The translations under genes and the position numbers were made by a program. Positions 1 to 64,000 of a stretch of 64,000 nt of DNA are shown one piece after another. Within the stretch, counting starts at the first letter, position 1, and every line of letters begins with the position of its first letter. This DNA comes from a virus. Taxonomy: Duplodnaviria; Caudoviricetes. The notes below the pieces were generated by a model. That model saw only the letters and a list, made by a program, of their open reading frames with translations. It searched no databases and had not been told where the DNA came from. Where the stretch lies: the IMG/VR virus record IMGVR_UViG_3300033074_000984; one strand, written 5' to 3'.

Positions 1-1
1 C

Positions 2-232
2 GCGAAGAAGGGAAAGAACGACTACGCCTTCGTCGAGGTGCACTGGACATCTGTGCCTGGTAGAGACGAGGCGTGGAAGAAGAAGGTCCTTGACGACCTC
101 GGCGGTGACGTGCTCAAGTTCGACCAAGAGTACTGCGTCACCGGCGACACCACGATCACGCTGCGCGACAAAATCACTGGTGAAATCATCGAAACGACTA
201 TAGAAGAGTCGTTCAGGCTGATGAATCCTTAA
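2..232 (+). CDS. 17: Terminase large subunit gp17, end of N-terminal fragment fused to a 32-aa N-intein (134-229); 5' end outside window
   Basis: EVHWTSVPGRDEAWKK..FDQEY is T4-like gp17; followed by CVTGDTTITLRD (intein block A) and a stop. Confidence 0.9.
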   Translation, partial: AKKGKNDYAFVEVHWTSVPGRDEAWKKKVLDDLGGDVLKFDQEYCVTGDTTITLRDKITGEIIETTIEESFRLMNP

Positions 233-248
233 AACTATATATAATAGT

Positions 249-923
249 ATGAAACAATCTGTCATATACAAAATAGTTAGAGACGACGGTGCGGCGTACG
301 TAGGCATAACTAACAATCTGCAAAGAAGAACTCATGCGCATCGTTACAGCGATCGCTTCAAGGGCCATGAGTTCAAGATTGAAATTCTCATGGAGTGTGA
401 CTCTTATAAAGAAGCACAACTGCTAGAGCCAATATTCATAGCTGAACACGGAACATTTGTTAACGGATTGAACTTAACAAAACACGGCAAGGGATATAGC
501 AACTCTTCACGATTTACTACAACAGATTTCAAGTTCTCAGAGAACAGTAGAAAAAAGATGAGCGAAAAATCTCGAGCCCGCGGAGCCGGAACTGCTCTTC
601 AATCGTGGTTAAGGGCTCATCCTGACATAGTTGAAAAGATGAGAAAGAAGCATTCGTTAAAAACTAGGGGTCGTCCGAAAGCGACAAGACTCACAGAAGA
701 ATCGATTCGTAACTTCTATTCACTATACTCAACTCGGCCTTCTACAAGTCGTCAACCAGGACGATGTCCGCGTAGTGGTCAACTACTGTCATATGAACGA
801 GCATTTTGTTTTGACTACGCGTCGGCATTTGGTATGTCTATCACTTACGGCATGAACCTCTTACAAGGAAAGAGCCTCGCATGGAGACCCATCTTCGAAG
901 AAACGATCGCTTCCAAATCTTGA
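249..923 (+). CDS. Free-standing GIY-YIG homing endonuclease between the split-intein halves
   Basis: VIYKI..YVGIT..RR..H motif, NUMOD3-like FSENSRKKMSE; AT-richer than flanks. Confidence 0.85.
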   Translation: MKQSVIYKIVRDDGAAYVGITNNLQRRTHAHRYSDRFKGHEFKIEILMECDSYKEAQLLEPIFIAEHGTFVNGLNLTKHGKGYSNSSRFTTTDFKFSENSRKKMSEKSRARGAGTALQSWLRAHPDIVEKMRKKHSLKTRGRPKATRLTEESIRNFYSLYSTRPSTSRQPGRCPRSGQLLSYERAFCFDYASAFGMSITYGMNLLQGKSLAWRPIFEETIASKS

Positions 924-2050
924 CGCCGAGTGGATGGGCAGACTTCAAGGGCATAAATCGTGTCGTCAAGCGAGGAGTGGTCACTGTTAAAGCTGGAGAT
1001 AAGACCCTTTCTGGATCTCTTAATCACCCAGTCCTCGGTGCCATTGGATTTGCTCCACTAGCACTCGCTAAACACGTAGTCACTCGTAACGGCTTGGAAA
1101 CAATAGACTCCTTAGTCATTGAAAACGATCGCGAAGAAGTTTTCTACGATCCTTACGCTGTAGATGGCGGCGAGTACTATTCTTCTGGCATAGTCAGTCA
1201 CAACTGCAACGAGTTTCAGGGCTCGTCCGGAACTCTCATATCTGGATGGAAGCTCAAGGAGCTCGCATCTGACGTCGCTCAGCCAATAGCGCTCATCGAG
1301 GGCCTCTCTGTTTACGAGCCGGCGGCTCATGGAGAGAAGTACGTCATCACGGTCGATGTGGCCGAGGGAAAGAGCCTGGATTACAGCTCCTTCCAAGTCA
1401 TCAGCGTCACTGAGCCGCCGTATCGACAAGTGGCGACGTATCGCAGCAACGTGACCACAGCTACGGACCTCGCCGAGATCATCCATCGCGTCGCGCGCAC
1501 CTACGGCAGCGCTCCCATCCTTATCGAGTACGAGAACCTCGGACCAGTCGTAGCAGAGCATCTCTGGAACGAGATGGAGTACGACAACCTGATCTGCACA
1601 GCCAGTGCGGGGTCTGTTGGAAAGAAGGTCTCGTTCGTTGGTGGTCCTGGTTGCGACAGGGGCATTAAGATGAGCAAGACCGTAAAGAGCATCGGTTGTA
1701 GCATGCTCAAGCTCTTAATAGAGCAGAACCAGCTGCTCATCAGAGATCGAGACACGATCAACGAGCTCTCGACGTTCTCGAAGAAGGACTCGAAGGGCTT
1801 CCAGGCCGAAGAGGGCAAGCACGACGACACGGTCATGCCGCTCGTCGTCTTCGGATGGTTGACGAATCAGAACTACTTCCGCGACATGACCGAGATGAAC
1901 ATCCTCAACAAGATGCGAGAGCTCTCTGAAGAGACCCTTGAGGCAGAGCTGACGCCGTTCGGCTTCATAGACGACGGAACTGACGAGACAGACCTGAAAG
2001 AGGGCGTCGTCCAGACAGTCGGAGACGTAGACGCGTGGCTGCGGCTGTAA
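881..2050 (+). CDS. 17: C-intein (881-1204) fused to terminase gp17 C-terminal nuclease domain
   Basis: FQILTPSGW..SLNHP..GIVSHN/C then NEFQGSSGTLIS, VDVAEG..DYS, HDDTVM terminase nuclease motifs. Confidence 0.9.
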   Translation: METHLRRNDRFQILTPSGWADFKGINRVVKRGVVTVKAGDKTLSGSLNHPVLGAIGFAPLALAKHVVTRNGLETIDSLVIENDREEVFYDPYAVDGGEYYSSGIVSHNCNEFQGSSGTLISGWKLKELASDVAQPIALIEGLSVYEPAAHGEKYVITVDVAEGKSLDYSSFQVISVTEPPYRQVATYRSNVTTATDLAEIIHRVARTYGSAPILIEYENLGPVVAEHLWNEMEYDNLICTASAGSVGKKVSFVGGPGCDRGIKMSKTVKSIGCSMLKLLIEQNQLLIRDRDTINELSTFSKKDSKGFQAEEGKHDDTVMPLVVFGWLTNQNYFRDMTEMNILNKMRELSEETLEAELTPFGFIDDGTDETDLKEGVVQTVGDVDAWLRL

Positions 2051-2062
2051 GGTCCTCTGCCT

Positions 2063-2070
2063 AATAAATA
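2063..2070 (+). promoter_or_regulatory. T4-like late promoter (NATAAATA); similar sites at 5781, 7543, 9502, 10602, 12074, 15389, 52868, 59875
   Basis: ATAAATA core recurs just upstream of virion genes; gp55 is encoded in the window. Confidence 0.8.
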
Positions 2071-2110
2071 CGAGGAAAGCAGGATAATTTCCCGAGGGAG
2101 ATACTAAGTC

Positions 2111-4432
2111 ATGGGATTCGCGCTTAGCCCGAGCATCATTGTCACTGAGAGCGATCTCACTACGACGGTACCCGCGGTAGCGACAACCGACGCGGCGATC
2201 GCTGGCGTCTTCCATTGGGGTCCGGTAGACCAGCGAGAGCTGATCGACAGCCAGATGAACCTCAAGGAGCGCTTCGGGCCCCCGAGCAACTTCAACTACG
2301 AGACGTGGTGGACAGCCGCGAACTTTCTCGACTACGGCACGCGCGAGTACGTCGTACGCGTAGCGAACACGAGCGCCAACACGCCGTCTGAGACCTTCAG
2401 CGTCAACACTTCAGTCGCTAACGTCCTTCACATGACGGACGCTAACGCGACCTACACGCCTGTCTCTCTCGGCATCGAGACCAACATGCGCGTCTTCTGG
2501 GCGTCCAACACTGGAGCAGTCCCTCTCGACGCCGTCGTCACCGCTGTCAACAGCACCGCCGTATCTATCTCAACCAACGCTACAGTCAACAGCTCGTCTG
2601 ACGTCGGCTTCTACAGCAACGTGTCGTCTTACAACGCTCTGGCCATAGCGCCTGGCGGCCAGGTCGACAACGTCGGCGCTCAGGTTGTCAAGAACCGTGA
2701 CCATTACGAGACCAAGGACAACGCCTTCGACCTCGACCTCTACTACCTCGCGAAGTACCCCGGCGCGATCGGCAACAGCCTGCGAATCTCCGTATGCGAC
2801 AGCGCTGACGCGTACTACGCCAGCCTGTCACTCTCCAACACCATCGTCGAGGGCGCGTTCTCTGTAGACATCGGCTCCGACGTCGGCACGTTCACCTTCA
2901 CGGCCCCCACTAACGGAGCCGCTGCAAACACGCTCGCTACGACCATCATCGCCTCTATAGCGAACAACGACTACCTCGAGGTGGGTAACAGCTCGATCGG
3001 TAGACAGTACCTGAAGGTGCTCTCCACCGACAACACCCCGACCCTCAACACCTCTACCAACGTAGCGACGTTTAACGTCGAGTTCGAGGACCCGTACCGA
3101 CTGTCGTACGACTGGTCGGCGAATGACTCCATCGTTCGATACTGGGAGTTCTACGGTCTCACCGAGCTCGCGCCCGGCCAGTCGAACTTCGTCGCTGAGC
3201 GAGGCAACACGGCCGCTAACGACGAGCTGCACGTCGTAGTCGTAGACAACGACGGCGCGTTCTCCGGCACTCCAGGCACCGTCCTAGAGGTCTATCGAGG
3301 ACTGTCTCGAGCGACCGACGCGACCGCTGACAACGGGTCGTCGATCTACTACAAGGAGGTCCTTAACAAGAGCTCCAAGTACGTCTGGCTCGCGAACGAC
3401 CGAAGCAACGCGCCGAGCGCCAACGCTTGGTTGGTGGCGTCGTCCACCAACACAGAAGCGCTCGACCTCGACTTTACGCTCGGCACCGACGGCAAGCCAG
3501 AGAGCACCGTCTCTGTCGGCCTGGTCATGCAGGGCTACGACAGGTTCGCTAGCGCGGAAGACGTTGACATCTCGCTCGTCCTGCAGGGCAAGCCGCGCGG
3601 CGGCGTCGACCCGAGCACCGGCTCTGTCGAGTTCCAGCTGTTCAACTACCTGATCGACAACATCGGTGAGATCAGGAAGGACTGCGTGGTCTTCGGTTCG
3701 CCAGAGATCAACACCTGCCTCAACAACTACAACGAGGAGGCGCTGTCCATCGTCGACTGGAGAAACTCGACTCGATCGAGCTCCTACGCCGTCATGGACT
3801 CGGGCTACAAGCAGCAGTACGACAAGTACAACGACGTCTATCGCTGGATCCCGCTCAACGCTGACATGGCTGGTCTGTGCGCGCGAACTGACCAGACGAA
3901 CGACCCGTGGTGGTCGCCGGCCGGCCTTAATCGTGGCCACATCAAGAACCTGGTCACGCTGGCCTGGAACCCGCGGATGGCTCATCGAGACATCCTCTAC
4001 AAGAACGGCGTCAACCCCGTGGTGCGCTTCAACAACGAGGGCACGGTGCTCTGGGGCGACAAGACGCTCCTGGCGAAGCCGAGCGCGTTCGATCGCATCA
4101 ACGTTCGACGGCTCTTCATCGTTCTCGAGAAGGCCATCTCGACCGCCTCGAAGTACTTCCTGTTCGAGTTCAACGACCGGTTCACCCGGGAGCAGTTCAA
4201 GAACATGGTGAACCCGTACCTGAAGTTCGTTCAGAGCCGACGAGGCATCCAGGACTTCCTGGTCGTCTGCGACGAGACGAACAACACGCCCTACATCATC
4301 GACAGCAACAGCTTCGTTGCGGACATCTACATCAAGCCGAACCGAAGCATCAACTGGATCTACCTTAACTTCGTAGCCGTCGCAACCGGCATCTCCTTCG
4401 AGGAGATCGTCGGCGGCTCCAGGATCTCCTAA
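2111..4432 (+). CDS. 18: Tail sheath protein gp18
   Basis: FHWGP, PWWSPAGLNRG, GDKT..FDRINVRRLF, IYIKPNRSINWIYLNF. Confidence 0.97.
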   Translation: MGFALSPSIIVTESDLTTTVPAVATTDAAIAGVFHWGPVDQRELIDSQMNLKERFGPPSNFNYETWWTAANFLDYGTREYVVRVANTSANTPSETFSVNTSVANVLHMTDANATYTPVSLGIETNMRVFWASNTGAVPLDAVVTAVNSTAVSISTNATVNSSSDVGFYSNVSSYNALAIAPGGQVDNVGAQVVKNRDHYETKDNAFDLDLYYLAKYPGAIGNSLRISVCDSADAYYASLSLSNTIVEGAFSVDIGSDVGTFTFTAPTNGAAANTLATTIIASIANNDYLEVGNSSIGRQYLKVLSTDNTPTLNTSTNVATFNVEFEDPYRLSYDWSANDSIVRYWEFYGLTELAPGQSNFVAERGNTAANDELHVVVVDNDGAFSGTPGTVLEVYRGLSRATDATADNGSSIYYKEVLNKSSKYVWLANDRSNAPSANAWLVASSTNTEALDLDFTLGTDGKPESTVSVGLVMQGYDRFASAEDVDISLVLQGKPRGGVDPSTGSVEFQLFNYLIDNIGEIRKDCVVFGSPEINTCLNNYNEEALSIVDWRNSTRSSSYAVMDSGYKQQYDKYNDVYRWIPLNADMAGLCARTDQTNDPWWSPAGLNRGHIKNLVTLAWNPRMAHRDILYKNGVNPVVRFNNEGTVLWGDKTLLAKPSAFDRINVRRLFIVLEKAISTASKYFLFEFNDRFTREQFKNMVNPYLKFVQSRRGIQDFLVVCDETNNTPYIIDSNSFVADIYIKPNRSINWIYLNFVAVATGISFEEIVGGSRIS

Positions 4433-4444
4433 GGAGCAAACTAG

Positions 4445-5131
4445 GTGAACAAGTCCAGAAACGCGTTTGTTGAGCGAATGATGGCCATCCAGAGTGGCGC
4501 CTACCTGGCGCCACTGAGTGGCGCCTCTTCTACGACTGAAGTCGTCACAGAGGAGAAGCGACAGCGTCTGACTCTCACAGACAAGAGTGGCAAGAGAGTT
4601 GAGTCCAACCTCCCAATGTCAACGAAGGCTAGACTTCGTCGCCAAAAGAGGGACATCTCGAAGTACAACTCAGAAGTAAAGGCGCGAGAGCTCTCTAATG
4701 AAGAGCTCGAGTACGTCACAGAGAACACCTCTGCCGAACAGCTCGACGAGCTGTCACAGACGAAGCTGGCTTCCTACAAGAAGGCTGCCAACAAAGATGT
4801 CGGTGACCTTAGGGACGGCATCGAGTCAGTTAATCGCCGAAACGCTAACGACGACAAGTCTCAAGCCTGGAAGAAGCAAGCCACTCGACGGCTAGCTAAT
4901 CGATACCGCGGTCTCTTAAAGGCGGGATCGATGAAGGAGGAGACAGCAGGGCCTATCGACGAAGCAGTTAAGAAAGCTGCTGGGGCGGCTAAAAAGAGCT
5001 CTAGTAAGAGCGCAGCCCCTGTTAAAAAGAGTACGCCTGAGCAGCGTCAAAAGGCCAGGGCGGCGCATTGGAAGAAGACGGGCGTCAGCAGTGGCACCGT
5101 TAAGTGGATGAAGGACTCCGGGTTTCTGTGA
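4445..5131 (+). CDS. Basic hypothetical protein, probable internal head protein
   Basis: Lys/Arg-rich blocks separated by EQLDEL / PIDEA motifs; RBS GGAG upstream of GTG. Confidence 0.55.
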   Translation: MNKSRNAFVERMMAIQSGAYLAPLSGASSTTEVVTEEKRQRLTLTDKSGKRVESNLPMSTKARLRRQKRDISKYNSEVKARELSNEELEYVTENTSAEQLDELSQTKLASYKKAANKDVGDLRDGIESVNRRNANDDKSQAWKKQATRRLANRYRGLLKAGSMKEETAGPIDEAVKKAAGAAKKSSSKSAAPVKKSTPEQRQKARAAHWKKTGVSSGTVKWMKDSGFL

Positions 5132-5189
5132 TCGTCTAGGCCATAGGACAGATCAGAGCCAGTAATAAGCGATCGGACAGGAGAAAAAG

Positions 5190-5753
5190 GTGCCATTTAA
5201 GATCGAAGACTTCAAGGCGCGGGGAATCCCGTACGGCGGCGCTCGTCCTGCCCTCTTCGAGGTCATCATGTCAACGCCACAGTTCGTAACTGGTGACGCG
5301 TCAAAGATCTCTTTCCAGTGCATGGCGGCTCAGATCCCGCCAGCGACTGTAGGAGTCATCGAGGTGCCGTACTTCGGCCGTAAGGCTAAGGTTGCGGGCG
5401 ATCGAGTGTTCCCGGACTGGACCATCAACGTCATCAACGACGAAGACTTCCCAGTTCGTGACATCATGGAGCAGTGGTCGAACGGCATCAACACGCTCGA
5501 GAACAACCTGCGACTGGGCGACACCATCGAGTCCTACAAGACGACGAGCGACGCGCTCGTCACGCAGTACTCCAAGAGCGGCGTCATCCTTAGGCAGTAC
5601 AAGCTGATCAGCTGCTGGCCGAACAACGTCGAGGCCATCAACCTCGACTGGGACCGCACTAACGCGATCGAGACCTTCGCGGTCACCCTGTCCTACGACT
5701 ACTGGATACTCAACAGCACCCAGGGCCTTCCCCAGGGTGACGTGATCGAGTAA
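5190..5753 (+). CDS. 19: Tail tube protein gp19
   Basis: GGARPALFEV, FGRKAKVAGDRVFPDWTINVINDEDF, F.VTLSYDYW. Confidence 0.95.
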   Translation: MPFKIEDFKARGIPYGGARPALFEVIMSTPQFVTGDASKISFQCMAAQIPPATVGVIEVPYFGRKAKVAGDRVFPDWTINVINDEDFPVRDIMEQWSNGINTLENNLRLGDTIESYKTTSDALVTQYSKSGVILRQYKLISCWPNNVEAINLDWDRTNAIETFAVTLSYDYWILNSTQGLPQGDVIE

Positions 5754-5791
5754 CCGAGGCTCTCTAGCCTCGACAGCTCTAATAAATAGAG

Positions 5792-5817
5792 AGCGGGGCA
5801 TCGACCCCGCTCTTTTC
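5792..5817 (+). terminator. Intrinsic terminator-like hairpin
   Basis: GAGCGGGG-catcga-CCCCGCTC followed by TTTT. Confidence 0.55.
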
Positions 5818-5831
5818 GTATAGGAACGTAG

Positions 5832-7547
5832 ATGGCATTTTCTATTTTTGGTTGGGAGATCACTCGCAAGCGAGAGCTCGAGAAAGAGGCTCCCAGTTTC
5901 GCCCCGAAGGAGAGAGACGACGGCGCGGTGGTCGTCGCGCCGGGCGGCTCCTTCGGCACCTACGTCGACCTCGACGGCACTGTCCGTACAGAGACAGAGC
6001 TCGTCTCGAAGTATCGAGACATGGCGTTCCACCCTGAGGTGGACAGCGCGATTGACGAGATCGTAAACGAGTCGATCTCTATGGACGAGCCAAAGCCCGT
6101 CGCTATCGTGCTCGACGAGTTGGACGACGTTCCTGGCGCAGACTCACTCAAAGACGCCATTCAAGCCGAGTTCGAGAACGTCCTGAAGCTGCTCGAGTTC
6201 GCCGACCACGGCTACGACATATACCGTCAGTGGTACATCGATGGAAGACTCTATTATCACGTCATCATCGACGAGAGCGACCTCGCTTCAGGTATCAAGG
6301 AGCTTCGATTCATCGACCCGCGCAAGATCCGTAAGATCCGCGAGGTGGCGCAGAAGAAGCTTATCCCAGACCCACAGACGTCCAGCGTCAACGTCGACTC
6401 TACTCAGACACAGAGCGAGTACTACGTCTATACGGAGAAGGGATTCAGCGTACAAAACCGCATGAACCCCACGGCGACTGTCGGCATCCGCATCGCGGCA
6501 GACGCGATCATTCAGGTCGTGTCTGGCTTGACTGACGTCAATCGCACGATGGTGCTCTCTTACCTCCACAAGGCGATCAAGAGGCTCAACCAGCTTCGAA
6601 CTCTCGAAGACGCCAGCGTCATCTATCGACTCGCGAGAGCGCCTGAGAGACGCGTATGGTTCATAGACGTCGGCAACCTTCCAAAGATGAAGGCTGAGCA
6701 GTACGTTCGAGAGATCATGGTCAGACACAAGAACCGGCTCGTCTACGACTCCGCTACGGGCGAGATTCGAGACGACCGTAAGTTCATGACTATGCTAGAG
6801 GACTACTGGCTACCACGACGAGAGGGCGGCAAGGGCACCGACGTCGAAACGCTCCCGGCTGGCCAGAACCTCGGCGAGATGGAAGACGTCTTGTATTTCC
6901 AAAAGAAGCTCTACGAGTCGCTCAACGTGCCCGTCGGTCGCATCGACTCAGAGAACAGCATCTTTCCTGGTAACCAGACGAGCCAGATCACTCGCGAAGA
7001 GCTCAAGTTTGGCAAGTTCGTCGCTCGACTTCGCAACAAGTTCTCGACGCTGTTCATATCTGCTCTTGAACGGCAGCTCGTGCTCAAGGGCATCTTGACG
7101 TACGACGAGTGGCTCGAGTTCCGCGACAAGATCAAGTTCGAGTACGCTCGCGACAGCTATCATGCTGAGGTCAAGGACAACGAGATCATGATGGGGCGTC
7201 TAACGACGCTCCAGATGATCGAGCCCTACATCGGACGAATGTACTCTAACAACTGGGTGAGAAGGAACATCCTCAAGCAGCAGGACGACCAGATCGACGA
7301 GATAGACGCTGAGATCGCTGAAGAGGCTCTTGACCCACGATGGAACCCGCCGATGCCCGTTGACCAGAACGGCGAGCCGATGGCTCCTGAGCAGGGCGTT
7401 GACCCGACTGAGCAACAGGGGCTTCCAATGGATCCAACGCAACAGCAACAGCCGTATCCAGAAGACGAAGAGCCACCGACAGAGCCACAGGCCACGTCAC
7501 GACTCAGCGCGAAGCGCCTGCTGCGCGTAGTAAATCGCGCGCTATAA
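5832..7547 (+). CDS. 20: Portal protein gp20
   Basis: WYIDGRLYY, IYRLARAPERRVWFIDVGNLPK, EDYWLPRREGGKGT; P/Q-rich C-tail. Confidence 0.97.
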   Translation: MAFSIFGWEITRKRELEKEAPSFAPKERDDGAVVVAPGGSFGTYVDLDGTVRTETELVSKYRDMAFHPEVDSAIDEIVNESISMDEPKPVAIVLDELDDVPGADSLKDAIQAEFENVLKLLEFADHGYDIYRQWYIDGRLYYHVIIDESDLASGIKELRFIDPRKIRKIREVAQKKLIPDPQTSSVNVDSTQTQSEYYVYTEKGFSVQNRMNPTATVGIRIAADAIIQVVSGLTDVNRTMVLSYLHKAIKRLNQLRTLEDASVIYRLARAPERRVWFIDVGNLPKMKAEQYVREIMVRHKNRLVYDSATGEIRDDRKFMTMLEDYWLPRREGGKGTDVETLPAGQNLGEMEDVLYFQKKLYESLNVPVGRIDSENSIFPGNQTSQITREELKFGKFVARLRNKFSTLFISALERQLVLKGILTYDEWLEFRDKIKFEYARDSYHAEVKDNEIMMGRLTTLQMIEPYIGRMYSNNWVRRNILKQQDDQIDEIDAEIAEEALDPRWNPPMPVDQNGEPMAPEQGVDPTEQQGLPMDPTQQQQPYPEDEEPPTEPQATSRLSAKRLLRVVNRAL

Positions 7548-7568
7548 ATAAGAAAGAGGTAAAACGAC

Positions 7569-7796
7569 ATGCCAGTTTCAGACATTCTCGACGCAGCCCT
7601 TGGTTCAGACCCAGACGCGTTTCGACAAGCCTTCAATGACGAGATGTCAGCACGTCTTTCAGCGGCTGTGAGTGACAAGCGCTTGCAGCTCGCGGCTTCG
7701 CTCTTTGCTAACCCCGAGGTCGAGCCTGAAGAGGCTGAAGACCCCGACCAACCCGAGGAAGAACAAGAAGACGATGTCGGAACCGAAGACGCTTAA
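7569..7796 (+). CDS. Small acidic prohead core protein (gp67-like)
   Basis: Position after portal, acidic C-terminus, late promoter upstream. Confidence 0.6.
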   Translation: MPVSDILDAALGSDPDAFRQAFNDEMSARLSAAVSDKRLQLAASLFANPEVEPEEAEDPDQPEEEQEDDVGTEDA

Positions 7797-8583
7797 GAAG
7801 GTTATCGGTCGCTTCGCCGGCAAGGAGCAGGCGTACAAGAAGGCCGAAGAGGACCACCCCATCGAGGTGCATGACGACGGCTCAGGCACGGGCGCTGAGC
7901 AGGCGAAGAAGCTCGCACCCTATGACCGTAAGAAGAACCGCATGGGCGTCAACTCTGATGAGAAGGTCGAGGGCGTGTCAGAGTCTGCACCTCCAGGACG
8001 AGAAGACCAGGTCAAGGCGCTAAAGAAGAAGTTCCCAAAGCAGGCGGCTTACAAGATCGCTTGGAGCCAGTATCGCAAGAAGCAAGCCGTCAAAGAGGAG
8101 CAGCAGCTTGACGAGCTGACCGGTAAGGGCAAGCTCGGTGCGATCGCAACGCATCACTTCAACCAGTCTATCGAGACCGGCAAAGAGTGGCCGCCAAAGC
8201 CAGCAGATCGCGAGCGATCAAAGAAGCACTCAGAGCAGTACTCAAGGGCCCAGAACCTCAAGAGCCTCGCTGCGTGGCCTGCTGCTCAGAGAGACGCCGT
8301 CCGCAAGGGTAAGGTCGGCGGCACTCGACCGCTCGCTGGCGCAGACGCAGAGGTGCAAAAGCGAAAGAAGAAGCTCGCAGAGGGACTCGAGAACGACCCG
8401 CGCATCTCAAAGCGCTTCAGAGCTATAATGAAGCACACTGACAATTATCTCAAGAAGCGCCACATGGACATCATCACGAGAGCGAGAGCTGGACACAGCG
8501 TCGAGCAGATCGCTAGCGACTTGAAGATCCATCCCGGCATCGTTGACGCCTCTATTCGTGCAGAGCCAAGGGTGAAGAAGTGA
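7774..8583 (+). CDS. Basic hypothetical protein, probable head core/internal protein
   Basis: ATG at 7774; EEQQLDEL motif and ESAPPGREDQVKALKK..AYKIAWSQY block. Confidence 0.55.
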   Translation: MSEPKTLKKVIGRFAGKEQAYKKAEEDHPIEVHDDGSGTGAEQAKKLAPYDRKKNRMGVNSDEKVEGVSESAPPGREDQVKALKKKFPKQAAYKIAWSQYRKKQAVKEEQQLDELTGKGKLGAIATHHFNQSIETGKEWPPKPADRERSKKHSEQYSRAQNLKSLAAWPAAQRDAVRKGKVGGTRPLAGADAEVQKRKKKLAEGLENDPRISKRFRAIMKHTDNYLKKRHMDIITRARAGHSVEQIASDLKIHPGIVDASIRAEPRVKK

Positions 8584-8837
8584 GCATCATACGACTAAAA
8601 GGAGCACAAGCGTCAGTCAACGCAACGCCTAGCAGCTTCTCCAACGCGAGCCTACTGTACGTCTACAACGGCGGCACCGTGGCTACGATCAGCGTTGTCA
8701 GCTCTGCTAACGTGGCTGTGGGGTCCATGACCGTAGGCGCTAGCAAGGACGTTCTCCTTGAAAAGGCTCCCACAGACGTCATTTCATCTAACACTGCGTC
8801 TGGCGTAGTAGCTACGCCTGTAGCCTACAGGAACTAA
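8580..8837 (+). CDS. Small hypothetical virion protein
   Basis: ORF in the late operon before gp21. Confidence 0.6.
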   Translation: MSIIRLKGAQASVNATPSSFSNASLLYVYNGGTVATISVVSSANVAVGSMTVGASKDVLLEKAPTDVISSNTASGVVATPVAYRN

Positions 8838-8839
8838 CG

Positions 8840-9499
8840 ATGGGACTAAAGCTCATAAGAGAGGCCGTAGAGGACCTTCGAGTCGTTGTCACTGAAGAGG
8901 CAGAGCGCCCCAAGCAGCTCTATCTCGAAGGGATATTCCTACAAGCCGGCATCAAGAACCGCAACGGTCGCGTCTACCCTCCAGAGGTCATGGAAGAGAG
9001 CGTCAACCGATACGTGACTGATCGCGTCAAGCGGGGCAACGCGTTCGGTGAGTTCGGCCACCCTAACACCCCGTCTATAAACCCAGAGCGAATCTCGCAT
9101 CGCATTGTCAGTCTGACTCGTGAGGGCAACAACTGGATCGGACGGGCTCTTGTCTTGGACGAGGGCTACGGCAAGATCGCGCGAAACATCATCGAGACCG
9201 GGGGAACTCTCGGCATGTCGTCGCGCTCTCTCGGCTCTCTCAAAGAGCAGAACGGTGTGTCGTACGTTCAAGAGGGACTCGACATACGAACGGCCGGAGA
9301 CATCGTCACCGACCCGTCAGCGCCTGATGCGTGGATGACAGGTATCATGGAGAACGAGGAGTGGGTGTTAGACGCTACTCGCGGCTGGCAGATGCGTGAG
9401 ATCGTTCATGAACAGCGAAAAGAGATGAGACGCTTGTCTGTTCGTCAGCTCGAGGAGCAGAAGCTCGCTCAGTTTGCGCGCTATCTTAAGACACTCTAA
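8840..9499 (+). CDS. 21: Prohead protease gp21
   Basis: LYLEGIFLQA..NRNGRVYP, GEFGHP, GMSSRSLGSL, DIVTDPSAPDA. Confidence 0.96.
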   Translation: MGLKLIREAVEDLRVVVTEEAERPKQLYLEGIFLQAGIKNRNGRVYPPEVMEESVNRYVTDRVKRGNAFGEFGHPNTPSINPERISHRIVSLTREGNNWIGRALVLDEGYGKIARNIIETGGTLGMSSRSLGSLKEQNGVSYVQEGLDIRTAGDIVTDPSAPDAWMTGIMENEEWVLDATRGWQMREIVHEQRKEMRRLSVRQLEEQKLAQFARYLKTL

Positions 9500-9542
9500 A
9501 CCATAAATATCAAACGAGACAACGCCAAGGAGCTATGACGCA

Positions 9543-10589
9543 ATGCCGAAGAAGGTAAAGACGCCCGAGTCTGAGATGATCGAGGAAGACGGCACCACGG
9601 CTGCCGCGCAGTCCCTCGCGCCGAACTCGGCGCCGGCGGACGACGCGCGTTCTCGAACCGAACTCATGGCAGCTATCCTCGGAGACCTCGCGAAGATAGA
9701 GGTCTCGGATCTCGCGAAGCTTCACGACCAGGTGCTCGCACAGAACAGCAAGCAGTTCGCGTCGTCTATCCCAGACGGTCGTGCTGAAGAGCTCCGTAGC
9801 ACCATCGACCCAGCGGTTCCTCCGGCCAGCGCCAGCCTCAAGGCTGCGGTCAAGGAAGACGTCGAGAACCTCTTCAGTGGGGAGCAGGACCTCTCTGAGG
9901 AGTTCCGTGAGAAGACCGCAACTCTGTTTGAGGCGGCGGTTGACGCTCGAGTCGCTGTAGAGGTCGCTCGACTCGAAGAGCAGGTCTCAGCCGACTCAGA
10001 CTCTCTCATCGAGCACGTCACGGTCGCGATGATCGACAAGCTCGACAGCTACCTCAACGTTGTGACCGAGGAGTGGCTGAAGGAGAACGAGGTCGCCGTT
10101 GAGAGCTCGCTTCGAAACGAGCTGACGATGGAGTTCATTGAGGGTCTCAAGGGACTGTTCGCTGAACACTACATCGAGATCCCTGAAGACAAGGTCGACG
10201 TCGTCGAGAACCTCTCACAGAAGGTTGACCGTCTCAGTGAGCAGCTCGACAGCGCTATCACTGAGATAAACTCGCTTCGCGAGGAGAAGGTGCAGCGCAC
10301 GCGCGAAGACATCGTATCTGAGTGTGCAGATAGCCTGTCGCTCGCTCAGGCGGAGAAACTCTGGAGTCTCTCAGAGAGCATCGACTTCGAGGATGAAGAC
10401 ACCTTCAAGAAGAAGGTTCTCACTCTTCGAGAGAGCGCCTTCACACAGAAGGCTCGAGCGTCCCAAAAGACTGGAACTCGCCAGCTCACTGAAGCTACAG
10501 AGGACCAGCCCGAGGCTGGTGTCAAGTACACCGACGCCAACGTTCGCCGCTACGCCGAGCAGATCGCGCGCAGCTATCAGCCGGCGTAA
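9543..10589 (+). CDS. 22: Prohead scaffold protein gp22
   Basis: LSEEFREKTATLFEAAV, EEWLKENEVA, LFAEHYIEIPEDKVDVV. Confidence 0.93.
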   Translation: MPKKVKTPESEMIEEDGTTAAAQSLAPNSAPADDARSRTELMAAILGDLAKIEVSDLAKLHDQVLAQNSKQFASSIPDGRAEELRSTIDPAVPPASASLKAAVKEDVENLFSGEQDLSEEFREKTATLFEAAVDARVAVEVARLEEQVSADSDSLIEHVTVAMIDKLDSYLNVVTEEWLKENEVAVESSLRNELTMEFIEGLKGLFAEHYIEIPEDKVDVVENLSQKVDRLSEQLDSAITEINSLREEKVQRTREDIVSECADSLSLAQAEKLWSLSESIDFEDEDTFKKKVLTLRESAFTQKARASQKTGTRQLTEATEDQPEAGVKYTDANVRRYAEQIARSYQPA

Positions 10590-10649
10590 GTTCGGCAGCT
10601 TTATAAATAACTCATCAGCGCCCAGAAGAAGGGAAAGAGGAGCCAAAAA

Positions 10650-12032
10650 ATGCAGGTAGTCAAGGAAAGCGTCCTCAACAAGTGGAGGCCGATCCTCGAG
10701 CACCCCGATCTGGGTGGTGACATCCGTGACCCGTATCGCAAGCGCGTGGTCGCTCAGATTCTCGAGAACACAGAGCACGTTGCTATCACCGAGAACCAGA
10801 TCGACGCTCGCAACCTGATCTCGGAGACGAGCTCTACGGTTCCCGCGAACTTCATGGGCGCGTCGTCCTCTACGGCAGGCGCTGGCGGCATCGACATCTT
10901 CGACCCCGTCATGATCAGTCTGCTTCGGCGAAGCATGCCAAACCTCATGGCGTTCGACGTCGGCGGCGTTCAGCCAATGAAGGGCCCGGTCAGCCTCATC
11001 TTCGCGATGCGATCTCGCTACGCGAACCAGGCCGGTAACGAGACGTTCTACAACGAGGTCAACACTGCGTGGTCAACCGTCGTAGGTGGCGCCAACACCA
11101 TCGGTGACAAGCACACCGGTACGGTCCCGTTTGACCCCACCGGCGCTAACACGCTCCCTTACGCTAACCTGGCGTCACAGGGCATCTACAACTACGCCGA
11201 CGCGATGAGCACGGCGCAGGCTGAGGCGCTCGGCTCAGACTCCAACACCGCGTTCGCTGAGATGGCGTTCAGCATCGAGAAGGTCTCGGCGACTGCCGGC
11301 TCTCGAGCGCTCGCCGCGGGCTACACCATGGAGATGGCCCAGGACCTCAAGACCATTCACGGCCTTGACGCTGAGAGCGAGCTCTCTGACATCCTGACCT
11401 CTGAGATCCTTGCTGAGATCAACCGCGAGTTCGTCCGCACGATCAACGTCTGCGCTAAGCAGGGCGCTCAGACGAACACGACGACGGCTGGCGTCTTCGA
11501 CCTCGACACCGACTCCAACGGCCGCTGGCTCGTTGAGAAGTTCAAGGGCATGATGTTCCTGCTCGAGCGCGAGGCTAACCAGATCGCGAAGGACACCCGT
11601 CGAGGCAAGGGTAACATCGTCATCTGCTCGTCCGACGTGGCGTCGGCCCTCCAGATGGCTGGCATCCTGGACTACACCCCCGCCCTCAACGGCAACAACC
11701 TCCAGGTCGACGACACCGGCAACACGTTCGCTGGCGTACTCAATGGCAGGATCAAGGTCTATATCGACCCGTACTCGGCCGGTGGTCAGTACTTCACCAT
11801 GGGATACCGAGGCGCGTCTCCGTTTGACGCCGGCATCTTCTACTGCCCGTACGTTCCGCTCCAGATGGTGCGCGCTACGGACCAGGGGACCTTCCACCCC
11901 CGTATCGGCTTCAAGACCCGATACGCGGTCGTCCCGAACCCCTTCGCTCAGGGACTCACGCGAGGTTACGCGAACCTAGTGAAGGACTCGAACGTCTACT
12001 ACCGCCGCGTGGCGGTCATGAACCTGATGTGA
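10650..12032 (+). CDS. 23: Major capsid protein gp23
   Basis: GVQPMKGP..LIFAMRSRY, EMAFSIEK, TRRGKGN, FYCPYVPLQM, GFKTRY. Confidence 0.98.
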   Translation: MQVVKESVLNKWRPILEHPDLGGDIRDPYRKRVVAQILENTEHVAITENQIDARNLISETSSTVPANFMGASSSTAGAGGIDIFDPVMISLLRRSMPNLMAFDVGGVQPMKGPVSLIFAMRSRYANQAGNETFYNEVNTAWSTVVGGANTIGDKHTGTVPFDPTGANTLPYANLASQGIYNYADAMSTAQAEALGSDSNTAFAEMAFSIEKVSATAGSRALAAGYTMEMAQDLKTIHGLDAESELSDILTSEILAEINREFVRTINVCAKQGAQTNTTTAGVFDLDTDSNGRWLVEKFKGMMFLLEREANQIAKDTRRGKGNIVICSSDVASALQMAGILDYTPALNGNNLQVDDTGNTFAGVLNGRIKVYIDPYSAGGQYFTMGYRGASPFDAGIFYCPYVPLQMVRATDQGTFHPRIGFKTRYAVVPNPFAQGLTRGYANLVKDSNVYYRRVAVMNLM

Positions 12033-12108
12033 GATTACATTTTTGTAATCTTCCTAAATTTAGGATTGCTAAGCATAAATACCTCCGAGGAAACTTGGAG
12101 GTATTTTT

Positions 12109-12861
12109 ATGTCTGAAACTTACGGATTCGTTTATGTTTGGAGAGACGCAAAAAAGAATCGCTACTATGTCGGTAGTCATTGGGGAAGAGAAGATGACGG
12201 GTATATATGCAGCTCTCCGTGGATGAAACGCGCACACGCCAATAGACCTAGAGATTTTAAGAGACGTATAGTCAAGCGAGTTTATTCTAATAGACTCGAT
12301 CTTTATGAAGAAGAGAATAGATGGCTCTCGATGATAAAACCGGAAGAGATGAACACTCGAATAAAATCGCGTGACGGCCCTCGAAAATCGATAAAATACT
12401 ATAATCTTCAAAAGATAGCAAAACCACAAAAGTCTACCGATCGTCAAAAGCCGCAGATGACGCCTGAGCAGCTAGCAGAGCGCGGTAGAAAGATATCAGA
12501 GGCTAAACAGAAAAGGGCTGCGGAGAGAGAAGCAGCTACCGGCTCAAGAATTTCAGAGCGATTCGCTGCAGCTAGAGCAGCTTCTAGAGGACCGAACGGA
12601 CGAAAACACACACCTGAATGGAAGGCTGAGAACGGTGTTCGACTAAGAGCACGAAACGCCGGCGCACACATAGTGACGTGCCCAGTTTGTGGAGTCTCTG
12701 GGAAGTCGTTCGCTATGAAGCGCTGGCACTTCGACAACTGTAGAGGCCCTAAGAAGCGAAGCACGACGCATGCAGAGCGTTGGGCAGATCCAACGTGGAG
12801 CACGATGATGCGGCAGCGTCTACGAGAAGGGTCCGCAAGAAGACAGCTCCATACGAACTAA
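12109..12861 (+). CDS. Seg-like GIY-YIG homing endonuclease
   Basis: YGFVYVW..RYYVGSHWG..DDGYICSS; C-terminal CPVCG..RWHFDNC module. Confidence 0.85.
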   Translation: MSETYGFVYVWRDAKKNRYYVGSHWGREDDGYICSSPWMKRAHANRPRDFKRRIVKRVYSNRLDLYEEENRWLSMIKPEEMNTRIKSRDGPRKSIKYYNLQKIAKPQKSTDRQKPQMTPEQLAERGRKISEAKQKRAAEREAATGSRISERFAAARAASRGPNGRKHTPEWKAENGVRLRARNAGAHIVTCPVCGVSGKSFAMKRWHFDNCRGPKKRSTTHAERWADPTWSTMMRQRLREGSARRQLHTN

Positions 12862-12891
12862 AAAGGGGCCCTCACGGGCCCCTTTTCTTTT
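12860..12891. terminator. Bidirectional intrinsic terminator
   Basis: AAAAAGGGGCCC-tcac-GGGCCCCTTTT between convergent genes. Confidence 0.8.
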
Positions 12892-13207
12892 ATGCATCTT
12901 CCAGCTCGCAATCACTCGTCTCAGTGAGCTCTACTTTAAAGATGGCTGAGACGTCGACCTCCTTGATGGGTCGAAATCGACTGAGCCAGAAGCACTTGCA
13001 ACGACGAACGCCATGAACGCTCTGAACACCGGCGTCTTCTGGCTCGAAGTCAGCCAGCAAGACTGGTACGTCGTCCAAACGGGTGTTAAGGTGCTTGGCG
13101 TGGCAAGTTCCCTTTACGAAGTACTCCTTCCAAAGGACGAGTCCTGACGGAGCGCCGTCTTCCGACAAGCTGTCGTCAACGCATATGACTCGCATCTCTC
13201 TCCTCAA
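12890..13207 (-). CDS. Hypothetical protein
   Basis: Last ORF of a tightly overlapping minus-strand cassette. Confidence 0.55.
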   Translation of the reverse strand: MRREMRVICVDDSLSEDGAPSGLVLWKEYFVKGTCHAKHLNTRLDDVPVLLADFEPEDAGVQSVHGVRRCKCFWLSRFRPIKEVDVSAIFKVELTETSDCELEDA

Positions 13208-13620
13208 GATGACTAAAGCCCGCTACGTGATCGTCGTCAATGTCTGGCGACAAGAAGTGCAGGCCGCGGGCGCATGGAACGTAGAAGAAGCCCTCGTTGG
13301 ACTTCACTACGACCTTGGCGCCGAGCTCCAGGCAGTCGTGACCGTCTTCTGCAACGATCACGTCACCAGCGCTGAGCTTAGAGTACGTCAGCATCGTTAC
13401 GCCGCCGAACGAAACACAGACGCGTTGAGATAGAGCTCCGGCTCTTTGACAACGACCGGCGGGCCGCCCTCGCGCCGAAGAGCTCGAGCGCGCTTCTTGA
13501 CACCCGACCACTCAGTCAGACGAAGCCGGCTTGTGCCAGGACGGCGATGATAGCGAGACGGACGGTGCGGAGCGGCGTTGACAGGAATGTCGAGCCACCA
13601 AGCGATAGAGGGCTTCATAG

Positions 13621-13857
13621 TCAAGGCTTCAGTCTCCCGTTGTTATGCTCGCGAACCAGCTCCACGAGCGCCTTCGAGGTCTGCGCGTAAGCGAACGCCG
13701 CCATGAGTCGAGCAACGTGCTCGCGTTGATCGGGCGTAAGCTTCCACTCGTTTGGCCAGAACGTGGACAGCATGCCCTCCGCCTGGTCCTGAATAGTCTT
13801 ACTCTTCGTCATCGAACCTCTGTATCTTCCAAGAAGTCTGCACCTCTCCGTCGTCAC
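13621..13857 (-). CDS. Hypothetical protein
   Basis: Minus-strand cassette; start uncertain. Confidence 0.45.
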   Translation of the reverse strand: MTTERCRLLGRYRGSMTKSKTIQDQAEGMLSTFWPNEWKLTPDQREHVARLMAAFAYAQTSKALVELVREHNNGRLKP

Positions 13858-14118
13858 CGGTCACCGCAACGATCATAGCCACCGGACACGGAAACAGGTT
13901 AACACCGAACTCTTCGATCCAGTCAAACGCGTCCTGGGCGGTGTCAAACACGCCGCCGACAGGCATCCCCAGGCACTCTGGCTTGGTAGCGCCTAACGGA
14001 CTGAAAAAGAGCATCGCGATCGGAGTGTGCTTCTTAGAGCGCATCTTTCTAATAGAGAAGCTGACCCAGTGAGGCAGCAGCACCGACCAGTTAGAGAACT
14101 CTAGAGGCGTAGAAGTCT

Positions 14119-14556
14119 CTAGAGCTTCGCCGACATCGTCTCGTTCCATCGTCTCCTCGCTATGAGTTCGACGCTCAACTTGAGGAGCGTTTTTGGACCA
14201 GGCCACTCGTCTGCCAGCAAGCCGTGAGACGTCTGAAAGTCAGCGATGCACGCACGAGTGCGAGGTCCCCAGTCACCGTCAACTACGAGGTCGTAGCCGA
14301 GCTTCTTCAGAGCCAGCTGTACCCGCTTCTTCGACCAGTCGACCTCTTTAACGCTAGAGGTCTTCTGCAAAGACGCACGAAGGTCTCCAAACAGTCGAGC
14401 GATCACAGGAGCGGCGGTCACCAACAGCCTCTTCGCCTCGTTCTGTAGAGGCTCGGACGCCTTGACGACGTCTTGAATGTCCTCTGTGTTCTGCATGAGA
14501 ACCTCTACAAGTGGAGAGTACTTGTAGAAGAGCTTTATGAGACTGTCGACTATCAT
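14119..14556 (-). CDS. Peptidoglycan-binding domain protein
   Basis: VQLALKKLGYDLVVDGDWGPRTRACIADFQTSHGL..PGPKT. Confidence 0.8.
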   Translation of the reverse strand: MIVDSLIKLFYKYSPLVEVLMQNTEDIQDVVKASEPLQNEAKRLLVTAAPVIARLFGDLRASLQKTSSVKEVDWSKKRVQLALKKLGYDLVVDGDWGPRTRACIADFQTSHGLLADEWPGPKTLLKLSVELIARRRWNETMSAKL

Positions 14557-15350
14557 ATCGCTATAGGCGCCTGGATCGCTGGCAACGGGTCATAACCCTC
14601 TAGTTTAACGTCTTCAAGACGAAAGTCGTCTATAGACCTCTGTCCTCTGTCAAGTATCGAGAGCTTCGGAAGCTCTCTCGGCTCTCTTGAGAGCTGGCGC
14701 TCTACCTGATCCAAGTGATTTAGGTAGATGTGAGCGTCTCCGAAGCTAATTATCAGCCTCTCAGGCTTCAGGCCAACGAGACGCGCCACGAGAGCGGTCA
14801 ACAGCGCATAAGACGCCACGTTAAACGGCACCCCGAGAAACATATCAGCGCTGCGCTGGTACATCTTACACGAGAGCCAGTCTCCCGAGACGTAGAACTG
14901 GTAAAGGAGATGACACGGCGGGAGAGCCATCTCGTCCAGCTCTGCTGGGTTCCAAGCGGACACTATCAGCCTCCTGTCATATGGAGACGTCTTGATCCGC
15001 TCAATGACTTCGGAGAGCTGGTCAACAGAGCGCCCGTCGTAGCCGCGAAACTCTCTCCATTGCGCGCCGTACACCCGTCCGAGATCACCGTTCCCGTCTG
15101 CCCACTCGTCCCAGATAGACACGCCGTTCTCTTTGAGGTATCCAACATTCGTGTTGCCGGATATGAACCAGAGAAGCTCTGCAACGACTCCTTTGAAGAA
15201 GACGCGCTTCGTAGTGAGCAGTGGAAACCGCTCTGATATGTCGATCTCTAGCTGGGGACCGAAGAGCGATATCGCGCCGGTTCCTGTTCTGTCTGATCGA
15301 CAGCTCCCCTCGTCGCGCACGCGTCTTAAAAGGTCTAAGTACTCTTTCAT
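14553..15350 (-). CDS. thyA: Thymidylate synthase
   Basis: DRTGTG, ELLWFISG, MALPPCH, YQRSADMFLGVPFN, GDAHIY.NH. Confidence 0.97.
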   Translation of the reverse strand: MKEYLDLLRRVRDEGSCRSDRTGTGAISLFGPQLEIDISERFPLLTTKRVFFKGVVAELLWFISGNTNVGYLKENGVSIWDEWADGNGDLGRVYGAQWREFRGYDGRSVDQLSEVIERIKTSPYDRRLIVSAWNPAELDEMALPPCHLLYQFYVSGDWLSCKMYQRSADMFLGVPFNVASYALLTALVARLVGLKPERLIISFGDAHIYLNHLDQVERQLSREPRELPKLSILDRGQRSIDDFRLEDVKLEGYDPLPAIQAPIAI

Positions 15351-15412
15351 GAGACGCATGATACCATCTTTCACGACCTGGGTCAACTCATAAATACCAC
15401 AAAGAGGAGCTC

Positions 15413-15937
15413 ATGACCGCACTAGACAGAACGCCGCAAGACGTAAACTTTCTCCAACCCGTAGACTTCAGCTTCTTTGTAAAGAAGCTGCCGACGACGA
15501 ACTTCTTCGTGAAGGGCATCACGATTCCTGGAGTCTCGATCCAAGAGGTCTCTATGCCTACGCCTCTCACCCGAGTGTACGACTCTGGTGAGCACGTCTC
15601 GTACGAGCCGTTGGAGGTGCGCTTTCTCGTTGACGAGAACCTCCGTAACTGGACAGAGGTATACGCCTGGTTGAAGGGCCTCGGGTTTCCTGACGAGTTC
15701 GGAGAGTACGCAGAGCTGGCGAGCGTACCAAGAAGCATGCTCGGTGAGGGGCTCAAGAGCGAGCTCGTGGTCGGTCTTCTTGACAGCTCTCGCGTGCTCA
15801 ACTTCTCGTTCGTCTATCACGACGCGTTCCCCATAGCGCTCAGCGGCATGGAGTTTCGAACAGACGACGACGCGACGAGGTACGCAGAGGCCACAGCCAG
15901 GTTCATGTACACCACGTTCGACGCTTCGAGAGTATAG
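15413..15937 (+). CDS. 3: Tail completion / tube terminator gp3
   Basis: NFLQPVDF.F..LP..NFF, YEPLEVRFLVDENLRNW.E...W, DAFPIALS. Confidence 0.88.
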   Translation: MTALDRTPQDVNFLQPVDFSFFVKKLPTTNFFVKGITIPGVSIQEVSMPTPLTRVYDSGEHVSYEPLEVRFLVDENLRNWTEVYAWLKGLGFPDEFGEYAELASVPRSMLGEGLKSELVVGLLDSSRVLNFSFVYHDAFPIALSGMEFRTDDDATRYAEATARFMYTTFDASRV

Positions 15938-15998
15938 TCTCGTTGACAACGGCGCCGCAATAGTGTATCGTTGTTCGTAAAGACCGAAACGAGCGCCA

Positions 15999-16433
15999 AT
16001 GAAGATAGAAGAGATACATGAGTCCTGGGCAGAGGACAGCAAGATCGACATGTCGGAGCTCGGACGAGAGAGCGCTGACATACCTCAGCTTCACGCCCGA
16101 TGGCTGCGCCGTCACTCAGACGAGAAGCTGCTGCTCTCGATGTTAAAACAGCAACAGTCACGACTCAAGCTGAAAAAGCACGAGTGGCTCCTTACCGGCG
16201 AGACCAAGGAGTCTCGCGAGCTCGGATGGAGGTACCCGGCGCGGGGAGCGCCGTTACGCGCAGACCTCGACCTGTACCTCTCCGCAGACAAAGAGATGCA
16301 GGACATCGAGGCTAGGGTGACGCTTCAAACAGAGAAGGTTAGGGTGCTCGAGGAGATCGTTCGCCAGATCAACTGGCGACACGCAGCTATCAAGAACGCA
16401 GTCGAAGACGAGAAGTGGAAGCAGGGCGGGTGA
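15999..16433 (+). CDS. uvsY: Recombination mediator UvsY
   Basis: W.EDSKID..EL..ES..IPQLHARW, I..RH.AIKNAVE..KW..G. Confidence 0.88.
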   Translation: MKIEEIHESWAEDSKIDMSELGRESADIPQLHARWLRRHSDEKLLLSMLKQQQSRLKLKKHEWLLTGETKESRELGWRYPARGAPLRADLDLYLSADKEMQDIEARVTLQTEKVRVLEEIVRQINWRHAAIKNAVEDEKWKQGG

Positions 16434-16465
16434 AATACATACATAGCTCTTAAAGGAGAGGAGCT

Positions 16466-17050
16466 ATGGATAAGAAGTACGGCTTCGTCTACGTCTGGAG
16501 AGACCGAAAACACAAGAGGTACTACGTAGGGTCCCACTGGGGACGGGAGGATGACGGCTACGTCTGCTCTTCTAGCTGGATGACACAAGCATACAAGCGT
16601 CGACCTGATGATTTTAAGCGAAGAGTCATTGCTAGGATTTCATCAACGAGGGCTGACCTGCTTAAAGAGGAAGAGCGCTGGCTCTCTATGATCAAGCCTG
16701 AAGAGATCAAGCGCCGATATTATAATCTTAAGCTTGGCGGCACTGGTCATTGGACAGCCTTTCCAGGTTCGAAAATGGTGTGTGAAAAAATAAGCGCCTC
16801 TGTTAGTAAACAGATGACTAGAGCTAAACGGCGCCAGATCAGTGAAGCCACTCGTAAAGGAATGAATCAAGAAGCCGTTAAAGAGAAAATAAAATTTTAC
16901 AACTGCGATCCAGAAAGACGAAAAGCGCAGAGTTTGAAACGCCGCAAGTTTTTAGAGTCGAATGTCGAAAGAAAACGAATATCTGATGGAATGAAAGCGG
17001 TCTGGATCAAAAGGAAAGCAAGTGGCTGGGTGAGTTGGAAGACACAATGA
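16466..17050 (+). CDS. Seg-like GIY-YIG homing endonuclease
   Basis: N-terminal ~85 aa closely match the 12109 ORF. Confidence 0.85.
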   Translation: MDKKYGFVYVWRDRKHKRYYVGSHWGREDDGYVCSSSWMTQAYKRRPDDFKRRVIARISSTRADLLKEEERWLSMIKPEEIKRRYYNLKLGGTGHWTAFPGSKMVCEKISASVSKQMTRAKRRQISEATRKGMNQEAVKEKIKFYNCDPERRKAQSLKRRKFLESNVERKRISDGMKAVWIKRKASGWVSWKTQ

Positions 17051-18603
17051 CAGGGACATTGAAACCATTAAACGGCGTACTGGCTCTAAAGCGTTATAAC
17101 GAGACGTACTCGTTCGTCTCGTGCGAGGACTCCGCCGCCGAGGAGCTGCATGACTGGCTCACGTTTCAGCCGCCGGGCTATCAGCACTCTTACGCGTTCA
17201 AGAAGCGTCGCTGGGACGGCACGGTGCACCTCTTCAACAAGAGGACTCGACTCGTCTACGCGGGCCTCGCCTACAAGGTGCGCGAGTTCTGTGAACTTCG
17301 CGGCTACGAGTACGTCGAGCCAGAGCCAGAGGTTGCTGGCTGGAACGTCGGCGCGATCATAAAAGACCTGGGACTGAAACTTGAGCCGCGCGACTATCAG
17401 TTCGACGCGATCGCGCACCTGATCAACGCAGATCGAGGTGTCGTTCTCCTCCCGACATCTTCGGGTAAGACGCTCGTCGAGTGGGCCATGGCGCGCTGGC
17501 ATCAGAAGAACAAGCGCAGGACCCTCGTCATCGAGCCGAAACTGAACTTGATCGCACAGACCCAGAAGGCGTTCGAGAGGTACGGAAGCTCGAGCCAGGA
17601 CATCCACGTCATCTCGGCTGGCGCTGACAAGAGCACTCGCAAGCCGATCGTCATCTCAACGTGGCAGTCGATATACGAGCTTCCTCCAGAGTGGCTGTCG
17701 CAGTTCGACGTCATAGAGGGAGACGAGGCCCACAGGTTCACCGCAAAGAGCCTCACAGGCATCATGGAGAAGGCGCCTGGCTGTAAGTATCGTTACGGCT
17801 TCACCGGCTCGCTCGACGACACCCAGGTGCACAAGCTGGTTCTCGAGGGCCTGTTCGGGCCGGTATACGTCCCGGTGACGTCTGACGGCGCCGCTGCTAC
17901 GACCAGCGAGCTCATGGAGCGGGGCTACATGTCTCCGCTCGAGATCGTCGTGGTTGTTCTTAGGTACTCGGACGTCGATCGACAAGAGCTCTTGTCGAGA
18001 AAGGCGCGGGTGTCACGCAACACAGCAGCGGCGACTGCAGGCGCAAAGAAGTACGCTGAGGAGATCGACTTCCTTAACGCTCATGAGAGGCGCAACGCGT
18101 TCTTGGCCAGGCTCGCTGAGTCTAGCGCTGCGCAGGGCAACGCTCTTCTGTTGTTCTCTCGAGTGGAGAAGCACGGCGTGCCACTGTTCGACAAGATCGC
18201 CGGTCTAGGCACGCAGACGTACTTCGTCGCTGGGACGGTAGATGCAGACGTCAGAGAAGAGATTCGAGAGATAGTGTCGCTCGAAAAGAACGCTCTCATA
18301 GTAGCGTCTGTCGGAACGTTTCAAGAGGGCGTAGACATACCTAGTATAGAGAGACTGATCTTTTCTGCGCCGTCGAAGGCCAAGATCCAGACACTTCAAG
18401 CCATAGGGCGCGGCTTGAGGCTCAACGAGGGAAAGTCCCGATGCGTGTTGTACGACGTCGCAGACGACCTCTCATGGAACGGCGATGAGAACTATGCGCT
18501 CAAGCACATGGAGAAAAGAGTAAGGCTCTATGCCAGAGAAAAGTTCGACTATCGCGTCGTCACCGTTGAGCTCCCAGCCAGTAATGGTTGTGGTGACGAC
18601 TAG
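17047..18603 (+). CDS. uvsW: UvsW helicase
   Basis: PRDYQ, PTSSGKT, DEAH, GFTGS, TFQEGVDI, LQAIGRGLR. Confidence 0.95.
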   Translation: MTGTLKPLNGVLALKRYNETYSFVSCEDSAAEELHDWLTFQPPGYQHSYAFKKRRWDGTVHLFNKRTRLVYAGLAYKVREFCELRGYEYVEPEPEVAGWNVGAIIKDLGLKLEPRDYQFDAIAHLINADRGVVLLPTSSGKTLVEWAMARWHQKNKRRTLVIEPKLNLIAQTQKAFERYGSSSQDIHVISAGADKSTRKPIVISTWQSIYELPPEWLSQFDVIEGDEAHRFTAKSLTGIMEKAPGCKYRYGFTGSLDDTQVHKLVLEGLFGPVYVPVTSDGAAATTSELMERGYMSPLEIVVVVLRYSDVDRQELLSRKARVSRNTAAATAGAKKYAEEIDFLNAHERRNAFLARLAESSAAQGNALLLFSRVEKHGVPLFDKIAGLGTQTYFVAGTVDADVREEIREIVSLEKNALIVASVGTFQEGVDIPSIERLIFSAPSKAKIQTLQAIGRGLRLNEGKSRCVLYDVADDLSWNGDENYALKHMEKRVRLYAREKFDYRVVTVELPASNGCGDD

Positions 18604-18997
18604 CGGTAAAGAGCTTGTAAGCAGGGTCAGCGCGACACCCGACGGAACTCGACTGAGACTGACAGACCCGCTGGTTCTACAGCGGGTCGAGAACGGAAAC
18701 GCGAACTCGTCAACTGTACTGACCCCGCTTAACCAGTTCGGCACGTCTCGTGAGATCGACATTGACGGAAGACAGGTCTTCTTTGCTGACTTGGCAGAAG
18801 AGAGTCTGAGGAGCTACTACGAGGTCTCACTCAAGTACCTTCGACGAATATGGCTGCCGTCACTCCGTAACGCAACCAACGTTGCGAGCACGACTCTTGA
18901 GCGAGTGTTGCGAGAGTCGTCTCCAGAGCCTGTCTATCAGCAAAAGATGGACGTTGAAGATCGCTTCTTGTCGCCTAGCTCGAACACGATACACTAA
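18530..18997 (+). CDS. Conserved hypothetical protein between uvsW and gp55
   Basis: Syntenic position typical of T4-like phages; start uncertain. Confidence 0.6.
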   Translation: MPEKSSTIASSPLSSQPVMVVVTTSGKELVSRVSATPDGTRLRLTDPLVLQRVENGNANSSTVLTPLNQFGTSREIDIDGRQVFFADLAEESLRSYYEVSLKYLRRIWLPSLRNATNVASTTLERVLRESSPEPVYQQKMDVEDRFLSPSSNTIH

Positions 18998-19225
18998 GAG
19001 CTTAGACGGGAAACGCGAAGCGTTTCCGCCCGAAGGGCAACACATGCACCGTTTTGATCGCTCCTTCGTCGCGATCGCTTCGCGTCACTTGCTCTTTAAG
19101 CGACTCACGCTTTCAGCAACCGGTGCAACTGGTGCTTTAGTGTTGAGCAAGTCTGGAGCTAGAGTATCATGGCCGAGAATGGTTGTCAACCCCTCTTTTA
19201 CTTCACAGGTGCCTAGCAAGGTAAT

Positions 19226-19723
19226 ATGCACTACGTAAACAACAAGCAGCTCTATTCAGTCCTTATTGACTATCGTCACGACATAGAGGAGAACGAAGAC
19301 GCTCGCGTTCCCTCTTATGTCGGTGAGGCCGTGATGCTCATCTGTGAGCGTCTCTCGCGTCGACCCAACTTTGTCAGGTTCACGTACAGAGACGAGATGG
19401 TGGGTGACGCTATAGAGAACTGCATGGCCGCGGTTCGCAACTTTGATCCCCAGAAGACGTCTAACCCCTTCGGCTACTTCACCCAGATAGCTTGGAACGC
19501 GTTTCTGAGACGCATCCAGAAAGAGAGGAAGCAGTCTTACATTCGAGCTAAGAGCTACGAGCACTTCGCCACAGACGCTGAGATGCGCGTAGATGAGAGC
19601 GACCGAGTCGTTATAGAGCGATCGCATCACGACGGCGCTAACCGACTCATCTCGAGCTTCGAGAAAAAGATTCCTCGTAAGCGAGGATCGAAGCGAACAA
19701 GCGTTGCACGACAGATCGGATAG
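19226..19723 (+). CDS. 55: Late sigma factor gp55
   Basis: HYVNNK, RPNFVRFTYRDEMVGDAIENC, NPFGYFTQIAWNAFLRRIQKE. Confidence 0.95.
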   Translation: MHYVNNKQLYSVLIDYRHDIEENEDARVPSYVGEAVMLICERLSRRPNFVRFTYRDEMVGDAIENCMAAVRNFDPQKTSNPFGYFTQIAWNAFLRRIQKERKQSYIRAKSYEHFATDAEMRVDESDRVVIERSHHDGANRLISSFEKKIPRKRGSKRTSVARQIG

Positions 19724-19938
19724 TGATATATTGTTCTCTTCGGAGGAACATGCAGCTCGCATTCTCTGTAAAGAACACAGATGTCAGGTGTCTTTCTGGA
19801 GAGCTGGTGCCGGTCAACAAAGGAAGACCAAACTCACGAAAGGACCTTCCAGTGAAGCAGGTTAAGTGTCCGAGATGTGGACGCGTCGGTGGAGCTGGAG
19901 CCATGCGACGTTGGCGCTTCGAGAACTGCACTAAATGA
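19723..19938 (+). pseudogene. Probable homing-endonuclease remnant (C-terminal Zn module only)
   Basis: CPRCGRVGGAGAMRRWRFENC resembles CPVCGVSGKSFAMKRWHFDNC of the 12109 endonuclease. Confidence 0.55.
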
Positions 19939-21002
19939 AAATCGCTCTTCTTTCGGACACGCACTGGGGAGCTAGGGGAGACTCTGCAGCGTTCTCTCGG
20001 TACTTCTCAAGGTTCTATCGAGAGGTCTTCTTTCCAGAGCTGAAACGCCGAGGGATAACTCGAATATTTCACCTGGGCGACCTGGTTGACCGTAGGAAGT
20101 ACATCAACTTCAAGACGCTTCGAGACGTTCGTGAGACGTTCGTAGACGAGTGTCTTCGATGCGGCTACTCTCTAGACCTCATTGTCGGCAATCACGACAC
20201 TCACTACAAGAACACCAACGAGCTCAACGCAGTTCGGGAGCTGTTCGGCGCGTACCCCATAGCGATTCACTCCTCTCCGACAGAGGTTGACCTCGACGGA
20301 CTCAAGGTCGCCCTTGTTCCGTGGGTGTGCGCTGAGAACGTCGTCGAGACGTACGAACTACTGGAGAAGACAGATGCGCAGGTCGTGTTCGGCCACCTCG
20401 AGCTCGCCGGGTTCGAGATGTACAGGGGGGTCTCGAGGCCAGAGGGCGTCGACCCATCTCTATACTCTCGTTTTGATCTCGTGCTTAGCGGCCACTATCA
20501 TCACAAGTCTTCTAGGGGCGGGATTCATTACCTTGGTGCTCCTTATGAGCTCACTTGGTCTGACTACAATGACGCCCGAGGGTTTCACGTACTCGATACA
20601 GAGACTCGCGAGCTGGAGTACGTTCAGAACCCACTCAGGATCCACAGAAAGCTCTTTTACGACGACAAGGGAAAGCGACTCGCAGAGCTAGAGCCGGTGC
20701 CGAGCGACCTTCAAGACTGCGTCGTTCGCGTCGTGACGAAGAGCCGTACGAACCCGATATGGTTCGAGAACTACACAGACGCTATTCTCGCTCAAGACCC
20801 TCAGTCTCTGTCTGTCGTTGAAGACAATCACGGTGCAGACATGGTGTCTGACAGAGAGCTGGCAGAGGACGTGGAAGACACACCGACGATGATCCACTCT
20901 TATCTCGCCGCCATGAGAATGGACGAAGACGTCAGGCCACTCACCGAGTCTATCATAGCTGGGCTGTACGAGGAGGCCCTCAACATCGCGGCTCGTGAAT
21001 GA
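19935..21002 (+). CDS. 47: Recombination endonuclease gp47 (Mre11/SbcD-like)
   Basis: SDTHWG, HLGDLVDRRK, GNHD, SGHYH. Confidence 0.95.
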   Translation: MKIALLSDTHWGARGDSAAFSRYFSRFYREVFFPELKRRGITRIFHLGDLVDRRKYINFKTLRDVRETFVDECLRCGYSLDLIVGNHDTHYKNTNELNAVRELFGAYPIAIHSSPTEVDLDGLKVALVPWVCAENVVETYELLEKTDAQVVFGHLELAGFEMYRGVSRPEGVDPSLYSRFDLVLSGHYHHKSSRGGIHYLGAPYELTWSDYNDARGFHVLDTETRELEYVQNPLRIHRKLFYDDKGKRLAELEPVPSDLQDCVVRVVTKSRTNPIWFENYTDAILAQDPQSLSVVEDNHGADMVSDRELAEDVEDTPTMIHSYLAAMRMDEDVRPLTESIIAGLYEEALNIAARE

Positions 21003-22711
21003 TCATCTTTAGGTCCATACGTTGGAAGAACTTTCTTTCGACCGGTAACGCGTGGACGGAGGTTCGCCTCGACGCTGCTCCCACCACGCTCATCGTAGGT
21101 AAGAACGGCTCTGGCAAGAGCACGATGCTCGACGCTCTGATGTACGGTCTTTACGGCCGACCGTATCGAAAGGTCAAGCTTGGCAAGTTGCAGAATCGCG
21201 TGACGCGCAAGGGCCTAGAGGTCCAGGTGGAGCTTGAAACCAACGGCGCGAAGTACCTAGTGGTTCGGGGGATGAACCCAGCGATCTTCGAGGTCTACAA
21301 GAACGACGCGCTCGTTTATCAAGACAGCGACAAGAGAGACTATCAACAGGTCTTTGAGCGATCCGTCTTGAAGATGAACCACAAGTCGTTCTCTCAGGTC
21401 GTGGTGCTGGGTAGCGCCGGTTACGTGCCGTTCATGAGTCTTCCAGCTGGTGATCGCAGACGTGTCGTCGAGGACCTCCTTGACATCGAGATCTTCAGCG
21501 TCATGAACGCGCTGCTACGTGGCGCGATAACAGAGCTTGAGCGAGAGCTCTCTAGTGCAGAGAGCTCTCGACGCATTAACGCTGAGCGCCTGGCTGTAGC
21601 TAGGGAGCACGCTAACAAGACGTTCGAGAGCATCGAACGCGTCATATCGTCTCGTGAGAGCGCTCTTGCGTCTGTAGAGAGCGAGATAGCGGAGAGCGAG
21701 GGCGATCGCGTGAAGCTGTCTTCAGAGCGAGACGAGCTCTTAAGGCTCACCGCAGACGGAACCGCCGTCTCCGAGAACGTCAGACGGTTTGGCGAGCTCG
21801 AGCGCTCCATGTCAAAGAAGAGGAGAGACGTCAAGAAGAAGATCTCCTTCTTTTCAGAGAGCACTGCGTGTCCGACGTGCACTCAAGAGATCGACGACGA
21901 GTTTCGTGAGTCACGGGTGCTCGCGCTTGGCGATCATGACGAAGAGCTAGAGCTTGGTCAGGAGAAGCTTCGCGCTGAGATAGCACGACTGGTTCTGAGA
22001 CAGAACGAGATCAGTAGCCTCGTGACAAGAGCTTCAGCTGTCTCCAGACAGATAACCACGTTAGAGACGAAGGAGAGGATGCTACGCGCCAGGCTTGAGG
22101 AGATTCGGGCTGAGATAGAAGAGGCCCGTGCTCAGATTCTATCTCAGGTTGGTGAAGACCGTACCGGTGAGATCGAGGCGGCTTTGAGAGAGGACGAGAG
22201 ACGCATAACAGAGCTGTCTACTCGCCGTCGCGCCCAGGCAGTCGCTGAGCAGGCGCTTCACGACGGAGGCATAAAGGCTCGAATAATCTCACGCTACATC
22301 CCCGTCATCAACAAGCTGATCAACAAGTACCTCGCTGCGTTAGAGTTCGTATGCAGCTTTAACCTCGATGAGGAGTTTAGGGAGAGCATCCGCGTCAACG
22401 GTCAGGACGGCGAGTCGTACAACTCGTTCTCTGAGGGTGAGAAGTTCAGAATGAACGTCGCTATCCTCTTTACATGGCGATCACTGGCTGCGATGCGTAG
22501 CAGCTCAGACACCAACCTCCTGATAATGGACGAGATCCTTAACAGCGCGCTCGACGAGGAGGGCACTGAAGAGTTTTTTAAGTTGCTGAACCAGTTGACA
22601 AAGGGAACGAACACGTTCATAATATCGCACGGGATGGAGACTGACAAGTTTCCGGTGATACTCTCTTTTGAGAAGACCAGTGGTTTTTCTAAGATGACGG
22701 AGTCGGAATGA
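20999..22711 (+). CDS. 46: Recombination ATPase gp46 (Rad50/SbcC-like)
   Basis: KNFLSTGN, GKNGSGKST, CPTC hook, FSEGEK, LIMDE. Confidence 0.95.
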   Translation: MIIFRSIRWKNFLSTGNAWTEVRLDAAPTTLIVGKNGSGKSTMLDALMYGLYGRPYRKVKLGKLQNRVTRKGLEVQVELETNGAKYLVVRGMNPAIFEVYKNDALVYQDSDKRDYQQVFERSVLKMNHKSFSQVVVLGSAGYVPFMSLPAGDRRRVVEDLLDIEIFSVMNALLRGAITELERELSSAESSRRINAERLAVAREHANKTFESIERVISSRESALASVESEIAESEGDRVKLSSERDELLRLTADGTAVSENVRRFGELERSMSKKRRDVKKKISFFSESTACPTCTQEIDDEFRESRVLALGDHDEELELGQEKLRAEIARLVLRQNEISSLVTRASAVSRQITTLETKERMLRARLEEIRAEIEEARAQILSQVGEDRTGEIEAALREDERRITELSTRRRAQAVAEQALHDGGIKARIISRYIPVINKLINKYLAALEFVCSFNLDEEFRESIRVNGQDGESYNSFSEGEKFRMNVAILFTWRSLAAMRSSSDTNLLIMDEILNSALDEEGTEEFFKLLNQLTKGTNTFIISHGMETDKFPVILSFEKTSGFSKMTESE

Positions 22712-23163
22712 CCAATACGAAGATCTACATCGCTGCCCCGCTCTTCACCTTTGGAGAGCGAACGCAGAACATGGTTCTCGGTGACGCACTCGTGAAGCTC
22801 GGCTACGAGGTGTATCTGCCTCAGTACCTTGACATCGAGGGCCGGACCGGCGCGTTCGTCTCCAGCAAGCTGAGATCGGCCATTAACGAAGCCGACGTGA
22901 TCGTCGCTTGCATGGATGCAGAGGATAACGGCACCGCGTGGGAGATGGGCTACGCATTCGACAAGTGCCTCATCATCTCTTACTACACGAACGTCAAGTT
23001 CGAGCCGATCGGCGGCATCGACTCTCCGTTCAACTGCATGAACTATTACGGCTCTGATCGCGTCATTGACGCGAGGGCTCTTGACATCGACGAGCTAGCG
23101 GCTGCGATCTCTGACGCTATCGAGTCTGGTCTTGATAAGTGGGGTGCCGGTGGACGCGCATGA
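22708..23163 (+). CDS. Nucleoside 2-deoxyribosyltransferase / nucleotide N-glycosidase family protein
   Basis: IYIAAPLF, VYLPQ, D.GTAWEMGYA, N.M. Confidence 0.85.
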   Translation: MTNTKIYIAAPLFTFGERTQNMVLGDALVKLGYEVYLPQYLDIEGRTGAFVSSKLRSAINEADVIVACMDAEDNGTAWEMGYAFDKCLIISYYTNVKFEPIGGIDSPFNCMNYYGSDRVIDARALDIDELAAAISDAIESGLDKWGAGGRA

Positions 23164-23533
23164 GCTCGATAGAGACCTTCGGAGTCTAGAACGTCGCGCT
23201 GAAGAGGTGTTTGCAGCAGCTGTCTGTACAGACGACGACGAGACCTACGCGTTCGTTAGAGCTCTAGAGCCGTATCTCAAGCGATGGGGGACGTACGTTC
23301 CTCCGTTGAGAGTCACTGTTAAAGAGTCTGACGGCTCGATTCGAGAGCTCTCTACCTTTGAGATTCAGAGCGTCGTGTCTCATTGGAGACACGTCGGTCA
23401 TCTCGACGAGAACGAGAACTTGGAGTGGGACGTGTACTCCTGCACCTTTAGGGGGCCAAACGGTCTTCTGGAGCTTCAGTACGACTACCTGCTCAAGAGA
23501 GCTACGATACGGAGCAAGCGATGCGCCTCTTGA
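23132..23533 (+). CDS. Hypothetical protein
   Basis: ORF overlapping both neighbours; start uncertain. Confidence 0.5.
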   Translation: MISGVPVDAHELDRDLRSLERRAEEVFAAAVCTDDDETYAFVRALEPYLKRWGTYVPPLRVTVKESDGSIRELSTFEIQSVVSHWRHVGHLDENENLEWDVYSCTFRGPNGLLELQYDYLLKRATIRSKRCAS

Positions 23534-24042
23534 GCATGAACAGTGACGTCTTACGTACGCCGTGCGCACCCTTCAACTTCGCCGACCCGCCGTTTGATCC
23601 CGTGGCGTACGCTAAAGAGCTAGCGAAGCTCATGCTCGACAGCAACGGCATCGGGCTGTCTGCTAACCAGACAGCCAGCGACTTTGACACGTCTCCCGAG
23701 CATCGCTTCGCCGTGTTCGCACTCGCTGCAGAGCCTAACATCGTCTGTTATAACCCACGCGTAGTGCACTGGGGCTCTGAGCAGGTCCTCCTCGAAGAGG
23801 GCTGTCTTAGCTTTCCAGGCTTGATAGTCAAGGTGTCCAGGCCACGAGACGTCAGAGTGAGGTACCAGACGCCCAACGGCGAGACTGAGTCTAGGTTCCT
23901 TACAGGAATGACTGCGAGAGCCTTTCAGCACGAGCTAGATCATCTTAGCGGAGTGCTGTTCTTTGACAGGGCTTCTAGGATGAATCGTGATCGAGCGATG
24001 CGAAGGTGGGACAGGAGCAGACAGAGTGGGAAGTTATCTTAA
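23521..24042 (+). CDS. def: Peptide deformylase
   Basis: GIGLSANQ, EGCLS, QHELDHL. Confidence 0.95.
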   Translation: MRLLSMNSDVLRTPCAPFNFADPPFDPVAYAKELAKLMLDSNGIGLSANQTASDFDTSPEHRFAVFALAAEPNIVCYNPRVVHWGSEQVLLEEGCLSFPGLIVKVSRPRDVRVRYQTPNGETESRFLTGMTARAFQHELDHLSGVLFFDRASRMNRDRAMRRWDRSRQSGKLS

Positions 24043-24212
24043 GCACAGCAACGTGTCTGTCGCGATAGACCTCAATCCCTATCAGTGGAGAGTGCACGTG
24101 GCGTACTCTCCGCCTGTAGGAAAGGGGTTTGACGCGCACCGCAGCTTCTTTCTGTTGCGCGTGTTGTTCTTGCGTGTTATGATAGTCATAGACAACGGAG
24201 AGGCAAAAGAGC

Positions 24213-24626
24213 TTGAGTAAAGACTGGGTAGCGGACGTCTCTGAGATGTCCGAGAAGTTTAAGGTGTTCGACCGAGTTCGATCTATGGACAGTGAAACGC
24301 TGAGAGAGTTCTTTCAGCTGCGGCTGCGCATGATCCAGGAAGAGGTCGACGAGATTCGTGACGCTGAAACGGGCGAAGACGTCCTTGACGGTCTCATTGA
24401 CCTCGCTGTGTTCACGATCGGCGCGTTGGTGCTGTTCGACGCCGAGGCTTACGAGGCCTGGAACCGGGTTCACGCCGCCAACATGGCGAAGATGCCTGGC
24501 GTCAAGCCTGGTCGGCCGAACCCCTTGGGTTTGCCCGACCTTATCAAGCCACCAGGCTGGGAGTCGCCGAGAGTCGACGGGCTCGCTGGCAGACTCGTAG
24601 AGCTGTTTTCTGGAGAAGACTCATGA
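24213..24626 (+). CDS. MazG-like NTP pyrophosphohydrolase (possible dCTPase)
   Basis: IQEEVDE..DGLIDL, W.RVH.ANM.K, DLIKPPGW. Confidence 0.75.
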   Translation: MSKDWVADVSEMSEKFKVFDRVRSMDSETLREFFQLRLRMIQEEVDEIRDAETGEDVLDGLIDLAVFTIGALVLFDAEAYEAWNRVHAANMAKMPGVKPGRPNPLGLPDLIKPPGWESPRVDGLAGRLVELFSGEDS

Positions 24627-25147
24627 CGGAATGGACCACTGAGTTCACTGCTTCCAAAGCAGGTCTTACGGCGCTTAAGAACGAGAGACACAAGGAGTTT
24701 CTTGAAGTGATCGAGGCCGCTGACCCTAACAGAGAGGACCCGTGGTTCGCTCGATACGCTGAGATGGTTCGTACGGGCGACTACGCTCGTGAGTCTGTTC
24801 GAGTGCTTGCAGAGTGCGGTGCGCTTCAGGTGCAGAAGGACCATGACTATCAGAACGCCGCCTCAAGCGTTCGACAAGCGATGCACTATCGCCGGGGGGT
24901 GTCAACGATCTTTGACATGATCTGGCAGAAGCTGCTTCGGGCCAGGTCCATCATAGAGGCGTATGAGGCTGACTCGAGCTTCGTTCCCTCTAACGAAGCT
25001 CTTGAAGACACGTTTCGAGACGCCATCAACTACCTCTCCTTTGCAATATCCTACATGAGGGGCAAGATGGATGGTCAAGAGCTGAACGTGGGTCTCGACG
25101 CGTTCAATCGTCCGGTGGAGGGTAACGAGTGCTCGAGCCGCACGTAG
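24623..25147 (+). CDS. Nucleotide-modification-associated all-alpha protein (DUF1599-like)
   Basis: K.HDY, K..RA.S, EALEDTFRDAINY. Confidence 0.6.
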   Translation: MTEWTTEFTASKAGLTALKNERHKEFLEVIEAADPNREDPWFARYAEMVRTGDYARESVRVLAECGALQVQKDHDYQNAASSVRQAMHYRRGVSTIFDMIWQKLLRARSIIEAYEADSSFVPSNEALEDTFRDAINYLSFAISYMRGKMDGQELNVGLDAFNRPVEGNECSSRT

Positions 25148-25875
25148 AAGACGTTAGAGAGCTGTTCGCTCGCAAGTTTGAGCACAATGAGTTCGTGATC
25201 GACAAGACGGGTGTACGCCTGGTTGAGGTTGTCGGCCGGTCGTTCGTCGCTGACGAAGATCACATCTTTGGTCTTCCAAACGAGAGCTATGTTCGTAGGG
25301 AGCTCGAGTGGTACGAGTCAATGTCTCTGAGCGTTGACGACATACCAGGTGGTCCTCCTAAGATCTGGAAAGAAGCGTCGTCCAAAGACGGTCGGTCGCT
25401 GATCAACTCGAACTACGGCTATCTCATATACTCTATGGAGAACTATGAGCAGTACAGGCACGTCTTTAAAGAGTTAAAGAGGTCACGCACTTCTCGACGA
25501 GCAGTGATGATCTACCAACGCCCGTCTATGTGGTACGACTACAATCGCGACGGTCGAAGCGACTTCATATGCACCAACGCTGTGTCTTATCTGATCCGTG
25601 ACGGAGCGCTCGACGCAGTCGTTCAGATGCGATCGAACGACGCATGGGCCGGCTATCGAAACGACCACGCGTGGCAGCGGCACGTCCTAGAGAAGCTAGC
25701 GCAAGACCTGGATGTGGACGTCGGCGTTATTCACTGGAACGCGGCGAGTCTCCATCTGTACGAGCATCAGTTCTATCTCTTGCGTCATTATGTCGAGACC
25801 GGCGAAGACGCCATCACCAAGGCGCGTTACGTCGAGCTCTATGGAGACGACAGTTGGGCATCAAACGCGTCTTAG
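25129..25875 (+). CDS. 42: dCMP hydroxymethyltransferase (T4 gp42 homolog)
   Basis: VIDKTGV, RELEWY, INSNYG, SDFICTN, MRSND, RND with the Asp that specifies dCMP. Confidence 0.93.
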   Translation: MLEPHVEDVRELFARKFEHNEFVIDKTGVRLVEVVGRSFVADEDHIFGLPNESYVRRELEWYESMSLSVDDIPGGPPKIWKEASSKDGRSLINSNYGYLIYSMENYEQYRHVFKELKRSRTSRRAVMIYQRPSMWYDYNRDGRSDFICTNAVSYLIRDGALDAVVQMRSNDAWAGYRNDHAWQRHVLEKLAQDLDVDVGVIHWNAASLHLYEHQFYLLRHYVETGEDAITKARYVELYGDDSWASNAS

Positions 25876-26402
25876 AGCGTCTCTTTAAACGACGCTCTTC
25901 TAACGTCTTTTCAGACCCTATCGAGGCGGTGCTTGCCAGGAGCGAGCCGTCAAAGTGGGACAAGCGGTTTCTAGAGATAGCGAAGCTCGTATCGACGTGG
26001 TCTAAGGACCCGTCGACCGGTGTCGGAGCGGTTTACGTCTCTCCAGAGAGACGTCTCCTCTCTATCGGCTACAACGGCTTTCCACGGGACATGCCAGACA
26101 ACGACTTGTTCTATCACGACCGCGACGAGAAGCTTGCTAGGACGGTGCACGCTGAGAAGAACGGCATCTACAACGCCACAGAGAACGGCGTGTCGCTGAA
26201 GGGCTCGACGCTGTACGTCTATGGGTGCCAGGTGTGCCACCTGTGCTCTCTTGGAGTCATGCAGGTCGGTGTCAAGCGAGTCGTTGTCGCGTACCCTCGA
26301 TCCAAGGTGAAGACAGAATGGCAGCAGAGTACCGAGAGAACCAGGAGCTACTTCCGGGGTGCCGGTATAGAGTACGTGGAGACGGTGATCGAAGGCGAGT
26401 GA
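25854..26402 (+). CDS. cd: dCMP deaminase
   Basis: SKDPSTGVGAV, GYNGFP, HAEKN, VCHLC; TTG start after GGAG. Confidence 0.9.
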   Translation: MGIKRVLERLFKRRSSNVFSDPIEAVLARSEPSKWDKRFLEIAKLVSTWSKDPSTGVGAVYVSPERRLLSIGYNGFPRDMPDNDLFYHDRDEKLARTVHAEKNGIYNATENGVSLKGSTLYVYGCQVCHLCSLGVMQVGVKRVVVAYPRSKVKTEWQQSTERTRSYFRGAGIEYVETVIEGE

Positions 26403-26779
26403 TTGTCGTCGGCATCAACCCGTCATCTGCTCGCTCTATCACTGCTGGCAGCACCCTAGCTAGGGTGCATAGGTGGATGACTTATTGTGGTGAGACGACG
26501 TATGACTTTACGAACGTCGTCTTGACTCCAGGCGACTACTCAAGAGGCATGGTCGACTTTGGCGACCTCTCTCGTAGCGTATCAGGGTACGAGCGAGTGG
26601 TGGCTCTTGGTGACTTTGTAAGCTACTGTCTGATGCGTGCAGGCGTAGATCACTACGTCGCGCCTCACCCTTCTGGTCGCAACAGGAAGATGAACGACCA
26701 ATGCTTCGTTACCGTTCAGATCGAGGGCTTGCGAGCATACCTAGAGGTGAGCGAACCGTTGAGAGCATTGAATGATTGA
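26399..26779 (+). CDS. Small uracil-DNA-glycosylase-superfamily-like protein
   Basis: VVGINPS, VVALG, PHPSGRNR. Confidence 0.65.
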   Translation: MIVVGINPSSARSITAGSTLARVHRWMTYCGETTYDFTNVVLTPGDYSRGMVDFGDLSRSVSGYERVVALGDFVSYCLMRAGVDHYVAPHPSGRNRKMNDQCFVTVQIEGLRAYLEVSEPLRALND

Positions 26780-27599
26780 AGCCATTTACGTTCCGACCTG
26801 GCGCAGGCCGACACAGCACACTGTAGAGCAGCTTCCTCAAAAGTGGCGCGACATCACGCGGCTCGTGGTTGACGAGCGCGATCGCGACATGCACGAGGCT
26901 GCTGGCTACAACACGCTGTTGTGTGACGTGCAGGGCCAAGGCCCAGCGATAGTGCGAGAGTGGATATGCCACCACGCTCGTGACAACGGCGTCGAGAAGT
27001 ACGGCGTGTTTGACGACGACATCTGCAGCTTCGCCTACACGAGACTCGCCACCGAGAAGGACAAGTACCCCCAGTGGAACACGCGTCTTGAGCCAGAGGG
27101 CTTCGACGTCATGTTCTCTGTTCTAGACGAGTGGCTCGACGAGTTCGTGACGTGTGGTCTGGACGTTCGCTGGAACCCCCCGAATGAGCGACCGTATCAC
27201 CAGAACTTCCGTCAGTCTGCGTCGCACTTCTACAACAGCCGCACTCTGCCGCTCGACAAGCTCGACTGGAACGACATCTGGGCAGCAGAGGACTTCAACG
27301 TTGTTCTCCAGCTGCTCACTATGGGCTACCAAAACCGAGTGGCCACCAGGTACAGGACTTGCCCGACACCGACACAGACGCCCGGGGGCATCACTGACCT
27401 ACGAACCGTCGAGCGGCATAACGAGAGCATGCGCCAGCTAAAGGCGAAGTTTCCTCGATTCGTTAGGCTCTACGAGAAGAAAGCCTCCTCGGGAGAGTGG
27501 GGCGGCATAACAAAGCTAGCGGCTGAGATATCATGGAAAGCCGCGTGGAAATCATCTCAAGAGAAGCGAGACGACGCTCTCGAGGAGCTGTTCGCGTAA
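26772..27599 (+). CDS. GT-A glycosyltransferase of the TET-associated / beta-glucosyl-hmC glucosyltransferase type
   Basis: IYVPTWRR, FDDDI, EDF..VLQLL..GY.N, PGG, L..KFP. Confidence 0.8.
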   Translation: MIEAIYVPTWRRPTQHTVEQLPQKWRDITRLVVDERDRDMHEAAGYNTLLCDVQGQGPAIVREWICHHARDNGVEKYGVFDDDICSFAYTRLATEKDKYPQWNTRLEPEGFDVMFSVLDEWLDEFVTCGLDVRWNPPNERPYHQNFRQSASHFYNSRTLPLDKLDWNDIWAAEDFNVVLQLLTMGYQNRVATRYRTCPTPTQTPGGITDLRTVERHNESMRQLKAKFPRFVRLYEKKASSGEWGGITKLAAEISWKAAWKSSQEKRDDALEELFA

Positions 27600-27642
27600 A
27601 GTTAACTGCTCTAGCACCACTCACTCGACTAGAAAGAGGCGA

Positions 27643-28845
27643 ATGAAGTACGTCGGAATCATCCCGCTCATCGGGGGCATGGACATCGCTCACGGCAAGG
27701 TGCTCGGTCATCGTCCCGAGTACCTCGTGTCGTGGACGCCGTTCTCCTCAAACGACTCGCACCTGGTGAACTACTACGAGGGTGAAGTTCCTTACGTGCT
27801 CGTTGATAACGGAGACAAGCGCCCGGCTGGTAAGATCGACGTGGTTCACAGCACCTGTCCCTGCGCCGGTCTGTCTACGCTCTCAAAGAAGGCCAGTCCA
27901 CTCAACCCAATAAATGAGTGGATGACGACGTGCGCAGAGTACGTCATGGGTGAGATGCGCCCAGAGGTGTACTGGGGAGAGAACGCTCCGGCGCTGTCTA
28001 CAGCGATGGGCACCCCTGTACGCGAGAAGATTCGAGAGGTCGGTAAGAAGCACGGGTACGTGATGTCTTGTTACAAGACCAAGTCGTTGCTTCACGGGGT
28101 GCCTCAGATTCGCGAGCGCACCTTTTACTTCTTCTGGCGCGGCAATCACGTTCCGCTACTCAACTACTACGCACGGCCGCACGTCAAGATCGAAGATCTT
28201 ATCAGCGCTCCACACGGCAACTTCCAGACAGAGCCCGTGCGTCCTGGTAAGATAACAGCCGACCCACTCTACACGTACGCTCGCGAGGCGCTTCTCGACG
28301 GCGCGTCTCATCGAGACATAGTCGCCGGGCTAGAAAAGACGACTCAGATACTGGACATCGTTCAGAGTCACGTGCCTGGTAAAGAGCCGGCTCAGGCGTT
28401 CTTGGACGCAGCTGACTGGCTTCGTGCGCATGACATGGAACGAACAGCCGCTTTCTGTGAACGCGTGTCAAAGAAGTTCGGCACAGACAGCGGCATGATG
28501 CGTAGGTCCATAAACCTGCCGAAGGACTATATCGGAGCCTTTGTCGGCTACCTGCCGACGAACGTCGCTCACCCAGTGGAGGACCGTCACCTCTCCTACA
28601 GGGAGTGCATGGCTATCATGGGTCTTCCAGACGACTTTGAGCTCTTGAGTCCCAAGCGCAACCTCAACCACGTCTGTCAGAACGTGCCCGTGGGCACCGC
28701 CAGCGACATGGTGGAGGAGGTTCGCGCGGCGCTCGAAGGAGAGCGGCCGAGGATACGAGCTGACTACGTGTTTCAGTCAAACCATCGCCAGACGCACGAG
28801 TCGCTCATTGATGACAAGCCAACCATAGAAGGGATCTTCTCATGA
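27643..28845 (+). CDS. Divergent C5 cytosine methyltransferase-like protein
   Basis: CPCAGLS (motif IV), GENAP (VI), GVPQIRERTF (VIII); motif I is PLIGG instead of FxGxGG. Confidence 0.75.
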   Translation: MKYVGIIPLIGGMDIAHGKVLGHRPEYLVSWTPFSSNDSHLVNYYEGEVPYVLVDNGDKRPAGKIDVVHSTCPCAGLSTLSKKASPLNPINEWMTTCAEYVMGEMRPEVYWGENAPALSTAMGTPVREKIREVGKKHGYVMSCYKTKSLLHGVPQIRERTFYFFWRGNHVPLLNYYARPHVKIEDLISAPHGNFQTEPVRPGKITADPLYTYAREALLDGASHRDIVAGLEKTTQILDIVQSHVPGKEPAQAFLDAADWLRAHDMERTAAFCERVSKKFGTDSGMMRRSINLPKDYIGAFVGYLPTNVAHPVEDRHLSYRECMAIMGLPDDFELLSPKRNLNHVCQNVPVGTASDMVEEVRAALEGERPRIRADYVFQSNHRQTHESLIDDKPTIEGIFS

Positions 28846-29204
28846 CGTTGCTACCGTCCCCAGACTCAGACAGCAAGGACTACGTCTTCAGTAACGGTCT
28901 CGAGCTCTCTAGAGAGGCCCTTACAGCGCCGTTCAAGTACAACGAGGGCAAGCTCGTGGGCGAGGTGCTTGACTACGTCGCGAGCACGTACGGCTCATAT
29001 TACGCGCGCGATCCCAACAAGACTCAGGCCATCGACCTTATCGAAGCGTCTGGCAACCTTCCAGGCTTCGCTAGCGGCAGCATCTTGAAGTACGCTACGC
29101 GACTCGGCAAGAAGTCGGGTACGACGCGTAGGTCTGATCTTATGAAGATCATTCACTATGCGCTGTTGCTTCTGAACTTCAATGAGGAGAGTTCAAAGAC
29201 GTGA
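28842..29204 (+). CDS. DUF3310-like protein
   Basis: FKYNE, STY..YY, GF..G.ILKYA.R.GKK, DLMKIIHY. Confidence 0.7.
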   Translation: MTLLPSPDSDSKDYVFSNGLELSREALTAPFKYNEGKLVGEVLDYVASTYGSYYARDPNKTQAIDLIEASGNLPGFASGSILKYATRLGKKSGTTRRSDLMKIIHYALLLLNFNEESSKT

Positions 29205-31336
29205 AGATCGGAGTACCACTAGAGGAGCTTCAGAAGTGCAAGATCTTCGTAGCTACGCCGATGTACGGCGGCCAGTGCTCCGGGACGTTTGTGCAGTCGA
29301 TACAGGCTTTACAAACAGAGCTCAAGAACGCGGGTGTCGAGCTCCAGTCATACTACCTCTTTAATGAGTCGCTCATAACGCGAGCGCGTAACTACTGCGC
29401 GGACGAGTTTCTTCGCAGCAACGCGACCCACCTGCTCTTTATCGACTCTGACATCGGCTTTCGTCCTAAAGACGTTTTGAGCATGCTCGCGCTCTCCTTG
29501 ACGGAGCCACCAAACGAGTACGACATTCTTGGTGGTCCGTACCCGAAGAAGTCCTTGCCTGGGAGCGCTCTTGTTCTTACGGAGGATGGCGAGCAGCCGA
29601 TTAAAAAACTAGTTTCAGGGAAATATAGTGGCAAGGTGTTGAGTCTGTCTGAGGACGGCTCGAAGCTAGAGTTTAAGAGGGTGGTGAGTCATTCTCGATT
29701 CAGGCCTGCTTCTCCAAAGCGATGGGTTAAGTTGGTTACAGAAGGGGTAAATAAGAGAAAGCAGACCATGACGCACGATCATGAGTGTGCGATCGTGCGA
29801 GACGCTCTTCGTCCTACATTAGACTGGTTGGCAGCGGATAATATAGACGGCTGTTACGTGGTTAGGAAGCCAGGCGGCTCCGGGTTCTTGAGTGAGAACT
29901 TAGCCTACTCTTCTCAGCAGATATCTTTTCTTGTAGGTACCTTGCTAGGAGATGCTAGCGTCAAGAAGAACGGCCAAGTCGCAGTGGTCCATTCGGCTGC
30001 GTTTCGTGAGTATGCGGAGCTGAAGGCTAGCATCTTTGGCGGCGAAGTTCGCGACAGAGTCATTGAGTCTTTTGGCGGCAAGTTCAAAGCGAGTGGCTTC
30101 TATACGCCGGTTAACGCTCAAACAAAGCTCTTGAGGTCACTTCTCTACAAGAACGGAAAGAAAGAGATATCAAGCATAGTAGACTTGATAGATGAAGCCG
30201 CTCTTTCGTTTTGGTACATGGACGACGGCTTCACGAGGAGCTCTAACGGCATAGCGCACCTATGCACAGAGTGTTTCTCTAGCTCTGACATCGACTTATT
30301 GATCTCTAAGTTGAGAGGTATGGGGTTCGATCCGTCAACCTTCTCGTATAATGGGGGTACGAGGTTACGATTTAAGCGAGTCGACAGTGACCGTCTCCTT
30401 AACATTGTATCTCGCTACGCTCCAGACTGCATGCTCTATAAAATACCAGAGAGCTTGAGGTCGCCTGATAGGTTTGACTACTCTTCTATACAGCGGCTGC
30501 CATACTCGATCGCTCGAGTAAGAGCGATCGAAGAGGCGTCTGATCAGGGAGACCAGTACGACATAGGCGTTGAGGACAATCACAATTTTATAGTTTCTGG
30601 CTACGTCGTTCATAACTGCATCTCGTGGGAGAAGATACGTCTCGCAGTAGACAAGGGATACGGCGACCCCAACAACCCAGTGCCTGACCTACAGAACCCT
30701 GACATCCTCTCGAACTTCGTCGGCGACTACGTGTTCAACCTCGCGCATGGTAAGACGAACTTCGACGTACAAAAGCCGGCTGAAGTTCTTGAGTTGGGCA
30801 CGGGCTTCATGCTCATACGTCGCGAGACGCTCTTGAAGTTCGCAGAGGCCTATCCCAACTATCGCATCCGTCCAGACCACGTTCGTACACAGCACTTTGA
30901 CGGCAAGAGGTTGATCACGCAGTTCTTTCAAGCGGAGATTGACCAGCCAGACCCGTACAACGAGTTCTCTGGCGCGCTTGAACGGATCGCTGCTGGCACT
31001 GAACAGTTTAACGCGAAGGCTGAGGCTGCAGCTGCTATTCGTCGTTACAAAGAGGCGCAGGAGAAGGCCACTCGCCGATATCTGTCCGAAGATTACTGGT
31101 TCTGTCAAAAGGCGCGAGCTGTCGGTCTCAAGACCTGGTTGTGTCCGTGGGTGAAGCTGGCGCACGTTGGAACGTACTCGTTTGGCGGCTCGATCCAAGA
31201 CCTGGCGAACATCGGCGCGCCGATGACCGCTTCGCCAGAGATGCTCATGAAGCCAGGCGTGCAGAGAGCTTCTAAGCAGCCAATGACTCGAAAGGAGGCC
31301 AGGCGAGCGGCCAGGCCTAAGGTGAAGTCACGATGA
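29201..31336 (+). CDS. GT-A glycosyltransferase-like protein containing an intein
   Basis: ATPMYGG, ESLITRARN, FIDSDI, YPKK / CISWEK, GTGFMLI, LSEDYWFC. Confidence 0.8.
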   Translation: MKIGVPLEELQKCKIFVATPMYGGQCSGTFVQSIQALQTELKNAGVELQSYYLFNESLITRARNYCADEFLRSNATHLLFIDSDIGFRPKDVLSMLALSLTEPPNEYDILGGPYPKKSLPGSALVLTEDGEQPIKKLVSGKYSGKVLSLSEDGSKLEFKRVVSHSRFRPASPKRWVKLVTEGVNKRKQTMTHDHECAIVRDALRPTLDWLAADNIDGCYVVRKPGGSGFLSENLAYSSQQISFLVGTLLGDASVKKNGQVAVVHSAAFREYAELKASIFGGEVRDRVIESFGGKFKASGFYTPVNAQTKLLRSLLYKNGKKEISSIVDLIDEAALSFWYMDDGFTRSSNGIAHLCTECFSSSDIDLLISKLRGMGFDPSTFSYNGGTRLRFKRVDSDRLLNIVSRYAPDCMLYKIPESLRSPDRFDYSSIQRLPYSIARVRAIEEASDQGDQYDIGVEDNHNFIVSGYVVHNCISWEKIRLAVDKGYGDPNNPVPDLQNPDILSNFVGDYVFNLAHGKTNFDVQKPAEVLELGTGFMLIRRETLLKFAEAYPNYRIRPDHVRTQHFDGKRLITQFFQAEIDQPDPYNEFSGALERIAAGTEQFNAKAEAAAAIRRYKEAQEKATRRYLSEDYWFCQKARAVGLKTWLCPWVKLAHVGTYSFGGSIQDLANIGAPMTASPEMLMKPGVQRASKQPMTRKEARRAARPKVKSR
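29552..30616 (+). mobile_element. Intein (355 aa, Ser1, His-Asn end, Cys+1) with LAGLIDADG endonuclease
   Basis: SLPGSALV, THDH, LVGTLLGDA, FWYMDDG, YDIGVEDNHNF..VVHN/C. Confidence 0.92.
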
Positions 31337-32157
31337 GAGAGATGCCGCAGTCTGACTGGTGGGGCGAGACGAGAAAGCGACTCGCCGATGACTATGCGAA
31401 GCTGTCGCATGACGAGTTCAAGAACTGGCCGTCGGTTCGGTCGATACCGCTCTACTCGCATCTCGAGGACCAGTGGCAGGCTCAGTGGGACGCGGTGTCA
31501 AGGCTGGCTTCGTTGGGCCCAGAGTGGCCCGGGATCATTCGCCGCGGCGAGAGCCTTCATGGACACACCGACGAGAGCCGGGACGCAGCCGCTCGTCGCG
31601 TGACGCTTGGAGGCGCAGAGATGTCAACGACTCCCTGGTACGTCCAAGCTCTTCATCACGCTCTCGTCTTTGAGAGCGTCACGCGCCGGCCGATATGGTC
31701 CTACAAGAGGTACGTCGAGATCGGAGCTGGAATCGGCGAGCTCGCGAAGCTCGTGCTCGACAACTGCGACGGCGCAGAGTACTTCATATATGACTTTCCT
31801 GAGACGGCTGCGATATCTAACCTCTACCTAGAGGGCCGAGCGCGATACGTCGAGTCGACCTCAGAGGTCGACGTCGTTCCTGGTGACACGCTCTTAGTAG
31901 CTACGTGGAGCCTCTCAGAGTGTCCAGTAGAGGACCGAGCGACTCTTTTAGAGCCTTTACGAGGTGCAGACGCTCTCGTAGCTTTTCAGACAGACATCTG
32001 GGGCTACGATAACATGGACTACTTCGCGTGGGACTTTCCAAAAGAGCTAGACGCCTACGTACGGTTCAGGCCACACATTCCTGACTACAGGTACTCCCAG
32101 GGAACGAACGTTTATTGTTTTGGGAAAACAAGCGTTGCTCCCTCGGCGGGTTCATGA
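31333..32157 (+). CDS. Class I SAM-dependent methyltransferase, putative sugar O-methyltransferase type
   Basis: VEIGAGIGELA, YFIYDFPE, ATWSLSECP. Confidence 0.7.
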   Translation: MREMPQSDWWGETRKRLADDYAKLSHDEFKNWPSVRSIPLYSHLEDQWQAQWDAVSRLASLGPEWPGIIRRGESLHGHTDESRDAAARRVTLGGAEMSTTPWYVQALHHALVFESVTRRPIWSYKRYVEIGAGIGELAKLVLDNCDGAEYFIYDFPETAAISNLYLEGRARYVESTSEVDVVPGDTLLVATWSLSECPVEDRATLLEPLRGADALVAFQTDIWGYDNMDYFAWDFPKELDAYVRFRPHIPDYRYSQGTNVYCFGKTSVAPSAGS

Positions 32158-32184
32158 TATACTAGACGATAATCGGAGCATGAC

Positions 32185-32538
32185 ATGATCGACAACAAGG
32201 CGCTTGAGATAGCGACGCGAAGGTTCGTTGAGGTCTCGGAGATGACTTCCCCAGACCCTGCAGTCTTTGAAGCGATGAAGATCGTGATGTCGGAGGTGAT
32301 CCGCGCTTACGAGGTTGGTCTGTGGAACACGGACCCGCCGTCGAGTCCGACATCTGACTGTGTCGTCTATGCAAGGCATGACGGGACAAAGTGTGAGCGC
32401 GCGTTCTACGGCTGCTGGTGGAACCCGGTGGCTGGCTGGTACAGCGACGAGATACAGTCTTGTCTCGAGACCTACAGATGGAAGCCGTTGATGTGGAGAC
32501 GACTTCATGTGTCTCCACCGTTGCCAAAGGAGAAATGA
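32185..32538 (+). CDS. Hypothetical protein
   Basis: ORF with RBS after a sigma70-like promoter. Confidence 0.5.
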   Translation: MIDNKALEIATRRFVEVSEMTSPDPAVFEAMKIVMSEVIRAYEVGLWNTDPPSSPTSDCVVYARHDGTKCERAFYGCWWNPVAGWYSDEIQSCLETYRWKPLMWRRLHVSPPLPKEK

Positions 32539-32539
32539 G

Positions 32540-33205
32540 TTGGTACTGTCACCCGTAACTCTAGCCGTGCTGAAGAACTTCGCCTCCATCAGCCCGCACA
32601 TGGGATTCCGTAAGGGGCCTCTTCAGTCTACCATTGCAGACTCGAAGACGGTGCTTGCGCGCGCTAAACTCGATCAAGACTTAGACTTCGACTTCGCCGT
32701 TCACGAGCTGCCGAGGCTCTTACAAGCGCTGTCTCTCGTCGGCCAGGACGCAGACGTGTCGTGGACAGGCACAGGAGCAGTGACGATATCTGGCGGGTCA
32801 AAGACCATCTCGTACACGCCGTCAGATCGAAGCATGCTCACTCTGCCTCCCGACAAGGAGCCGAACTTTCCCGACTTCGGCGTCGAGTTCGTGGTTGAAG
32901 CGGACGTGCTTCGTGACATCGTCAAGACGTCAGACGTTCTCGGTCTTCCGAACCTCGTCATCGAGGGAGGCGACTTCGGCGTTCGCATCACCGCGATACA
33001 GCTCGACAACCCGAGCTCTGACAAGAGCAGCACGGGCATCTCGTCGAGCTCGCCGTGCGAGTTCAAGGCGGTCTTTGACAAGGCGAACCTTCTCTTTCTT
33101 CGCGACAACTACACCGTGCAGCTCTCGAGCAAGCGACTGTCTCGATGGAAGGGAGCAGTCGCTGAGTACTACGTTGCGCTAGACAAGCGCAGCGTGATTC
33201 CGTAA
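32540..33205 (+). CDS. 45: Sliding clamp gp45
   Basis: LS..TL.VLKNFASI, LARA, EYYVAL. Confidence 0.9.
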   Translation: MVLSPVTLAVLKNFASISPHMGFRKGPLQSTIADSKTVLARAKLDQDLDFDFAVHELPRLLQALSLVGQDADVSWTGTGAVTISGGSKTISYTPSDRSMLTLPPDKEPNFPDFGVEFVVEADVLRDIVKTSDVLGLPNLVIEGGDFGVRITAIQLDNPSSDKSSTGISSSSPCEFKAVFDKANLLFLRDNYTVQLSSKRLSRWKGAVAEYYVALDKRSVIP

Positions 33206-33220
33206 CAGGAGACTTTTGTT

Positions 33221-34174
33221 ATGACTGACATCCATCAGAACCTTTGGTGTGAGAAGTATCGGCCTAAGCGAGTCGCCGACACCATCCTCCCCAAGGACGT
33301 GAAGCAGACGTTCCAGAACTTCGTCGACTCCGGCAGCGTCCCTCACCTGATACTCTCCGGTGGACCGGGCATGGGCAAGACGACTGTCGCGCGAGCGATG
33401 CTCGACGAGATGGGTATTGAGTACCTCTTCAAGAACGGATCTCTCGAGGCTCGTAACATCGACACGCTGCGGGTGGACATCGCTAACTTTGCTCAAACGG
33501 TGTCTCTCACAGGCGCTCGCAAGTTCGTCATCCTTGACGAGGCCGACAACCTCAACCCGCAGTCTACACAGCCTGCGCTTCGGGGGTTCATGGATCAGCA
33601 TGCAGACAACTGCGGCTTCATCCTCACGTGCAACTTCCCCAACAAGCTGATCGAGCCGTTGCACTCTCGATGCGCTTCGATCAAGTTCGCTGTGCCCAAG
33701 AACGAACGGCAGCGGCTCGCGGGTGAGGTCCTCTCACGAGTCACTGGCATTCTCAAACAAGAGAGCGTGCGGTTCGAGACAAAGATCGTTGCCGCGCTTA
33801 TCGTGAAGTTCTTCCCGGACATTCGTCGACTTCTCAACGCGCTTCAGAAGTACTCGGCCCAGTGTGGCGGAGAGATCAACGACGGCATCCTGGTCACCAC
33901 AGACACAGACCTGTCTACTGTCGTCAGACACATGCGCGACAAGAACTTCTCTGCGGTTCGGAGGTGGATCGGAGAGAACGACGACGTTGACCAGGCTGAC
34001 ATCTTCCGGGCCCTGTACGACGAGGCATCGAAGATCGTGACGCCGTCGAGCGTGCCCGCCCTGATCCTTACACTCGGGAAGTATCAGTACCAGGGCGCGT
34101 TCTCTGTTGACCCTCAGATCAACCTTGCGGCGTGCATGGCCGAGATCATGGTCATGTGTGAGTTCGTGTCATGA
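33221..34174 (+). CDS. 44: Clamp loader large subunit gp44
   Basis: WCEKYRP, GPGMGKTT, ILDEAD, FILTCN, PLHSRC, FPDIRR. Confidence 0.96.
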   Translation: MTDIHQNLWCEKYRPKRVADTILPKDVKQTFQNFVDSGSVPHLILSGGPGMGKTTVARAMLDEMGIEYLFKNGSLEARNIDTLRVDIANFAQTVSLTGARKFVILDEADNLNPQSTQPALRGFMDQHADNCGFILTCNFPNKLIEPLHSRCASIKFAVPKNERQRLAGEVLSRVTGILKQESVRFETKIVAALIVKFFPDIRRLLNALQKYSAQCGGEINDGILVTTDTDLSTVVRHMRDKNFSAVRRWIGENDDVDQADIFRALYDEASKIVTPSSVPALILTLGKYQYQGAFSVDPQINLAACMAEIMVMCEFVS

Positions 34175-34404
34175 CTGTGTTTTGCAAGGACTGCCAGTTC
34201 CACAATCGAGGCTACTGTCACGCTCCACAGCTAAACGACAATAGCAACTCGTACCTCGTAACTGGTGAGCAGGCTACTCAGTCATGCGTGGTCGTTCGCT
34301 GTCTCGAATGCGAGTGTGGCAAACAGGGTCGATGGTTCGTGCAATGTCCTCCAGAGTCACGAAAGAGGACTTTTTGGGAGGTCATCTTTGGCAAACCCGT
34401 TTGA
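34171..34404 (+). CDS. Small Cys-rich hypothetical protein
   Basis: CKDC..C..C..CG; inserted between gp44 and gp62. Confidence 0.55.
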   Translation: MTVFCKDCQFHNRGYCHAPQLNDNSNSYLVTGEQATQSCVVVRCLECECGKQGRWFVQCPPESRKRTFWEVIFGKPV

Positions 34405-34780
34405 CTGGATTCGAGACGTCTCCGAAAAGAAGGAGAACCTCTTTGACGCTGGAGAGACGGACTACCCACCTTTCATGGTGAATCGCGGACTGTCTTACTT
34501 TCCAGACTCAGTCATGGCGGCGAGTGAGATGTCAAGGATGCCGCACCTTCCGTTAGACATGCAGCACGCTTACTACCTCGCAGATCTAACGAAGCGTCGA
34601 AGGTTCTCGCGATGGGCAAGGAGTGCTAAGAACGAAGACGCTGAGGCTGTGTCGCGCGCCTACCAGATAAATATCAGGCGAGCGCTTGAGGTGATCGGTC
34701 TGCTGAGCAGGGCACAGATCGACGAGATAAAGAAGAAGAACTCCTATGACGAGAGCAGTAACGTACGACAGTCTGGTTGA
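34388..34780 (+). CDS. 62: Clamp loader small subunit gp62
   Basis: NPFDW, YPPFMVNRGLSYFPD, KRRRFSRWA. Confidence 0.9.
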   Translation: MANPFDWIRDVSEKKENLFDAGETDYPPFMVNRGLSYFPDSVMAASEMSRMPHLPLDMQHAYYLADLTKRRRFSRWARSAKNEDAEAVSRAYQINIRRALEVIGLLSRAQIDEIKKKNSYDESSNVRQSG

Positions 34781-35147
34781 GGTGACGCTAAGGCATCCCG
34801 AAGACTTCTTAAAGATCAAGGAGACCCTCACGCGTATCGGCGTCGCCTCCTCTTACAAGAAGGCGCTGTTCCAGTCGTGCCACATTCTTCATCGTGCCGG
34901 CAGGTACTACATCACGCACTTCAAAGAGCGATATGCACTTGACGGCTTTCCAACCAACATCACTGAGGACGACGTCGCTCGGAGAAACAGCATCGCGGCC
35001 ATGCTAGCGAAGTGGGGTCTCTGTGACCTCGTTGATCCAGAAGTTGTAAAGAGTCCTCAGGCGCCTTCTGGGTCGATAAAGGTTCTGAAGCACGCTGAGA
35101 AGGACGACTGGTCACTGGTGCCAAAGTATGCACGGTGGCCCACCTGA
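34746..35147 (+). CDS. regA: Translational repressor RegA
   Basis: DFLKIKETLTRIGVAS, LFQSCHILH..GRYYITHFKE, LVPKY. Confidence 0.95.
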   Translation: MTRAVTYDSLVEVTLRHPEDFLKIKETLTRIGVASSYKKALFQSCHILHRAGRYYITHFKERYALDGFPTNITEDDVARRNSIAAMLAKWGLCDLVDPEVVKSPQAPSGSIKVLKHAEKDDWSLVPKYARWPT

Positions 35148-35245
35148 CTGCATATATGGTCCCAAAGAAGAATCAACGGGTTAACGACTCGTTACGTGTC
35201 AGTGGCACATAGCAAAACGCCAAACTAAAATACTTCGAAGTATTT

Positions 35246-35299
35246 AAGCCTGAGAAATCAACCCCTTAATGGTTGAGGGTTGATTTCTCAGGCTTTTTT
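35246..35299 (+). terminator. Long-stem intrinsic terminator ending the replication operon
   Basis: AAGCCTGAGAAATCAACCC..GGGTTGATTTCTCAGGCTT then T-run. Confidence 0.75.
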
Positions 35300-35303
35300 C
35301 TTG

Positions 35304-35332
35304 TTGACATTCTCCTCGCTCTCGTATAGAAT
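35304..35332 (+). promoter_or_regulatory. Sigma70-type early promoter; similar sites at 36025, 38314, 39273, 42414, 44430, 49772, 55741, 61274
   Basis: TTGACA-17-TAGAAT; the others are TTGAC(A/T/G)-17-TACTAT/TAAAAT/TAGAAT/TATATA. Confidence 0.85.
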
Positions 35333-35368
35333 GCTTCTCACGATGAACGATTAAGGGAAACCTTCGCC

Positions 35369-35611
35369 ATGACAACCGCCGAACTCAACAGTGAGCTTGC
35401 CCGTCTTCGTGCCGAAAACGCTGCGCTGAAAGCTCGTCCCGCGCACGGCTTGCGTGCGAAGGTTTCGGAGAAGGGCGGCGTGAGCGTCTACGGTTTGGGC
35501 CGCTGGCCGGTCACTCTTTACAGGAACCAATGGCAGCGGCTCTTTGAGTTCTCGCCCGAGCTTCGCGACTTCATTCTTCAGAACGAGGCGCGATTGAGCG
35601 TGAAGGACTGA
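35369..35611 (+). CDS. Early hypothetical protein
   Basis: KVSEKGGVSVYGLGRWPVTLY..QW.RL. Confidence 0.75.
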   Translation: MTTAELNSELARLRAENAALKARPAHGLRAKVSEKGGVSVYGLGRWPVTLYRNQWQRLFEFSPELRDFILQNEARLSVKD

Positions 35612-35800
35612 ACCGATGACCCCGCGCGAGAGGCAAGAGTTCGAGGACATCTGTAAGGCTCTCGAGCTCACAGGCGATCGCAAGCTCCTCGTTCAGAAGT
35701 TCATCGAGCGCGTTGAAGATCGCGCTCGAGCCGGTGACGGCTGGGGCGGCTGGCGCGAGGGCTACGAAGAGGGTCGAGCAACTGCGGGGATGTACACCTG

Positions 35801-36028
35801 ATGGACGTTAGCGAGCTCTATTCACTGATCGAGCAAGCGGCGTGCTCGTTGTATGACGCCGGTCAGAAAGCTACCGCGGTGCGACTTCTTCGAGACAGCG
35901 GCCGCTTCAGCCTTCAGGAGGCGAAGGACTACTTCGCTCTTAGGGAGGACACCGATCGCTTCGGTCGCGTTCTCGAGGCCGTCGAGACTCGACTAAAAAA
36001 GTCATTAGTCGAGCAATTCGAGGGTTGA
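35801..36028 (+). CDS. Early hypothetical protein
   Basis: AVRLLR..SLQEAKDY, resembles L7/L12 C-terminal-like motif. Confidence 0.55.
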   Translation: MDVSELYSLIEQAACSLYDAGQKATAVRLLRDSGRFSLQEAKDYFALREDTDRFGRVLEAVETRLKKSLVEQFEG

Positions 36029-36082
36029 CTTCAACGCCGAGGCGTGATACTATCTGCTCGAATTTGTATAGGGAGCGCATGA

Positions 36083-36535
36083 ATGACCGCCAACGTTAAA
36101 CCCGCGAAACGTTTCGCGCGAGGTGATTTTCGGCGACGCTCCGTCGAGCTGGTAGAGGCTAACCTCTCGCTTCCGCTCGACGAGATCGTCGCGATCATCG
36201 CCGAGAGCTTTGAGATGGAGCTTCCGGCAGCTCGGACTCACGTTCGATGGCTCGTCCGAGAGGGCTTCGTCAACGACCCGAAAGGGTACATCAAGTCATG
36301 GCCCAAACGGGCCCCGAGAAAGCGCGCTGAGTCGACCGACAAGAACAAGCCCGTGCGAGACGAGACGTCTCAAGCGAAGGCATCGACCGAGACGCGCGCC
36401 GAGCCCGGCGGCGGAAGCGGAGGGGTCCCCCTCGCTCCTTCCACCGCCGCCGGTGCCTCCAAGCCTGACACCAAGGCGCTGATCGCGCTCATCGCAAAGC
36501 GACGAGCAGAGGCGCAACAGGCGCAAAGCGCCTGA
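36083..36535 (+). CDS. Early hypothetical protein
   Basis: Follows promoter 36025 and RBS GGGAG. Confidence 0.65.
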   Translation: MTANVKPAKRFARGDFRRRSVELVEANLSLPLDEIVAIIAESFEMELPAARTHVRWLVREGFVNDPKGYIKSWPKRAPRKRAESTDKNKPVRDETSQAKASTETRAEPGGGSGGVPLAPSTAAGASKPDTKALIALIAKRRAEAQQAQSA

Positions 36536-36685
36536 CCAATAGGGCCTAGGGTATACCCACGGCTCTAGAGTCGAGTGTGAGACGACTCACAAGTCGATCT
36601 ATCAGGGCGGAACCCCTGTGAGATGACGTCTCACGCGAGATGGCTGATCGCGCGGATTAACCGCCCGACGCGACTGTGTAGCGTA

Positions 36686-36722
36686 AAGCTCCCGAACGTA
36701 CCGGTACGTTCGGGAGCTTTTT
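36686..36722 (+). terminator. Intrinsic terminator
   Basis: AAAGCTCCCGAACGTAC-GTACGTTCGGGAGCTTTTT. Confidence 0.75.
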
Positions 36723-36757
36723 CTATACATACCTCCGAGAGCGATAACGGAGGATGC

Positions 36758-37411
36758 ATGGGAAACGACGGTTCTGGGCTAGAGGTGTTCTCGCCAAAGA
36801 TGTGGATACTCTCTAAGGGCGTCTACAGAGAAGTGGTTTGGGGAGACGCGCTGAGACTCGCTCCTGGCGAGGAGCTCTACATGCGCGTAGACGGACGAAC
36901 CCCGCTGCCAGACAAGCTCAAGATGAACCCGTTATGGTGGTCTCTCAACGACTGGGACACGACCCCTCCGGACTGGAGCATGCCAGACGCTCCGTACTGG
37001 CTACGCGCGCTGAACTGGTGGTTCAGGAACCCATTTCACAATCTTGGACGCTACGTCTTAGGCGTCGGTGATCAGAACTACATCGTGCGCATCTATCAGC
37101 GCGACGGCTACGAGACGAAGACGAACGCCGATGGCGGCGTGTCTGTCGAGCTCGTTGGCTGGGAGAAGGGCGAGATCATCCTCTATAACGGCACGCGCTT
37201 GCCGTGGATATCCTACTCGTCAGACAAGCTTCTTTGGTACTGGGGCTGGCAGCCGACAGGCTTCGCCGGTCTCAAGATCAATCGATACCCAGCAGTGGCG
37301 CTACCTGTCGTCGCGCTCGCCGCGCCCGCGGCGTTTCTCAGCCTCATTTTTGAGCGCGCATGGAGCGCGCTTACTGAGAAGGGCCAAGCAGTCCCTGTTC
37401 TTCCCGCGTAG
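36758..37411 (+). CDS. Trp-rich hypothetical protein
   Basis: RBS GGAGG; WW..RNPFHN; C-terminal hydrophobic segment. Confidence 0.65.
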   Translation: MGNDGSGLEVFSPKMWILSKGVYREVVWGDALRLAPGEELYMRVDGRTPLPDKLKMNPLWWSLNDWDTTPPDWSMPDAPYWLRALNWWFRNPFHNLGRYVLGVGDQNYIVRIYQRDGYETKTNADGGVSVELVGWEKGEIILYNGTRLPWISYSSDKLLWYWGWQPTGFAGLKINRYPAVALPVVALAAPAAFLSLIFERAWSALTEKGQAVPVLPA

Positions 37412-37495
37412 GGCAAGAGTGCGCTCTAGGGCGCATATGTAGAAGAGAGGCGGCGCTGGTGCGCATAGGACCTCGCGAACGGTCTGGAGGACCAA

Positions 37496-38317
37496 ATGGG
37501 CATCGTAGTAGACGTGCTCGTCAACGGACGAGCAGTAGAGAAGTATCGTCACGAGGGCAAGACCTTTATCGAGGGTCGAAGGGGCAGCGAGTATGCGTTG
37601 CGCATCCGCAACACCTCGGGGACGAAGATCAAGGCGGTCATCTTCGTTGACAACAAGAACGTGATGACGGGTGACTCCAACAAGACTACCGGGTACCTCG
37701 TTGAGTCTTGGGGCTCGATTGACATCCCTGGATGGAGGATCGATCGCGACAAGGTGTCGTCTTTCGAGTTCGCCGACCTTCGAGGAGGGTATCAGGGAGA
37801 CGCTGATCTAGTCGGCGTCATCGGCGTTCGAGCTTACGAGGAGAAGCAGCTTCGCTACACGTTCGAGCCGCTGCGCTACGCCGACCACAACCCTCGTTGG
37901 CTCAATTACCCTCTTAGGCAGCTCTGCATGTTTGGCGAGAACTCGTCTGACCCTCGCGGGATCGCCCCGACATGGAACTCTACCAGCTCCTGGGGCGGCG
38001 CTTCGGGACAGAGCATCAACATGGCGGCGTCTGCGTGCACCAAGGGCTCGTTGTTCTCAGACGCATCCGCCCAAACGATGGGCTCAGGCGCAGAAGACGT
38101 CGGCTTGTCAACCGGATGGGGCGCTGAACAGAGCTTCAAGACGAAGAGCTACTACGGTGATTTCGAGCTGACGCACTCTTACGAGAGCGTCATCTACTAC
38201 GACACTCGCAAGGGCCTCGAGGCTAGAGGGGTTCGCGTCTCGCGAGCTCGTCCGCTTCCCGATGCGTTCCCAAACGACTTCGGGTGCCCTCCACCTAGTA
38301 CGGTAAGACGGGGTTGA
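37496..38317 (+). CDS. Conserved hypothetical phage protein
   Basis: FIEGRRGSEYALRIRN, IPGWR, GVIGVR, TGWG. Confidence 0.7.
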   Translation: MGIVVDVLVNGRAVEKYRHEGKTFIEGRRGSEYALRIRNTSGTKIKAVIFVDNKNVMTGDSNKTTGYLVESWGSIDIPGWRIDRDKVSSFEFADLRGGYQGDADLVGVIGVRAYEEKQLRYTFEPLRYADHNPRWLNYPLRQLCMFGENSSDPRGIAPTWNSTSSWGGASGQSINMAASACTKGSLFSDASAQTMGSGAEDVGLSTGWGAEQSFKTKSYYGDFELTHSYESVIYYDTRKGLEARGVRVSRARPLPDAFPNDFGCPPPSTVRRG

Positions 38318-38539
38318 CGAGACCCTCTTGTCGTGATAAAATGAATCGACAAGAGGTGAAAAGGTGATCAAGGCGTCAGGAGTAGTCGTCGAGCGTTTGG
38401 CCGAGCTCATCGCTCGGTCTGACGCAGAGTTCGACAAGCGTCCCTACAAGGGCCTAGGTCGAGCTGACAGGACGAGGTACCTCGAACGAGCTCGATTATC
38501 AGCAGCGATCGCTGCTCAGTTCTTTACTGAAAACTCAGA

Positions 38540-38613
38540 GCGGCTTTCCGACCCGGGGTCGGGCGCGGCTTTCAATCCGTAGCGGACGGGTTCGACTCCC
38601 GTAAGCCGCGCCA
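38540..38613 (+). tRNA. Atypical tRNA-like gene (8-nt anticodon loop CTTTCAAT)
   Basis: GCGGCTT/AAGCCGC acceptor + GCCA, canonical T arm, compact D arm. Confidence 0.6.
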
Positions 38614-38706
38614 GGAGGATAGAGATGACGTGAATGCATAAGAGGGCCGCCGTGTCACGAGTGCGACGACTGGACACGTAACGGAACACCAACTCAGAGA
38701 AACGAG

Positions 38707-39156
38707 ATGAAGACACACTTGAAGATCAAGATCCTCGAGCTCTCCGAAGAGAGCAGGATCATTCGTCGTGAAAAGCACAAGTGGCTCGAGAAGCGCCGAC
38801 GAGCGAAGGCTCGTCACCCTGACTACGTTGACAAGTCATGGATGTGGAGGTCGCTCCATGATCATCGAGTCGGCACGCTGCGCTCGGAGTCTCGCGCCTG
38901 TCTCTTGGCTTACGCGATCCTTCGCGATAGGACCTACGAGCAGGTCGAGGGCACTGCCAAGACACAGCCGGACTGGAATCGTGTCTGGGAGAAACTCAAG
39001 CTCTCCAATCGACGCGAGCACTGGGACGCAGGGTCGTACTACTACTTCACCAAGGAGGAGCTCCTTCAAAAGTTCGAGGACTTTCGTGCCAGCGCGAAAC
39101 GCCGCGAAGCTCGCGCTCCGGTTGTGGAGACCGTGGTGGAGAGCCTCAACTACTAG
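38707..39156 (+). CDS. Conserved hypothetical phage protein
   Basis: HLKIKI..L.EE.RIIR, R.ESR...LAY..LR. Confidence 0.7.
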   Translation: MKTHLKIKILELSEESRIIRREKHKWLEKRRRAKARHPDYVDKSWMWRSLHDHRVGTLRSESRACLLAYAILRDRTYEQVEGTAKTQPDWNRVWEKLKLSNRREHWDAGSYYYFTKEELLQKFEDFRASAKRREARAPVVETVVESLNY

Positions 39157-39161
39157 TTGCA

Positions 39162-39194
39162 AGAGGGGGCGCAAGAGCCCCCTCTAACTTTTTT
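39162..39194 (+). terminator. Intrinsic terminator
   Basis: AGAGGGGGC-gcaaga-GCCCCCTCT then T-run. Confidence 0.7.
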
Positions 39195-39334
39195 AGTCTG
39201 ACGGCTGTTTTTTAAGCCAATGAGATCAATGGGTTGCAGAAACAACGTTGATATCATTGGCTTTTTTGCTTATTGACTAACGTGGCGAACTGATGTACTA
39301 TCTGTCCTACGATAAACGAAGGGACACCGACATC

Positions 39335-40207
39335 ATGGCACGCTCCGCTGCACGCGCTCCTCGCGAAAAAATGTCCGGCTACGACCGCCGTTTTCTCGCT
39401 GAGGTCACTGCTACGACGACCAAGCGCAGCCACGTCGAGACCGACGAGGAGATCGAACGGAAGCTCGCCGAGCGCTTCGAGGTCATCGCTGACCTGACCC
39501 TTGGCGCGACCATGGGTCTCACTCAGGGCGCCATCTTCTCCGGCCCCGCCGGCATCGGCAAGTCTTACGTCGTCGACCAGACGCTTCGTAACTGGGACCC
39601 GAACCGCGTCAACCACGTGATCGTCAAGGGCTACGTCAAAGCTACCGGCCTCTACAAGCTTCTCTGGAAGTTCCGTGAAGAGGGTCAGGTCGTGGTCTTC
39701 GACGACGCTGATGCGATCTTCTTTGACGACGTCGCGCTCGGCATCCTCAAGGCCGTTTGCGACACCACTCAGGAGCGCGTCGTGAACTGGCTGTCCGAAG
39801 GCGTGCTGATCGACGAAGACACCGGCGACAAGATCCCGAGCACCTTCGAATACAAGGGCACGGTGCTCTTTATCACTAACATCGACTTCGACGTGCAGGT
39901 CGAGCGCGACACTCGTTTGACCCCGCACCTCATCGCTCTCATGAGCCGCTCGCATTACATCTGCCTGAACATGCGCTCGCGTCGCGACTACATCGTGCGC
40001 ATTCGTCAGGTGATCCGCCAGGGCCTCTTGAAGAACCGCGGCCTCGACGCGGTCGGCGAAAAGGCTGTGGTCGAGTACATCGAAAAGAAGGCCGACCAGC
40101 TGCGAGAGCTGTCGCTCCGCATGGCTCTGAAGCTCTCTGACATCTATCGGCTCAAGGGTCCTGCGAAATGGGAAGCGATGGCGACCGTCACCTGTTGTCG
40201 CAGCTGA
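39335..40207 (+). CDS. P-loop (AAA-like) ATPase, early gene
   Basis: GPAGIGKS, VVFDDAD, FITN, ALMSR. Confidence 0.85.
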   Translation: MARSAARAPREKMSGYDRRFLAEVTATTTKRSHVETDEEIERKLAERFEVIADLTLGATMGLTQGAIFSGPAGIGKSYVVDQTLRNWDPNRVNHVIVKGYVKATGLYKLLWKFREEGQVVVFDDADAIFFDDVALGILKAVCDTTQERVVNWLSEGVLIDEDTGDKIPSTFEYKGTVLFITNIDFDVQVERDTRLTPHLIALMSRSHYICLNMRSRRDYIVRIRQVIRQGLLKNRGLDAVGEKAVVEYIEKKADQLRELSLRMALKLSDIYRLKGPAKWEAMATVTCCRS

Positions 40208-40266
40208 GTCGGCACGGGGGAGGAGCACTCCTCCCCCTCACTCTTCGAAGCGTTTAGGAGCTTAGA

Positions 40267-40455
40267 ATGTACATCACTAACGACGACGAGTACCATGCAG
40301 CTCTCGAGCGCGTTGACACGCTCATGTCCGCTGCGCCCGGCACTCCCGAAGCTGAAGAGCTCTCTGCTCTTGTTGATGACATCTGCGACTACGAAGACGT
40401 TCACTTCGGTCACGTCTCATTTGAAGATGAAGCTGAAGATGGAGAGGACGAATGA
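40267..40455 (+). CDS. Stand-alone HigA-antitoxin N-terminal-like protein
   Basis: ITNDDEYHAALERVDTLM.A.PGTPEAEEL..L...I.DYE. Confidence 0.65.
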   Translation: MYITNDDEYHAALERVDTLMSAAPGTPEAEELSALVDDICDYEDVHFGHVSFEDEAEDGEDE

Positions 40456-41453
40456 GCGGCTGTCTGTCATCTATCGGGCCGTGTCACTTCTATCAGACGC
40501 ACGGTCACCAGTGTGACATCTGCGCTGAAAGCACTCGACGCGGCGAAGAGATCCAAAAGGCTCGAGAGCTCGATCGCGCCAAGCGCGTGCTCGAACACCT
40601 TGGCTGGACGCTGATCCCTCCGCCGCCTGTCAAGCTCGGCTCGTTGAAGCCGTTTCAACAGTACTACCTTGAGGTCGCGCCCGTCGTCGAGTTACTCGCC
40701 GAAAAGGCTCGCGTTCCGTCTGACGCCGACGCCGACCCACACGCAGACGTCTTGCGTGGTGTCCTCCGCCGCGTCGAGATGCTCAAGAGCGTCCTTATGG
40801 TTACGGGAGTCCCTGCAGCGGTCGTCGATGCGATGCTCGACGACCCGGGCGAGGAGGCGTGAATGGCTGGTTTTCGCTTTCGTTTCGGCGCACCAAACAG
40901 CGATGCGTCACTTCGGTTCTACGCAGGCAGCATGCTATGACCGCAGCGATTGAAGGTAGAAGAAGACTCATACGAGAGATCCTCGACTTCGTCGAGAGCG
41001 AGTCGGCCAAGGCGCCTACGAACAGTGAGCGGTACCACGTCTTGTTGAGTGTATCCGCAGCTGTCGGCGACATGGCTTATGGCCTTACAAGGGGTGACGA
41101 CGTCATCCAGCCACCGATGTGTTAACAATAGAGAAGGAAAGACTGACATGCAATCTCCTACGTTCAAGTGCGGCCCTGACCTTACGCAAGACTGTGCTGT
41201 CGGCGACCGCATCGCTTGGTACTCTGCAGCTTTCGGCTGCATGCGCACTGGTACGCTTGAAAAGGTGACGTTCAAGCGCGGATGCGCTGGCCACGTCCAT
41301 GCGCACTTCTTTGTGCGAGCAGACAAGATTCCGTCGCTTCACTGGGTCTCCACCGGCGTGTCGCTCTACATGCCTGAGCGCTTTATTCGTCTTCCTGAAG
41401 AGCAGCCACTGCCGTTCGGCACGCCCGCTCCGGCTGAGAAGGAGGTCTGAACC

Positions 41454-42026
41454 GTGTCGTGCGTCGGTTTAGCCAGCGTACGTACCTTCTTCGTCGAGGG
41501 CCAGATGCTCTGCACTGACCCGTGTTACAAGCACGAAGACGACAACCTCATGAGGGGCCTCACAGCCCTTCTTGACACTCGTCCGGGCCTCTGGCGCTTC
41601 CATTGGAAGATGGCTGAAGACGGCTGGGCAGGCGAGCGCGTCGAGCTCCTCGAGGCGTGGCACGACGACTGTCGCAGGTACCTGTCTCGGGTAGACGAGT
41701 TCGTCGCCGATCTTGGCGTCGACTCCGGCCAGATGGGCTTCTTCGACTTCGAGAGCTTCAAGAGGCGCTTTGACAAGGACTATGATCGCGACGGCTGCTT
41801 CTATCACGAAGCGTGTGAGCTGACCCTTGCGCCGACGATGGGCGGGGCGATCTCGACGAGCGACTTGCTCGAACAGCCGTTCGGCGCAGTGACGTCGAGC
41901 GGCTATGGAGACGGTAGCTACGGGCTCTACGTCGCGCGCGACGCCGACGGCAAGGTGGTTGCGGCTCGCGTCGTTTTCATCGACGAAGAGCTCGAAGAGG
42001 AGAGCGACTACGAGGACGACGAATGA
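41454..42026 (+). CDS. DUF4241-like protein
   Basis: TDPCY, GVDSGQMGFFD, SSGYGDGSY. Confidence 0.65.
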   Translation: MSCVGLASVRTFFVEGQMLCTDPCYKHEDDNLMRGLTALLDTRPGLWRFHWKMAEDGWAGERVELLEAWHDDCRRYLSRVDEFVADLGVDSGQMGFFDFESFKRRFDKDYDRDGCFYHEACELTLAPTMGGAISTSDLLEQPFGAVTSSGYGDGSYGLYVARDADGKVVAARVVFIDEELEEESDYEDDE

Positions 42027-43024
42027 GCCTCTTTGTCGTGATCTACATCTCTGGAGTGATCGGCGGCTACGCCGGTCCTCTTCCCTACGACTATCAAGAG
42101 TGCCGCGCCCGAGCTCAAGAGCTTCAAGACGCTGCAGACAAGAAGCCAGAGCTCGAGGTGAGGTTCACTTGCGAGGCGCTTAAGGCTCCTCCGACGATAG
42201 AGCGATGAGATAAATACTCCGAAAGGAGTACGTCTATGAGCGTCTATCGTCCCTACAAGAAGGTCCCGAGCGTTCGTCCAGGTAAGCCCCTGGCGCAGCG
42301 CCCGGGCAAGCAGGCCGCTGAGCGACCGTCTACTGCTACAGACAAGAGGATTCGAAGAGCCCGATCAGCTCTCGTCACTGTCAAGACGGACAGCTAAAGA
42401 AGCAAAACTCGGGTTGACAATCTGAAAAGAGTGCGATATATATAGCAGCATGACAAACGAGTTCACGATATCCAACGAGCGCCCAGACTGTTATCCGGAA
42501 GGATGGCACGACGCTACAAAGAGCCCCCTTTTTGAGGGGTGGTTGATCGAGAAGCGTCTCGATCTCGTGAACGTCTAACTACAGCCTGGGCCACTCGCCC
42601 CGGTTGCTACGGGGTGGAAGAGGCCACTTACTTCAGCCAAACTCCCTCCGTGATCTGTCAGACAGCGGCCCTCTGCGCATATGGGTCGTCGACGGCTTGT
42701 AGAGGGGAAACTCGCTGGTTTCAAGCGTCGAAGGTATAGGTCATGTACAAACACGTAAGAAAAGACAGAAAACCAGCAACGAGATCTTCGTCGAGCATGC
42801 TTAACGCGCTCGGCAAAGCTACGCGACGAGCGACTTATGGAAAACCTAAAGATCGTTCGAAAATAAAGACTCCGAGAGTACACCTCTCGGTAGTTAAGTG
42901 AAGCAGTATCCACGACCACCATCAGCTAGGACTCGAAGTCTCGGAGCGAGTCGCGTATGCGACGCGTGAGCCTGCACGAGAACGTGAGCAAGATGCGAAC
43001 TGGTGATGGTCATGAATGCTACTC

Positions 43025-43099
43025 GCCGACCAAGCATTGACGGCGATGCGCCGGTTTCGTAAACCGGATAAGCGAGTTCGAATCTCGCGGTCGGCTCCA
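43025..43099 (+). tRNA. tRNA-Thr(CGT)
   Basis: Cloverleaf, CCA end. Confidence 0.9.
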
Positions 43100-43116
43100 A
43101 AAAGGGAGAACTTGCT

Positions 43117-43662
43117 ATGTTGAAGACGTTATCTGCTCTTGCACTGTCAACGGCTCTGATCGCTACGCCGGCTCTTGCCGGTGACTTCTATAACAAGAGC
43201 TTTGGCAGCTGGACCGTTCGTGGCTTTACGATGGACGACGGCCTTCGCGTATGCACCATGAGGGGCAGCGGGTCAGAGGACTTCGGCTTCTCAATCGCAA
43301 GCATCGGTGAAGATGATGTGATCTTTGCAAAGATGCCTGACTGGCGCGTCACGGTTACGAGCCCTGAGCAGACGTTCTTACGTAGCGGCACCATCAACTT
43401 CGAACAGCTCGACGGCTCTTGGGTCAACGGGACCGCGACCTTCGGCGTAGTCCCTCCGCCAGAGGGTACGCAGTTGCCAGCCGACACGATCACGTTCACA
43501 ACGACGATCACGTCGAAGAACTTCTTCAAGTACTTCGCCAGCGCGAAGAAGATCCAGATCTTCATCGAAGGCTTCGGCTCGAGAGCACTCGCAGTCGATC
43601 TTAACGACTCTCGCGGCGCACTCAGCTATCTCGCTCGCTGCGTTGAGATTCGTGGAAAGTAA
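43117..43662 (+). CDS. Secreted/periplasmic hypothetical protein
   Basis: N-terminal signal peptide ending ALA. Confidence 0.7.
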   Translation: MLKTLSALALSTALIATPALAGDFYNKSFGSWTVRGFTMDDGLRVCTMRGSGSEDFGFSIASIGEDDVIFAKMPDWRVTVTSPEQTFLRSGTINFEQLDGSWVNGTATFGVVPPPEGTQLPADTITFTTTITSKNFFKYFASAKKIQIFIEGFGSRALAVDLNDSRGALSYLARCVEIRGK

Positions 43663-43669
43663 AGCTATC

Positions 43670-43743
43670 GCCGGTGTAGCTTAGCGTAAAGCCCCCGTCT
43701 TGTAAGCGGAGAGTCGGCAGCTCAACCCTGCCCGCCGGCACCA
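43670..43743 (+). tRNA. tRNA-Thr(TGT), non-canonical T loop
   Basis: GCCGGTG/CGCCGGC ACCA; loop CT-TGT-AA. Confidence 0.75.
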
Positions 43744-43963
43744 ATAGAGAGAGCTCATGTACGTTCGTCTTAACAGCGCTCAAGAGCTTGGATCTGTTCT
43801 TAGCTCTATGAGTGACTCAGAGGTGACTCTAGACACGTTTTGTGGAGTAGACTCACAAAAGCTCCTTCCTGTAACCGGCTTCTCGGTTGGAGGAGTGACG
43901 TATCTAGTCGACAAGGACGTAGAGCTAGACTTCAAAAGAAGAGAGACTATCGAAGCGCCAAGC

Positions 43964-44046
43964 TCCAGGATGCCCGAACGGTAAGGGGACTGGCTGTTAA
44001 CCAGAGGTCACCGAAAGGTGTACAGGTTCGATTCCTGTTCCTGGAG
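43964..44046 (+). tRNA. tRNA-Asn(GTT) with long variable arm
   Basis: TCCAGGA/TCCTGGA-G; CT-GTT-AA; no encoded CCA. Confidence 0.8.
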
Positions 44047-44248
44047 CTTGGCGCTTTAACCTCTCTGCTATACGCCTAACGTGAGTGTGAGACACTCCTA
44101 GCTCTTTAGCTGCTGCAGCTATCCAGCCACGTTTGTTTTGATCGAAGCGTCCTATCACCTCCTGATAAGCTTCGAGTTCTAGGCCTGAGAGCATCGTTCC
44201 TGGTACACCCTTGAACCTTCTCTCGGTCTTAGAACGCTTGGTGTCCAC
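43997..44248 (-). pseudogene. HTH-only ORF, probable homing-endonuclease remnant ending inside tRNA-Asn
   Basis: GW....AKELGVSHTHVRR. Confidence 0.45.
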
Positions 44249-44470
44249 TTAATCCAGGCAGTCCCGGGATCACAGTAGGGGACCGCGCCAGCTTCGGCGC
44301 GGAAAAGTAGAGCCGCCGCGAGGATTGAGGCGAGACAGGACACAGTTTGAGCGAACGTCGCCGTGGCGCCGCGCAGCGACAAGTAGCGGACGAGTCTTCA
44401 TCCTCTCCACTTAACGCGGCAATACGCCGTTGACAAATCGCGCGAGTCGTCGTACTATACGCAACATCAA

Positions 44471-44893
44471 ATGACGGAGAGTGACGTGGAACTCGGCAGC
44501 AAGGTGATGATAGGAAAGACGCTTACCGCCGTGTATCTTGCGTCTGATCGTCGAGCGATAAAGTTCGACACTGACCTCGGTGAGGTCATTGCAAAGTGTG
44601 ACGGTGACTGTTGCTCCTCGACATGGATCGAGTCGTTGATGCTGCCAGCTGGCGGCTTGCCAGCTCTCGTCACGGACACTCGCGACCTTCGACTGGGAAG
44701 TCACACGAAGGATTACGACTTGACGCAGTTCTACGGTCTGCGCCTTGTAACAGACAAGGGCGACTTGGAGCTTGACTATCGCAACGAGTCGAACGGCTAC
44801 TACGGGGGAAACCTTTCGTGGCCGGGTGAGTACTTCTACGGCGGAGTGTTCGGTCAGAACGAGTCGTCAATGGAGTGGCAGCTCGCTGAATAA
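44471..44893 (+). CDS. Conserved hypothetical phage protein
   Basis: DCCS.TWIE, TDKG, RNESNGYYGG. Confidence 0.7.
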   Translation: MTESDVELGSKVMIGKTLTAVYLASDRRAIKFDTDLGEVIAKCDGDCCSSTWIESLMLPAGGLPALVTDTRDLRLGSHTKDYDLTQFYGLRLVTDKGDLELDYRNESNGYYGGNLSWPGEYFYGGVFGQNESSMEWQLAE

Positions 44894-44901
44894 GGGTTAA
44901 T

Positions 44902-44975
44902 GGGGGCGTCGTCTAGCGGCCTAGGATATCTGGACTCTCAATCCGGAGACACGGGTTCGAATCCCGTCGTCCCTA
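44902..44975 (+). tRNA. tRNA-Glu(CTC)
   Basis: Cloverleaf; CCA position reads CATAG. Confidence 0.88.
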
Positions 44976-45028
44976 CATAGGCCTCTCGATGATACATAGA
45001 TACGTGCTGTGTATCTCGGGAGGCTCCC

Positions 45029-45565
45029 ATCCACTACCTGATCTACGAGACTCTCTGTCTTGTCAACGGCAAGACGTACGTCGGCAAGCACCAGACGCGA
45101 GACGTTAACGACGGCTACGTCGGGTCCGGCAAACTTCTTAAGAGGGCCGTAGCTCGTTACGGCGCCGACAACTTCGTCACGCGCGTCCTGTACGACTTCG
45201 ACGCCGAGTGGAAGATGAACGTGGCTGAACGCGTCTTGGTCTGTACGGACCCAGAAGTGAGCTACAACCTCTGTCCAGGTGGCAAGGGCGGCTGGCGATA
45301 CGTGAACGACTCTTTAACGCATGTAATGCGCAGTGTAAGAGCAGCAAACTTGCTAAAGGGTGCTAGTGCAGGCGGTAGAGCGCGGTTTTTGAAAATGGGA
45401 ATGCCGCATAAATTCATAGAAGCGGCAAAGCATCAGGGAAACGCCTTCCTAGGAAGGAAACACTCTGAAGAGACTAAAGCGCGAATGCGCGCTAATCACT
45501 CTGCAAAGAGTCATCCGAGAGGCCCTCGCGGTCCTTACAAAAAACTAAAGAGGGCGAATGTCTGA
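45029..45565 (+). CDS. SegB-like GIY-YIG homing endonuclease, probable ATC start
   Basis: GGAGG-5nt-ATC then HYLIYETLCLVNGKTYVGKHQT..DGYVGSG, in frame with the 45215 ORF; NUMOD3 GRKHSEETK. Confidence 0.8.
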   Translation: MHYLIYETLCLVNGKTYVGKHQTRDVNDGYVGSGKLLKRAVARYGADNFVTRVLYDFDAEWKMNVAERVLVCTDPEVSYNLCPGGKGGWRYVNDSLTHVMRSVRAANLLKGASAGGRARFLKMGMPHKFIEAAKHQGNAFLGRKHSEETKARMRANHSAKSHPRGPRGPYKKLKRANV

Positions 45566-45813
45566 GAAGTTCCAAGAGTACAAGCTGCAAGTTCGCGTAT
45601 TGGATCGTGACGAGTTCAAACGAGTCATGGACGCGTTTGATCCGTTTCGAGAAGACATCGACTACGTCGCTCGCATAATTAATGAGCGCACTCTTGAGCC
45701 CTCGATAATCTTCGCGATAGTTGCAAAGTCTAGGACGGGGTTTCGTCCACACTACATGGCGCCGCTTGAGATGATCGAAGACCTCAAGGCTGTAAGTCGC
45801 GACAAGAACCAGA

Positions 45814-45887
45814 GCTGCCTTAGCTCAATGGAAGAGCGTCCGGCTGTGGACCGGGAGACCTGAGATCGATACTCGGAGGCAGTACCA
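45814..45887 (+). tRNA. tRNA-His(GTG), no G-1, A73
   Basis: GCTGCCT/AGGCAGT-A-CCA. Confidence 0.88.
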
Positions 45888-45889
45888 AT

Positions 45890-46187
45890 GCCCGTTAGCT
45901 TAACGAGAGCGCCCGCTAAGCGGGAGGCGGATACTCGACGTGTCCTCGGGCTCCAGCTTCTGAGCTAGCTCAAACAGAGCACTGGGTCGTAGCCCTTAAC
46001 AGGGTCGATCTAGCGATGGGGGTCCGAACCCCCCGCTCAGAGCCATATCGGGGTAGCTTAATCCAGAGCACCGCCCTTTAAGGCGGTTGTGGAGGTGAGA
46101 GTCCTCCCCCTGATACCATCCCGAGGTAGCTTAATGAGAGCCTGTCGTGTGGCGGAGATGAAGGTGAGACCCCCTCCCTCGGGGCCA
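45890..46187 (+). ncRNA. Four tandem tRNA-like RNAs with aberrant anticodon arms (45890-45955, 45959-46045, 46047-46118, 46120-46187)
   Basis: Each has an acceptor stem + NCCA, a TAGCT..GAGC D arm and a T-like arm. Confidence 0.7.
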
Positions 46188-46309
46188 GATTCAAGAGCGG
46201 TTGATGAGACGTGGACGAACGTCCTAACAGGACTCGTCTATTCATGGACCGGCTCAGAGTGGCGCTGGACGGGCAGAACTGTTCCGGTGTCAGACTTAGA
46301 CTAGATTAC

Positions 46310-46386
46310 ACGGGTGTAGCTTAGCGGCCAGAGCGGCGGTCTCCAAAACCGCGTCAACGGGGGTTCGAGTCCCTCCTCCCGTGCCA
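46310..46386 (+). tRNA. tRNA-Trp(CCA)
   Basis: Cloverleaf, CCA end. Confidence 0.9.
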
Positions 46387-46394
46387 ACTTTAAC

Positions 46395-46469
46395 GCCTCA
46401 GTAGCTCAGTGGTAGAGCGGATGCCTGAAGAGCATCGCGCCGGAGGTTCGACTCCTTCTTGAGGCACCA
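46395..46469 (+). tRNA. tRNA-Phe(GAA)
   Basis: Cloverleaf, CCA end. Confidence 0.92.
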
Positions 46470-46473
46470 ACAT

Positions 46474-46545
46474 GGACTGCGAAGCTGCCGGTGTGGCTAC
46501 CCGTCTGTCTAACGGGTGAGAGGGGTTCGACTCCCCTGCAGTTCG
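46474..46545 (+). tRNA. tRNA-Asp(GTC)
   Basis: GGACTGC/GCAGTTC-G; CCA position reads CATAG. Confidence 0.8.
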
Positions 46546-46598
46546 CATAGGCCTCCAGACGATACATAGATATGTGCTGTGTATCTCTGGAGGCTCCC

Positions 46599-46778
46599 AT
46601 CCACTACCTGATCTACGAGACTCGATGTCTCGTCAACGGTAAGACGTACGTCGGCAAGCACCAGACACGAGACGTCAATGACGGCTATGTCGGCTCTGAC
46701 AAGTTACTTCGACGCGCCATTAAGAAACATGGAGCCGGGAACTTTGTCACTCGAAGCAGTAAAACAGAAGATACGTGA
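46599..46778 (+). pseudogene. Truncated copy of the SegB-like GIY-YIG gene
   Basis: Near-identical to the N-terminus at 45029, stops after ~60 aa. Confidence 0.8.
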
Positions 46779-46818
46779 GTCGCTGATAAAGCGACGCATG
46801 GGTATGGTATAAGAATAC

Positions 46819-46892
46819 GGGGTGGTGGCGGAACGTCCACGCGAGCGGCTGCAACCCGCGAGAAGTGAGTTAGACTCTCACCCACCCCTCCA
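46819..46892 (+). tRNA. tRNA-Cys(GCA)
   Basis: U73, CCA end. Confidence 0.82.
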
Positions 46893-47009
46893 AATACAAG
46901 GAAGCTAGTGATGTTAGGACTCATGATTGGTCTCGTTACGTTCGCGATCATTTCAGCGATCGTCGTCAAGGGCGCTGAGCTCGTCAACGCAAACGTTCGC
47001 TAGCACGTC

Positions 47010-47080
47010 GGGTAGAGCTCTGGGAGCGGCCGGCTCTGTAAAAGCACGCCAGCGTGGTTCGATTCCACGGCTACCCACCA
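47010..47080 (+). tRNA. Atypical tRNA-Tyr(GTA)-like
   Basis: 6-bp acceptor, minimal D arm, no variable arm, ACCA. Confidence 0.55.
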
Positions 47081-47416
47081 GTTAGAGAGGGCTCTTGATG
47101 GTGCTTCTTCTCGTTGTATGCGCAGTGGCCATTAACTTAAACAGTTGTACAACTGTGCGGGCTTATGGTCCCTACTATGAAGAGGCAGACTGTAAACATT
47201 ACGGCGCCTTAGCAGTGGACAGGGGACAGGCCGCAAAGTACTATTGCGTGCAAGTTCGTGGATAGACGCTGCGAGCTCTGTGGAGAGCCGATTGAACAGT
47301 GCATGGGCTTCCAGCGATCTGATCACTTTGGCGAGTGGCTCGCTGGAACTAGACCTGCCGAGAACATCGGCGAGCGATGTGGGCGGTGCGCTCTCGAGCG
47401 CGTCGTAGAAGAATAC

Positions 47417-47501
47417 GGGGAGGTATGCGGCTAAGGACGCCGCGCCGTCTGTAAAACGGCTGTCTTTGACTGGCTGAGATCGTTACTCAGACTCCCCACC
47501 A
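47417..47501 (+). tRNA. tRNA-Tyr(GTA)
   Basis: CT-GTA-AA, variable arm, ACCA. Confidence 0.82.
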
Positions 47502-47802
47502 ACGCGTGACCTAACGGGTAAGACAAGCTCGGTGCACCGAGGCGATTCGGCCGAGTCGCAAGAGGAGGATGGGTAGAGCTCCCATGCGGTGCATGGCTTG
47601 CTCGGATACCCCACCTGCCCAAGGTCTTCAATAAGAACGCCGACGCTTAGACAACGGCTCGTGAAACAGCTAGAGTCGACGGTTGTTGCATCCGTTAGCG
47701 TCGGCTGCACTCTCGAGGCGACGAACCGGCTGAGATAGAGCGCCTCCTCGCCAGGAAACTGGTCCACGCGTGACGCGGGATAACCAAGTAGTTGCCGGTA
47801 CT

Positions 47803-47877
47803 GCGGACGTGGTATAGAAGGATGTGCCTCTGGCTTCCAACCAGAAGAGGCGAGATCGTTGCTCGCCGTCCGCTCCA
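47803..47877 (+). tRNA. tRNA-Gly(TCC)
   Basis: GCG.. acceptor, U73, CCA. Confidence 0.88.
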
Positions 47878-47883
47878 ATTTAC

Positions 47884-47966
47884 GCCCAGGTGGCATATGG
47901 AAAACGGAACACCTGACCGCCTCAGAAGCGGCGCTTTTGCGGGTTCGAATCCCGCCCTGGGTACCA
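47884..47966 (+). tRNA. tRNA-Leu(CAG)
   Basis: CT-CAG-AA, enlarged D region, ACCA. Confidence 0.78.
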
Positions 47967-48229
47967 ACACGGTGAGCATCTATTTTCCTGATCTCGTTAA
48001 GCGATATGAGAAGCTGGAGCAAGAGCGTCTAGCTAGAGAGCGTGACAGAGAGCGCATTAGAGAGCAGGCTCGTCGCGTAAAACAGATAAATGACGAGATC
48101 GACTTGTACGACTTTAAGATGGACGGAGCGCATCGGCGCCATCGTCAGCAAGGTAACACACTGGCACTCGTAGTGGTGTGTCTAGGCCTGTTATACGTCT
48201 TAGGCATGCTTCTAGCTTTTGTCGGACAC

Positions 48230-48305
48230 GCTCGCGTACCCCAACGGCAGAGGGACCCGGTCGAGAGCCGGTTCAGTGGGAGTTCGAATCTCCCCGCGAG
48301 CACCA
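48230..48305 (+). tRNA. tRNA-Leu(GAG)
   Basis: Short variable loop, C33. Confidence 0.82.
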
Positions 48306-48310
48306 ACGAC

Positions 48311-48393
48311 GCGCGACTGGCTTAGGGAAATCGGTACACTCACTGGCCTTAAAAGTCAGGCTCTTCCGGGTTCGAGTCCCGGGTCGCGCACCA
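48311..48393 (+). tRNA. tRNA-Leu(TAA)
   Basis: CT-TAA-AA, enlarged D region, ACCA. Confidence 0.78.
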
Positions 48394-48395
48394 AC

Positions 48396-48472
48396 GCGCG
48401 TGTAGCCCAATAGGCAGAGGCGCCCGACTCAAACCCGGGTTGTTCGGAGTTCGAATCTCCGCTCGCGCACCA
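48396..48472 (+). tRNA. tRNA-Leu(CAA)
   Basis: Short variable loop, ACCA. Confidence 0.85.
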
Positions 48473-48477
48473 TTTAT

Positions 48478-48563
48478 GGAGATAGTGTCCACCGGAGCGA
48501 CACACGCCAGGGCGGATCTCGAGTTAATCGCCTGGCGGAGAGGTTCGATCCCTTTTATCTCCA
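48478..48563 (+). ncRNA. tRNA-like RNA with elongated anticodon arm (loop CTCGAGT)
   Basis: GGAGATA/TATCTCC acceptor, T arm, CGCCAGG/CCTGGCG stem. Confidence 0.5.
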
Positions 48564-48971
48564 GCCCCCTATTATCAAGGAGCATAGCCCGTGAAAAGCG
48601 TGATTGACGATGACAGCTACAAGCAAGCATTGAGGGATGTCGCGGCCTGGCTCGTTGAACGTCGATTAGCGCTAATCGCATTCCCTCCTCGTGTAGAGGG
48701 GACGTACGCTGACGGCGCTGAAGCGGCGTACAAGAACGCCGCCTTGACTATCGAGATGTGGCTTGAAGAGTGGCAGACAGACTCCTCTGTTTGATCGCTC
48801 CGCACTTCGTCGCTGGGATAGAGGTGCTTGGCTCTTGGCGCGCTCCGATCCTCTCGTATATGAGGAACTGGAACGAGGACAAGATAAGGCGCTATTGCGC
48901 CCAAAAGGGCTGGCTCGTTAGAGTCGTCGATCCTGACGCAGACGAGAAGTTCTTAGCGAGAAGAGAGATCG

Positions 48972-49754
48972 ATGCACTGGGTGATACAGAGTAACGTCTT
49001 CAACGAGCCGTTCTTCTTCAAGATGCTCGATCTCCTCGAGAGAATGAACATACCACACGACGTAGTTCGCGCAGTGCCGTTCACGGGCGAGATGATCCCG
49101 GAGCCTGTCATAGATGGTCCGGCCATCGCGATAGGCTCCTACTCTTTCACGAATCGCGCTCGTCAGCTCGGCTGGCGTCCCGGTTCGTGGACCAACGAGA
49201 ACTACGACTATCGAGTGTGGTCTCGTCACTGGGACGAGTTCGTCTTGAACAAGGGCGAGGTGTGCCAGTTCGGCTCTGTTCCAGAGCGCGAGGGACTCTT
49301 TTTTATGAGACCAACGGCTGATGACAAGGCCTTTACCGGACACGTGCTCGACTACTCAGAGTACTCTGCATGGAGGCAGAAGCTCGTCGACCTCGTCGAA
49401 GACACCACGACCGTTGGCTTGTCTCTAGACGCTCCGGTACTTGTCGCTGAGCCGGTAGGCATAGCTGAGGAGTACAGGTTCGTCGTCATAGACGGAGAGC
49501 CGATCACTGGCTCCCTGTACAAGTCGCGCGGCGTGGCCCTTCAGAGAGAGGTTAGGACTGAACGCCAGGACTTGTACGACTACGTAGCGAGGGTGATCTC
49601 AACGTGGCAGCCGGCTAGGGTGTTCTGCTTAGACGTCGCCATCTCCGGCGGTCAGCCGTACGTATTAGAGATGGGAAACTTCAACTCCGCAGGTCTGTAC
49701 CAGTGCGACGTCCATAAGATCGTGGAGTCGATTGAGGGCATGTTAGTCGAGTAA
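48972..49754 (+). CDS. ATP-grasp protein (R2K/DUF4343 type)
   Basis: FFMRP..D.KAFTG, EYRF.VIDG, F.LD.A, LE.GNFNSAGLY. Confidence 0.8.
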   Translation: MHWVIQSNVFNEPFFFKMLDLLERMNIPHDVVRAVPFTGEMIPEPVIDGPAIAIGSYSFTNRARQLGWRPGSWTNENYDYRVWSRHWDEFVLNKGEVCQFGSVPEREGLFFMRPTADDKAFTGHVLDYSEYSAWRQKLVDLVEDTTTVGLSLDAPVLVAEPVGIAEEYRFVVIDGEPITGSLYKSRGVALQREVRTERQDLYDYVARVISTWQPARVFCLDVAISGGQPYVLEMGNFNSAGLYQCDVHKIVESIEGMLVE

Positions 49755-50310
49755 ATTGCTCCAATAACTGGTTGACTCTTTCGCCGACTCGTGATACTAT
49801 CTGCTCAACATGATGGAGAACGACATGAGCGCTGCAGACACTGAGATCGCATGTTTCGGCACTCACCAGCTCGCTCGCGCGATGATCCTTGCGTCGGATG
49901 ACGTGTTCGTGCGAACCGCTGCAGCGATCGTCACCTCGGTCACCGACGCCTATGACGGTGACGTGAAGATGCCGTCGGTGGCGACGTCGTTATCGGTGCC
50001 GATCTCGCGAGAGGCGGCTCTGGAGTACGTCGCCTCAATCTGTAAGCGTGGGGTGTCCGTCAGGCTCGCTGCCCGCGGAAACGTGACGATTATCGGATGA
50101 GCTCCATGGGAAAGCGCAACAAGGATCTCGCTGCAAGCTATCGAGCCGGCTTCAAAGACGGTCTCCTGATGGCGCTTGAGCGCTCTAGAGCACACATCGT
50201 AGCGAGAGGCGACACGACGCTGCCAGGCTCTCCTGAAAAGAGCCTGCTCTACGTGCTCGAGGCCTGGTTCGACTCTTGCATCGACGGCGTTCGGAGTGAT
50301 CCTGGTCCGT

Positions 50311-50520
50311 CTATCGACTGACAAGCTTCTCGTAGAAGCTCATGTCGAGGCGCTCTCCCATCTGGGCAGCTCGTTCAGCGACGAAGTGAAGATCTTCGTC
50401 GCTCTTTGCGTCTTCTCGAGCGTATTCGAGCAGTCGAATGAACAGCGGCACCGTCATAGAGATGGTGTCTGCTTGCTCTGTCTCTTCTATCATGGAGAGG
50501 TGCTGCGAGTATGTTCTCAT
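50311..50520 (-). CDS. Small late protein
   Basis: Minus-strand CATAAATA upstream; VPLFIRLLEYAREDA. Confidence 0.65.
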   Translation of the reverse strand: MRTYSQHLSMIEETEQADTISMTVPLFIRLLEYAREDAKSDEDLHFVAERAAQMGERLDMSFYEKLVSR

Positions 50521-50820
50521 GGACGTATTTATGCGCAGAGGCGCATAAACCCGGTTTATGCGTAGGAGCGCATAAAGGGAGAGTCGTTTGAGAATCAATA
50601 GAGGAATTAAAGGCTCTGACGACGGACGCGTGTTCGCTTGTCTAGCGATTCTTATGATCGCTGCTGCGGTGTGCGTCGCATATGTAGTCCGTGCATTTCC
50701 CTGTCCATCAGACAGGATCGTACCGATTGGTTTCATGTCTTGGGAGTGCATGGCTAAACAGTAAATGCGGGTTGACGATCTGCGCGACGTTTGATAGAAT
50801 GTCTTCACGATGTAACGAAC

Positions 50821-50895
50821 AGAAACGGACGGTCTGGGGACCTACTGGTTCTTACAAAGCTGGTGATCAGGGTTCGATTCCCTGCGTTTCTACCA
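50821..50895 (+). tRNA. tRNA-Val(TAC), atypical D arm
   Basis: AGAAACG/CGTTTCT-A-CCA; CT-TAC-AA. Confidence 0.72.
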
Positions 50896-51475
50896 TTTTC
50901 TTACGAGCCCAAGCGTCTTTAGCTGCTTGACTCAAACGCGCTTTATGATCAGCTGATTTAATCCTTCCACGTTGGAACGCAGAGACTTTTGATGCTCTAC
51001 TAGCCCGCGTTCGTATGTTCGCTTCGCTTATTTTTCTTCTTCCTTCTTCACCGATATCGCGACCAATGCCAGACAGACTTATCTTTTTTCGCGACTCAGT
51101 TGTGTGTGAACGGCCAAGGAACGGTTTATGATTTCGGGTGCGAGCCGCACGGCGATTCTCTTCAAGAGCTACAAGCCGCTGACTATGCGTCATATTTCGT
51201 TGCTGATTATCACTACAACGATTTAAGCAGTATAAAGCAAAGCGCATCTTGTTCTTGTCTATCTGATTCGTCACCATCTTCACTAGAAGACGATGACAAA
51301 TAAAGTGTTCTTTGAATGTTAGAAGAACCTTGTTATGCGAAGCTTCTTCGCCTCCTAGGCTTTTAGGAATTATGTGGTGGCTTTCATAGTAGTCGTTCTT
51401 TTTAGAGCGTAGTTGCGATGAAGCTTTCTCGATAATGAGAAAATACCATCGTTTATATTTTGATTCTTTGAACAT
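50867..51475 (-). CDS. HNH homing endonuclease (Mob-like) with NUMOD3
   Basis: ESHHIIPKSLGG..N.V.LT.KEHFICH.LL; GRSHTTESRKKIS. Confidence 0.9.
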   Translation of the reverse strand: MFKESKYKRWYFLIIEKASSQLRSKKNDYYESHHIIPKSLGGEEASHNKVLLTFKEHFICHRLLVKMVTNQIDKNKMRFALYCLNRCSDNQQRNMTHSQRLVALEENRRAARTRNHKPFLGRSHTTESRKKISLSGIGRDIGEEGRRKISEANIRTRASRASKVSAFQRGRIKSADHKARLSQAAKDAWARKKMVETQGIEP

Positions 51476-51550
51476 TATATTATATATAAGACAGTTGCCT
51501 TACCTTTAAATTAAACGAGAAAGGTTCGATTCCCTGAGGAAGCACCATTC

Positions 51551-51699
51551 GTTCTCTTTACGCCGTTCTCGTGTTTTCGCGAAAACGGGCCCACAAGTAG
51601 TGTAGCTGTTGCTCCGGGGAGCGGGGACCCCTTTAAAGGGTCCCTCCTAGGTTCGACTCCTAGGCAGTGACAAGGACGCGGGAACGGCGTAAGGAGAAC
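51551..51699 (+). ncRNA. Long-stem RNA enclosing a tRNA-like domain with a UUA anticodon-like loop
   Basis: GTTCTCTTTACGCCGTTCTCG/CGGGAACGGCGTAAGGAGAAC closing stem; D, anticodon and T arms inside. Confidence 0.6.
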
Positions 51700-51700
51700 T

Positions 51701-52575
51701 GGGGCGGCATAGCGCCCTTAAAGATAAGCGAGGGTGACCTCGTAAAAGCTGGGACGCCTACGTACCAGCGCCCGAGAGGGTCTGTCTATGCAAGCCTCGT
51801 CTCGCCCCGAGAGGGGACGCTCGGTTGAAACCCGGGCGTAAGCGCGACGATGAGGACACGAGCCCGATGCTCTGGGATAGAGCCTGGCCTCTGCGAAAGC
51901 AAGCTGGGCTCGAAGCGGTTCGCAAGCCGCGCTTGTGTCGCGCAAACTCATCTAACGTGAGAGACAAGGGGTAGCTGCTAGAGTCTGAGGTTGGCGCCAA
52001 GGGCGACGCAGCAGTGATAAGGGAGGCGGCGGGGATGCACGACGCTGTCCTGACTCACGGTCCGAGTCCTGCCAAGGACGAAGACAGACGGCGTGTGGTA
52101 TTCTTGCGACCAAAAGTCGCGAGAGCTGCAGGACCAGCACGTCGTAGTAGGTTCGAGATAGATGACAAATGGAAAGTCATCTGCTGTGATAGGCAGACAA
52201 ACGGGTTCGATTCCCGCATTCTCATTCAAAACGCAAAGCCTGGTCCGACGACAAGAGTAAGACGGCAAAACCTAAGGCCTCACGGGGTAACTTAGGCGCC
52301 TGACGGTCGCAAGCTGAAGGGTGTTACTGATCAAGACCTCATAGAGACTATAGCGGTCTCGAGCTGCTCGCAAGGCAGGTGGGTTCAACGATTGGCGAGT
52401 ATCTTGTCGTGCGGGTGATACGCCACACCTTAAAAAAGGCGCCGTTGACGACGTACGAGCTCACCTGGCTCGTGGACGTAGGTGAACGCCTCAAGTGCCC
52501 CTCGTGGCCGCACCCGTGCAGGGTGGGCGATAATACCTGAAGCGTCGTCGCTCACGCCCGTAGTCTCAGGGCATT
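51701..52575 (+). ncRNA. GOLLD-like giant structured RNA (~870 nt; boundaries approximate)
   Basis: No credible ORF, dense GNRA-capped hairpins, GTGGTATT..CAAAAG..AGC hairpin and TAGTCTCAGG 3' end recalled from GOLLD; located in a tRNA cluster. Confidence 0.65.
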
Positions 52576-52583
52576 AGTTTTAC

Positions 52584-52658
52584 GCTTCTCTAGCTCAGTG
52601 GCAGAGCGTCGCGCCGACATCGCGTAGGCCGGGGGTTCGATTCCCTCGAGAAGCACCA
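52584..52658 (+). tRNA. tRNA-Val(GAC)
   Basis: Cloverleaf, C33, ACCA. Confidence 0.88.
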
Positions 52659-52879
52659 AACATCGGAGCGCTCTCAATGACTACGTCGTCAGCAGACGAG
52701 ATTACTCAGATGAGTAACTTGGCGCGATACGTTATCAAAGCGGACAAGTGGGACAGCAACGACCACTTATACAAGATGTCGGAGGCGTATCTCGCGCTTC
52801 TTGCAGAGCTAAACAAACTTAAACAGACATCCTAGAGAAACCGAGAAGCTAGGTGCGCGGCCGACCATATAAATAGGTC

Positions 52880-53512
52880 ATGGAACTTATATGTAAACAT
52901 TGCGGTAAGGTGTGCTCTACACGTCGCTCGCTTGGTCAGCATCAATCGTTTTGTCGAAGTAATCCAACACCACGTCAATGTCAGTTTGTCATCTTTAATC
53001 GTACACGCGGCCCTTGGAACAAGGGTTTGAATAAAGCAATTGATCGGCGCGTTGCCCGTAGCAGTGAGACGTTACGTGCTGGATACGCAGATGGCCGATT
53101 GAAGACGTTTGGTGCTTGTTCTTCCACTTATTTAGGTACTGACGCTCACCGTCGTTCATCATCTCGTGGTGGAGGCTATAAAGAACGAGCCGGTAGGTCA
53201 AAGAAGACTTATGTAGAAGACTCTTTTGGTAAGATAACTTGTCTGCAGTCTTCATATGAAGCGAGACTCGCTGATTTATTAAATTCAATGTGTATCAAAT
53301 GGAAGCGACCTGGTGCTTTGACATACGGTGATAAAAAACGCTACTTTTCTGATTTCTATCTTACAGACTATGATCTATACTTAGATACCAAAAATGAGTA
53401 CCTTGCACGTCTTGATGCCGAAAAAATCAGACAAGTTTGTGCTACTGGCAAGCGAGTTCATATCATTCGTGAATGTCAGATATGTGAGGAATATATACGA
53501 ACACTCCTATAG
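52880..53512 (+). CDS. Zn-finger + PD-(D/E)XK putative homing endonuclease
   Basis: CKHC..H..C; QSSYE..YFSDFYL..LYLDTK; AT-rich, late promoter, overlaps tRNA-Ile. Confidence 0.75.
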   Translation: MELICKHCGKVCSTRRSLGQHQSFCRSNPTPRQCQFVIFNRTRGPWNKGLNKAIDRRVARSSETLRAGYADGRLKTFGACSSTYLGTDAHRRSSSRGGGYKERAGRSKKTYVEDSFGKITCLQSSYEARLADLLNSMCIKWKRPGALTYGDKKRYFSDFYLTDYDLYLDTKNEYLARLDAEKIRQVCATGKRVHIIRECQICEEYIRTLL

Positions 53513-53573
53513 CTCAATGGAAGAGCAAGCGCCTGATGAGCGTTGTATCCAGGTTCGATTCCTGGTAGGAGGA
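53503..53573 (+). tRNA. tRNA-Ile(GAT)
   Basis: Cloverleaf; CCA position reads CATAG. Confidence 0.82.
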
Positions 53574-53643
53574 CATAGACCTCCGAGCGAGCTGTAATCG
53601 CTCGGAGGTACAGATTCAAACTTACATCTTGAGGAGAACTGAA

Positions 53644-54381
53644 ATGACCGCAAAGCTTAATCAGATCATCGCTGTTGAGAAGGGCATCAAGTCGCGCGCG
53701 TACGCCGACCTCACCACGCTCAACAAGTCGGCTCAGAAGCCGGACCTGTTTCTCGGCTTCACGAAGACCTATACGCCGAAGAACGAGGAGGGCGAGCAGC
53801 TTCCAGGAGAGTCTCGTCGAGTGCAGCTCACCGCTGATGACGTCCTGCGTGGCGTGCATCGCACCCTCAGCGAGCTCTTTACGATCGAGGCGCGCAAGGA
53901 GTGGACCAACGTCGGCGCTCGTGCAGACGTCACGGTCGACGGCGTGACCATCGTCGAGCAGGCGCCGGTCACCTTCCTCCTCTTCCTCGAGAAGCAGCTC
54001 AACGACGTCAAGTCCATCGTCAGCAGCATCCCGATCCTCAGCCTCGACGAGGCCTGGAAGTTCGACGCTCAGAGCGGTCTCTCGAAGACCGAGGCGAGCA
54101 TCCAGCACCGCACGAAGAAGGTCGAAAAGCCCATCGTGCTCTATCCGGCAACGGACAAGCACCCGGCACAGACCGCTCTGAGCTCGGAAGACGTGATTGT
54201 CGGCTTCTGGCACACAGTCAAGCAGTCCGGCGCCGTCGCAGCGACTCGCAAGCGCGAGCTGCTCGAGCGCATCGACCGACTGGCTATCGCTGTGAAAGAG
54301 GCGCGGGAGACCGCCAACTCGATCGAGGAGGCTCACTCCCCAGACGTCGCCAAGACGGTCTTTAGCTACCTCTTCGCGTAA
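53644..54381 (+). CDS. Conserved helical protein of unknown function
   Basis: KLNQIIAVEKG, YTPK.EEGEQLP.E, ARADV.VDG, LLFLEKQL, AT.KHPAQ, A.K.ARE.AN; strong codon bias. Confidence 0.85.
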   Translation: MTAKLNQIIAVEKGIKSRAYADLTTLNKSAQKPDLFLGFTKTYTPKNEEGEQLPGESRRVQLTADDVLRGVHRTLSELFTIEARKEWTNVGARADVTVDGVTIVEQAPVTFLLFLEKQLNDVKSIVSSIPILSLDEAWKFDAQSGLSKTEASIQHRTKKVEKPIVLYPATDKHPAQTALSSEDVIVGFWHTVKQSGAVAATRKRELLERIDRLAIAVKEARETANSIEEAHSPDVAKTVFSYLFA

Positions 54382-54834
54382 CAGCGAAGACTGGTGGCCT
54401 CGTGAGGGGCCACCACAGTTTCTCTAGGCTCAGGCTTAGGCACAAGCTGACGCGATCCCGCACGTTGGAGGTTCGAGTCCTCTCCCCTATACAGAAGAGC
54501 TCGTGGAGCTCTTTCGCATAGGGGTGCCGGAACTTGGTAGACGGAGCGCCAATGATGGCGCTGTGCACCTTGGGATCACTTTTAAGCTGAAGCTATTCAC
54601 GCCAGCTTGAGTATTGCTGCGCTGTCTCTATCGATCCTTGCGATAGCTTTAACGGATAGTCCGGGTTCGAGTCCCGGCACCCGCTCCGCGCGTCTCGTGG
54701 AGGCGCGTCGAGCGGGTGTTGGCCAAAGGTAGGCCGATCACGTATAAGACTGACGTCGCGAGTTAAACGTCGAGAGACGGGTGAAGTCGCAGCTACAAAG
54801 GGCCGGCTCGTAGGGTACTCGGGCCGGCCCACCA
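54382..54834 (+). ncRNA. ~450-nt structured RNA with hexamer repeats and two circularly permuted tRNA-like domains
   Basis: T arm -> closed acceptor -> D arm order at 54467-54544 and 54661-54735. Confidence 0.75.
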
Positions 54835-54840
54835 ATAGAC

Positions 54841-54918
54841 GGACCAGTGAACCGGAATAGGATGCGGCCCAGACTTTTAATCTGGTATATGAGAGTTCGA
54901 GTCTCTCCTGGTCCTCCA
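54841..54918 (+). tRNA. tRNA-Lys(TTT)
   Basis: CT-TTT-AA, TCCA end. Confidence 0.85.
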
Positions 54919-55449
54919 ACTCTCTTTCATTCTCTCACTCATTTTCCGTCTTTGTTCAGGGTCTCCAAACCGTATACTAGCTGCTACAGCGGTAGCAGCT
55001 CTCTGTTTATCGGTTTTTGGTTTACCTCTTAATTTAAGACTGATCGCTGCACCCATCCGTTTCTTAGTTTCCGTGCTATGCTGTCGACCTTGATACGGCT
55101 GTTTTAGCCTAGCACGGCGCTTTTGTGACATAATCTCTCTAGACTCTGAGCTAGCAGCTAAGAACGGATAACGTCCCAAGTTAGTGTAGAGCGGATTTTC
55201 TATAGCACCTAGCATTGACAGAAGCGCTTGTTCGCGCCGTTGAGCAGATTTTGCATCATCGAATGTCTCTAAAACTATCGTCTTGAAGAGCTCAGGATGC
55301 TCTTTTCGTTCATTGTTCCATGTCGTTTTGTATCGTCTTGAAGAGACGCTTCCGTTATATCCCTTAGCAATCTGGGAGCATCTGACGCTTCCGATGTAAA
55401 AGGGTGGAAGCTTGTTACCACGATAGATCGTGAGATAAGTGCAATACAT
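54877..55449 (-). CDS. GIY-YIG-like homing endonuclease with NUMOD3
   Basis: YCTYLTIY.GNKLPPFYIGS..GYNGSV; GRQHSTETK. Confidence 0.8.
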   Translation of the reverse strand: MYCTYLTIYRGNKLPPFYIGSVRCSQIAKGYNGSVSSRRYKTTWNNERKEHPELFKTIVLETFDDAKSAQRREQALLSMLGAIENPLYTNLGRYPFLAASSESREIMSQKRRARLKQPYQGRQHSTETKKRMGAAISLKLRGKPKTDKQRAATAVAASIRFGDPEQRRKMSERMKESWRTRRDSNSHIPD

Positions 55450-55521
55450 AGGCGTGCTGGGACCTCCTGGTAAGCCTAGAGCTGATGGGTGGTGAGACAC
55501 CGCGATCAGCGTTATGTATAT

Positions 55522-55599
55522 GGACGCGTGACTGGAACTGGCTATCAGTCCAGACTCTTAATCTGGAATATGGGGGTTCGAGTCCCCCCGCGTCCTCCA
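55522..55599 (+). tRNA. tRNA-Lys(CTT)
   Basis: CT-CTT-AA, TCCA end. Confidence 0.85.
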
Positions 55600-55954
55600 A
55601 CTAAACGCGCGGTCGTTACACGACTTCCTCCGCGTAAGAGAGTATACGAACTCGACGACGAGACGGTCCGTGCGTCAATCGTCGCCGTAAAGGGGCCGGT
55701 CTCTACAAAACGAGGCGCCTACTAATACAGTAACTTGAAATTGACTTTCCAATCAGAGAGCGTTACTATGCTTGAGACGATACGATTCGTGGTCATCGCG
55801 AGGAAGATCTTTAGACAGCTCCTTTTGTGGGTGTCTATCTGCGTGGTGTGCGTGGTCGGCGTCGTTTGGGGAGCTGCGTTCGCTATGCAGCTTCTTCTAT
55901 ACATACTCCTGGTGCTTGTTGGCTACCTGCTGTTCGGCAGCTTAAGGAGATGAC

Positions 55955-56269
55955 ATGTCCGAAGAAGTTCGATACGACGGAGAGGCTACTCGGCGATACT
56001 TCATTTTTCAGCGCGCCGACGACATCAAGTCGCTTCTCCAGACCATCATAGACTCTGACCCAAACTTCGGATCAGAGGCGTACATTGTTGGAGATGACGA
56101 GACGATCTCGAGTCTCGGTGGAGACGATCTCGATGCGAGGGACCTGATCTTAGCAATTGAGGATCAGTTCGGCGTTGAGATGCCGGACGACGTTGACTAC
56201 CTCAACGTCAAGATCATTGACATCGCGGCCATTCTCTCAAGAGAGTTGCCTGACGACTATGGTGCTTAG
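55955..56269 (+). CDS. Acyl-carrier-protein-like protein lacking the phosphopantetheine Ser
   Basis: LGGDDLD..DLILAIEDQFGVEMPDD. Confidence 0.7.
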   Translation: MSEEVRYDGEATRRYFIFQRADDIKSLLQTIIDSDPNFGSEAYIVGDDETISSLGGDDLDARDLILAIEDQFGVEMPDDVDYLNVKIIDIAAILSRELPDDYGA

Positions 56270-56657
56270 TCTCAACAGCGCGCAAAGAGCTCTAATAGCC
56301 GGTCACCTCAACAAGTACGACCCACCTACGTCTTGGCGATGGGTCATGCAAGGCTGTTATCTTAGATGCGCATCCGCGCGTGGAACAACGTACACCATAT
56401 CGTCGCAGGACTTCAGCGACCTCATGTCGCGTAAACTCGTAACGTGGGGCGACTATCAACGTCGCGTCTACATTACACCTGAAGGCGTAACCGCTTTGAA
56501 AGAGGAAGATCGTAATGACTGACGTTGAGGCCTGGTGCGTCGCTAATCGCCAGTGGGGTCGTGAGCTTAACATGGCTCATCTTGACTTCCTTATGGCGAA
56601 GACGAAGGACTGGTCTGAGTACCGGTTCTACAAGGAGTGCAAGGAGAAATACGAACG

Positions 56658-56882
56658 ATGAGTGACTTTCAACGCTACTCCCGAAAGGGCTTCGCCGAAG
56701 CGCGCCCTTACGTTCTCGGAGAGGTGCTCTCTGATCGAGTCTCGATCTCTGCAGCTGATCGCGAGGCCGGCTCGCCGAAGGTCGGCGACATGATCGCTCG
56801 TAACCCGGCTGATCCGGGTGATATGTGGCTCATCGCTGAAGACTACTTCAACGCAAACTTCTCTTCTGCGCCGCAGTCGTGA
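56658..56882 (+). CDS. Conserved small phage protein
   Basis: AE.RPY..GE, GSPKVGDMIARNP, D.WL.A..YF..NF. Confidence 0.7.
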   Translation: MSDFQRYSRKGFAEARPYVLGEVLSDRVSISAADREAGSPKVGDMIARNPADPGDMWLIAEDYFNANFSSAPQS

Positions 56883-57061
56883 GCGTGACACTCTTAGTGC
56901 AGCGGACGCTGTACATCTCAGAGTGTCCGAAGTGTGGGGATCGAGTCGAACGCGACTCGAACCCTCCCCGTGAGAGGCAGTGCAAGTGTGGCGCATGGGT
57001 GCCGTTCGTTGCACAGACAGCGACGAGCCCTGAGTACAGAGCTCTGCGCTAACAGAATTAA

Positions 57062-57137
57062 CTAGGTGAAGCTCGTGTTAGAAGAGCACCTCCCTCGGAA
57101 GGAGGAGGCCCCGGGGCAGAGCCGGGCACCTAGACCA
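57062..57137 (+). tRNA. tRNA-Pro(CGG), non-canonical T loop
   Basis: CTAGGTG/CACCTAG-A-CCA; CT-CGG-AA. Confidence 0.8.
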
Positions 57138-57969
57138 ATAGAGGCGAGAGTGCTGGGCGGCGGGTGACCGTCTGCTCTTTGGGAGGGAGCGCTCGACGTG
57201 ATCCCGCCCCGTGTACTGCGGAGAGTCCGTCGAGCGGATGATCTGGCTCTCGCCTCTACCTCAATCGAGTAAGTCATCAACGGAGATGGTTGACGAGCCG
57301 CATGAAATGCGTTAGGATACAGACAAATGAAGTCAAACGGGTCTCGAACGAGGAGGCCGCAAAACTCGTCTCGCTCGGAAGGGGCTCATACGTCTCGAAG
57401 AGTCTCTGGAGAGACGCTCGACATAAGGAAGAGCGGAGTGAAATGGCTGGGAAACCCAAAGGCGTCTAAAGAGACGCACACCTCGTGCTCAGCTCTGAGC
57501 GCAGATCATAAGACGCTGCTCTCGCTGGGCTACTCGCTCGTCCATACGAGCGAAGATGACCATCAGTGGTACACTCGACGCGTTCCGAGACGCGGACGCT
57601 TTTATAGGTTCGAGGTGACTCTGACGCCAAAGCGTCAGACGCGTCTCAGAGCTTGGGTCTTGTCGCCAGACACTAACGGGTTCGAGGCGATTGATGACCG
57701 GCTTGCTGGTCCGTCTTCGCTAGCTGCAGAGGTGAAGAGCTTCGAGCAGAGGTTCGTATGAGCGTCTCCTTCTGTAGAAGGGGCAGGCTTCGTGGCACCG
57801 TGCTTCGCTACAACGACTGGAATGATCACCTCTTTGAGATAGTCAAGATCGAGCGCTCCTGTCGTCGAAAGCGTCACGTGCCGTTGTCGTGTCACCTTCA
57901 GAGCTACCCTGTTTATGAGTCTGTGAAGGACTACTTCCTTCTAGGACACCTCAAGAAGTTCAAGAAGAA

Positions 57970-58242
57970 GTGAACGACGATCAAGACGAGATCGCCAAGT
58001 GGTTGGCGTCTGAGAAGCACCTTCCAGGCTTCATGCGAGACTTTCACGCGCAGAAGGCTCTGTTCAAAGCGGTTCACCGGAGCGTAGACGTTCAGGGGGG
58101 TGAGTACACAAAAGGCATTGACTGGGTAGCTGGTCAGTGCTACACCATCGACGTGTTTTTACGATGGATGGCGAAGCACGGGTACACGCTGTCTCGTTCA
58201 AGGAAACGCCTGAAGTTTGACTACGCTGACGAGTACGTCTAG
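57970..58242 (+). CDS. Conserved hypothetical phage protein
   Basis: LP.FMRDFH.QK.LFK, YTIDVFL.WMA.HGYTL. Confidence 0.7.
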   Translation: MNDDQDEIAKWLASEKHLPGFMRDFHAQKALFKAVHRSVDVQGGEYTKGIDWVAGQCYTIDVFLRWMAKHGYTLSRSRKRLKFDYADEYV

Positions 58243-58257
58243 ATACAAGAGCTCATC

Positions 58258-58626
58258 ATGAAAGCCATTGCTCAGTATGACAGGTTCGCTCATCCTCCAC
58301 TCATGAAGCTCTACATTCACGGGGCTCCTCACAGACGACATCACCGTGAAGTGCTTCAGCGATACAGAGACGACCTCACGCAGAGCGTTTCGAGGCAGTT
58401 GTCTCGAGAGGTCGAGCTTCCGATAGATCATCCGATCGACCTAGAGGTGGTGTTTGTCAACCCGTCATCTCCAGACCTTGACCACTTAATCGAGGCGCTG
58501 TACATGGCTCTTGATGGAAAGACGCTTAAGGGTCCGTCTGTGCTCACTGACGACAGGATAATTCAGTCGGTTAAGATGAGCAAGTACTACGCAACAGAGA
58601 AGACGAAGAGGGACGGCGTACGATGA
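58258..58626 (+). CDS. RusA-like resolvase fold protein
   Basis: PDLDHL..AL..AL, DDRII. Confidence 0.6.
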   Translation: MKAIAQYDRFAHPPLMKLYIHGAPHRRHHREVLQRYRDDLTQSVSRQLSREVELPIDHPIDLEVVFVNPSSPDLDHLIEALYMALDGKTLKGPSVLTDDRIIQSVKMSKYYATEKTKRDGVR

Positions 58627-59042
58627 TTGGTGGCGTGGTTAGGTCAGTGTTGGTTGAGGCCTTTATCGAGGCTGGTAACCTGATTAAGCTCAACGCGCGT
58701 GAGCTACGCTTCGTCGGTAAAAAGACGACTGCAGTCGATACGACTCCTTGGTGGAAGTTCTGGGCGTTAAGCGAGATCGAGTACGTCACTGAACAAGTCA
58801 TCGTCGCGGCGACGAAGGACTTCTCAGTCTCTGTAGAAGAGCGAGACGACGGATCGGCGGTCTCCGTCACGGTTGAAGACGTCGATGTCACGGCTGAGGC
58901 TGACGTCATCACTGATCTCGTTCTTGTAGACGAGAACGGAGACGAGCTCGTCTCATTTTCGCTCTGTGAGTCTTACGTGCCGCCGGCGCCTGGCAACTCT
59001 TTTGGGATGGGTGAGCCGCTCACGTGCAGCTTTCTAGTTTAA

Positions 59043-59123
59043 GGCCCCGTAACCCCCTCCGCTTCGAACGGAGAGTAAGGTAACTGGATGAGAATGCGGG
59101 TTCGACTCCCGCCGGGGTCTCCA
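59043..59123 (+). tRNA. Rearranged tRNA-Arg(TCG)-like gene
   Basis: GGCCCCG/CGGGGTC-T-CCA, CTCCG-CTTCGAA-CGGAG, T arm; D-loop-like sequence lies 3' of the anticodon arm. Confidence 0.65.
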
Positions 59124-59773
59124 ATCATGGAGGGTTTAGTTGTCTCGTTACAACGTCACTGACGTTCTTGATATCCAGATGTGTCCAGACACGAATGACG
59201 CTGGAGCCTCATCCATTCGGGGTTATCTCAAGGCGCTCCTTGAGCGTCTTCTTATCAAGGGAAACGAGTTTTCTGGAAAGCGCCCCTTCGGTAACAGCGG
59301 CTGGGAGTATGACCTCTATGCGCCAATGGTCGCTACGGGGTTCGTTACTGGCAAGCTCGACGGGAACGGTGACGTGGAAGACGTAGATGAAGCATTCGCG
59401 CTCAAGCTCTTACTCGGCGCTGTAAGGTCTCTATGAATTGAAGGGTCCGAGGGAGCTCAAGAGGTGCGTCGCTAAGAGGCGTGATCACCTCAAGGCGATC
59501 AGTTACGACTCCCTGCTGATCTTCAAGCTCGAACGTTGTAAGAAGTGGCGAAAGCAGCATCGCCGTCCTCGAGACGGCTACTTAAGGAGGCGGGATGAGC
59601 GCTATCGAGATGTCGATGAGCTTCTTTAATGACGGTGTGGGTGAGCTGACAATCAGGGACGTGAAGACGGGGGTGGAGGCCTCGATCGAGACCTCTCAAG
59701 AGTTCTCTGAAGACCAGATACTCTTTCTTCTTGACGCCTTCCCGTGCTGCAGCTATGCCAAGTACGAACTAGT

Positions 59774-59862
59774 GGAGGGTTAACCGGACAGGTGCGCCGG
59801 CACCGCCTTGAAAGCGGCAGGGAGCCCAGAGCTCTGGGGATCGAGACCTCAGCCCTCCTCCA
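59774..59862 (+). tRNA. tRNA-Ser(TGA)
   Basis: Long variable arm, CCA. Confidence 0.85.
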
Positions 59863-59889
59863 ACTTGAGAGAAGCATAAATAAGTCACC

Positions 59890-60960
59890 ATGAGAAACTT
59901 TGCCCTACACATCGCAGAGTCAACAACGCGCGACAAGATCGCTGCAGGTCGCGCCCATATCGAGAAGGCTGCAAACACCAGCTTCTCTGCTCGGATTCAG
60001 TCGAGCGGAGTGCGCGGCCCTCGTCACTTCAAGAAGTACATTCAGCCCTTCCTAAAGGGCGGCGAGCACGCTGCTAAAAAGGACACTCACGTCATGGCCA
60101 CCAACGTCGGCCCGCTACGTGCGGGCACGAAGGTGACCATCCATAAGGGCTACGAGCGAGACGGCTCTCACTACGTCGATGTGTCCCAGGGCAAGCATCG
60201 AGCGACGGTCAAGACGTCGTCCCTGTTCAAGCCGCAGGGCATGGTGAGACGACTGGGCGACGCGGGCTTCGGCGCAGAGAGCGCGATTGTTAAACACCTT
60301 CAGAAACACGGTCTCATGGACAAGGCAGACTCTGGCGCCGGCTCAACCGGCGGCAACGACTTCTATGTTCGGCACGCTTCGGGTCAGAAGTATCACGGAA
60401 AGCATCACGAGACGCTACAGGGCGAGTCGAAGATCAACTTGAAGGCTAAGTTCGGCGCCGCTGCTCTGGCGCATGACCCAAAGAAGGGTGGATGGCACGT
60501 AACAGACAAGGCTCGAGCTGACAAGCCCAGGTTTACGAAGTCTGTAGAGAGCGCCACCGTCGGTAGCGTTCCGCTGCTCAAGCACCTAAACAAGGTCTGG
60601 GGTGACCCTCGCAAGGGCGGGAAGCTCAGCAACGTCACCACAGACGTCACCGATCTCAAGCCGTTGCACGCCTACAATCACGATCACAACGTGGACCTGA
60701 TGCATGTCGGCACCCATGGAACGTTTAGGGTCGGTCGATCAGCCGCTAGAGACAGAGCTAACCTCGGACTGCCACTCCCACGTGGCACTGGGCGCTTCTC
60801 TGTCGGTCCAGAGCGCTCGGGGGGCGACGTAGCTGCGGCGTTCAGAGTTCACAACAAGGACGACGCTGCAAAGGGCACCAAGTCCTTTGCCAAGTCGCAC
60901 ATTGACATCACCAAAGACGAGCACATAAAGGACATCAAACGTAGGCTCGGCTACAAGTAA
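59890..60960 (+). CDS. Basic late protein, probable internal head protein with nuclease-like motif
   Basis: Late promoter 59875; N-terminus MRNFALHIAE; G..AE..GNDF..GESK. Confidence 0.65.
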   Translation: MRNFALHIAESTTRDKIAAGRAHIEKAANTSFSARIQSSGVRGPRHFKKYIQPFLKGGEHAAKKDTHVMATNVGPLRAGTKVTIHKGYERDGSHYVDVSQGKHRATVKTSSLFKPQGMVRRLGDAGFGAESAIVKHLQKHGLMDKADSGAGSTGGNDFYVRHASGQKYHGKHHETLQGESKINLKAKFGAAALAHDPKKGGWHVTDKARADKPRFTKSVESATVGSVPLLKHLNKVWGDPRKGGKLSNVTTDVTDLKPLHAYNHDHNVDLMHVGTHGTFRVGRSAARDRANLGLPLPRGTGRFSVGPERSGGDVAAAFRVHNKDDAAKGTKSFAKSHIDITKDEHIKDIKRRLGYK

Positions 60961-61098
60961 GGAGCGGGCGATCTAGATAAATGGAATGGGTTTCAATTGA
61001 AGAGTATATGACTCGCTCTTATGAAGCACGAACGTCTCATCTGAAATTAGACGACGCGTGTGCAGAAGTAGAGAAAGCTGTGAAATTATCTCATACGA

Positions 61099-61188
61099 GG
61101 AAACGTGGCCGAGCGGCTGAAGGCGCTTGCTTGGAAAGCAGGTAAACTCTAACGAGTTTCGTGAGTTCGAATCTCACCGTTTCCGCCA
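61099..61188 (+). tRNA. tRNA-Ser(GGA)
   Basis: Canonical class II, GCCA. Confidence 0.92.
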
Positions 61189-61316
61189 ACTTAAGGAAGA
61201 GTCATGGACCCGTTGCAGGTTCTTGGTTTGCTCTTACTCGTTAGTGAAGCTTGACTAAAGAGTAAACACGCCATTGACTCCGTGTCTCTTCTAGTGTAGA
61301 ATGATCTCGCAATAAC

Positions 61317-61496
61317 GGAGGGTTAACCGAGCAGGCGTTCGGGGTCGCCTCGAAAGATAATGAAGGAAATTATGATCCTTCAAATTGTAAATGGTCAACA
61401 ATAAAAGAACAAAATAGAAATCAGGTTCGTGGCAAAAACGGTAAGTTTTTGGCCAAATACGTCGATCACGGAGGTACTGACGACGAAGTCAGATGA
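61317..61496 (+). pseudogene. 5' half of tRNA-Ser(CGA) fused to an HNH endonuclease C-terminal remnant
   Basis: tRNA stops after CT-CGA-AA; 61356 onward reads DNEGNYDPSNCKWSTIKEQNRN. Confidence 0.7.
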
Positions 61497-61514
61497 AAGT
61501 TCTGACCCTTTTTT

Positions 61515-61591
61515 TGCGGGGACAAGCCCTGGTGGGCTGAACGGTCTCATAAGCCGTGTATGGCTGGTTCGATTCCATGCCCCCGCTACCA
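61515..61591 (+). tRNA. tRNA-Met(CAT), 1:72 mismatch
   Basis: CT-CAT-AA, ACCA, atypical D arm. Confidence 0.72.
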
Positions 61592-61877
61592 ACACTATGG
61601 AGACCAGCTATGGGCGTGCCGTTTACACAATACCTTCGCCCGTCAGGACGCGCGACCGCTCGCTTAGCTCCGTTGCCACCTGGCTGGTCTCAAGAGGACA
61701 TCGACGCTCTCCTTCGTCGAGGGTACTACTATGAAGCAGAGGTTCTGACGACCGGTGAAGTCGCTCTGTACGTCTATGACGGCAAGGATGATCTTCTCAA
61801 GATGATTGTAGCTCCAAACGGGCCTCAAGTTCTTGGCGCAGTAGCGACTCTGTCGGAGATCGCAAGAGGACATCTCA

Positions 61878-62237
61878 ATGCTTCTGCCACTTAGCTCTGC
61901 GCTGTTGGTGCTGTTCGCTCACTGGTTCTCAGACTTCGTCATGCAGTCGCACTGGATGGCTACGAACAAGTCAAGTAACAACGTCGCTCTCGGCGCTCAC
62001 GTTGGCGTCTATTGCGTCTTCATGTACCTCATTTTACTCGCGCTGATGTCTCCGACAGTGGCTGCGGTATACGTACTCGTGAACGGCGCTGCACACGGCG
62101 TCACTGACTGGGTCACGAGTCGCGTGTCTGGCTTCTTCTACAAAAGAGAGAACTGGCACCTGTTCTTCGTGACTATCGGCTTCGATCAGCTCTTGCACGT
62201 CGCCCTGCTCCTGGCTACGCTTGGATGGCTGTCATGA
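61878..62237 (+). CDS. DUF3307-like membrane protein
   Basis: HWFSDFVMQ..MA..KS, H...D, IGFDQLLH. Confidence 0.8.
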   Translation: MLLPLSSALLVLFAHWFSDFVMQSHWMATNKSSNNVALGAHVGVYCVFMYLILLALMSPTVAAVYVLVNGAAHGVTDWVTSRVSGFFYKRENWHLFFVTIGFDQLLHVALLLATLGWLS

Positions 62238-62402
62238 GGGTGATCTTTGATTACTGCGGAAGGACACGCTCTGGTACCGATACCCAAAAGAGTATCCAGA
62301 CGTCGAGTCCGCGATGGTGGCGGCGAGCCGTCTTGCAACTCTAGTGACCATACAAGTTAGAGACGACTTCGCTATTCGCCTTACGATCCTTGAAAGGGAC
62401 AC

Positions 62403-63026
62403 ATGAGCGGTTTTCAGATAAACCTTCCAGAAACAAGCGCTGACTACGACGTTGTCGATGAGGCGGTGCGAGAGTCATCAAAGGTGCCAGGCCTCGTATG
62501 CGAGATCGGCCTCTTTCGTGGTGGCGGTGCGAAGCACTTAATTGACGGTATAGCGGACTCTGGCTCTCGTAAGACGCTGGTCACTATAGATCCGTACGGG
62601 AACATCGAGTACGTTGGGTCTGACGTTCAAGGACTCGTTCGTCTTGACTTCTGGAACTCTCGTCGAAACGACTGCATGGTGAACCTGTTCGCCTACGCTC
62701 AAGTTCGAGACGTCAACTTGCTGTTCTTCAACCTGGAAGACACTGAGTTCTTCAACCGTTTTGGCGACGGCGTGCCGATCTACGAAGACTTCAAGCGCAT
62801 TGAAGATCAGTACTCTTGCGTGCACTTCGACGGTCCACACACCACTGACGCGGTGCTGCATGAGTTCGACTTCTTCAACAAGCGAGCGTCAAAGGGTGCG
62901 TGGTTCGCCTTTGATGACGTGGACTGGGCGTATGATCACGAGAACATCGTTCATCCAGTCATTGTCGCTGCTGGCTGGGAGTCGAGGACTCGTCGCGGCC
63001 GTCACTGGAGCTACGAGAAGGTCTGA
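62403..63026 (+). CDS. Class I SAM-dependent methyltransferase (TylF/Methyltransf_24-like)
   Basis: CEIGLFRGGG, IDPY, HFDGPH, FDD. Confidence 0.8.
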   Translation: MSGFQINLPETSADYDVVDEAVRESSKVPGLVCEIGLFRGGGAKHLIDGIADSGSRKTLVTIDPYGNIEYVGSDVQGLVRLDFWNSRRNDCMVNLFAYAQVRDVNLLFFNLEDTEFFNRFGDGVPIYEDFKRIEDQYSCVHFDGPHTTDAVLHEFDFFNKRASKGAWFAFDDVDWAYDHENIVHPVIVAAGWESRTRRGRHWSYEKV

Positions 63027-63239
63027 TGGACGAGTTGCTTGTATGGAACCACGTTAACGGTTACCTGACTGGCGCGCTTCCCGCACAGAAGGTGCGAGTA
63101 ACTGCGAACGACTACGCCTATGAGGGTTGGATGACCGGCGTGGTCAGAAAGCACTCCGGCGCCATTCTCGCTGTCGTAGAAGACGACAACGGCAGGCTCT
63201 TCATTCACAACGCGAAGCAGCTCGAACTGATATAGCGCC

Positions 63240-63647
63240 ATGCGCGGCGACCCTACAGACCCGATGTACTCTCCGGCTGCTTGTGAAGAGCGTCGTCGTA
63301 GGATAAGGGTGTCGGTCGCCGCGTACGCTTACGAGATCGAGTCGGACCCCGTCATGAGTGACGCTGAGTTTGACGCGTTAGCGCAAAGGGTTGACCTCTC
63401 GATAGACACCGGCTCTCCTGTGCTCGACGAGTTCTTCAGAAACGAGTTCGACCCATACACCGGTTCATGGATATACGCACATCCAGAGCTTGAGGCTGTT
63501 GGACGCGTATGTAGACGAAGTCGAGAGAAGTTCTACGTGGACTTTGAAGCTTTGAAGCGCAAGCTGGCAAAGCGCTTGACAGAAATGAAACAATGCGCTC
63601 TTAGCTTAACGGTAGAGCCAACAATGATGGAAACGCTGTTTGACTAA
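63240..63647 (+). CDS. Protein resembling the NAD-dependent DNA ligase N-terminal (Ia) subdomain
   Basis: AYAYE..SDPVMSDAEFDAL. Confidence 0.6.
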   Translation: MRGDPTDPMYSPAACEERRRRIRVSVAAYAYEIESDPVMSDAEFDALAQRVDLSIDTGSPVLDEFFRNEFDPYTGSWIYAHPELEAVGRVCRRSREKFYVDFEALKRKLAKRLTEMKQCALSLTVEPTMMETLFD

Positions 63648-63739
63648 GGTCTGGGCGGCTCGGTGGCCTCAATAATCGTGGTAAAACGCTATCGCTTGCC
63701 CATCGACTAAAGATCAGTAGGTCCTTAAAAAGACGGAAT

Positions 63740-63815
63740 GCTAGCGTCGTCTAACGGTCAAGACCAGCACCTCATAAGTGCTCAAATGTAGGTTCGAATC
63801 CTGCCGCTAGCACCA
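63740..63815 (+). tRNA. tRNA-Met or Ile2 (CAT)
   Basis: Cloverleaf, ACCA. Confidence 0.88.
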
Positions 63816-63829
63816 ATTTAAGACTTAAC

Positions 63830-63900
63830 GCGGATGTAGGCTAGTGGTAGACTCCCTGAGCGCCACTCAGGGGCCGTGGGTTCGATTCCCACCGTCCGCA
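63830..63900 (+). tRNA. tRNA-Gly(GCC)-like
   Basis: Loop GC-GCC-AC; A73; CCA position reads CATAG. Confidence 0.75.
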
Positions 63901-63961
63901 CATAGACCTCCAGTCATGATAAATAGAAGCGATCGCTTCTCTCCTCTGACTGGAGGCTCCC

Positions 63962-64000
63962 ATTCACTACTTGATCTACGAGACCAAGTGTCTCATCAAC
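63962..64000 (+). CDS. Start of a third SegB-like GIY-YIG gene (ATT start), runs off window
   Basis: GGAGG-ctccc-ATT-CAC-TAC-TTG-ATC-TAC-GAG. Confidence 0.7.
   Translation, partial: MHYLIYETKCLIN

Follow-up and report, generated by a model that had tools for sequence, protein, structure and literature searches.

A T4-like phage locus predicted to glycosylate hydroxymethylcytosine through a non-T4 transferase, with an adjoining and probably separate glycosyltransferase-methyltransferase module

Results

The window analysed here is a 64,000-nucleotide stretch from the record of an uncultured T4-like phage (IMGVR_UViG_3300033074_000984; 161 kb, 95% complete), and its gene cluster at 22708-32157 lies on the + strand, as do all features described below unless stated, between gp46 (20999-22711) on the left and gp45 (32507-33205) on the right. 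The left flank encodes the Rad50-like recombination nuclease subunit (PF02463 and AAA_23; 34-40% identity with gp46 of phiM12, Cr30 and L007), and the right flank the sliding clamp (PF09116; phrog_223, 3e-44). All eleven genes that a preliminary description had placed between the two were found there, on the + strand; its list lacks a peptide deformylase, the ORFs at 23132-23533 and 32185-32538, and an intein of the LAGLIDADG type, 355 aa long. The cluster begins with a 151-aa NDT/DNPH1-like protein of the nucleoside 2-deoxyribosyltransferase family (22708-23163; PF05014, E 3e-10; phrog_7995/1817), whose PDB matches include 7o62 and the NDT 7m5h and for which BLAST of 82 related loci returned no homolog. 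The 133-aa ORF that follows (no Pfam/PHROG match) and the 117-aa ORF ahead of gp45 (no family match) likewise have no homolog among the related loci. The deformylase (23521-24042; PF01327, 1e-31; phrog_2890) holds the identical position in Cr30, L007 and L008 and is a backbone gene outside the modification set. The locus probably comprises two modules, the first at 24213-29204 and the second at 29201-32157. A large uncultured clade has in common with this phage the genes for MazG, DUF1599, gp42 and dCMP deaminase, those for a mini-UDG and a C5-methyltransferase-like protein, and a slot of variable content.

Module 1 opens with a 137-aa MazG-like all-alpha NTP pyrophosphohydrolase (24213-24626; PF01503, 1.4e-6; phrog_671, 6e-19), which shows weak PDB matches to DR2231 and is kept in 44 related loci. 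This enzyme is a candidate for clearing dCTP/dUTP and so for standing in functionally for T4 gp56; a search across the record for T4 gp56 (dCTPase), gp1 (dNMP kinase) or a small P-loop kinase gave no homolog. On metavirome contigs with modified cytosine, PRA-PH genes are found together with those for thymidylate synthase (TS) and dCMP deaminase (PMC8670742). Next lies a 174-aa DUF1599 ('nucleotide modification associated domain 1') protein (24623-25147; PF07659, E 3e-5, at 24.6 bits slightly below the 25-bit cut-off). Its gene immediately precedes gp42 in 52 related loci, as it does in Serratia phage PS2, whose counterpart is 48% identical.

The gp42-type dCMP hydroxymethylase, or 5hm-dCMP synthase (25129-25875, 248 aa), is assigned by homology to T4 gp42 (PDB 1b5e, 263 bits) and shares 58% identity with gp42 of S16/STP4-a. 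Its motifs SDFIC and MRSND..RND place Asp, Cys, Asp and Asp at ThyA positions L143, C146, D169 and N177, residues taken as diagnostic of hydroxymethylase versus 5-hydroxy-dCMP synthase (PMC13326640). RB69 gp48, our 5-hydroxy-dCMP synthase control, carries Asn at the D169 position, the phage's own ThyA reads L, C, D, N, and the D, C, D, D signature recurs in 48/48 aligned gp42-type sequences (window, PS2 and 46 relatives). At the level of sequence, then, the earlier assertion that gp42 makes hm-dCMP is borne out, the hydroxymethylase signature being present and that of the 5-hydroxy-dCMP synthase not. The dCMP deaminase gene (25854-26402, start uncertain, TTG 25854 or GTG 25929; PF00383, 2e-16; phrog_174, 9e-36) adjoins gp42 in 52 related loci, and a canonical thymidylate synthase (ThyA) is encoded outside the locus on the - strand (14553-15386; phrog_160, 1.8e-111). 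At the far end of the module a 120-aa DUF3310 protein (28842-29204; PF11753, 8e-8; phrog_480, 1e-26) has its gene downstream of the C5-methyltransferase-like gene in 44 related loci; in other PHROGs this domain is fused to nucleotide kinases.

The sole DNA-type glycosyltransferase of the genome is a 275-aa GT-A enzyme of the TAGT/JGT-like type (26772-27599; PF20691 at 42.2 bits, cut-off 27.5; phrog_842, 3e-28). Its invariant residues R12, FDDD 80-83 and (E/Q)D(F/Y) 172-174 agree with R...DDD...EDY/F, the motif published for DNA GT-A enzymes. Profile searches of the 161-kb record for TET (PF12851) and for alpha-gt and beta-gt (PF11440, PF09198) matched nothing, so the preliminary observation that no T4 alpha/beta-gt is recognisable extends to the entire record. 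The TAGT occupies a slot that varies among relatives: across 57 loci in which the slot is complete (the window and 56 relatives) it is filled by a T4-type AGT in 20, a four-gene cassette in 17, a 364-aa protein without assignment in 10, a TAGT in 8 (the window among them) and Methyltransf_23 in 1, with no recognised cassette in 1. These cassettes are mutually exclusive, AGT and TAGT occurring together in 0/57 loci, and because of this exclusivity with the T4-type AGT the TAGT is probably the primary transferase on hmC. The characterised TAGT of T2/T6 attaches the second glucose, not the first (PMC13216743); this precedent counts against a primary role here, which we infer from context. No sugar-nucleotide genes were found in the genome, and the sugar is therefore probably a common host hexose, plain glucosyl-hmC being among the possible products.

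Two conserved genes flank the slot. Upstream is a small UDG-superfamily protein with a conserved core of ~120 aa (26318-26779, start uncertain; DUF1643, E 3e-3, below cut-off). Motifs G-x-x-P-S, F-x-N and HPSP(L/R)NR are kept across its 23 homologs, weak collinear profile matches link it to 3ikb and SMUG1 1oe4, and its closest ESM Atlas clusters (score 0.95) carry the PF03167 UDG annotation on 24-74% of members. Downstream is a 400-aa C5-cytosine-methyltransferase-like enzyme (27643-28845; PF00145, 4e-12) with >2300 homologs, and gp42 is present in 38/38 of the loci with sufficient upstream flank. The family profile matches M.HaeIII and M.HhaI at E ~1e-6 and shares with the C5-cytosine methyltransferases (PF00145) motifs IV (PC), VI (EN-), VIII (QxRxR) and IX-X, the consensus retaining CPCAGLS, WGENAP, PQVRER and CQNVPV. 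Unlike those two enzymes, it has IIPLIGG in place of FxGxG in motif I and no conserved acidic motif II, the PDB profile alignment being confined to motifs IV-VIII and IX-X with the N-terminal 60 residues unaligned. The altered SAM motifs I and II, together with the unaligned N-terminal SAM region, make ordinary use of SAM doubtful. A further departure from M.HhaI/M.HaeIII is that the protein is clamp-tailed and paired with gp42-type enzymes, whose product fills C5.

The TAGT ends in ...LEELFA and the C5-methyltransferase-like protein in ...IEGIFS, both resembling the clamp-binding tail of the phage polymerase. An ending of the form E-x(1,2)-[LIM]-F-[GASD] is confined, among 371 ORFs, to the polymerase, these two proteins and one 135-aa ORF. 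The frequencies of a related tail pattern among relatives are 81% for the last gene of the four-gene cassette, 57% for TAGTs and 55% for C5-methyltransferase-like proteins, against 0% for gp42, GT-A, MazG, DUF1599 and UDG-like proteins. Given that the tails look like the end of the polymerase, and given the precedent of T4 and RB69, the enzymes that carry them probably dock on gp45.

Module 2 holds a second GT-A fold glycosyltransferase, split by an intein (29201-31336, exteins ~356 aa; phrog_1574, 4e-54), with invariant DSD and EDY motifs. A structure model of an intein-less homolog (pLDDT 79.6) gave Foldseek matches solely to GT-A enzymes, with VIA Z scores of 16.4 to STIV A197, 15.6 to mimivirus R699 and 15.2 to LH3/ColGalT1. 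Homologs are found in phiM12, Cr30 and DLP_6, and the gene adjoins gp45 across the clade, even in phiM12 and Cr30, two phages without gp42 that encode only a canonical ThyA. The LAGLIDADG intein (29552-30616; PF03161, 1e-17, and Intein_splicing; Ser1 ... His-Asn, Cys+1) would leave the spliced junction PYPKK-C-ISWEK, as judged by alignment with intein-less homologs, and is absent from 82/82 related loci. The 274-aa class I SAM-dependent methyltransferase that follows (31333-32157) is of small-molecule type with invariant EIGAGIGE and YDFPE motifs. Its match to the TIGR04371 'sugar O-methyltransferase' (3e-9, 36.7 bits) falls under the 44-bit cut-off, and VIA scores its model (pLDDT 88.4) at Z 12-13 against numerous methyltransferases of the O-, N- and C- types. 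It has only 9 homologs, and its gene always comes after the GT-A gene.

Discussion

The gp42 signature, the TAGT motif and a slot equivalent to that of AGT together make glycosyl-hmC, formed by a non-T4 transferase, the likely product of this locus. We put at roughly two in three the probability that module 1 specifies T-even-like replacement of cytosine by hmC with one sugar added by the TAGT, and that module 2 is separate and independent of hmC; hmC plus sugar is itself an already published type of pathway. In the scheme we propose, the MazG-like pyrophosphohydrolase would convert dCTP to dCMP, the gp42-type enzyme would by its signature yield 5-hydroxymethyl-dCMP, and the dCMP deaminase would supply dUMP to the phage's own ThyA. 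Some kinase, a gap in the pathway, would raise hm-dCMP to the triphosphate, and hmC would then be incorporated into DNA. The solitary TAGT, docked on gp45 through its polymerase-like C-terminal tail, would finally use a host NDP-sugar to attach one sugar to hmC, a step suggested by slot equivalence with the T4-type AGT, motif and tail. The clamp-tailed C5-methyltransferase-like enzyme and the small UDG-like protein would be conserved partners. By analogy with T-even phages, from which alone the idea comes, the modification may serve an anti-restriction or anti-CRISPR role.

If every C5 is occupied, there is little apparent reason to conserve a C5-methyltransferase-like enzyme, and this counts against the preferred scheme. 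Replacement might instead be incomplete, with the clamp-borne enzyme methylating or otherwise C5-alkylating leftover cytosines to give a second C5 mark beside glycosyl-hmC. The invariant catalytic Cys, ENV-type Glu and QxRxR of the family, its tail, its strict association with gp42 and the lack of gp56 and gp1 homologs in the record all favour such a mixture. Set against them are the divergent SAM region and a MazG-like enzyme that may clear dCTP efficiently, and on balance we regard this possibility as doubtful.

The preliminary description had gone further, proposing hmC bearing a mono- or disaccharide, possibly O-methylated. Glycosyl-hmC survives from that proposal; the extension, in which TAGT, second GT-A and methyltransferase act serially on DNA, does not fare well. 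In its favour, the three genes are co-oriented in one tight block, DSD and EDY motifs are present in the GT-A enzyme, the methyltransferase partly matches TIGR04371 (a weak tblastn match is annotated likewise), and there are documented phage glycosyltransferase clusters that assemble di- and trisaccharides on 5hmC (bioRxiv 2023.12.21.572611). However, phiM12 and Cr30, which lack gp42, carry the GT-A gene as part of their backbone, beside gp45, and the GT-A and methyltransferase pair recurs on one contig without the gp42 module and on another with 7-deazaguanine genes instead. A clamp-type tail is found on 0/32 GT-A homologs and not on the methyltransferase. The GT-A and TAGT profiles are unrelated (hhalign probability 0.7%), and the nearest structural neighbours of the former are a viral glycosyltransferase (STIV A197), protein-glycosylating enzymes (mimivirus R699, LH3/ColGalT1) and polysaccharide synthases. 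As for the methyltransferase, its fold agrees only generically with those of known enzymes, and its TIGR04371 score is sub-threshold. Since relatives that lack gp42 also encode the GT-A enzyme and the SAM methyltransferase, hmC is unlikely to carry a methylated disaccharide, and the serial reading as a whole seems to us improbable. Module 2 probably glycosylates and methylates another acceptor, e.g., a protein or envelope component.

It is more improbable still that the deaminase turns hm-dC into hm-dU nucleotides and a TAGT/JGT-like enzyme glycosylates hmU in a base-J-like manner, instead of or besides hmC: the base-J glucosyltransferase fold does belong to the TAGT family, the deaminase does adjoin gp42, and 7/90 tested TS-linked phage deaminases given 5hmdC nucleotides led to 5hmdU in DNA (bioRxiv 2024.12.05.627091), but the canonical ThyA would consume dUMP as in T4, the neighbouring UDG-like protein, with its SMUG-like motifs, is expected to remove and not tolerate uracil-type bases, and the slot alternates with T4-type AGT, an hmC enzyme.

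Our preferred reading, singly glycosylated hmC from module 1, invites comparison with the T-even glucosyl-hmC system (gp56, gp42, gp1 and alpha-GT/beta-GT in T4; alpha-GT and TAGT in T2/T6). The two have in common a gp42-type hydroxymethylase with the same active-site signature (53-58% identical to T4-like gp42), dCMP deaminase and ThyA, post-replicative glycosylation (here predicted), and the replication backbone gp46, gp45, gp44, gp62 and regA. In contrast to T-even phages, this phage is without gp56, gp1, alpha-GT and beta-GT homologs, places a MazG-like enzyme where a dCTPase is needed, adds conserved DUF1599, mini-UDG, C5-methyltransferase-like and DUF3310 proteins, and carries these genes between gp46 and gp45 whereas those of T-even phages lie near gene 43. 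Its TAGT is solitary and presumably the first transferase, that of T2/T6 the second.

Among TS-associated metavirome clusters, R...DDD...EDY/F GT-A enzymes have been described beside a TS homolog and dCMP deaminase, near clamp genes (Pyle et al., bioRxiv 2023.12.21.572611), and solitary TAGT phages have a TAGT without alpha- or beta-GT (PMC13216743). The accessible portions of these two sources catalogue such clusters and make no mention of fixed mini-UDG and C5-methyltransferase-like flanks, a mutually exclusive slot or clamp-type tails; our literature search found no reconstituted member of the clade. The arabinosyl-5-hydroxycytosine pathway of RB69/DLP3 (PMC13326640) also combines, in a T4-like background, a TS homolog with a glycosyltransferase encoded in the same cluster and with complete replacement of cytosine (putative here). 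It differs in having Asn where the present TS homolog has Asp at the D169 position (26% identity to RB69 gp48), and the RB69 arabinose-nucleotide genes gave 0 matches in this phage. The MetaGPA module of PRA-PH, TS(N177D) and dCMP deaminase has the same core genes in the same order, and that core has been tied experimentally to modified cytosine in virion DNA (PMC8670742; bioRxiv 2024.12.05.627091). Its characterised decorator is a carbamoyltransferase in place of the TAGT seen here, and in another lineage covered by the same work a TS homolog makes 5mC.

Gene content of the locus

The locus between gp46 and gp45 (22708-32157) likely specifies 5-hydroxymethylcytosine (hmC) that is glycosylated by a transferase of non-T4 type. 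The preliminary description had predicted a non-T4 base, hmC carrying a mono- or disaccharide and possibly O-methylated. Its observation of the locus is confirmed, as Pfam, PHROG and NCBIfam profile matches recovered all eleven genes it named where it had placed them, and its interpretation is partly supported. The range of restriction, CRISPR and glycosylase defences that a phage evades is set by base hypermodification, which also yields enzymes for labelling DNA and for sequencing chemistry.

The window is bases 66-64065, read on the reverse strand, of an IMG/VR record of 161,065 bp (estimated completeness 95%), has a G+C content of ~55% and carries a T4-type replication backbone of gp47, gp46, gp45, gp44, gp62 and regA. 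From gp46 (20999-22711) to gp45 (32507-33205) there are fifteen genes in the same orientation, in most cases overlapping. The earlier gene list lacked four items: a gene for peptide deformylase (23521-24042; PF01327, 1e-31), ORFs at 23132-23533 and 32185-32538 that matched nothing and, inside the second glycosyltransferase, a LAGLIDADG intein of 355 aa (29552-30616). A megablast search with the locus as query against 50,697 phage records returned no match and no close relative among cultured phages. Internal transcription signals were not convincing, with 8 promoter-like sites observed against 4.0 +/- 1.9 expected and fewer terminator-like sites than expected. The sole sizeable non-coding gap (24043-24212, 171 nt) contains one weak terminator-like hairpin at 24140-24159. 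Outside the locus, a canonical ThyA gene (14553-15386, minus; phrog_160, 2e-111) is oriented against nearly all neighbouring genes.

Proposed synthesis of hydroxymethylcytosine

The gp42 homolog (25129-25875) has a thymidylate-synthase fold (PF00303, 41.7 bits vs a cut-off of 24.3) with its catalytic Cys, equivalent to ThyA C146, within SDFIC. It scores 263 bits against T4 gp42 (PDB 1b5e) and is 58% identical to S16-type gp42. Together SDFIC and MRSND..RND place Asp, Cys, Asp and Asp at the positions of ThyA L143, C146, D169 and N177, a signature common to 46/46 relatives examined and to Serratia phage PS2. The Asp at N177 (in RND, indicating dCMP rather than dUMP) was found in every one of the 48 gp42-type sequences in the alignment, the window protein among them. 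At the L143 position, where an acidic residue admits water and so yields a hydroxymethyl and not a methyl group (PMC13326640), SDFIC supplies Asp and the phage's own ThyA has Leu; this ThyA, used as a control, reads L, C, D, N across the four diagnostic positions. Since signature and controls agree, the protein is by all of the published sequence criteria a predicted dCMP hydroxymethylase, which would make 5hm-dCMP from dCMP and methylene-tetrahydrofolate.

Two other routes to a modified cytosine were considered and rejected. Many T4-like phages were described in 2026 as having a thymidylate-synthase homolog that makes 5-hydroxy-dCMP instead of 5-hydroxymethyl-dCMP, diagnosed by Asn replacing Asp at the D169 position (PMC13326640); the window protein has Asp there (MRSND, vs MRSQN in RB69 gp48) and is a mere 26% identical to RB69 gp48, which rules out the RB69-type 5-hydroxycytosine route. 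The TET/JBP route was dismissed because PF12851 had no match in the whole 161-kb record.

A complete T-even hmC pathway includes gp56, gp1 and an alpha- or beta-glucosyltransferase, and the record differs from it at each of these steps. The preliminary description saw no T4 alpha- or beta-gt in the window, and this extends to the entire record (PF11440 and PF09198, no match). Neither T4 gp56 (dCTPase/dUTPase) nor T4 gp1 (dNMP kinase) had a tblastn or phmmer match in the 161-kb record, and a P-loop regular expression found no small P-loop kinase there. The MazG-like protein (24213-24626; PF01503) may take over the role of gp56, and the kinase step from hm-dCMP towards the triphosphate is a gap in the proposed pathway, in a record that is 95% complete. 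The combination of PRA-PH, TS(N177D) and dCMP deaminase is, in print, the hallmark of metavirome contigs with modified cytosine in their DNA (PMC8670742; bioRxiv 2024.12.05.627091).

Our literature search on DUF1599 and DUF3310 found nothing useful. In PS2 a hypothetical protein encoded directly upstream of gp42 (L002:4705-5211) is 48% identical to the window's DUF1599 protein, and the DUF1599-gp42 pairing therefore reaches cultured hmC phages.

A decorating slot with fixed flanks

The C5-methyltransferase (C5-MTase)-like protein (27643-28845) has more than 2300 homologs at ~45-50% identity, nearly all metagenomic and many on contigs of 150-180 kb. We compared two contexts and 80 IMG/VR loci. 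Their common order is gp46, peptide deformylase, MazG, DUF1599, gp42, dCMP deaminase and a UDG-like gene (mini-UDG), followed by a variable stretch and then C5-MTase-like, DUF3310, GT-A glycosyltransferase and gp45. The C5-MTase-like gene was accompanied by gp42 in every relative examined, and in 38/38 loci with at least 6.5 kb of upstream sequence gp42 lay within that distance. Both flanks were held in 57 loci (the window and 56 relatives), so that their variable stretch is complete, and its contents were mutually exclusive. A T4-type DNA alpha-glucosyltransferase (AGT; PF11440, E down to 9e-93) occupied the slot in 20 loci, a four-gene cassette including a PLP enzyme in 17, one unknown protein (~364 aa) in 10, a TET-associated-type glycosyltransferase (TAGT) in 8 including the window, and Methyltransf_23 in one; nothing was recognised in one further locus. 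AGT and TAGT occurred together in none.

The locus reveals how the pathway is organised in a very large uncultured T4-like clade, as a fixed pre-replicative core followed by a swap-in decorating slot (AGT, TAGT, the PLP-containing cassette or unknown proteins) that is bracketed by the mini-UDG and the C5-MTase-like enzyme. The slot is a ready supply of candidate hmC-decorating enzymes. While a glycosyl-hmC pathway as a type is already in print, the literature searched held no description of this fixed-flank swap-in architecture, of the conserved MTase-like and UDG-like partners, or of the clamp-type tails of these enzymes described below.

The four-gene cassette (L019:5921-10004 and 16 other loci) encodes proteins of 385, 330, 291 and 363 aa and fills the gp42-to-C5-MTase slot without a glycosyltransferase. 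The 291-aa product has its match in phrog_7093 (a PLP 'threonine dehydratase'), the 363-aa product ends in a clamp-type tail, and the cassette is a candidate for non-sugar hypermodification of hmC. The unknown protein (361-364 aa; L012:8906-10000 and nine other loci) belongs to phrog_14998, has no Pfam match and stands alone in the slot in all ten.

The slot glycosyltransferase and its probable product

The window's TAGT (26772-27599; PF20691, 42.2 bits vs a cut-off of 27.5; phrog_842, 3e-28) carries R12, FDDD at 80-83 and EDF at 172-174, all conserved in its seven closest homologs. These residues correspond to the R...DDD...EDY/F motif of phage GT-A enzymes for which reconstitution showed direct glycosylation of 5hmC (bioRxiv 2023.12.21.572611). 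The gp42 gene lies 0.9 kb upstream of the TAGT and is present in 8/8 loci with TAGT in the slot.

The TAGT of T2/T6 adds a second glucose, onto alpha-glucosyl-hmC, and solitary TAGT homologs in 288/753 phage genomes are recorded as an open problem in the same paper (PMC13216743). In T2/T6 the TAGT is thus a second transferase, whereas in the window phage we think that it is probably the primary transferase on hmC, mainly because AGT and TAGT never share a locus. None of the sugar-nucleotide genes used as queries, namely those for arabinose from RB69 and the epimerase and UDP-glucose dehydrogenase of relatives, had a match in the genome (among the 20 AGT loci, UDP-glucose dehydrogenase was present in 4, with the epimerase too in 3 of those 4), so the donor is probably an NDP-hexose common in the host. 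Glucosyl-hmC, of whatever linkage, is then a possible product, in which case the enzyme would be non-T4 and the base not necessarily so.

The GT-A and methyltransferase genes near gp45

The predicted disaccharide or O-methyl sugar depends on two genes near gp45, and here the earlier interpretation lacks support. The first (29201-31336) is a 711-aa ORF that becomes a GT-A enzyme after removal of the intein. Its profile searched against PDB sequences gave GlfT2 alone (E 0.98), so the fold was shown by modelling: a homolog that has no intein was modelled (pLDDT 79.6), and its structural matches were to GT-A glycosyltransferases only, with STIV A197 at VIA Z 16.4 (rmsd 2.7 over 164 residues), then mimivirus R699 (Z 15.6) and LH3/ColGalT1 (Z 15.2). 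FIDSD, which holds the DxD motif, and SEDY are invariant. Kinship with the TAGT was considered, and profile-profile comparison found no relation.

The intein uses Ser118 as nucleophile and ends in His-Asn472 with Cys473 at +1, carries an endonuclease domain (PF03161, 1e-17), and sits in the invariant PYPKK-x-I-x-WEK motif of the host enzyme, which reads PYPKK-C-ISWEK once spliced. It is a Ser-initiated LAGLIDADG element, and 0/82 related loci carry an intein at its site.

The second gene (31333-32157) encodes a 274-aa class I SAM methyltransferase with a GxGxG motif and invariant EIGAGIGE and YDFPE. It had been called sugar-O-methyltransferase-like. TIGR04371 (sugar O-methyltransferase, NanM type) scored 36.7 bits, under its cut-off of 44, over residues 123-168 only, and a model (pLDDT 88.4) had matches at Z 12-13 to many methyltransferases acting on O, N or C of small molecules, the fold search leaving sugar O-methyltransferases inseparable from the others.

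Gene context argues against a role for this pair in hmC decoration. GT-A homologs adjoin gp45 in phiM12, phiM7, phiN3, Cr30, DLP_6 and others; the genes of the gp42 module are absent from the corresponding interval of phiM12 and Cr30, which have canonical ThyA only, genome-wide. The methyltransferase has nine homologs in all and directly follows the GT-A gene in 3/3 readable contexts. One of these includes a C5-MTase-like gene and a TAGT fragment, another lacks the gp42 module, DUF3310 coming straight after peptide deformylase, and in the third the pair lies behind a 7-deazaguanine gene set. Because the pair recurs without the gp42 module, it is, as judged from gene order, a separate unit whose presence is independent of hmC, and its acceptor seems more likely to be a protein or envelope component than the DNA glycan. 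Of the earlier reading, hmC glycosylated by a non-T4 transferase is likely, and neither a disaccharide nor an O-methylated sugar has support. The case also cautions that glycosyltransferase and methyltransferase genes neighbouring a DNA pathway need not belong to it.

On the T4-like contig L095 (1-8777), the 7-deazaguanine genes QueD, QueE-like, FolE, QueF and QueC occupy the same position as the hmC module of the window phage; immediately downstream come DUF3310, homologs of the GT-A and methyltransferase genes, and gp45.

The C5-methyltransferase-like enzyme, the mini-UDG and clamp-type tails

The C5-MTase-like protein shares the catalytic motifs of DNA C5-cytosine methyltransferases (PF00145) and differs from them in lacking the FxGxG of SAM motif I. 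Motifs IV, VI and VIII are kept as CPCAGLS, WGENAP and PQIRER, with C74, E113, R157 and R159 invariant in 38 sequences, and the family retains the catalytic Cys, the EN(V/A) Glu, QxRxR and QNVP. In place of motif I the family has IIPLIGG, conserved at >=90%, and residues 20-54 hold no invariant Asp/Glu of the kind that binds the SAM ribose in motif II, in a register against M.HhaI that was set by eye. The single sequence had no PDB match; the family profile reached M.HaeIII, M.HhaI and DNMT1 over motifs IV-VIII and IX-X only, its PDB alignments starting at about residue 60. The paper describing MetaGPA (PMC8670742) does not mention methyltransferases.

The mini-UDG (26318-26779; core about 120 aa) has the UDG motifs A (G-x-x-P-S) and B (HPSP(L/R)NR) in order, as well as F-x-N, with G6, P9, H91, P92, S93, N96 and R97 invariant in 23 sequences. 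The pattern is closest to SMUG-type enzymes, with non-significant PDB profile matches (E 0.3-1.6) and a match to DUF1643 below the cut-off (E 3e-3). In the ESM Atlas the clusters closest to it consist of small viral proteins and have PF03167 on 24-74% of their members, and tblastn found no match in cultured phages.

The tails of two of these enzymes bear on where they act. The C-terminal tail of T4 and RB69 DNA polymerase binds gp45, the sliding clamp. The phage's own polymerase (genome 150716-153229) ends in ...VESALFG, the TAGT in ...LEELFA and the C5-MTase-like protein in ...IEGIFS. An E-x(1,2)-[LIM]-F-[GASD] terminus occurred in 4/371 ORFs of >=90 aa: these three and one 135-aa ORF. For the related loci a broader hydrophobic-acidic-aromatic pattern was used; its frequency was 55% for C5-MTase-like proteins, 57% for TAGTs, 81% for the final protein of the four-gene cassette and 0 for gp42, GT-A, MazG, DUF1599, mini-UDG and gp45. 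At the level of sequence pattern, this is indirect but specific support for TAGT and C5-MTase-like protein acting on DNA at the clamp, and would suggest how decorating enzymes reach nascent DNA.

What the MTase-like partner does is a clear, testable biochemical question. The partners could modify cytosines that escaped replacement, remove deaminase-derived uracil or hydroxymethyluracil together with the DNPH1-like NDT protein, or attack unmodified host cytosine. The C5-MTase-like enzyme, with the chemistry of attack at cytosine C6 kept and the cofactor pocket rebuilt, might carry out at the replication fork a DNA reaction not yet described, a proposal we consider rather unlikely as it stands. 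Such a reaction might convert, independently of SAM, those cytosines that were not replaced, or be a cytosine-specific attack on unmodified host DNA jointly with the adjacent SMUG-like mini-glycosylase.

Cyanophage S-TIM5 encodes a distant homolog (31% identity) with the same N-terminal motif, here IIPLVGG, 2.4 kb from an annotated thymidylate synthase (L005:3757-4593, 6977-8194). That synthase is of dCMP type because it has Asp at the N177 position, and its proximity to the homolog suggests that S-TIM5, a cultured phage, may carry an unreported cytosine modification. In the window, the 135-aa ORF (63240-63647) ends in ...METLFD and, because of this polymerase-type tail, is a possible further client of the clamp.

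Follow-up and report, generated by a model that had tools for sequence, protein, structure and literature searches.

The phage studied here, an uncultured T4-like phage represented by a 161,065-bp circularly permuted record, carries three copies of a SegB-family gene and one relic, every one of them at a different tRNA gene, whose CCA end it replaces (Table 1; coordinates are those of the window, the whole 64,000-nt stretch of DNA that was analysed). The four sites share the junction CATAGRCCTC, which occurs exactly four times in the whole record (window positions 44976, 46546, 53574 and 63901) against some 0.6 occurrences that we estimate would arise by chance. As the sequence-only reading had claimed, each occurrence begins directly after N73, at position 74 of a CCA-less tRNA or tRNA-like gene; the remaining ARAGORN tRNAs of the phage almost all encode CCA, mostly as CCAA. 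Rfam tRNA matches end at 44975, 53573 and 63900, abutting three of the four sites, whose tRNAs ARAGORN calls as the Glu, Ile and Gly given earlier, but the 'Asp' tRNA of that reading, at 46473-46545, is only tRNA-like, with no ARAGORN call and no match to the Rfam tRNA model at gathering score. The T-loop motif GGTTCRANTCC is present in all four host tRNAs by motif check, but 17 of the 27 tRNA or tRNA-like units of the genome have it, so that the four-of-four count is not significant alone.

Table 1. Cassette features and the late sigma factor gene (window coordinates).
Feature	Position	Strand	Basis
tRNA-Glu(CUC), no encoded CCA, T-loop GGTTCGAATCC	44902..44975	+	ARAGORN; Rfam tRNA 52 bits; motif check
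Copy 1 leader: junction CATAGGCCTC, hairpin 44980-45025, ATACATA box 44992-44998, SD GGAGG 45019-45023, then 5-nt spacer	44976..45028	+	sequence
Copy 1 SegB-like GIY-YIG ORF, 178 codons from ATC	45029..45565	+	PHROG match phrog_314 7e-29; T4 SegB 5e-28 (BLASTP)
Asp-like cloverleaf, anticodon GUC, no CCA, T-loop GGTTCGACTCC	46473..46545	+	tRNA-Sec model 37 bits, E 1e-5; pairing by eye
Copy 2 leader: CATAGGCCTC, hairpin 46550-46595, ATACATA box 46562-46568	46546..46598	+	sequence; fold
Truncated copy 2, 59 codons from ATC	46599..46778	+	comparison with copy 1
tRNA-Ile(GAU), no CCA	53503..53573	+	ARAGORN; Rfam 60.5 bits
Relic: CATAGACCTCC, perfect 12-bp hairpin 53579-53609, GGAGG, 5 nt, ATT at 53614	53574..53643	+	sequence
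tRNA-Gly(GCC), no CCA	63830..63900	+	ARAGORN; Rfam 48.1 bits
Copy 3 leader: CATAGACCTC, hairpin ~63905-63959, GATAAATAG box (ATAAATA 63919-63925), SD GGAGG, 5-nt spacer	63901..63961	+	sequence
Copy 3 ORF start, ATT, 194 codons in total	63962..64000	+	sequence across record ends
T4 gp55-type late sigma factor	19226..19705	+	38% identity to T4 gp55, E 4.8e-25; phrog_234 1.8e-51

The leaders of copies 1, 2 and 3 have predicted folding energies of -29.1, -30.6 and -26.9 kcal/mol (z -5.15, -5.65 and -5.66) and that of the relic -24.2 kcal/mol (z -6.06); across the four sites (-24 to -31 kcal/mol, z -5.2 to -6.1) none of 200 shuffles was as stable. GGAGG lies in the 3' arm of each hairpin, and stem changes between copies are compensatory (for example C-G versus A-T). 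Further CCTCC...GGAGG hairpins are found in the genome at 12082 and 36732. The proposed occlusion of the ribosome binding site gains computational support, with the SD inside a stable stem of the strongly folded full leader, whereas transcripts starting after the promoter box are predicted to be unstructured (z about 0). Since the phage encodes gp55, the trans-acting factor that ATAAATA boxes require, and uses such boxes (23 on the coding strand and 5 on the opposite one, the majority shortly before an RBS and ATG), the box of copy 3 may well be used as a late promoter. Copies 1 and 2 carry ATACATA instead of this consensus, a variant only about 2-fold enriched, and its reading as a late promoter is less certain; the relic (53574..53643) has no promoter box. 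The late-promoter-like boxes reported in the hairpins by the sequence-only reading are thus upheld for copy 3, less certain for copies 1 and 2 and absent from the relic.

The copy 1 protein is 32% identical to T4 SegB, with residue 1 aligned to residue 1, and the invariant GIY-YIG residues Y6, Y17, G19, E67 and N80 of the family alignment are kept in it and in copy 3. In Pfam searches GIY-YIG, SegE_GIY-YIG and NUMOD3 all stayed below their cut-offs, NUMOD3 with an E value of 0.0014 in a C-terminal region that contains an HSEETKAxM block. The last conserved C-terminal module, NSQFG...GWxKGRK (about 40 aa), which the alignment places in T4 SegB and most relatives, is missing from copies 1 and 3, where HPRGPRGPYKK stands in its place, and DNA binding and activity of these proteins could be impaired by its loss. 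The layout of a full-length ORF at 45029, a truncated one at 46599 and a hairpin alone at 53574 proved correct: homology to copy 1 stops near 46752 in copy 2, which lacks the region of the catalytic Glu and Asn, and the relic merges with the start of an unrelated 245-aa gene, running into its RBS and ATG (53644). Copy 3 does run off the window, as described, but the record is circularly permuted and the ORF carries on without a break over the record ends, extending 546 nt beyond the window edge to full length. Overall, these cassettes are best, and with good confidence, explained as SegB-family GIY-YIG homing endonuclease genes of a gp55-encoding T4-like phage.

Among 81 homologues the three copies form one clade (support 100/85); they are old paralogues, with dS of 0.55-1.2, and dN/dS of 0.10-0.18 points to divergence under purifying selection. 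The tree favours the earlier suggestion that the unit has spread among tRNA genes within one genome. It is possible, though unlikely, that the copies were instead acquired separately, by homing from co-infecting relatives with the cassette at the same tRNA genes and with no intragenomic moves: classical homing, as in T4 x T2, operates between homologous loci (PMC2330249), the copies are old, and at three surveyed loci (L116, L123 and L169) the two copies on a contig do not cluster together. However, the copies studied here are each other's closest sequences in the tree, where relatives are thinly sampled. We searched for a close relative or an empty allele of the cassette sites, the latter having been suggested with the sequence-only reading, and found neither.

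To place the start codon we used a survey of 80 IMG/VR loci, which gave 77 non-redundant SegB-like ORFs. In 66 of the 77 a canonical start falls exactly where the phage has ATC or ATT (ATG 53, TTG 12, GTG 1), and two more have ATT and two ATA; ATG CAC/CAT TAC is found in Stenotrophomonas phage Marzo and in L099 at the place of ATC/ATT CAC TAC. In both full-length copies an in-frame stop lies upstream (TGA at 44990-44992 in copy 1, TGA four codons before the ATT in copy 3), with no canonical start between that stop and the ATC/ATT; in copy 1 no ATG, GTG or TTG occurs from the stop to the GIY motif. With GGAGG 5 nt upstream of the proposed starts, we consider that homology, spacing and selection together argue for initiation at AUC/AUU in the full-length copies, which is probable. 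The earlier claim of a non-AUG start is accordingly probable for copies 1 and 3 but does not strictly apply to copy 2, which carries an in-frame ATG at 46572, within the loop of its hairpin (ACG in copy 1).

A different view of the same codons is that the full-length copies are decaying, untranslated pseudogenes whose ATG mutated to ATC or ATT and whose ORFs are just not yet disrupted. Selfish endonuclease genes often degenerate, in this genome one copy is already truncated and a fourth site is reduced to a relic, the terminal module of T4 SegB is missing, and L105 and one L100 copy are also without a plausible start. Moreover, copies 1 and 2 have almost identical 5' ends, and a dead start codon could have passed from copy to copy by gene conversion, which would weaken the argument from selection after loss of the ATG. 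Nevertheless ATY is common to all three paralogues despite their divergence and low dN/dS, the ORFs of 178 and 194 codons contain no frameshift or stop, and the SD and its spacing are kept. L111, L133 and L155 also came to have ATH starts independently, each with an intact ORF (195-205 aa), and ATH occupies the start position in five of seven independent lineages lacking a canonical start (binomial P about 0.045 by our calculation, if ATG mutations were random). We regard the pseudogene explanation as distinctly unlikely.

The same survey shows how general the junction is. The CCA is absent from 54 of 61 tRNAs adjacent to an endonuclease but from only 15 of 244 others, and positions 74-76 are nearly always CAT (C in 51, A in 48 and T in 48, each out of 53). 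Of 60 tRNA-to-start intervals, 52 contain a TAAATA box, and the endonuclease starts 55-68 nt past the tRNA end. The tRNA-N73-CAT architecture recurs across IMG/VR with 17 tRNA isotypes, which, with the relationship to SegB, supports a unit that is mobile and linked to the 3' ends of tRNA genes. The survey quantifies what the literature gives only as co-localisation within 1 kb: a cassette at tRNA position 74, with CCA replaced by CAT, that usually fills the spacer to the next tRNA.

Conservation of this kind could also mean that the CAT junction and hairpin form a module for tRNA 3'-end processing or stabilisation, with the endonuclease an optional passenger and the hairpin-only site at tRNA-Ile its native state. 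That hairpin is intact and very stable, CAT at 74-76 is more conserved across the family than the remaining leader, and the hairpins at 12082 and 36732 have similar arms. CCA-less T4 tRNAs do require special 3' processing. We nonetheless find such a module very doubtful, as the CCA-less CAT junction goes with an adjacent endonuclease ORF and the tRNA-Ile relic retains GGAGG, the 5-nt spacer, ATT and, in the roughly 30 nt that follow, 15 of 31 positions, counted by hand, identical to the opening codons of copy 3, which fits a deletion product. Translation from an in-frame codon nine nt downstream, CTG in copies 1 and 2 and TTG in copy 3, giving M-I-Y-E-T, is highly improbable: it would use a canonical TTG in copy 3 (63971) and retain the invariant Tyr of the GIY motif, but the CTG of copy 1 is no improvement on ATC, the SD would lie 14 nt away rather than 5, and relatives with canonical starts place them at the ATC/ATT.

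Returning to the SegB-type element with AUC/AUU starts, we propose that its enzyme would recognise the conserved tRNA T-loop and cut at the CCA-R end, as published for T4 SegB, from which we infer its cleavage specificity. As a result of that cut the gene would end up inserted there, CCA being replaced by CAT, and would fill the spacer up to the next gene, leaving the occupied tRNA reliant on host 3' trimming and CCA addition. Expression would pass three brakes: RNA that reads through the tRNA operon would have its SD buried in a hairpin of -27 to -31 kcal/mol; a late promoter inside the hairpin would give late RNA without the 5' arm, freeing the ribosome site; and the start codon, AUC or AUU, would be weak and near-cognate. 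The three copies would derive from one ancestor in the phage lineage and have moved between different tRNA genes, one later losing its 3' two-thirds, with the fourth site retaining the leader alone. A more tentative extension, rather unlikely in our estimation, is that N73-CAU plus the 5' hairpin acts as family-wide RNA punctuation, where a single host RNase Z/BN-type cut after N73 matures the CCA-less tRNA and makes a hairpin-capped mRNA 5' end, and that selection for AUH starts in some lineages added a third brake to a nuclease able to cut the phage's own tRNA genes.

Most of this layout has already been published for T4 segB: SegB has a 27-bp site containing GGTTCRANTCC, cut right after CCAR, and its SD and AUG lie within a hairpin (PMC2330249); a predicted late promoter and hairpin have been described (PMC2988022); and SegB co-localises with tRNAs, amplification giving C-truncated copies (PMC13096335). 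In T4 the gene likewise lies directly downstream of a CCA-less tRNA-Ile (ATG 41 nt past the tRNA end), both SD-sequestering hairpins contain an ATAAATA-type box, and the published cut matches the insertion point here. T4 differs in having one copy with an AUG start and the junction N73-TAT, whereas in the present phage four tRNAs are occupied, two by intact copies, one by a truncated copy and one by a relic, with probable AUC/AUU starts and N73-CAT. AUG begins every free-standing endonuclease ORF of T4 but mobA, for which GUG is predicted (PMC2988022), and we see the AUC/AUU start as the modestly new part, placement and RBS occlusion being of a known kind. T6 SegB is similarly tRNA-associated across many phages, with C-terminally truncated copies beside tRNAs (PMC13096335), but its copies are recent tandem repeats of one tRNA-segB unit with a truncation of 28 aa, in contrast to diverged copies dispersed at different tRNAs and a copy 2 that has lost about two-thirds of the ORF. 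Intron-encoded endonucleases under a T4-type hairpin and late-promoter switch share the early read-through RNA that hides the RBS and the promoter in or next to the hairpin that yields a translatable late RNA, but they are intron-borne and start at AUG.

The best match among deposited phages is the GIY-YIG endonuclease of Marzo (MZ326868, Menderavirus; 40% identical), whose gene also comes right after a CCA-less tRNA, tRNA-Trp (N73-CAAATTTGTAAATAGAGGT-ATG), and begins MHYILYKT against IHYLIYET here; it is, however, a single copy with an ATG start and nearly no hairpin. As deposited, the Marzo CDS begins only 108 nt further on, at an internal ATG, which leaves the GIY motif unannotated.

Such genes are missed or shortened by automatic annotation, the AUC/AUU hiding the catalytic N-terminus in this phage and the internal ATG doing so in Marzo. 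The phage offers a clear natural case in which a SegB-type element has settled in several different tRNA genes of one lineage, and colonisation of multiple tRNAs fits the published idea that a universal T-loop/CCA-end target permits wide movement. If the AUH start is real, it would add a third layer to the control of homing endonucleases, beyond promoter timing and the hairpin, and would enlarge the small set of natural genes of bacterial type with initiation at AUC, AUU or AUA.

The feature seen in this window is real and was correctly read from the sequence. Copy 1, the GIY-YIG ORF behind tRNA-Glu, matches phrog_314 ('homing endonuclease', 7e-29) and aligns to T4 SegB from residue 1 to residue 1 (5e-28); residues Y6, K15, Y17, G19, H21, E67 and N80 are invariant in a nine-sequence alignment. 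Matches to the Pfam GIY-YIG and NUMOD3 families were both under their cut-offs, and a PDB sequence search with copy 1 returned nothing meaningful. Whereas T4 SegB and most relatives carry a terminal NSQFG...GWxKGRK module, the intact copies 1 and 3 lack it, ending instead in HPRGPRGPYKK.

Features of the window, with their coordinates
Feature	Position (strand)	Details
tRNA-Glu and copy 1	tRNA end 44975 (Rfam); CATAGRCCTC 44976; ATC 45029	178 codons; frame shut by TGA at 44990-44992; upstream ATG 44989
tRNA-like unit and copy 2	46473-46545; CATAGRCCTC 46546; ORF 46599	stop after 59 codons; homology ends near 46752; in-frame ATG 46572
tRNA-Ile and hairpin-only site	tRNA end 53573 (Rfam); CATAGRCCTC 53574	no ORF
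tRNA-Gly and copy 3	tRNA end 63900 (Rfam); CATAGRCCTC 63901; ATT 63962	194 codons; upstream ATG 63916
gp55-type late sigma factor	19226-19705	38% identity to T4 gp55, E 4.8e-25; phrog_234, 1.8e-51
ATAAATA examples	7544, 15390, 42210, 59876	
seg-like GIY-YIG genes	12109-12861, 16466-17050 (+)	phrog_314, ~8e-16 and 8e-17
tRNA-Asn	43964-44047 (+)	…CTGGAGC, then TTGGCG
Four tRNA-like units	45888-46187 (+)	unit 46047-46115: 47.4 bits, Rfam tRNA model
Rfam tRNA matches	47884-47963, 59043-59120 (+)	32.7, 31.6 bits
Unusual ARAGORN tRNAs	51602-51672, 38540-38613 (+)	
GOLLD RNA (RF02032)	52088-52572 (+)	154.3 bits; gathering score 150
tRNA-Val(GAC)	52584	
Distant GIY-YIG match	record 135087-135353 (-), outside window	31% identity to copy 1, E 0.0015

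Exact CATAGRCCTC occurs four times, each time one base past the discriminator base (N73) of a tRNA or tRNA-like unit, and nowhere else on either strand of the 161,065-bp record, which bears out the placement at the CCA position proposed in the sequence-only reading. ARAGORN called 22 tRNAs across the window, and nearly all those remaining encode CCA, mostly as CCAA. The unit ahead of copy 2 had been called tRNA-Asp: drawn by eye it gives a cloverleaf with anticodon GUC, but it is uncalled by ARAGORN, falls below the threshold of the Rfam tRNA model and has tRNA-Sec as its sole Rfam match (37 bits, E 1e-5), so that 'tRNA-like' is the safer word. The T-loop motif is present at 4/4 occupied tRNAs versus 17/27 overall, an enrichment that is not significant. 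Because no CCA-adding enzyme (PF01743) was found in the phage genome, the four occupied tRNAs would depend on that of the host. The tRNA-Asn also lacks an encoded CCA, with neither a CAT junction nor an endonuclease gene behind it.

T4 SegB recognises 27 bp, the conserved core of which (GGTTCRANTCC) corresponds to the tRNA T-loop; the enzyme cleaves mostly directly past CCAR and can cleave T4's own tRNA genes, and the segB SD and AUG are predicted to lie within a hairpin (Brok-Volchanskaya et al. 2008, PMC2330249). A 2010 review (PMC2988022) lists segB among endonucleases under hairpin and late promoter control. Since these properties are published for T4 SegB, placement at the CCA position and RBS occlusion are to be expected of the family. 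In T4, segB starts 41 nt past a CCA-less tRNA-Ile, with CATAAATA between them; the precise N73-CAT junction was not found stated in a limited search of the literature.

All four sites carry the hairpin that had been described, with GGAGG in the 3′ arm (-24 to -31 kcal/mol, z -5.2 to -6.1), and the stems vary among copies through compensatory changes. The late-promoter-like boxes also hold up, in that the phage encodes a gp55 homologue and ATAAATA is strand-biased in the whole record, with 23 coding-strand copies against 5 on the opposite strand, where about 3.6 per strand are expected by chance at 56.6% GC (our calculation). Most are found 10-40 nt ahead of an RBS and ATG, the usual form being NATAAATA with G the most frequent preceding base, and by this distribution ATAAATA behaves as a putative late-promoter motif of the phage. 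In copy 3, GATAAATAG lies within the hairpin, downstream of the 5′ arm, and RNAs beginning past the box are not significantly structured (z ~0). Copies 1 and 2 have ATACATA, for which promoter activity is less certain because this variant, although distributed 10:1 by strand, is only about two-fold enriched.

An IMG/VR profile scan gave at least 579 relatives, and 80 loci were examined, yielding 77 non-redundant ORF starts. A tRNA ends within 110 nt upstream of the ORF in 60/77 (usually 55-68 nt), and 17 tRNA isotypes are used. The junction is tRNA-associated in other genomes, a point on which the sequence-only reading had staked itself: CCA is absent from 54/61 endonuclease-adjacent tRNAs versus 15/244 other tRNAs of the same loci. 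Position 74 is C in 51/53, position 75 A in 48/53 and position 76 T in 48/53, usually followed by A, then G or A; a TAAATA box stands between tRNA and start in 52/60, and the ORF stop adjoins or overlaps the following tRNA in about 23/49. From this survey, the 'cassette' of the earlier reading is the standard SegB-family architecture. An IMG/VR scan for a T-loop followed by the full CATAGRCCTC motif gave 20 matches, 19 of them chance occurrences inside coding sequence and one real (L077, an AT-rich contig with a tRNA-Asp and then the cassette). In L077/L155 the tRNA-Asp is followed by CATAGGCCTC, the loop holds an exact TATAAATA and the start position reads ATA; in L099, the leader behind tRNA-Lys is homologous to that of copy 3 (CATAGACCTCC...GATAAATAG...GGAGGC) and continues into ATG CAC TAC.

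The non-AUG starts require more care. In copy 1 no ATG, GTG or TTG stands between the closing TGA and the GIY motif, and the ORF is opened by ATC 5 nt past GGAGG; in copy 3 a TGA lies four codons ahead of ATT. The claim would therefore apply to these two only: copy 2, whose first codons are identical to those of copy 1, has an in-frame ATG in its hairpin loop at the place of an ACG in copy 1. All three copies have ATC or ATT at the start position, and the N-terminal domains are under constraint (dN/dS 0.175 at dS 0.55 for copies 1 and 3, 0.126 at 1.02 for copies 1 and 2, 0.105 at 1.17 for copies 3 and 2). If the ancestor already had this codon, coding constraint persisted afterwards, which argues that it initiates. 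In L111, L133 and L155, too, ATA, ATC or ATT starts have arisen, each time separately and with an intact ORF (195-205 codons). The aligned codon in the 77 relatives is ATG in 53, TTG in 12, GTG in 1, ATT in 2 and ATA in 2, one ATA being directly followed by ATG, and the start is displaced in a few others; T4 free-standing endonuclease ORFs have AUG starts except mobA, with a predicted GUG (2010 review, PMC2988022). Gene conversion at the 5′ ends could have made the start codon uniform among the copies, and a CTG/TTG nine nucleotides downstream of ATC/ATT is a possible alternative start. Frameshifting from an upstream ATG, present in copies 1 and 3, was rejected because that ATG is missing from copy 2 and L077. 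On balance, we consider initiation at AUC/AUU in these copies fairly probable. Stenotrophomonas phage Marzo (MZ326868; locus L073, 4028-4600) has ATG CAT TAT (MHYILYKT) where the studied phage has IHYLIYET; this homologous start lies at about record position 83406, 18 nt past a CCA-less tRNA-Trp, and the deposited 'GIY-YIG endonuclease' CDS opens at an internal ATG (record 83514), so that the catalytic N-terminus is unannotated.

Copies 1-3 form a clade (support 100/85), and their monophyly supports movement between tRNA genes within the phage lineage. At the tRNA-Ile site the hairpin is followed by GGAGG, 5 nt and ATT, then by a stretch of about 30 nt that matches the opening of copy 3 at 15/31 positions and passes into the RBS of a 245-aa gene that is unrelated and has no PHROG match; our reading of the site is a deletion relic. 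Neither a close relative nor an empty allele of the cassette sites was found by comparing 44400-47000 with deposited phages by megablast (no match), by a metagenome scan for GGAGGCTCCCATNCACTAC (20 matches, all unrelated), by scanning IMG/VR for a degenerate pattern of leader plus N-terminus (no match), or by a search for relatives of the gene that follows the relic. The three copies are old and their relatives thinly sampled. SegB homologues and tRNAs are significantly co-localised within 1 kb, and SegB drives amplification of tRNA-segB units with C-truncated segB (Chihara et al. 2026, PMC13096335). Other uncultured phages, L006 (IMGVR_UViG_3300017778_002587; 3001, 4617, 5922), L100, L102, L116, L123, L134 and L137, likewise have two or three SegB-like copies no more than a few kb from a single tRNA array; the paralogues cluster together in some of these sets but not in others. 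The window corresponds to record positions 66-64065, minus strand, and the copy 3 ORF runs unbroken over both record ends, which makes the record a permuted circle opened within that gene.

Further elements were seen in the record. The two additional seg-like genes have ATG starts (beginning MSETYGFVYVWR and MDKKYGFVYVWRD) and adjoin no tRNA; each has an ATAAATA or ATACATA box ahead of it, and the first is also preceded by a CCTCCGAGG...CTTGGAGG hairpin. The distant match (G000:C1) lies in a 143-aa open frame that may be another endonuclease gene. The GOLLD RNA, at full model length, ends 12 nt ahead of tRNA-Val. ARAGORN misses four tRNA-like units, CCA-ended and lying back to back between tRNA-His and tRNA-Trp, and two Rfam tRNA matches, both with the GGTTCRANTCC motif and a CCAA end; it calls one tRNA with an ochre-reading UUA anticodon and no CCA, and one with a four-base anticodon (ttca).

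The core of the feature, a SegB-type homing endonuclease in a phage tRNA array, is already well described. It is no new system; what it adds is modest, a near-cognate start and a quantified N73-CAT junction, and would merit a short note.

Follow-up and report, generated by a model that had tools for sequence, protein, structure and literature searches.

Do genes that fold into CCA-ended cloverleaves and lack a normal anticodon loop specify useful RNAs, or are they tRNA genes in decay? This question is raised by four such units, here named U1 to U4, which stand back to back in a phage tRNA array. The DNA that we analysed (the window, 64,000 nucleotides) corresponds, read on the reverse strand, to bases 66-64065 of an IMG/VR virus record of 161 kb, and it encodes a T4-type portal, tail sheath and UvsW. 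Among cultured phages the best match of the portal was that of Stenotrophomonas phage DLP_6 (57% identity), and the best match in IMG/VR, located on an 18-kb contig, was 71% identical; these values indicate that the phage has no close sequenced relative. The tRNA array, on the + strand, starts at ~38.5 kb and occupies the rest of the window. ARAGORN identified 22 tRNA genes in it, and these are interspersed with small ORFs, with genes or fragments of genes for GIY-YIG/NUMOD endonucleases, and with one GOLLD RNA. The phage genome also encodes a DUF7873 protein, and within the array lies a gene for an R2K-clade ATP-grasp protein (positions 48972-49754; Pfam R2K_3 and R2K_2).

The tRNA-His gene that precedes the four units has a G1:U72 pair and discriminator A73, and it lacks a G-1 paired with C73, a pattern that we take to be that of a clade of Alphaproteobacteria. 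The DUF7448 gene in the neighbourhood has a Bradyrhizobium match, and the tRNA-Trp downstream of the units is 81% identical to the tRNA-Trp of Ruegeria phage DSS3_MAL1. Together, these sequence features hint at an alphaproteobacterial host.

The features of the locus are listed in Table 1. U1 to U4 adjoin the 3' side of tRNA-His, the successive spacers being 2, 3, 1 and 1 nt long. No terminator-like site was found between tRNA-His and tRNA-Phe, on which grounds we infer that the units would be transcribed together with tRNA-His, tRNA-Trp and tRNA-Phe. A truncated GIY-YIG gene is located near the four units (46572-46778).

Table 1. Positions in the window of the four units and of the tRNA genes and spacer discussed with them
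Feature	Position	Strand	Evidence	Remark
tRNA-Thr(UGU), non-canonical D and T loops	43670..43743	+		probable parental type of U1
tRNA-His(GUG), CCA encoded	45814..45887	+	ARAGORN; Rfam 57.7 bits	first gene of the likely co-transcribed block
U1, 66 nt, ends UCCA	45890..45955	+	MFE cloverleaf; 19/20 stem pairs standard	
U2, 87 nt, ends GCCA	45959..46045	+	MFE cloverleaf; 21/21 stem pairs standard	
U3, 72 nt, ends ACCA	46047..46118	+	Rfam tRNA 47.4 bits; 21/21 pairs standard	
U4, 68 nt, ends GCCA	46120..46187	+	20/21 pairs standard	tandem duplicate of U3
Structured 122-nt spacer, U4 to tRNA-Trp	46188..46309	+	z -5.37; 0/200 shuffles fold as well	
tRNA-Trp(CCA) and tRNA-Phe(GAA)	46310..46469	+	ARAGORN; Rfam 55.4 and 64.2 bits	canonical tRNAs of the block, downstream of the units

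According to the initial annotation, the units keep acceptor stems, NCCA ends and D arms, and their anticodon arms end in a 3-nt loop, a 4-nt loop on an extended arm, a 6-nt loop and a 4-nt loop. When each unit was folded alone and without constraints, the MFE structure was a four-arm cloverleaf with a free 3' NCCA, which confirmed both the four units and their loop sizes. The acceptor stem is 7 bp long in U2, in U3 (where it includes G4:U69) and in U4; the claim that it is kept needs qualification for U1, whose acceptor has only 5 bp plus a U-U apposition and is one pair short, the seventh being absent. The D arm is indeed present in all four units (in U1 a 4-bp stem with a 5-nt loop), with the correction that the D loops (AACGA, AAACA, AAUCCA and AAUGA) are all short, 5-6 nt, and have no GG, that is, no G18G19. 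At the anticodon position U1 has a 5-bp stem capped by three nucleotides (CCCGC-UAA-GCGGG), U2 a 32-nt hairpin in which 8 bp, a 2-nt bulge and 5 bp lead up to the loop UAAC, U3 a 6-bp stem with the loop CUUUAA, and U4 a 5-bp stem with four loop nucleotides (CUGUC-GUGU-GGCGG). The T loops had been described as non-canonical throughout. Those of U3 (UGAGAGU) and U4 (UGAGACC) are far from consensus, with G-A at positions 55-56, but those of U1 (CUCGACG) and U2 (UCCGAAC) are near-canonical. The T arm of U4 is weak, its stem containing an A-C mismatch. The elbow contacts of G18G19 with U55 and C56 are absent in the units. Odd D and T loops are not peculiar to U1-U4, however, since several decoding tRNAs of this phage have them too, namely Thr(UGU), His, Gly(UCC), Cys and two hidden tRNAs, Tyr and Pro, which are described below.

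The predicted folds differ in robustness. The ensemble frequency of the cloverleaf was 0.52 for U1, 0.42 for U2 and 0.60 for U3, and only 0.08 for U4; by the same measure the neighbouring genuine tRNAs scored lower than U1-U3 (tRNA-His 13%, tRNA-Phe 4%). Compared with shuffled sequences, U2 gave a z-score of -4.83 (none of 200 shuffles folded as well) and U3 one of -2.96. The z-score of U4 was -0.25, so that its cloverleaf is the MFE structure but not a robust one. We also searched this strand of the 161-kb genome with a strict descriptor, which demanded a 7/7 acceptor stem, a 4/4 D stem, a T stem with at least 4/5 pairs and a 7-nt loop, and a terminal NCCA. It returned 14 matches against a mean of 1.2 in shuffled sequence, and U2, U3 and U4 (three of the four units) were among them; a permissive descriptor was swamped by false positives. 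Automatic classification of loops from MFE folds was unreliable, RNAfold closing normal anticodon loops too. MAFFT alignments of the units were not structural, and pair counts were therefore taken from a manual parse.

U1 to U4, with loops of 3, 4, 6 and 4 nt, all lack the 7-nt loop in which position 33 is U and position 37 a purine, and because opening or closing pairs shifts the size of a loop by two, no register yields such a loop. None of the four can thus read codons in the normal way, and the view of the initial annotation that they are non-decoding was borne out. In possessing a cloverleaf and a 3' NCCA the units nevertheless share what defines a canonical tRNA, save for the acceptor of U1. 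U1-U4 are tRNA-derived, cloverleaf-shaped and CCA-encoding, and they are unable to present an anticodon.

ARAGORN called none of the four units. With the Rfam tRNA model RF00005 only U3 scored above threshold, with one loop position deleted, and U1, U2 and U4 gave no match even at E<=10. U3 may be a tRNA-Lys(UUU) with a one-base homopolymer error, but we set this idea aside, as it leaves the other three units unexplained. If the long arm of U2 is taken for the variable arm of a class II tRNA, an anticodon arm of 17 nt can no longer be drawn, and this reading was rejected. Two ORFs overlapping the region (46089-46304 on the + strand and 46078-46245 on the - strand) were rejected as protein-coding, neither having a PHROG match. 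The YrlA model RF02553 matched no unit; its sole match in the region, at 22.3 bits against a threshold of 69, covers tRNA-Trp and tRNA-Phe. G3:U70, the alanine identity pair that acts independently of the anticodon, is present in no unit, and alanine identity was rejected. Neither a FemAB-type transferase nor a CCA-adding enzyme nor a peptidyl-tRNA hydrolase was found in the phage genome. The lack of G3:U70 in the units and of a phage FemAB-type transferase argues against a role as aminoacyl donors, although a host transferase might serve.

The origin of some units can be read from their sequences. U3 and U4 share direct repeats of 20-28 nt (71-85% identity) with a period of 69-73 nt, as well as the derived T-loop core UGAGA, and are tandem duplicates. 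When U1 was compared with the 30 tRNA-like genes of the window, its best full-length match was tRNA-Thr(UGU), at 0.70 overall and 0.81 over the 5' part. The two share the D arm, and in both the T loop conforms to CUC-purine-AC. The anticodon arm reads CCCGU-CUUGUAA-GCGGA in the Thr gene and CCCGC-UAA-GCGGG in U1, so that the arm of U1 equals that of tRNA-Thr minus CUUG, with both weak stem pairs now C:G. U1 therefore looks like a copy of tRNA-Thr(UGU) from which four anticodon-loop bases were removed. The 122-nt spacer between U4 and tRNA-Trp folds into two long hairpins, and the inner one (~46211-46241) is built like the long arm of U2 (8 bp, 2-nt bulge, 5 bp). Its apex, CCUAACAGG, is near-identical to CCUUAACAGG in U2, and the motif CCT(T)AACAGG occurs in the 161-kb genome only twice, in the U2 arm and in this hairpin. 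Alignment of the whole spacer with U2 was not significant (31 of 500 shuffles reached its score); the hairpin looks like a remnant. Taken together, U1-U4 are best described as products of tRNA gene duplication within a dynamic phage tRNA cluster.

Relatives of the units were sought in several collections. Megablast and blastn searches of 50,697 phage records produced no homologue of any unit, the lone blastn match, of U3 to a tRNA-Met, reflecting generic tRNA resemblance. Searches of IMG/VR with an exact 31-mer and with a D-arm/T-loop pattern likewise gave no homologue, and what this pattern matched in JGI metagenomes and GTDB genomes was unrelated or due to chance. Two of these chance matches, in Clostridia MAGs (L143, 4059-4102, and L145, 503-546), are unrelated to the phage units. 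Their folds are similar and cloverleaf-like but have no CCA; CAAGCGAGGUAA follows in both, and they may represent a cis-regulatory leader. The upstream ORF (45558-45863) had no homologue among 5.8 billion proteins, the DUF7448 gene is widespread and synteny was not found for it, and with DUF7873 as bait nothing was found in IMG/VR. Finally, the tRNA arrays of the portal relatives (G001-G003) and of DLP_6 contain no counterpart of the units.

An analogue, rather than a homologue, was present in Ruegeria phages. DSS3_MAL1 carries an unannotated 75-nt cloverleaf ending in ACCA, flanked by tRNA-Val on one side and by a gene called as tRNA-Pyl (anticodon CUA) on the other, and missed by both ARAGORN and Rfam. 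At its anticodon position there is a 4-bp stem with a GAAA tetraloop. The 75-nt gene is also present in DSS3P8 and vB_RpoS-V10, at 84.5% identity. All 20 pairs are standard in both of the distinct sequences, which differ on both sides of four pairs; as a control, alignments slid by 1-3 columns pair at 27-45%. Like U1-U4, this unit is a CCA-ended cloverleaf among tRNA genes, and it has a 4-nt loop in place of the anticodon loop. Unlike them, it is a single copy rather than a tandem, and it has no detectable sequence homology to them; it also has features of its own, a 6-bp D arm and a T loop that is canonical in two of the three phages. These comparisons show that anticodon-less, CCA-ended cloverleaf genes exist in other phage tRNA arrays and that they can be held by structural selection. 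The conservation with covariation of this analogue raises the prior for U1-U4; it does not prove their case. Adjoining tRNA-Arg in DSS3_MAL1 is a further tRNA-like unit that is missing from the annotation (91 nt, CCA-ended; record positions 17377-17467). An extra arm capped by GAAA accompanies the 4-nt loop AACA at its anticodon position, and no counterpart of this unit was present in other phage records.

How do the units compare with non-decoding or unusual tRNA-like RNAs described before? In T4, tRNA-Arg is immediately followed by rnaD (119 nt) and rnaC (139 nt) in head-to-tail arrangement, and the same tRNA cluster includes segB, a GIY-YIG gene. A canonical T arm with an acceptor-like helix makes up the 3' end of rnaC; rnaD ends in an encoded ACCA. 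The function of RNA C and RNA D (the species 1 and 2 stable RNAs) is unknown (PMC3014915), and in experimental evolution of a T4-like phage an rnaD SNP was common to all lines evolved on E. coli ECOR34 (PMC12685909). These RNAs resemble U1-U4 in abutting tRNA genes of a T4-type cluster and in mimicking the tRNA end. They are longer, however, and form no cloverleaf, whereas U1-U4 are tRNA-sized, four-arm cloverleaves, and local alignment scores of the units against rnaC and rnaD were within the shuffle range. A second comparison is with phage tRNAs whose altered anticodon loops escape host anticodon nucleases (PMC10264068); the T5 tRNA-Lys acts against PARIS (PMC11464382). Such tRNAs, which belong to the context of defences that target tRNA, are likewise encoded in tRNA clusters and have anticodon loops off the host pattern, but they keep a 7-nt loop and decode, which U1-U4 cannot. 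Y RNAs of the YrlA type (RF02553), found in bacteria and phages, are non-decoding RNAs that copy the acceptor, D and T arms of tRNA (PMC4201824). This they share with the units, but a stem that binds Ro60 takes the place of their anticodon arm. Finally, the two genes annotated as tRNA-Pseudo in DLP_6 are, like the units, tRNA-derived, non-decoding and placed in an array with small ORFs. Set against tRNA pseudogenes, U1-U4 have stems that are intact and compensated, and their lesions are confined to loops.

Inspection of the array brought to light further tRNA-like genes. Three apparently functional tRNA genes, all NCCA-ended, were missed by both ARAGORN and Rfam: a Tyr gene (47418-47501) with the loop CUGUAAA, a long variable arm and the T loop AUCGUUA; a Pro gene (57062-57137) with the loop CUCGGAA and the T loop GGCAGAG; and a class II Ser gene (59774-59862) with the loop CUUGAAA and the T arm GGGGAUCGAGACCUC. 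This Ser T arm is identical in DLP_6, the present phage and Ruegeria phage DSS3_MAL1. The gene at 48311-48393, called tRNA-Glu(CUC) by ARAGORN at an odd offset, has by eye the arm CUGGC-CUUAAAA-GUCAG and hence the anticodon UAA (Leu). That at 47884-47966 has the loop CUCAGAA (anticodon CAG), and the two, which have a similar, unusually long D region, look like paralogues. A tRNA-like gene at 46474-46546, just upstream of the truncated GIY-YIG gene, has CUGUCUA (Asp) as its anticodon loop, on a stem of 6 bp, and a D arm made up of 6 bp and a 4-nt loop. With the Rfam tRNA-Sec model it reaches 37 bits, and its discriminator is followed by CATAG instead of CCA. ARAGORN also reported tRNA-like genes with odd loops at 38540-38613 (an 8-nt loop) and at 51602-51672 (anticodon UUA). 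A 71-nt CCA-ended unit at 47010-47080 combines a canonical T arm (CGUGG-UUCGAUU-CCACG) with a degenerate 3-bp anticodon stem around CUGUAAA, and is likely a decayed copy of Tyr type, in contrast to U1-U4. In the array of DLP_6 (record positions 104035-113330) many seemingly empty gaps are occupied by CCA-ended tRNAs that the annotation omits. These have normal 7-nt loops and include Ser CGA, Ser GCU, Gln UUG, Gly UCC, Asp GUC, Met and Tyr; there is also one odd unit with a long irregular arm (110090-110183).

Whether the units are decaying or maintained was judged from their pairing. Across U1-U4, 81 of the 83 stem positions form standard pairs in the manual structural parse, although all the loops deviate from the consensus of tRNAs. 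Between U3 and U4, 13 pairs are unchanged, three are changed on one side and still paired, four are changed on both sides and still paired, and one is broken; that is, seven of the eight changed pairs stay paired, four of them through double changes. Between U1 and tRNA-Thr(UGU), four pairs are double-changed with pairing kept. Compared with tRNA, length changes are confined to loops, the exception being the missing seventh acceptor pair of U1. The loop lesions themselves, deletions of ~4, 1 and 3 nt and one gain of 15 nt, are all different. With stems paired, changes compensated and length changes in loops, the pattern is not what neutral decay predicts, under which stems would be broken as often as loops are hit, although these counts make a weak test of compensation, coming as they do from paralogues in one genome in which the loop lesions are undated relative to the compensations. 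The argument of the initial annotation that the acceptor sequences differ yet remain paired, which would speak against random decay, stands in so far as pairing is concerned; the diversity of the acceptors may in part have been inherited from different parental tRNAs.

We propose that U1-U4 are processed, stable, non-decoding tRNA mimics, a reading based on sequence and predicted structure to which we assign a probability of about 0.5. Duplication of tRNA genes inside the cluster would have given rise to the four unit genes. After co-transcription with the flanking tRNAs, RNase P would release each 5' end and the 3' ends would be trimmed back to the encoded CCA; spacers of 1-3 nt resemble those of processed phage tRNA precursors. 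The products would then accumulate as stable tRNA-shaped RNAs, like RNA C and RNA D of T4. Their role is a matter of speculation, and this applies also to the roles suggested in the initial annotation, namely decoys for acceptor-end toxins or for uncharged-tRNA sensors and aminoacyl donors. They might titrate host factors whose binding site on tRNA is the CCA end or the acceptor/T-arm half, for instance defence toxins that cleave or modify tRNA. We favour titration because the units keep the acceptor, T arm and CCA, cannot decode and are without the loop in which anticodon nucleases cut. The absence of this loop would make them poor substrates of such nucleases and would keep them out of the ribosome. 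Mimicry of the tRNA elbow is disfavoured, as the contacts of G18G19 with positions 55 and 56 are gone. Against the mimic reading stand the lack of any homologue of the units in our searches, the heterogeneity of the lesions, the weakened U1 acceptor and U4 T arm, the flux of the region, and the fact that no gene for a tRNA-dependent enzyme was found in the phage. In a bolder version, U1-U4 would be a purpose-built battery of anticodon-less mimics, each carved from a different tRNA through loss or replacement of its anticodon loop and made in bulk to sequester or jam host immune proteins that bind the tRNA body or CCA, or anticodon nucleases that dock on the body, and the Ruegeria gene would be a second, independent example of this principle of counter-defence. 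We mention this version tentatively and think it unlikely.

Several points made above against the mimic reading are what one would expect if the units were tRNA pseudogenes, that is, duplicated tRNA genes, each inactivated by an anticodon-loop indel and still awaiting decay or deletion, any RNA made from them being a by-product. We take this to be the main rival, a serious one but less probable than the mimic reading. The units derive from tRNAs and cannot decode; pseudo-tRNAs do occur in phage arrays, as the two annotated in DLP_6 illustrate; four unlike lesions are how independent inactivating accidents would look, and the searched collections hold no homologue. The region is dynamic, with fragments of homing endonuclease genes and a remnant-like hairpin, one arm each is weakened in U1 and U4, and a further, degenerate Tyr-like unit lies close by. 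Accidents of this kind would not, however, readily leave the stems of the units paired as well as those of working tRNAs and the changed pairs of U3 and U4 compensated, nor would they restrict length changes to loops while the anticodon stems are kept or even strengthened. In addition, NCCA and tight spacing are retained in all four units, and lytic phage genomes shed unused DNA fast. The tetraloop-capped Ruegeria analogue, conserved with covariation, also argues against mere decay.

Two other readings are less probable. The cloverleaves, perhaps with the adjoining spacer, might stay joined and uncut as a multi-domain scaffold of ~300-420 nt, in the manner of this phage's other large RNAs that mimic tRNA. 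The very short distances between units, the strong structure of the adjoining spacer, and the presence of GOLLD and the DUF7873 gene in the same genome would fit such a composite RNA, but each unit has its own acceptor stem and NCCA, the signature of an RNase P substrate, and dimeric tRNA precursors of T4 with equally short spacers are cleaved. We therefore regard a composite RNA as improbable. Least probable of all is the reading of frameshift, doublet or stop codons by at least one of the units, for which U3 with its CUUUAA loop would be the first candidate. That U3 passes the Rfam tRNA threshold and that the phage has other tRNA-like genes with odd loops speak for unusual decoding. Loops of 3 and 4 nt, as in U1, U2 and U4, cannot present an anticodon, however, while U3 has a 6-nt loop on a 6-bp stem with no 7-nt register and is devoid of D-loop/T-loop contacts, and no gene requiring such decoding was identified.

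Phage tRNA genes are now seen partly as weapons against host defences that destroy tRNA. The tRNA-like stable RNAs of T4 have been known since the 1970s and are still without an assigned function, and U1-U4 are a variant within these known, unexplained RNAs of phages. Since standard annotation overlooks such units, and likewise a number of working tRNAs in this phage and its relatives, the anticodon-less class is probably under-counted. A tRNA body without an anticodon loop separates the body from decoding, which makes these RNAs natural probes of what the body is used for, and the question can be taken directly to the bench with the analogue, which is carried by cultured Ruegeria phages that grow on Ruegeria pomeroyi DSS-3.
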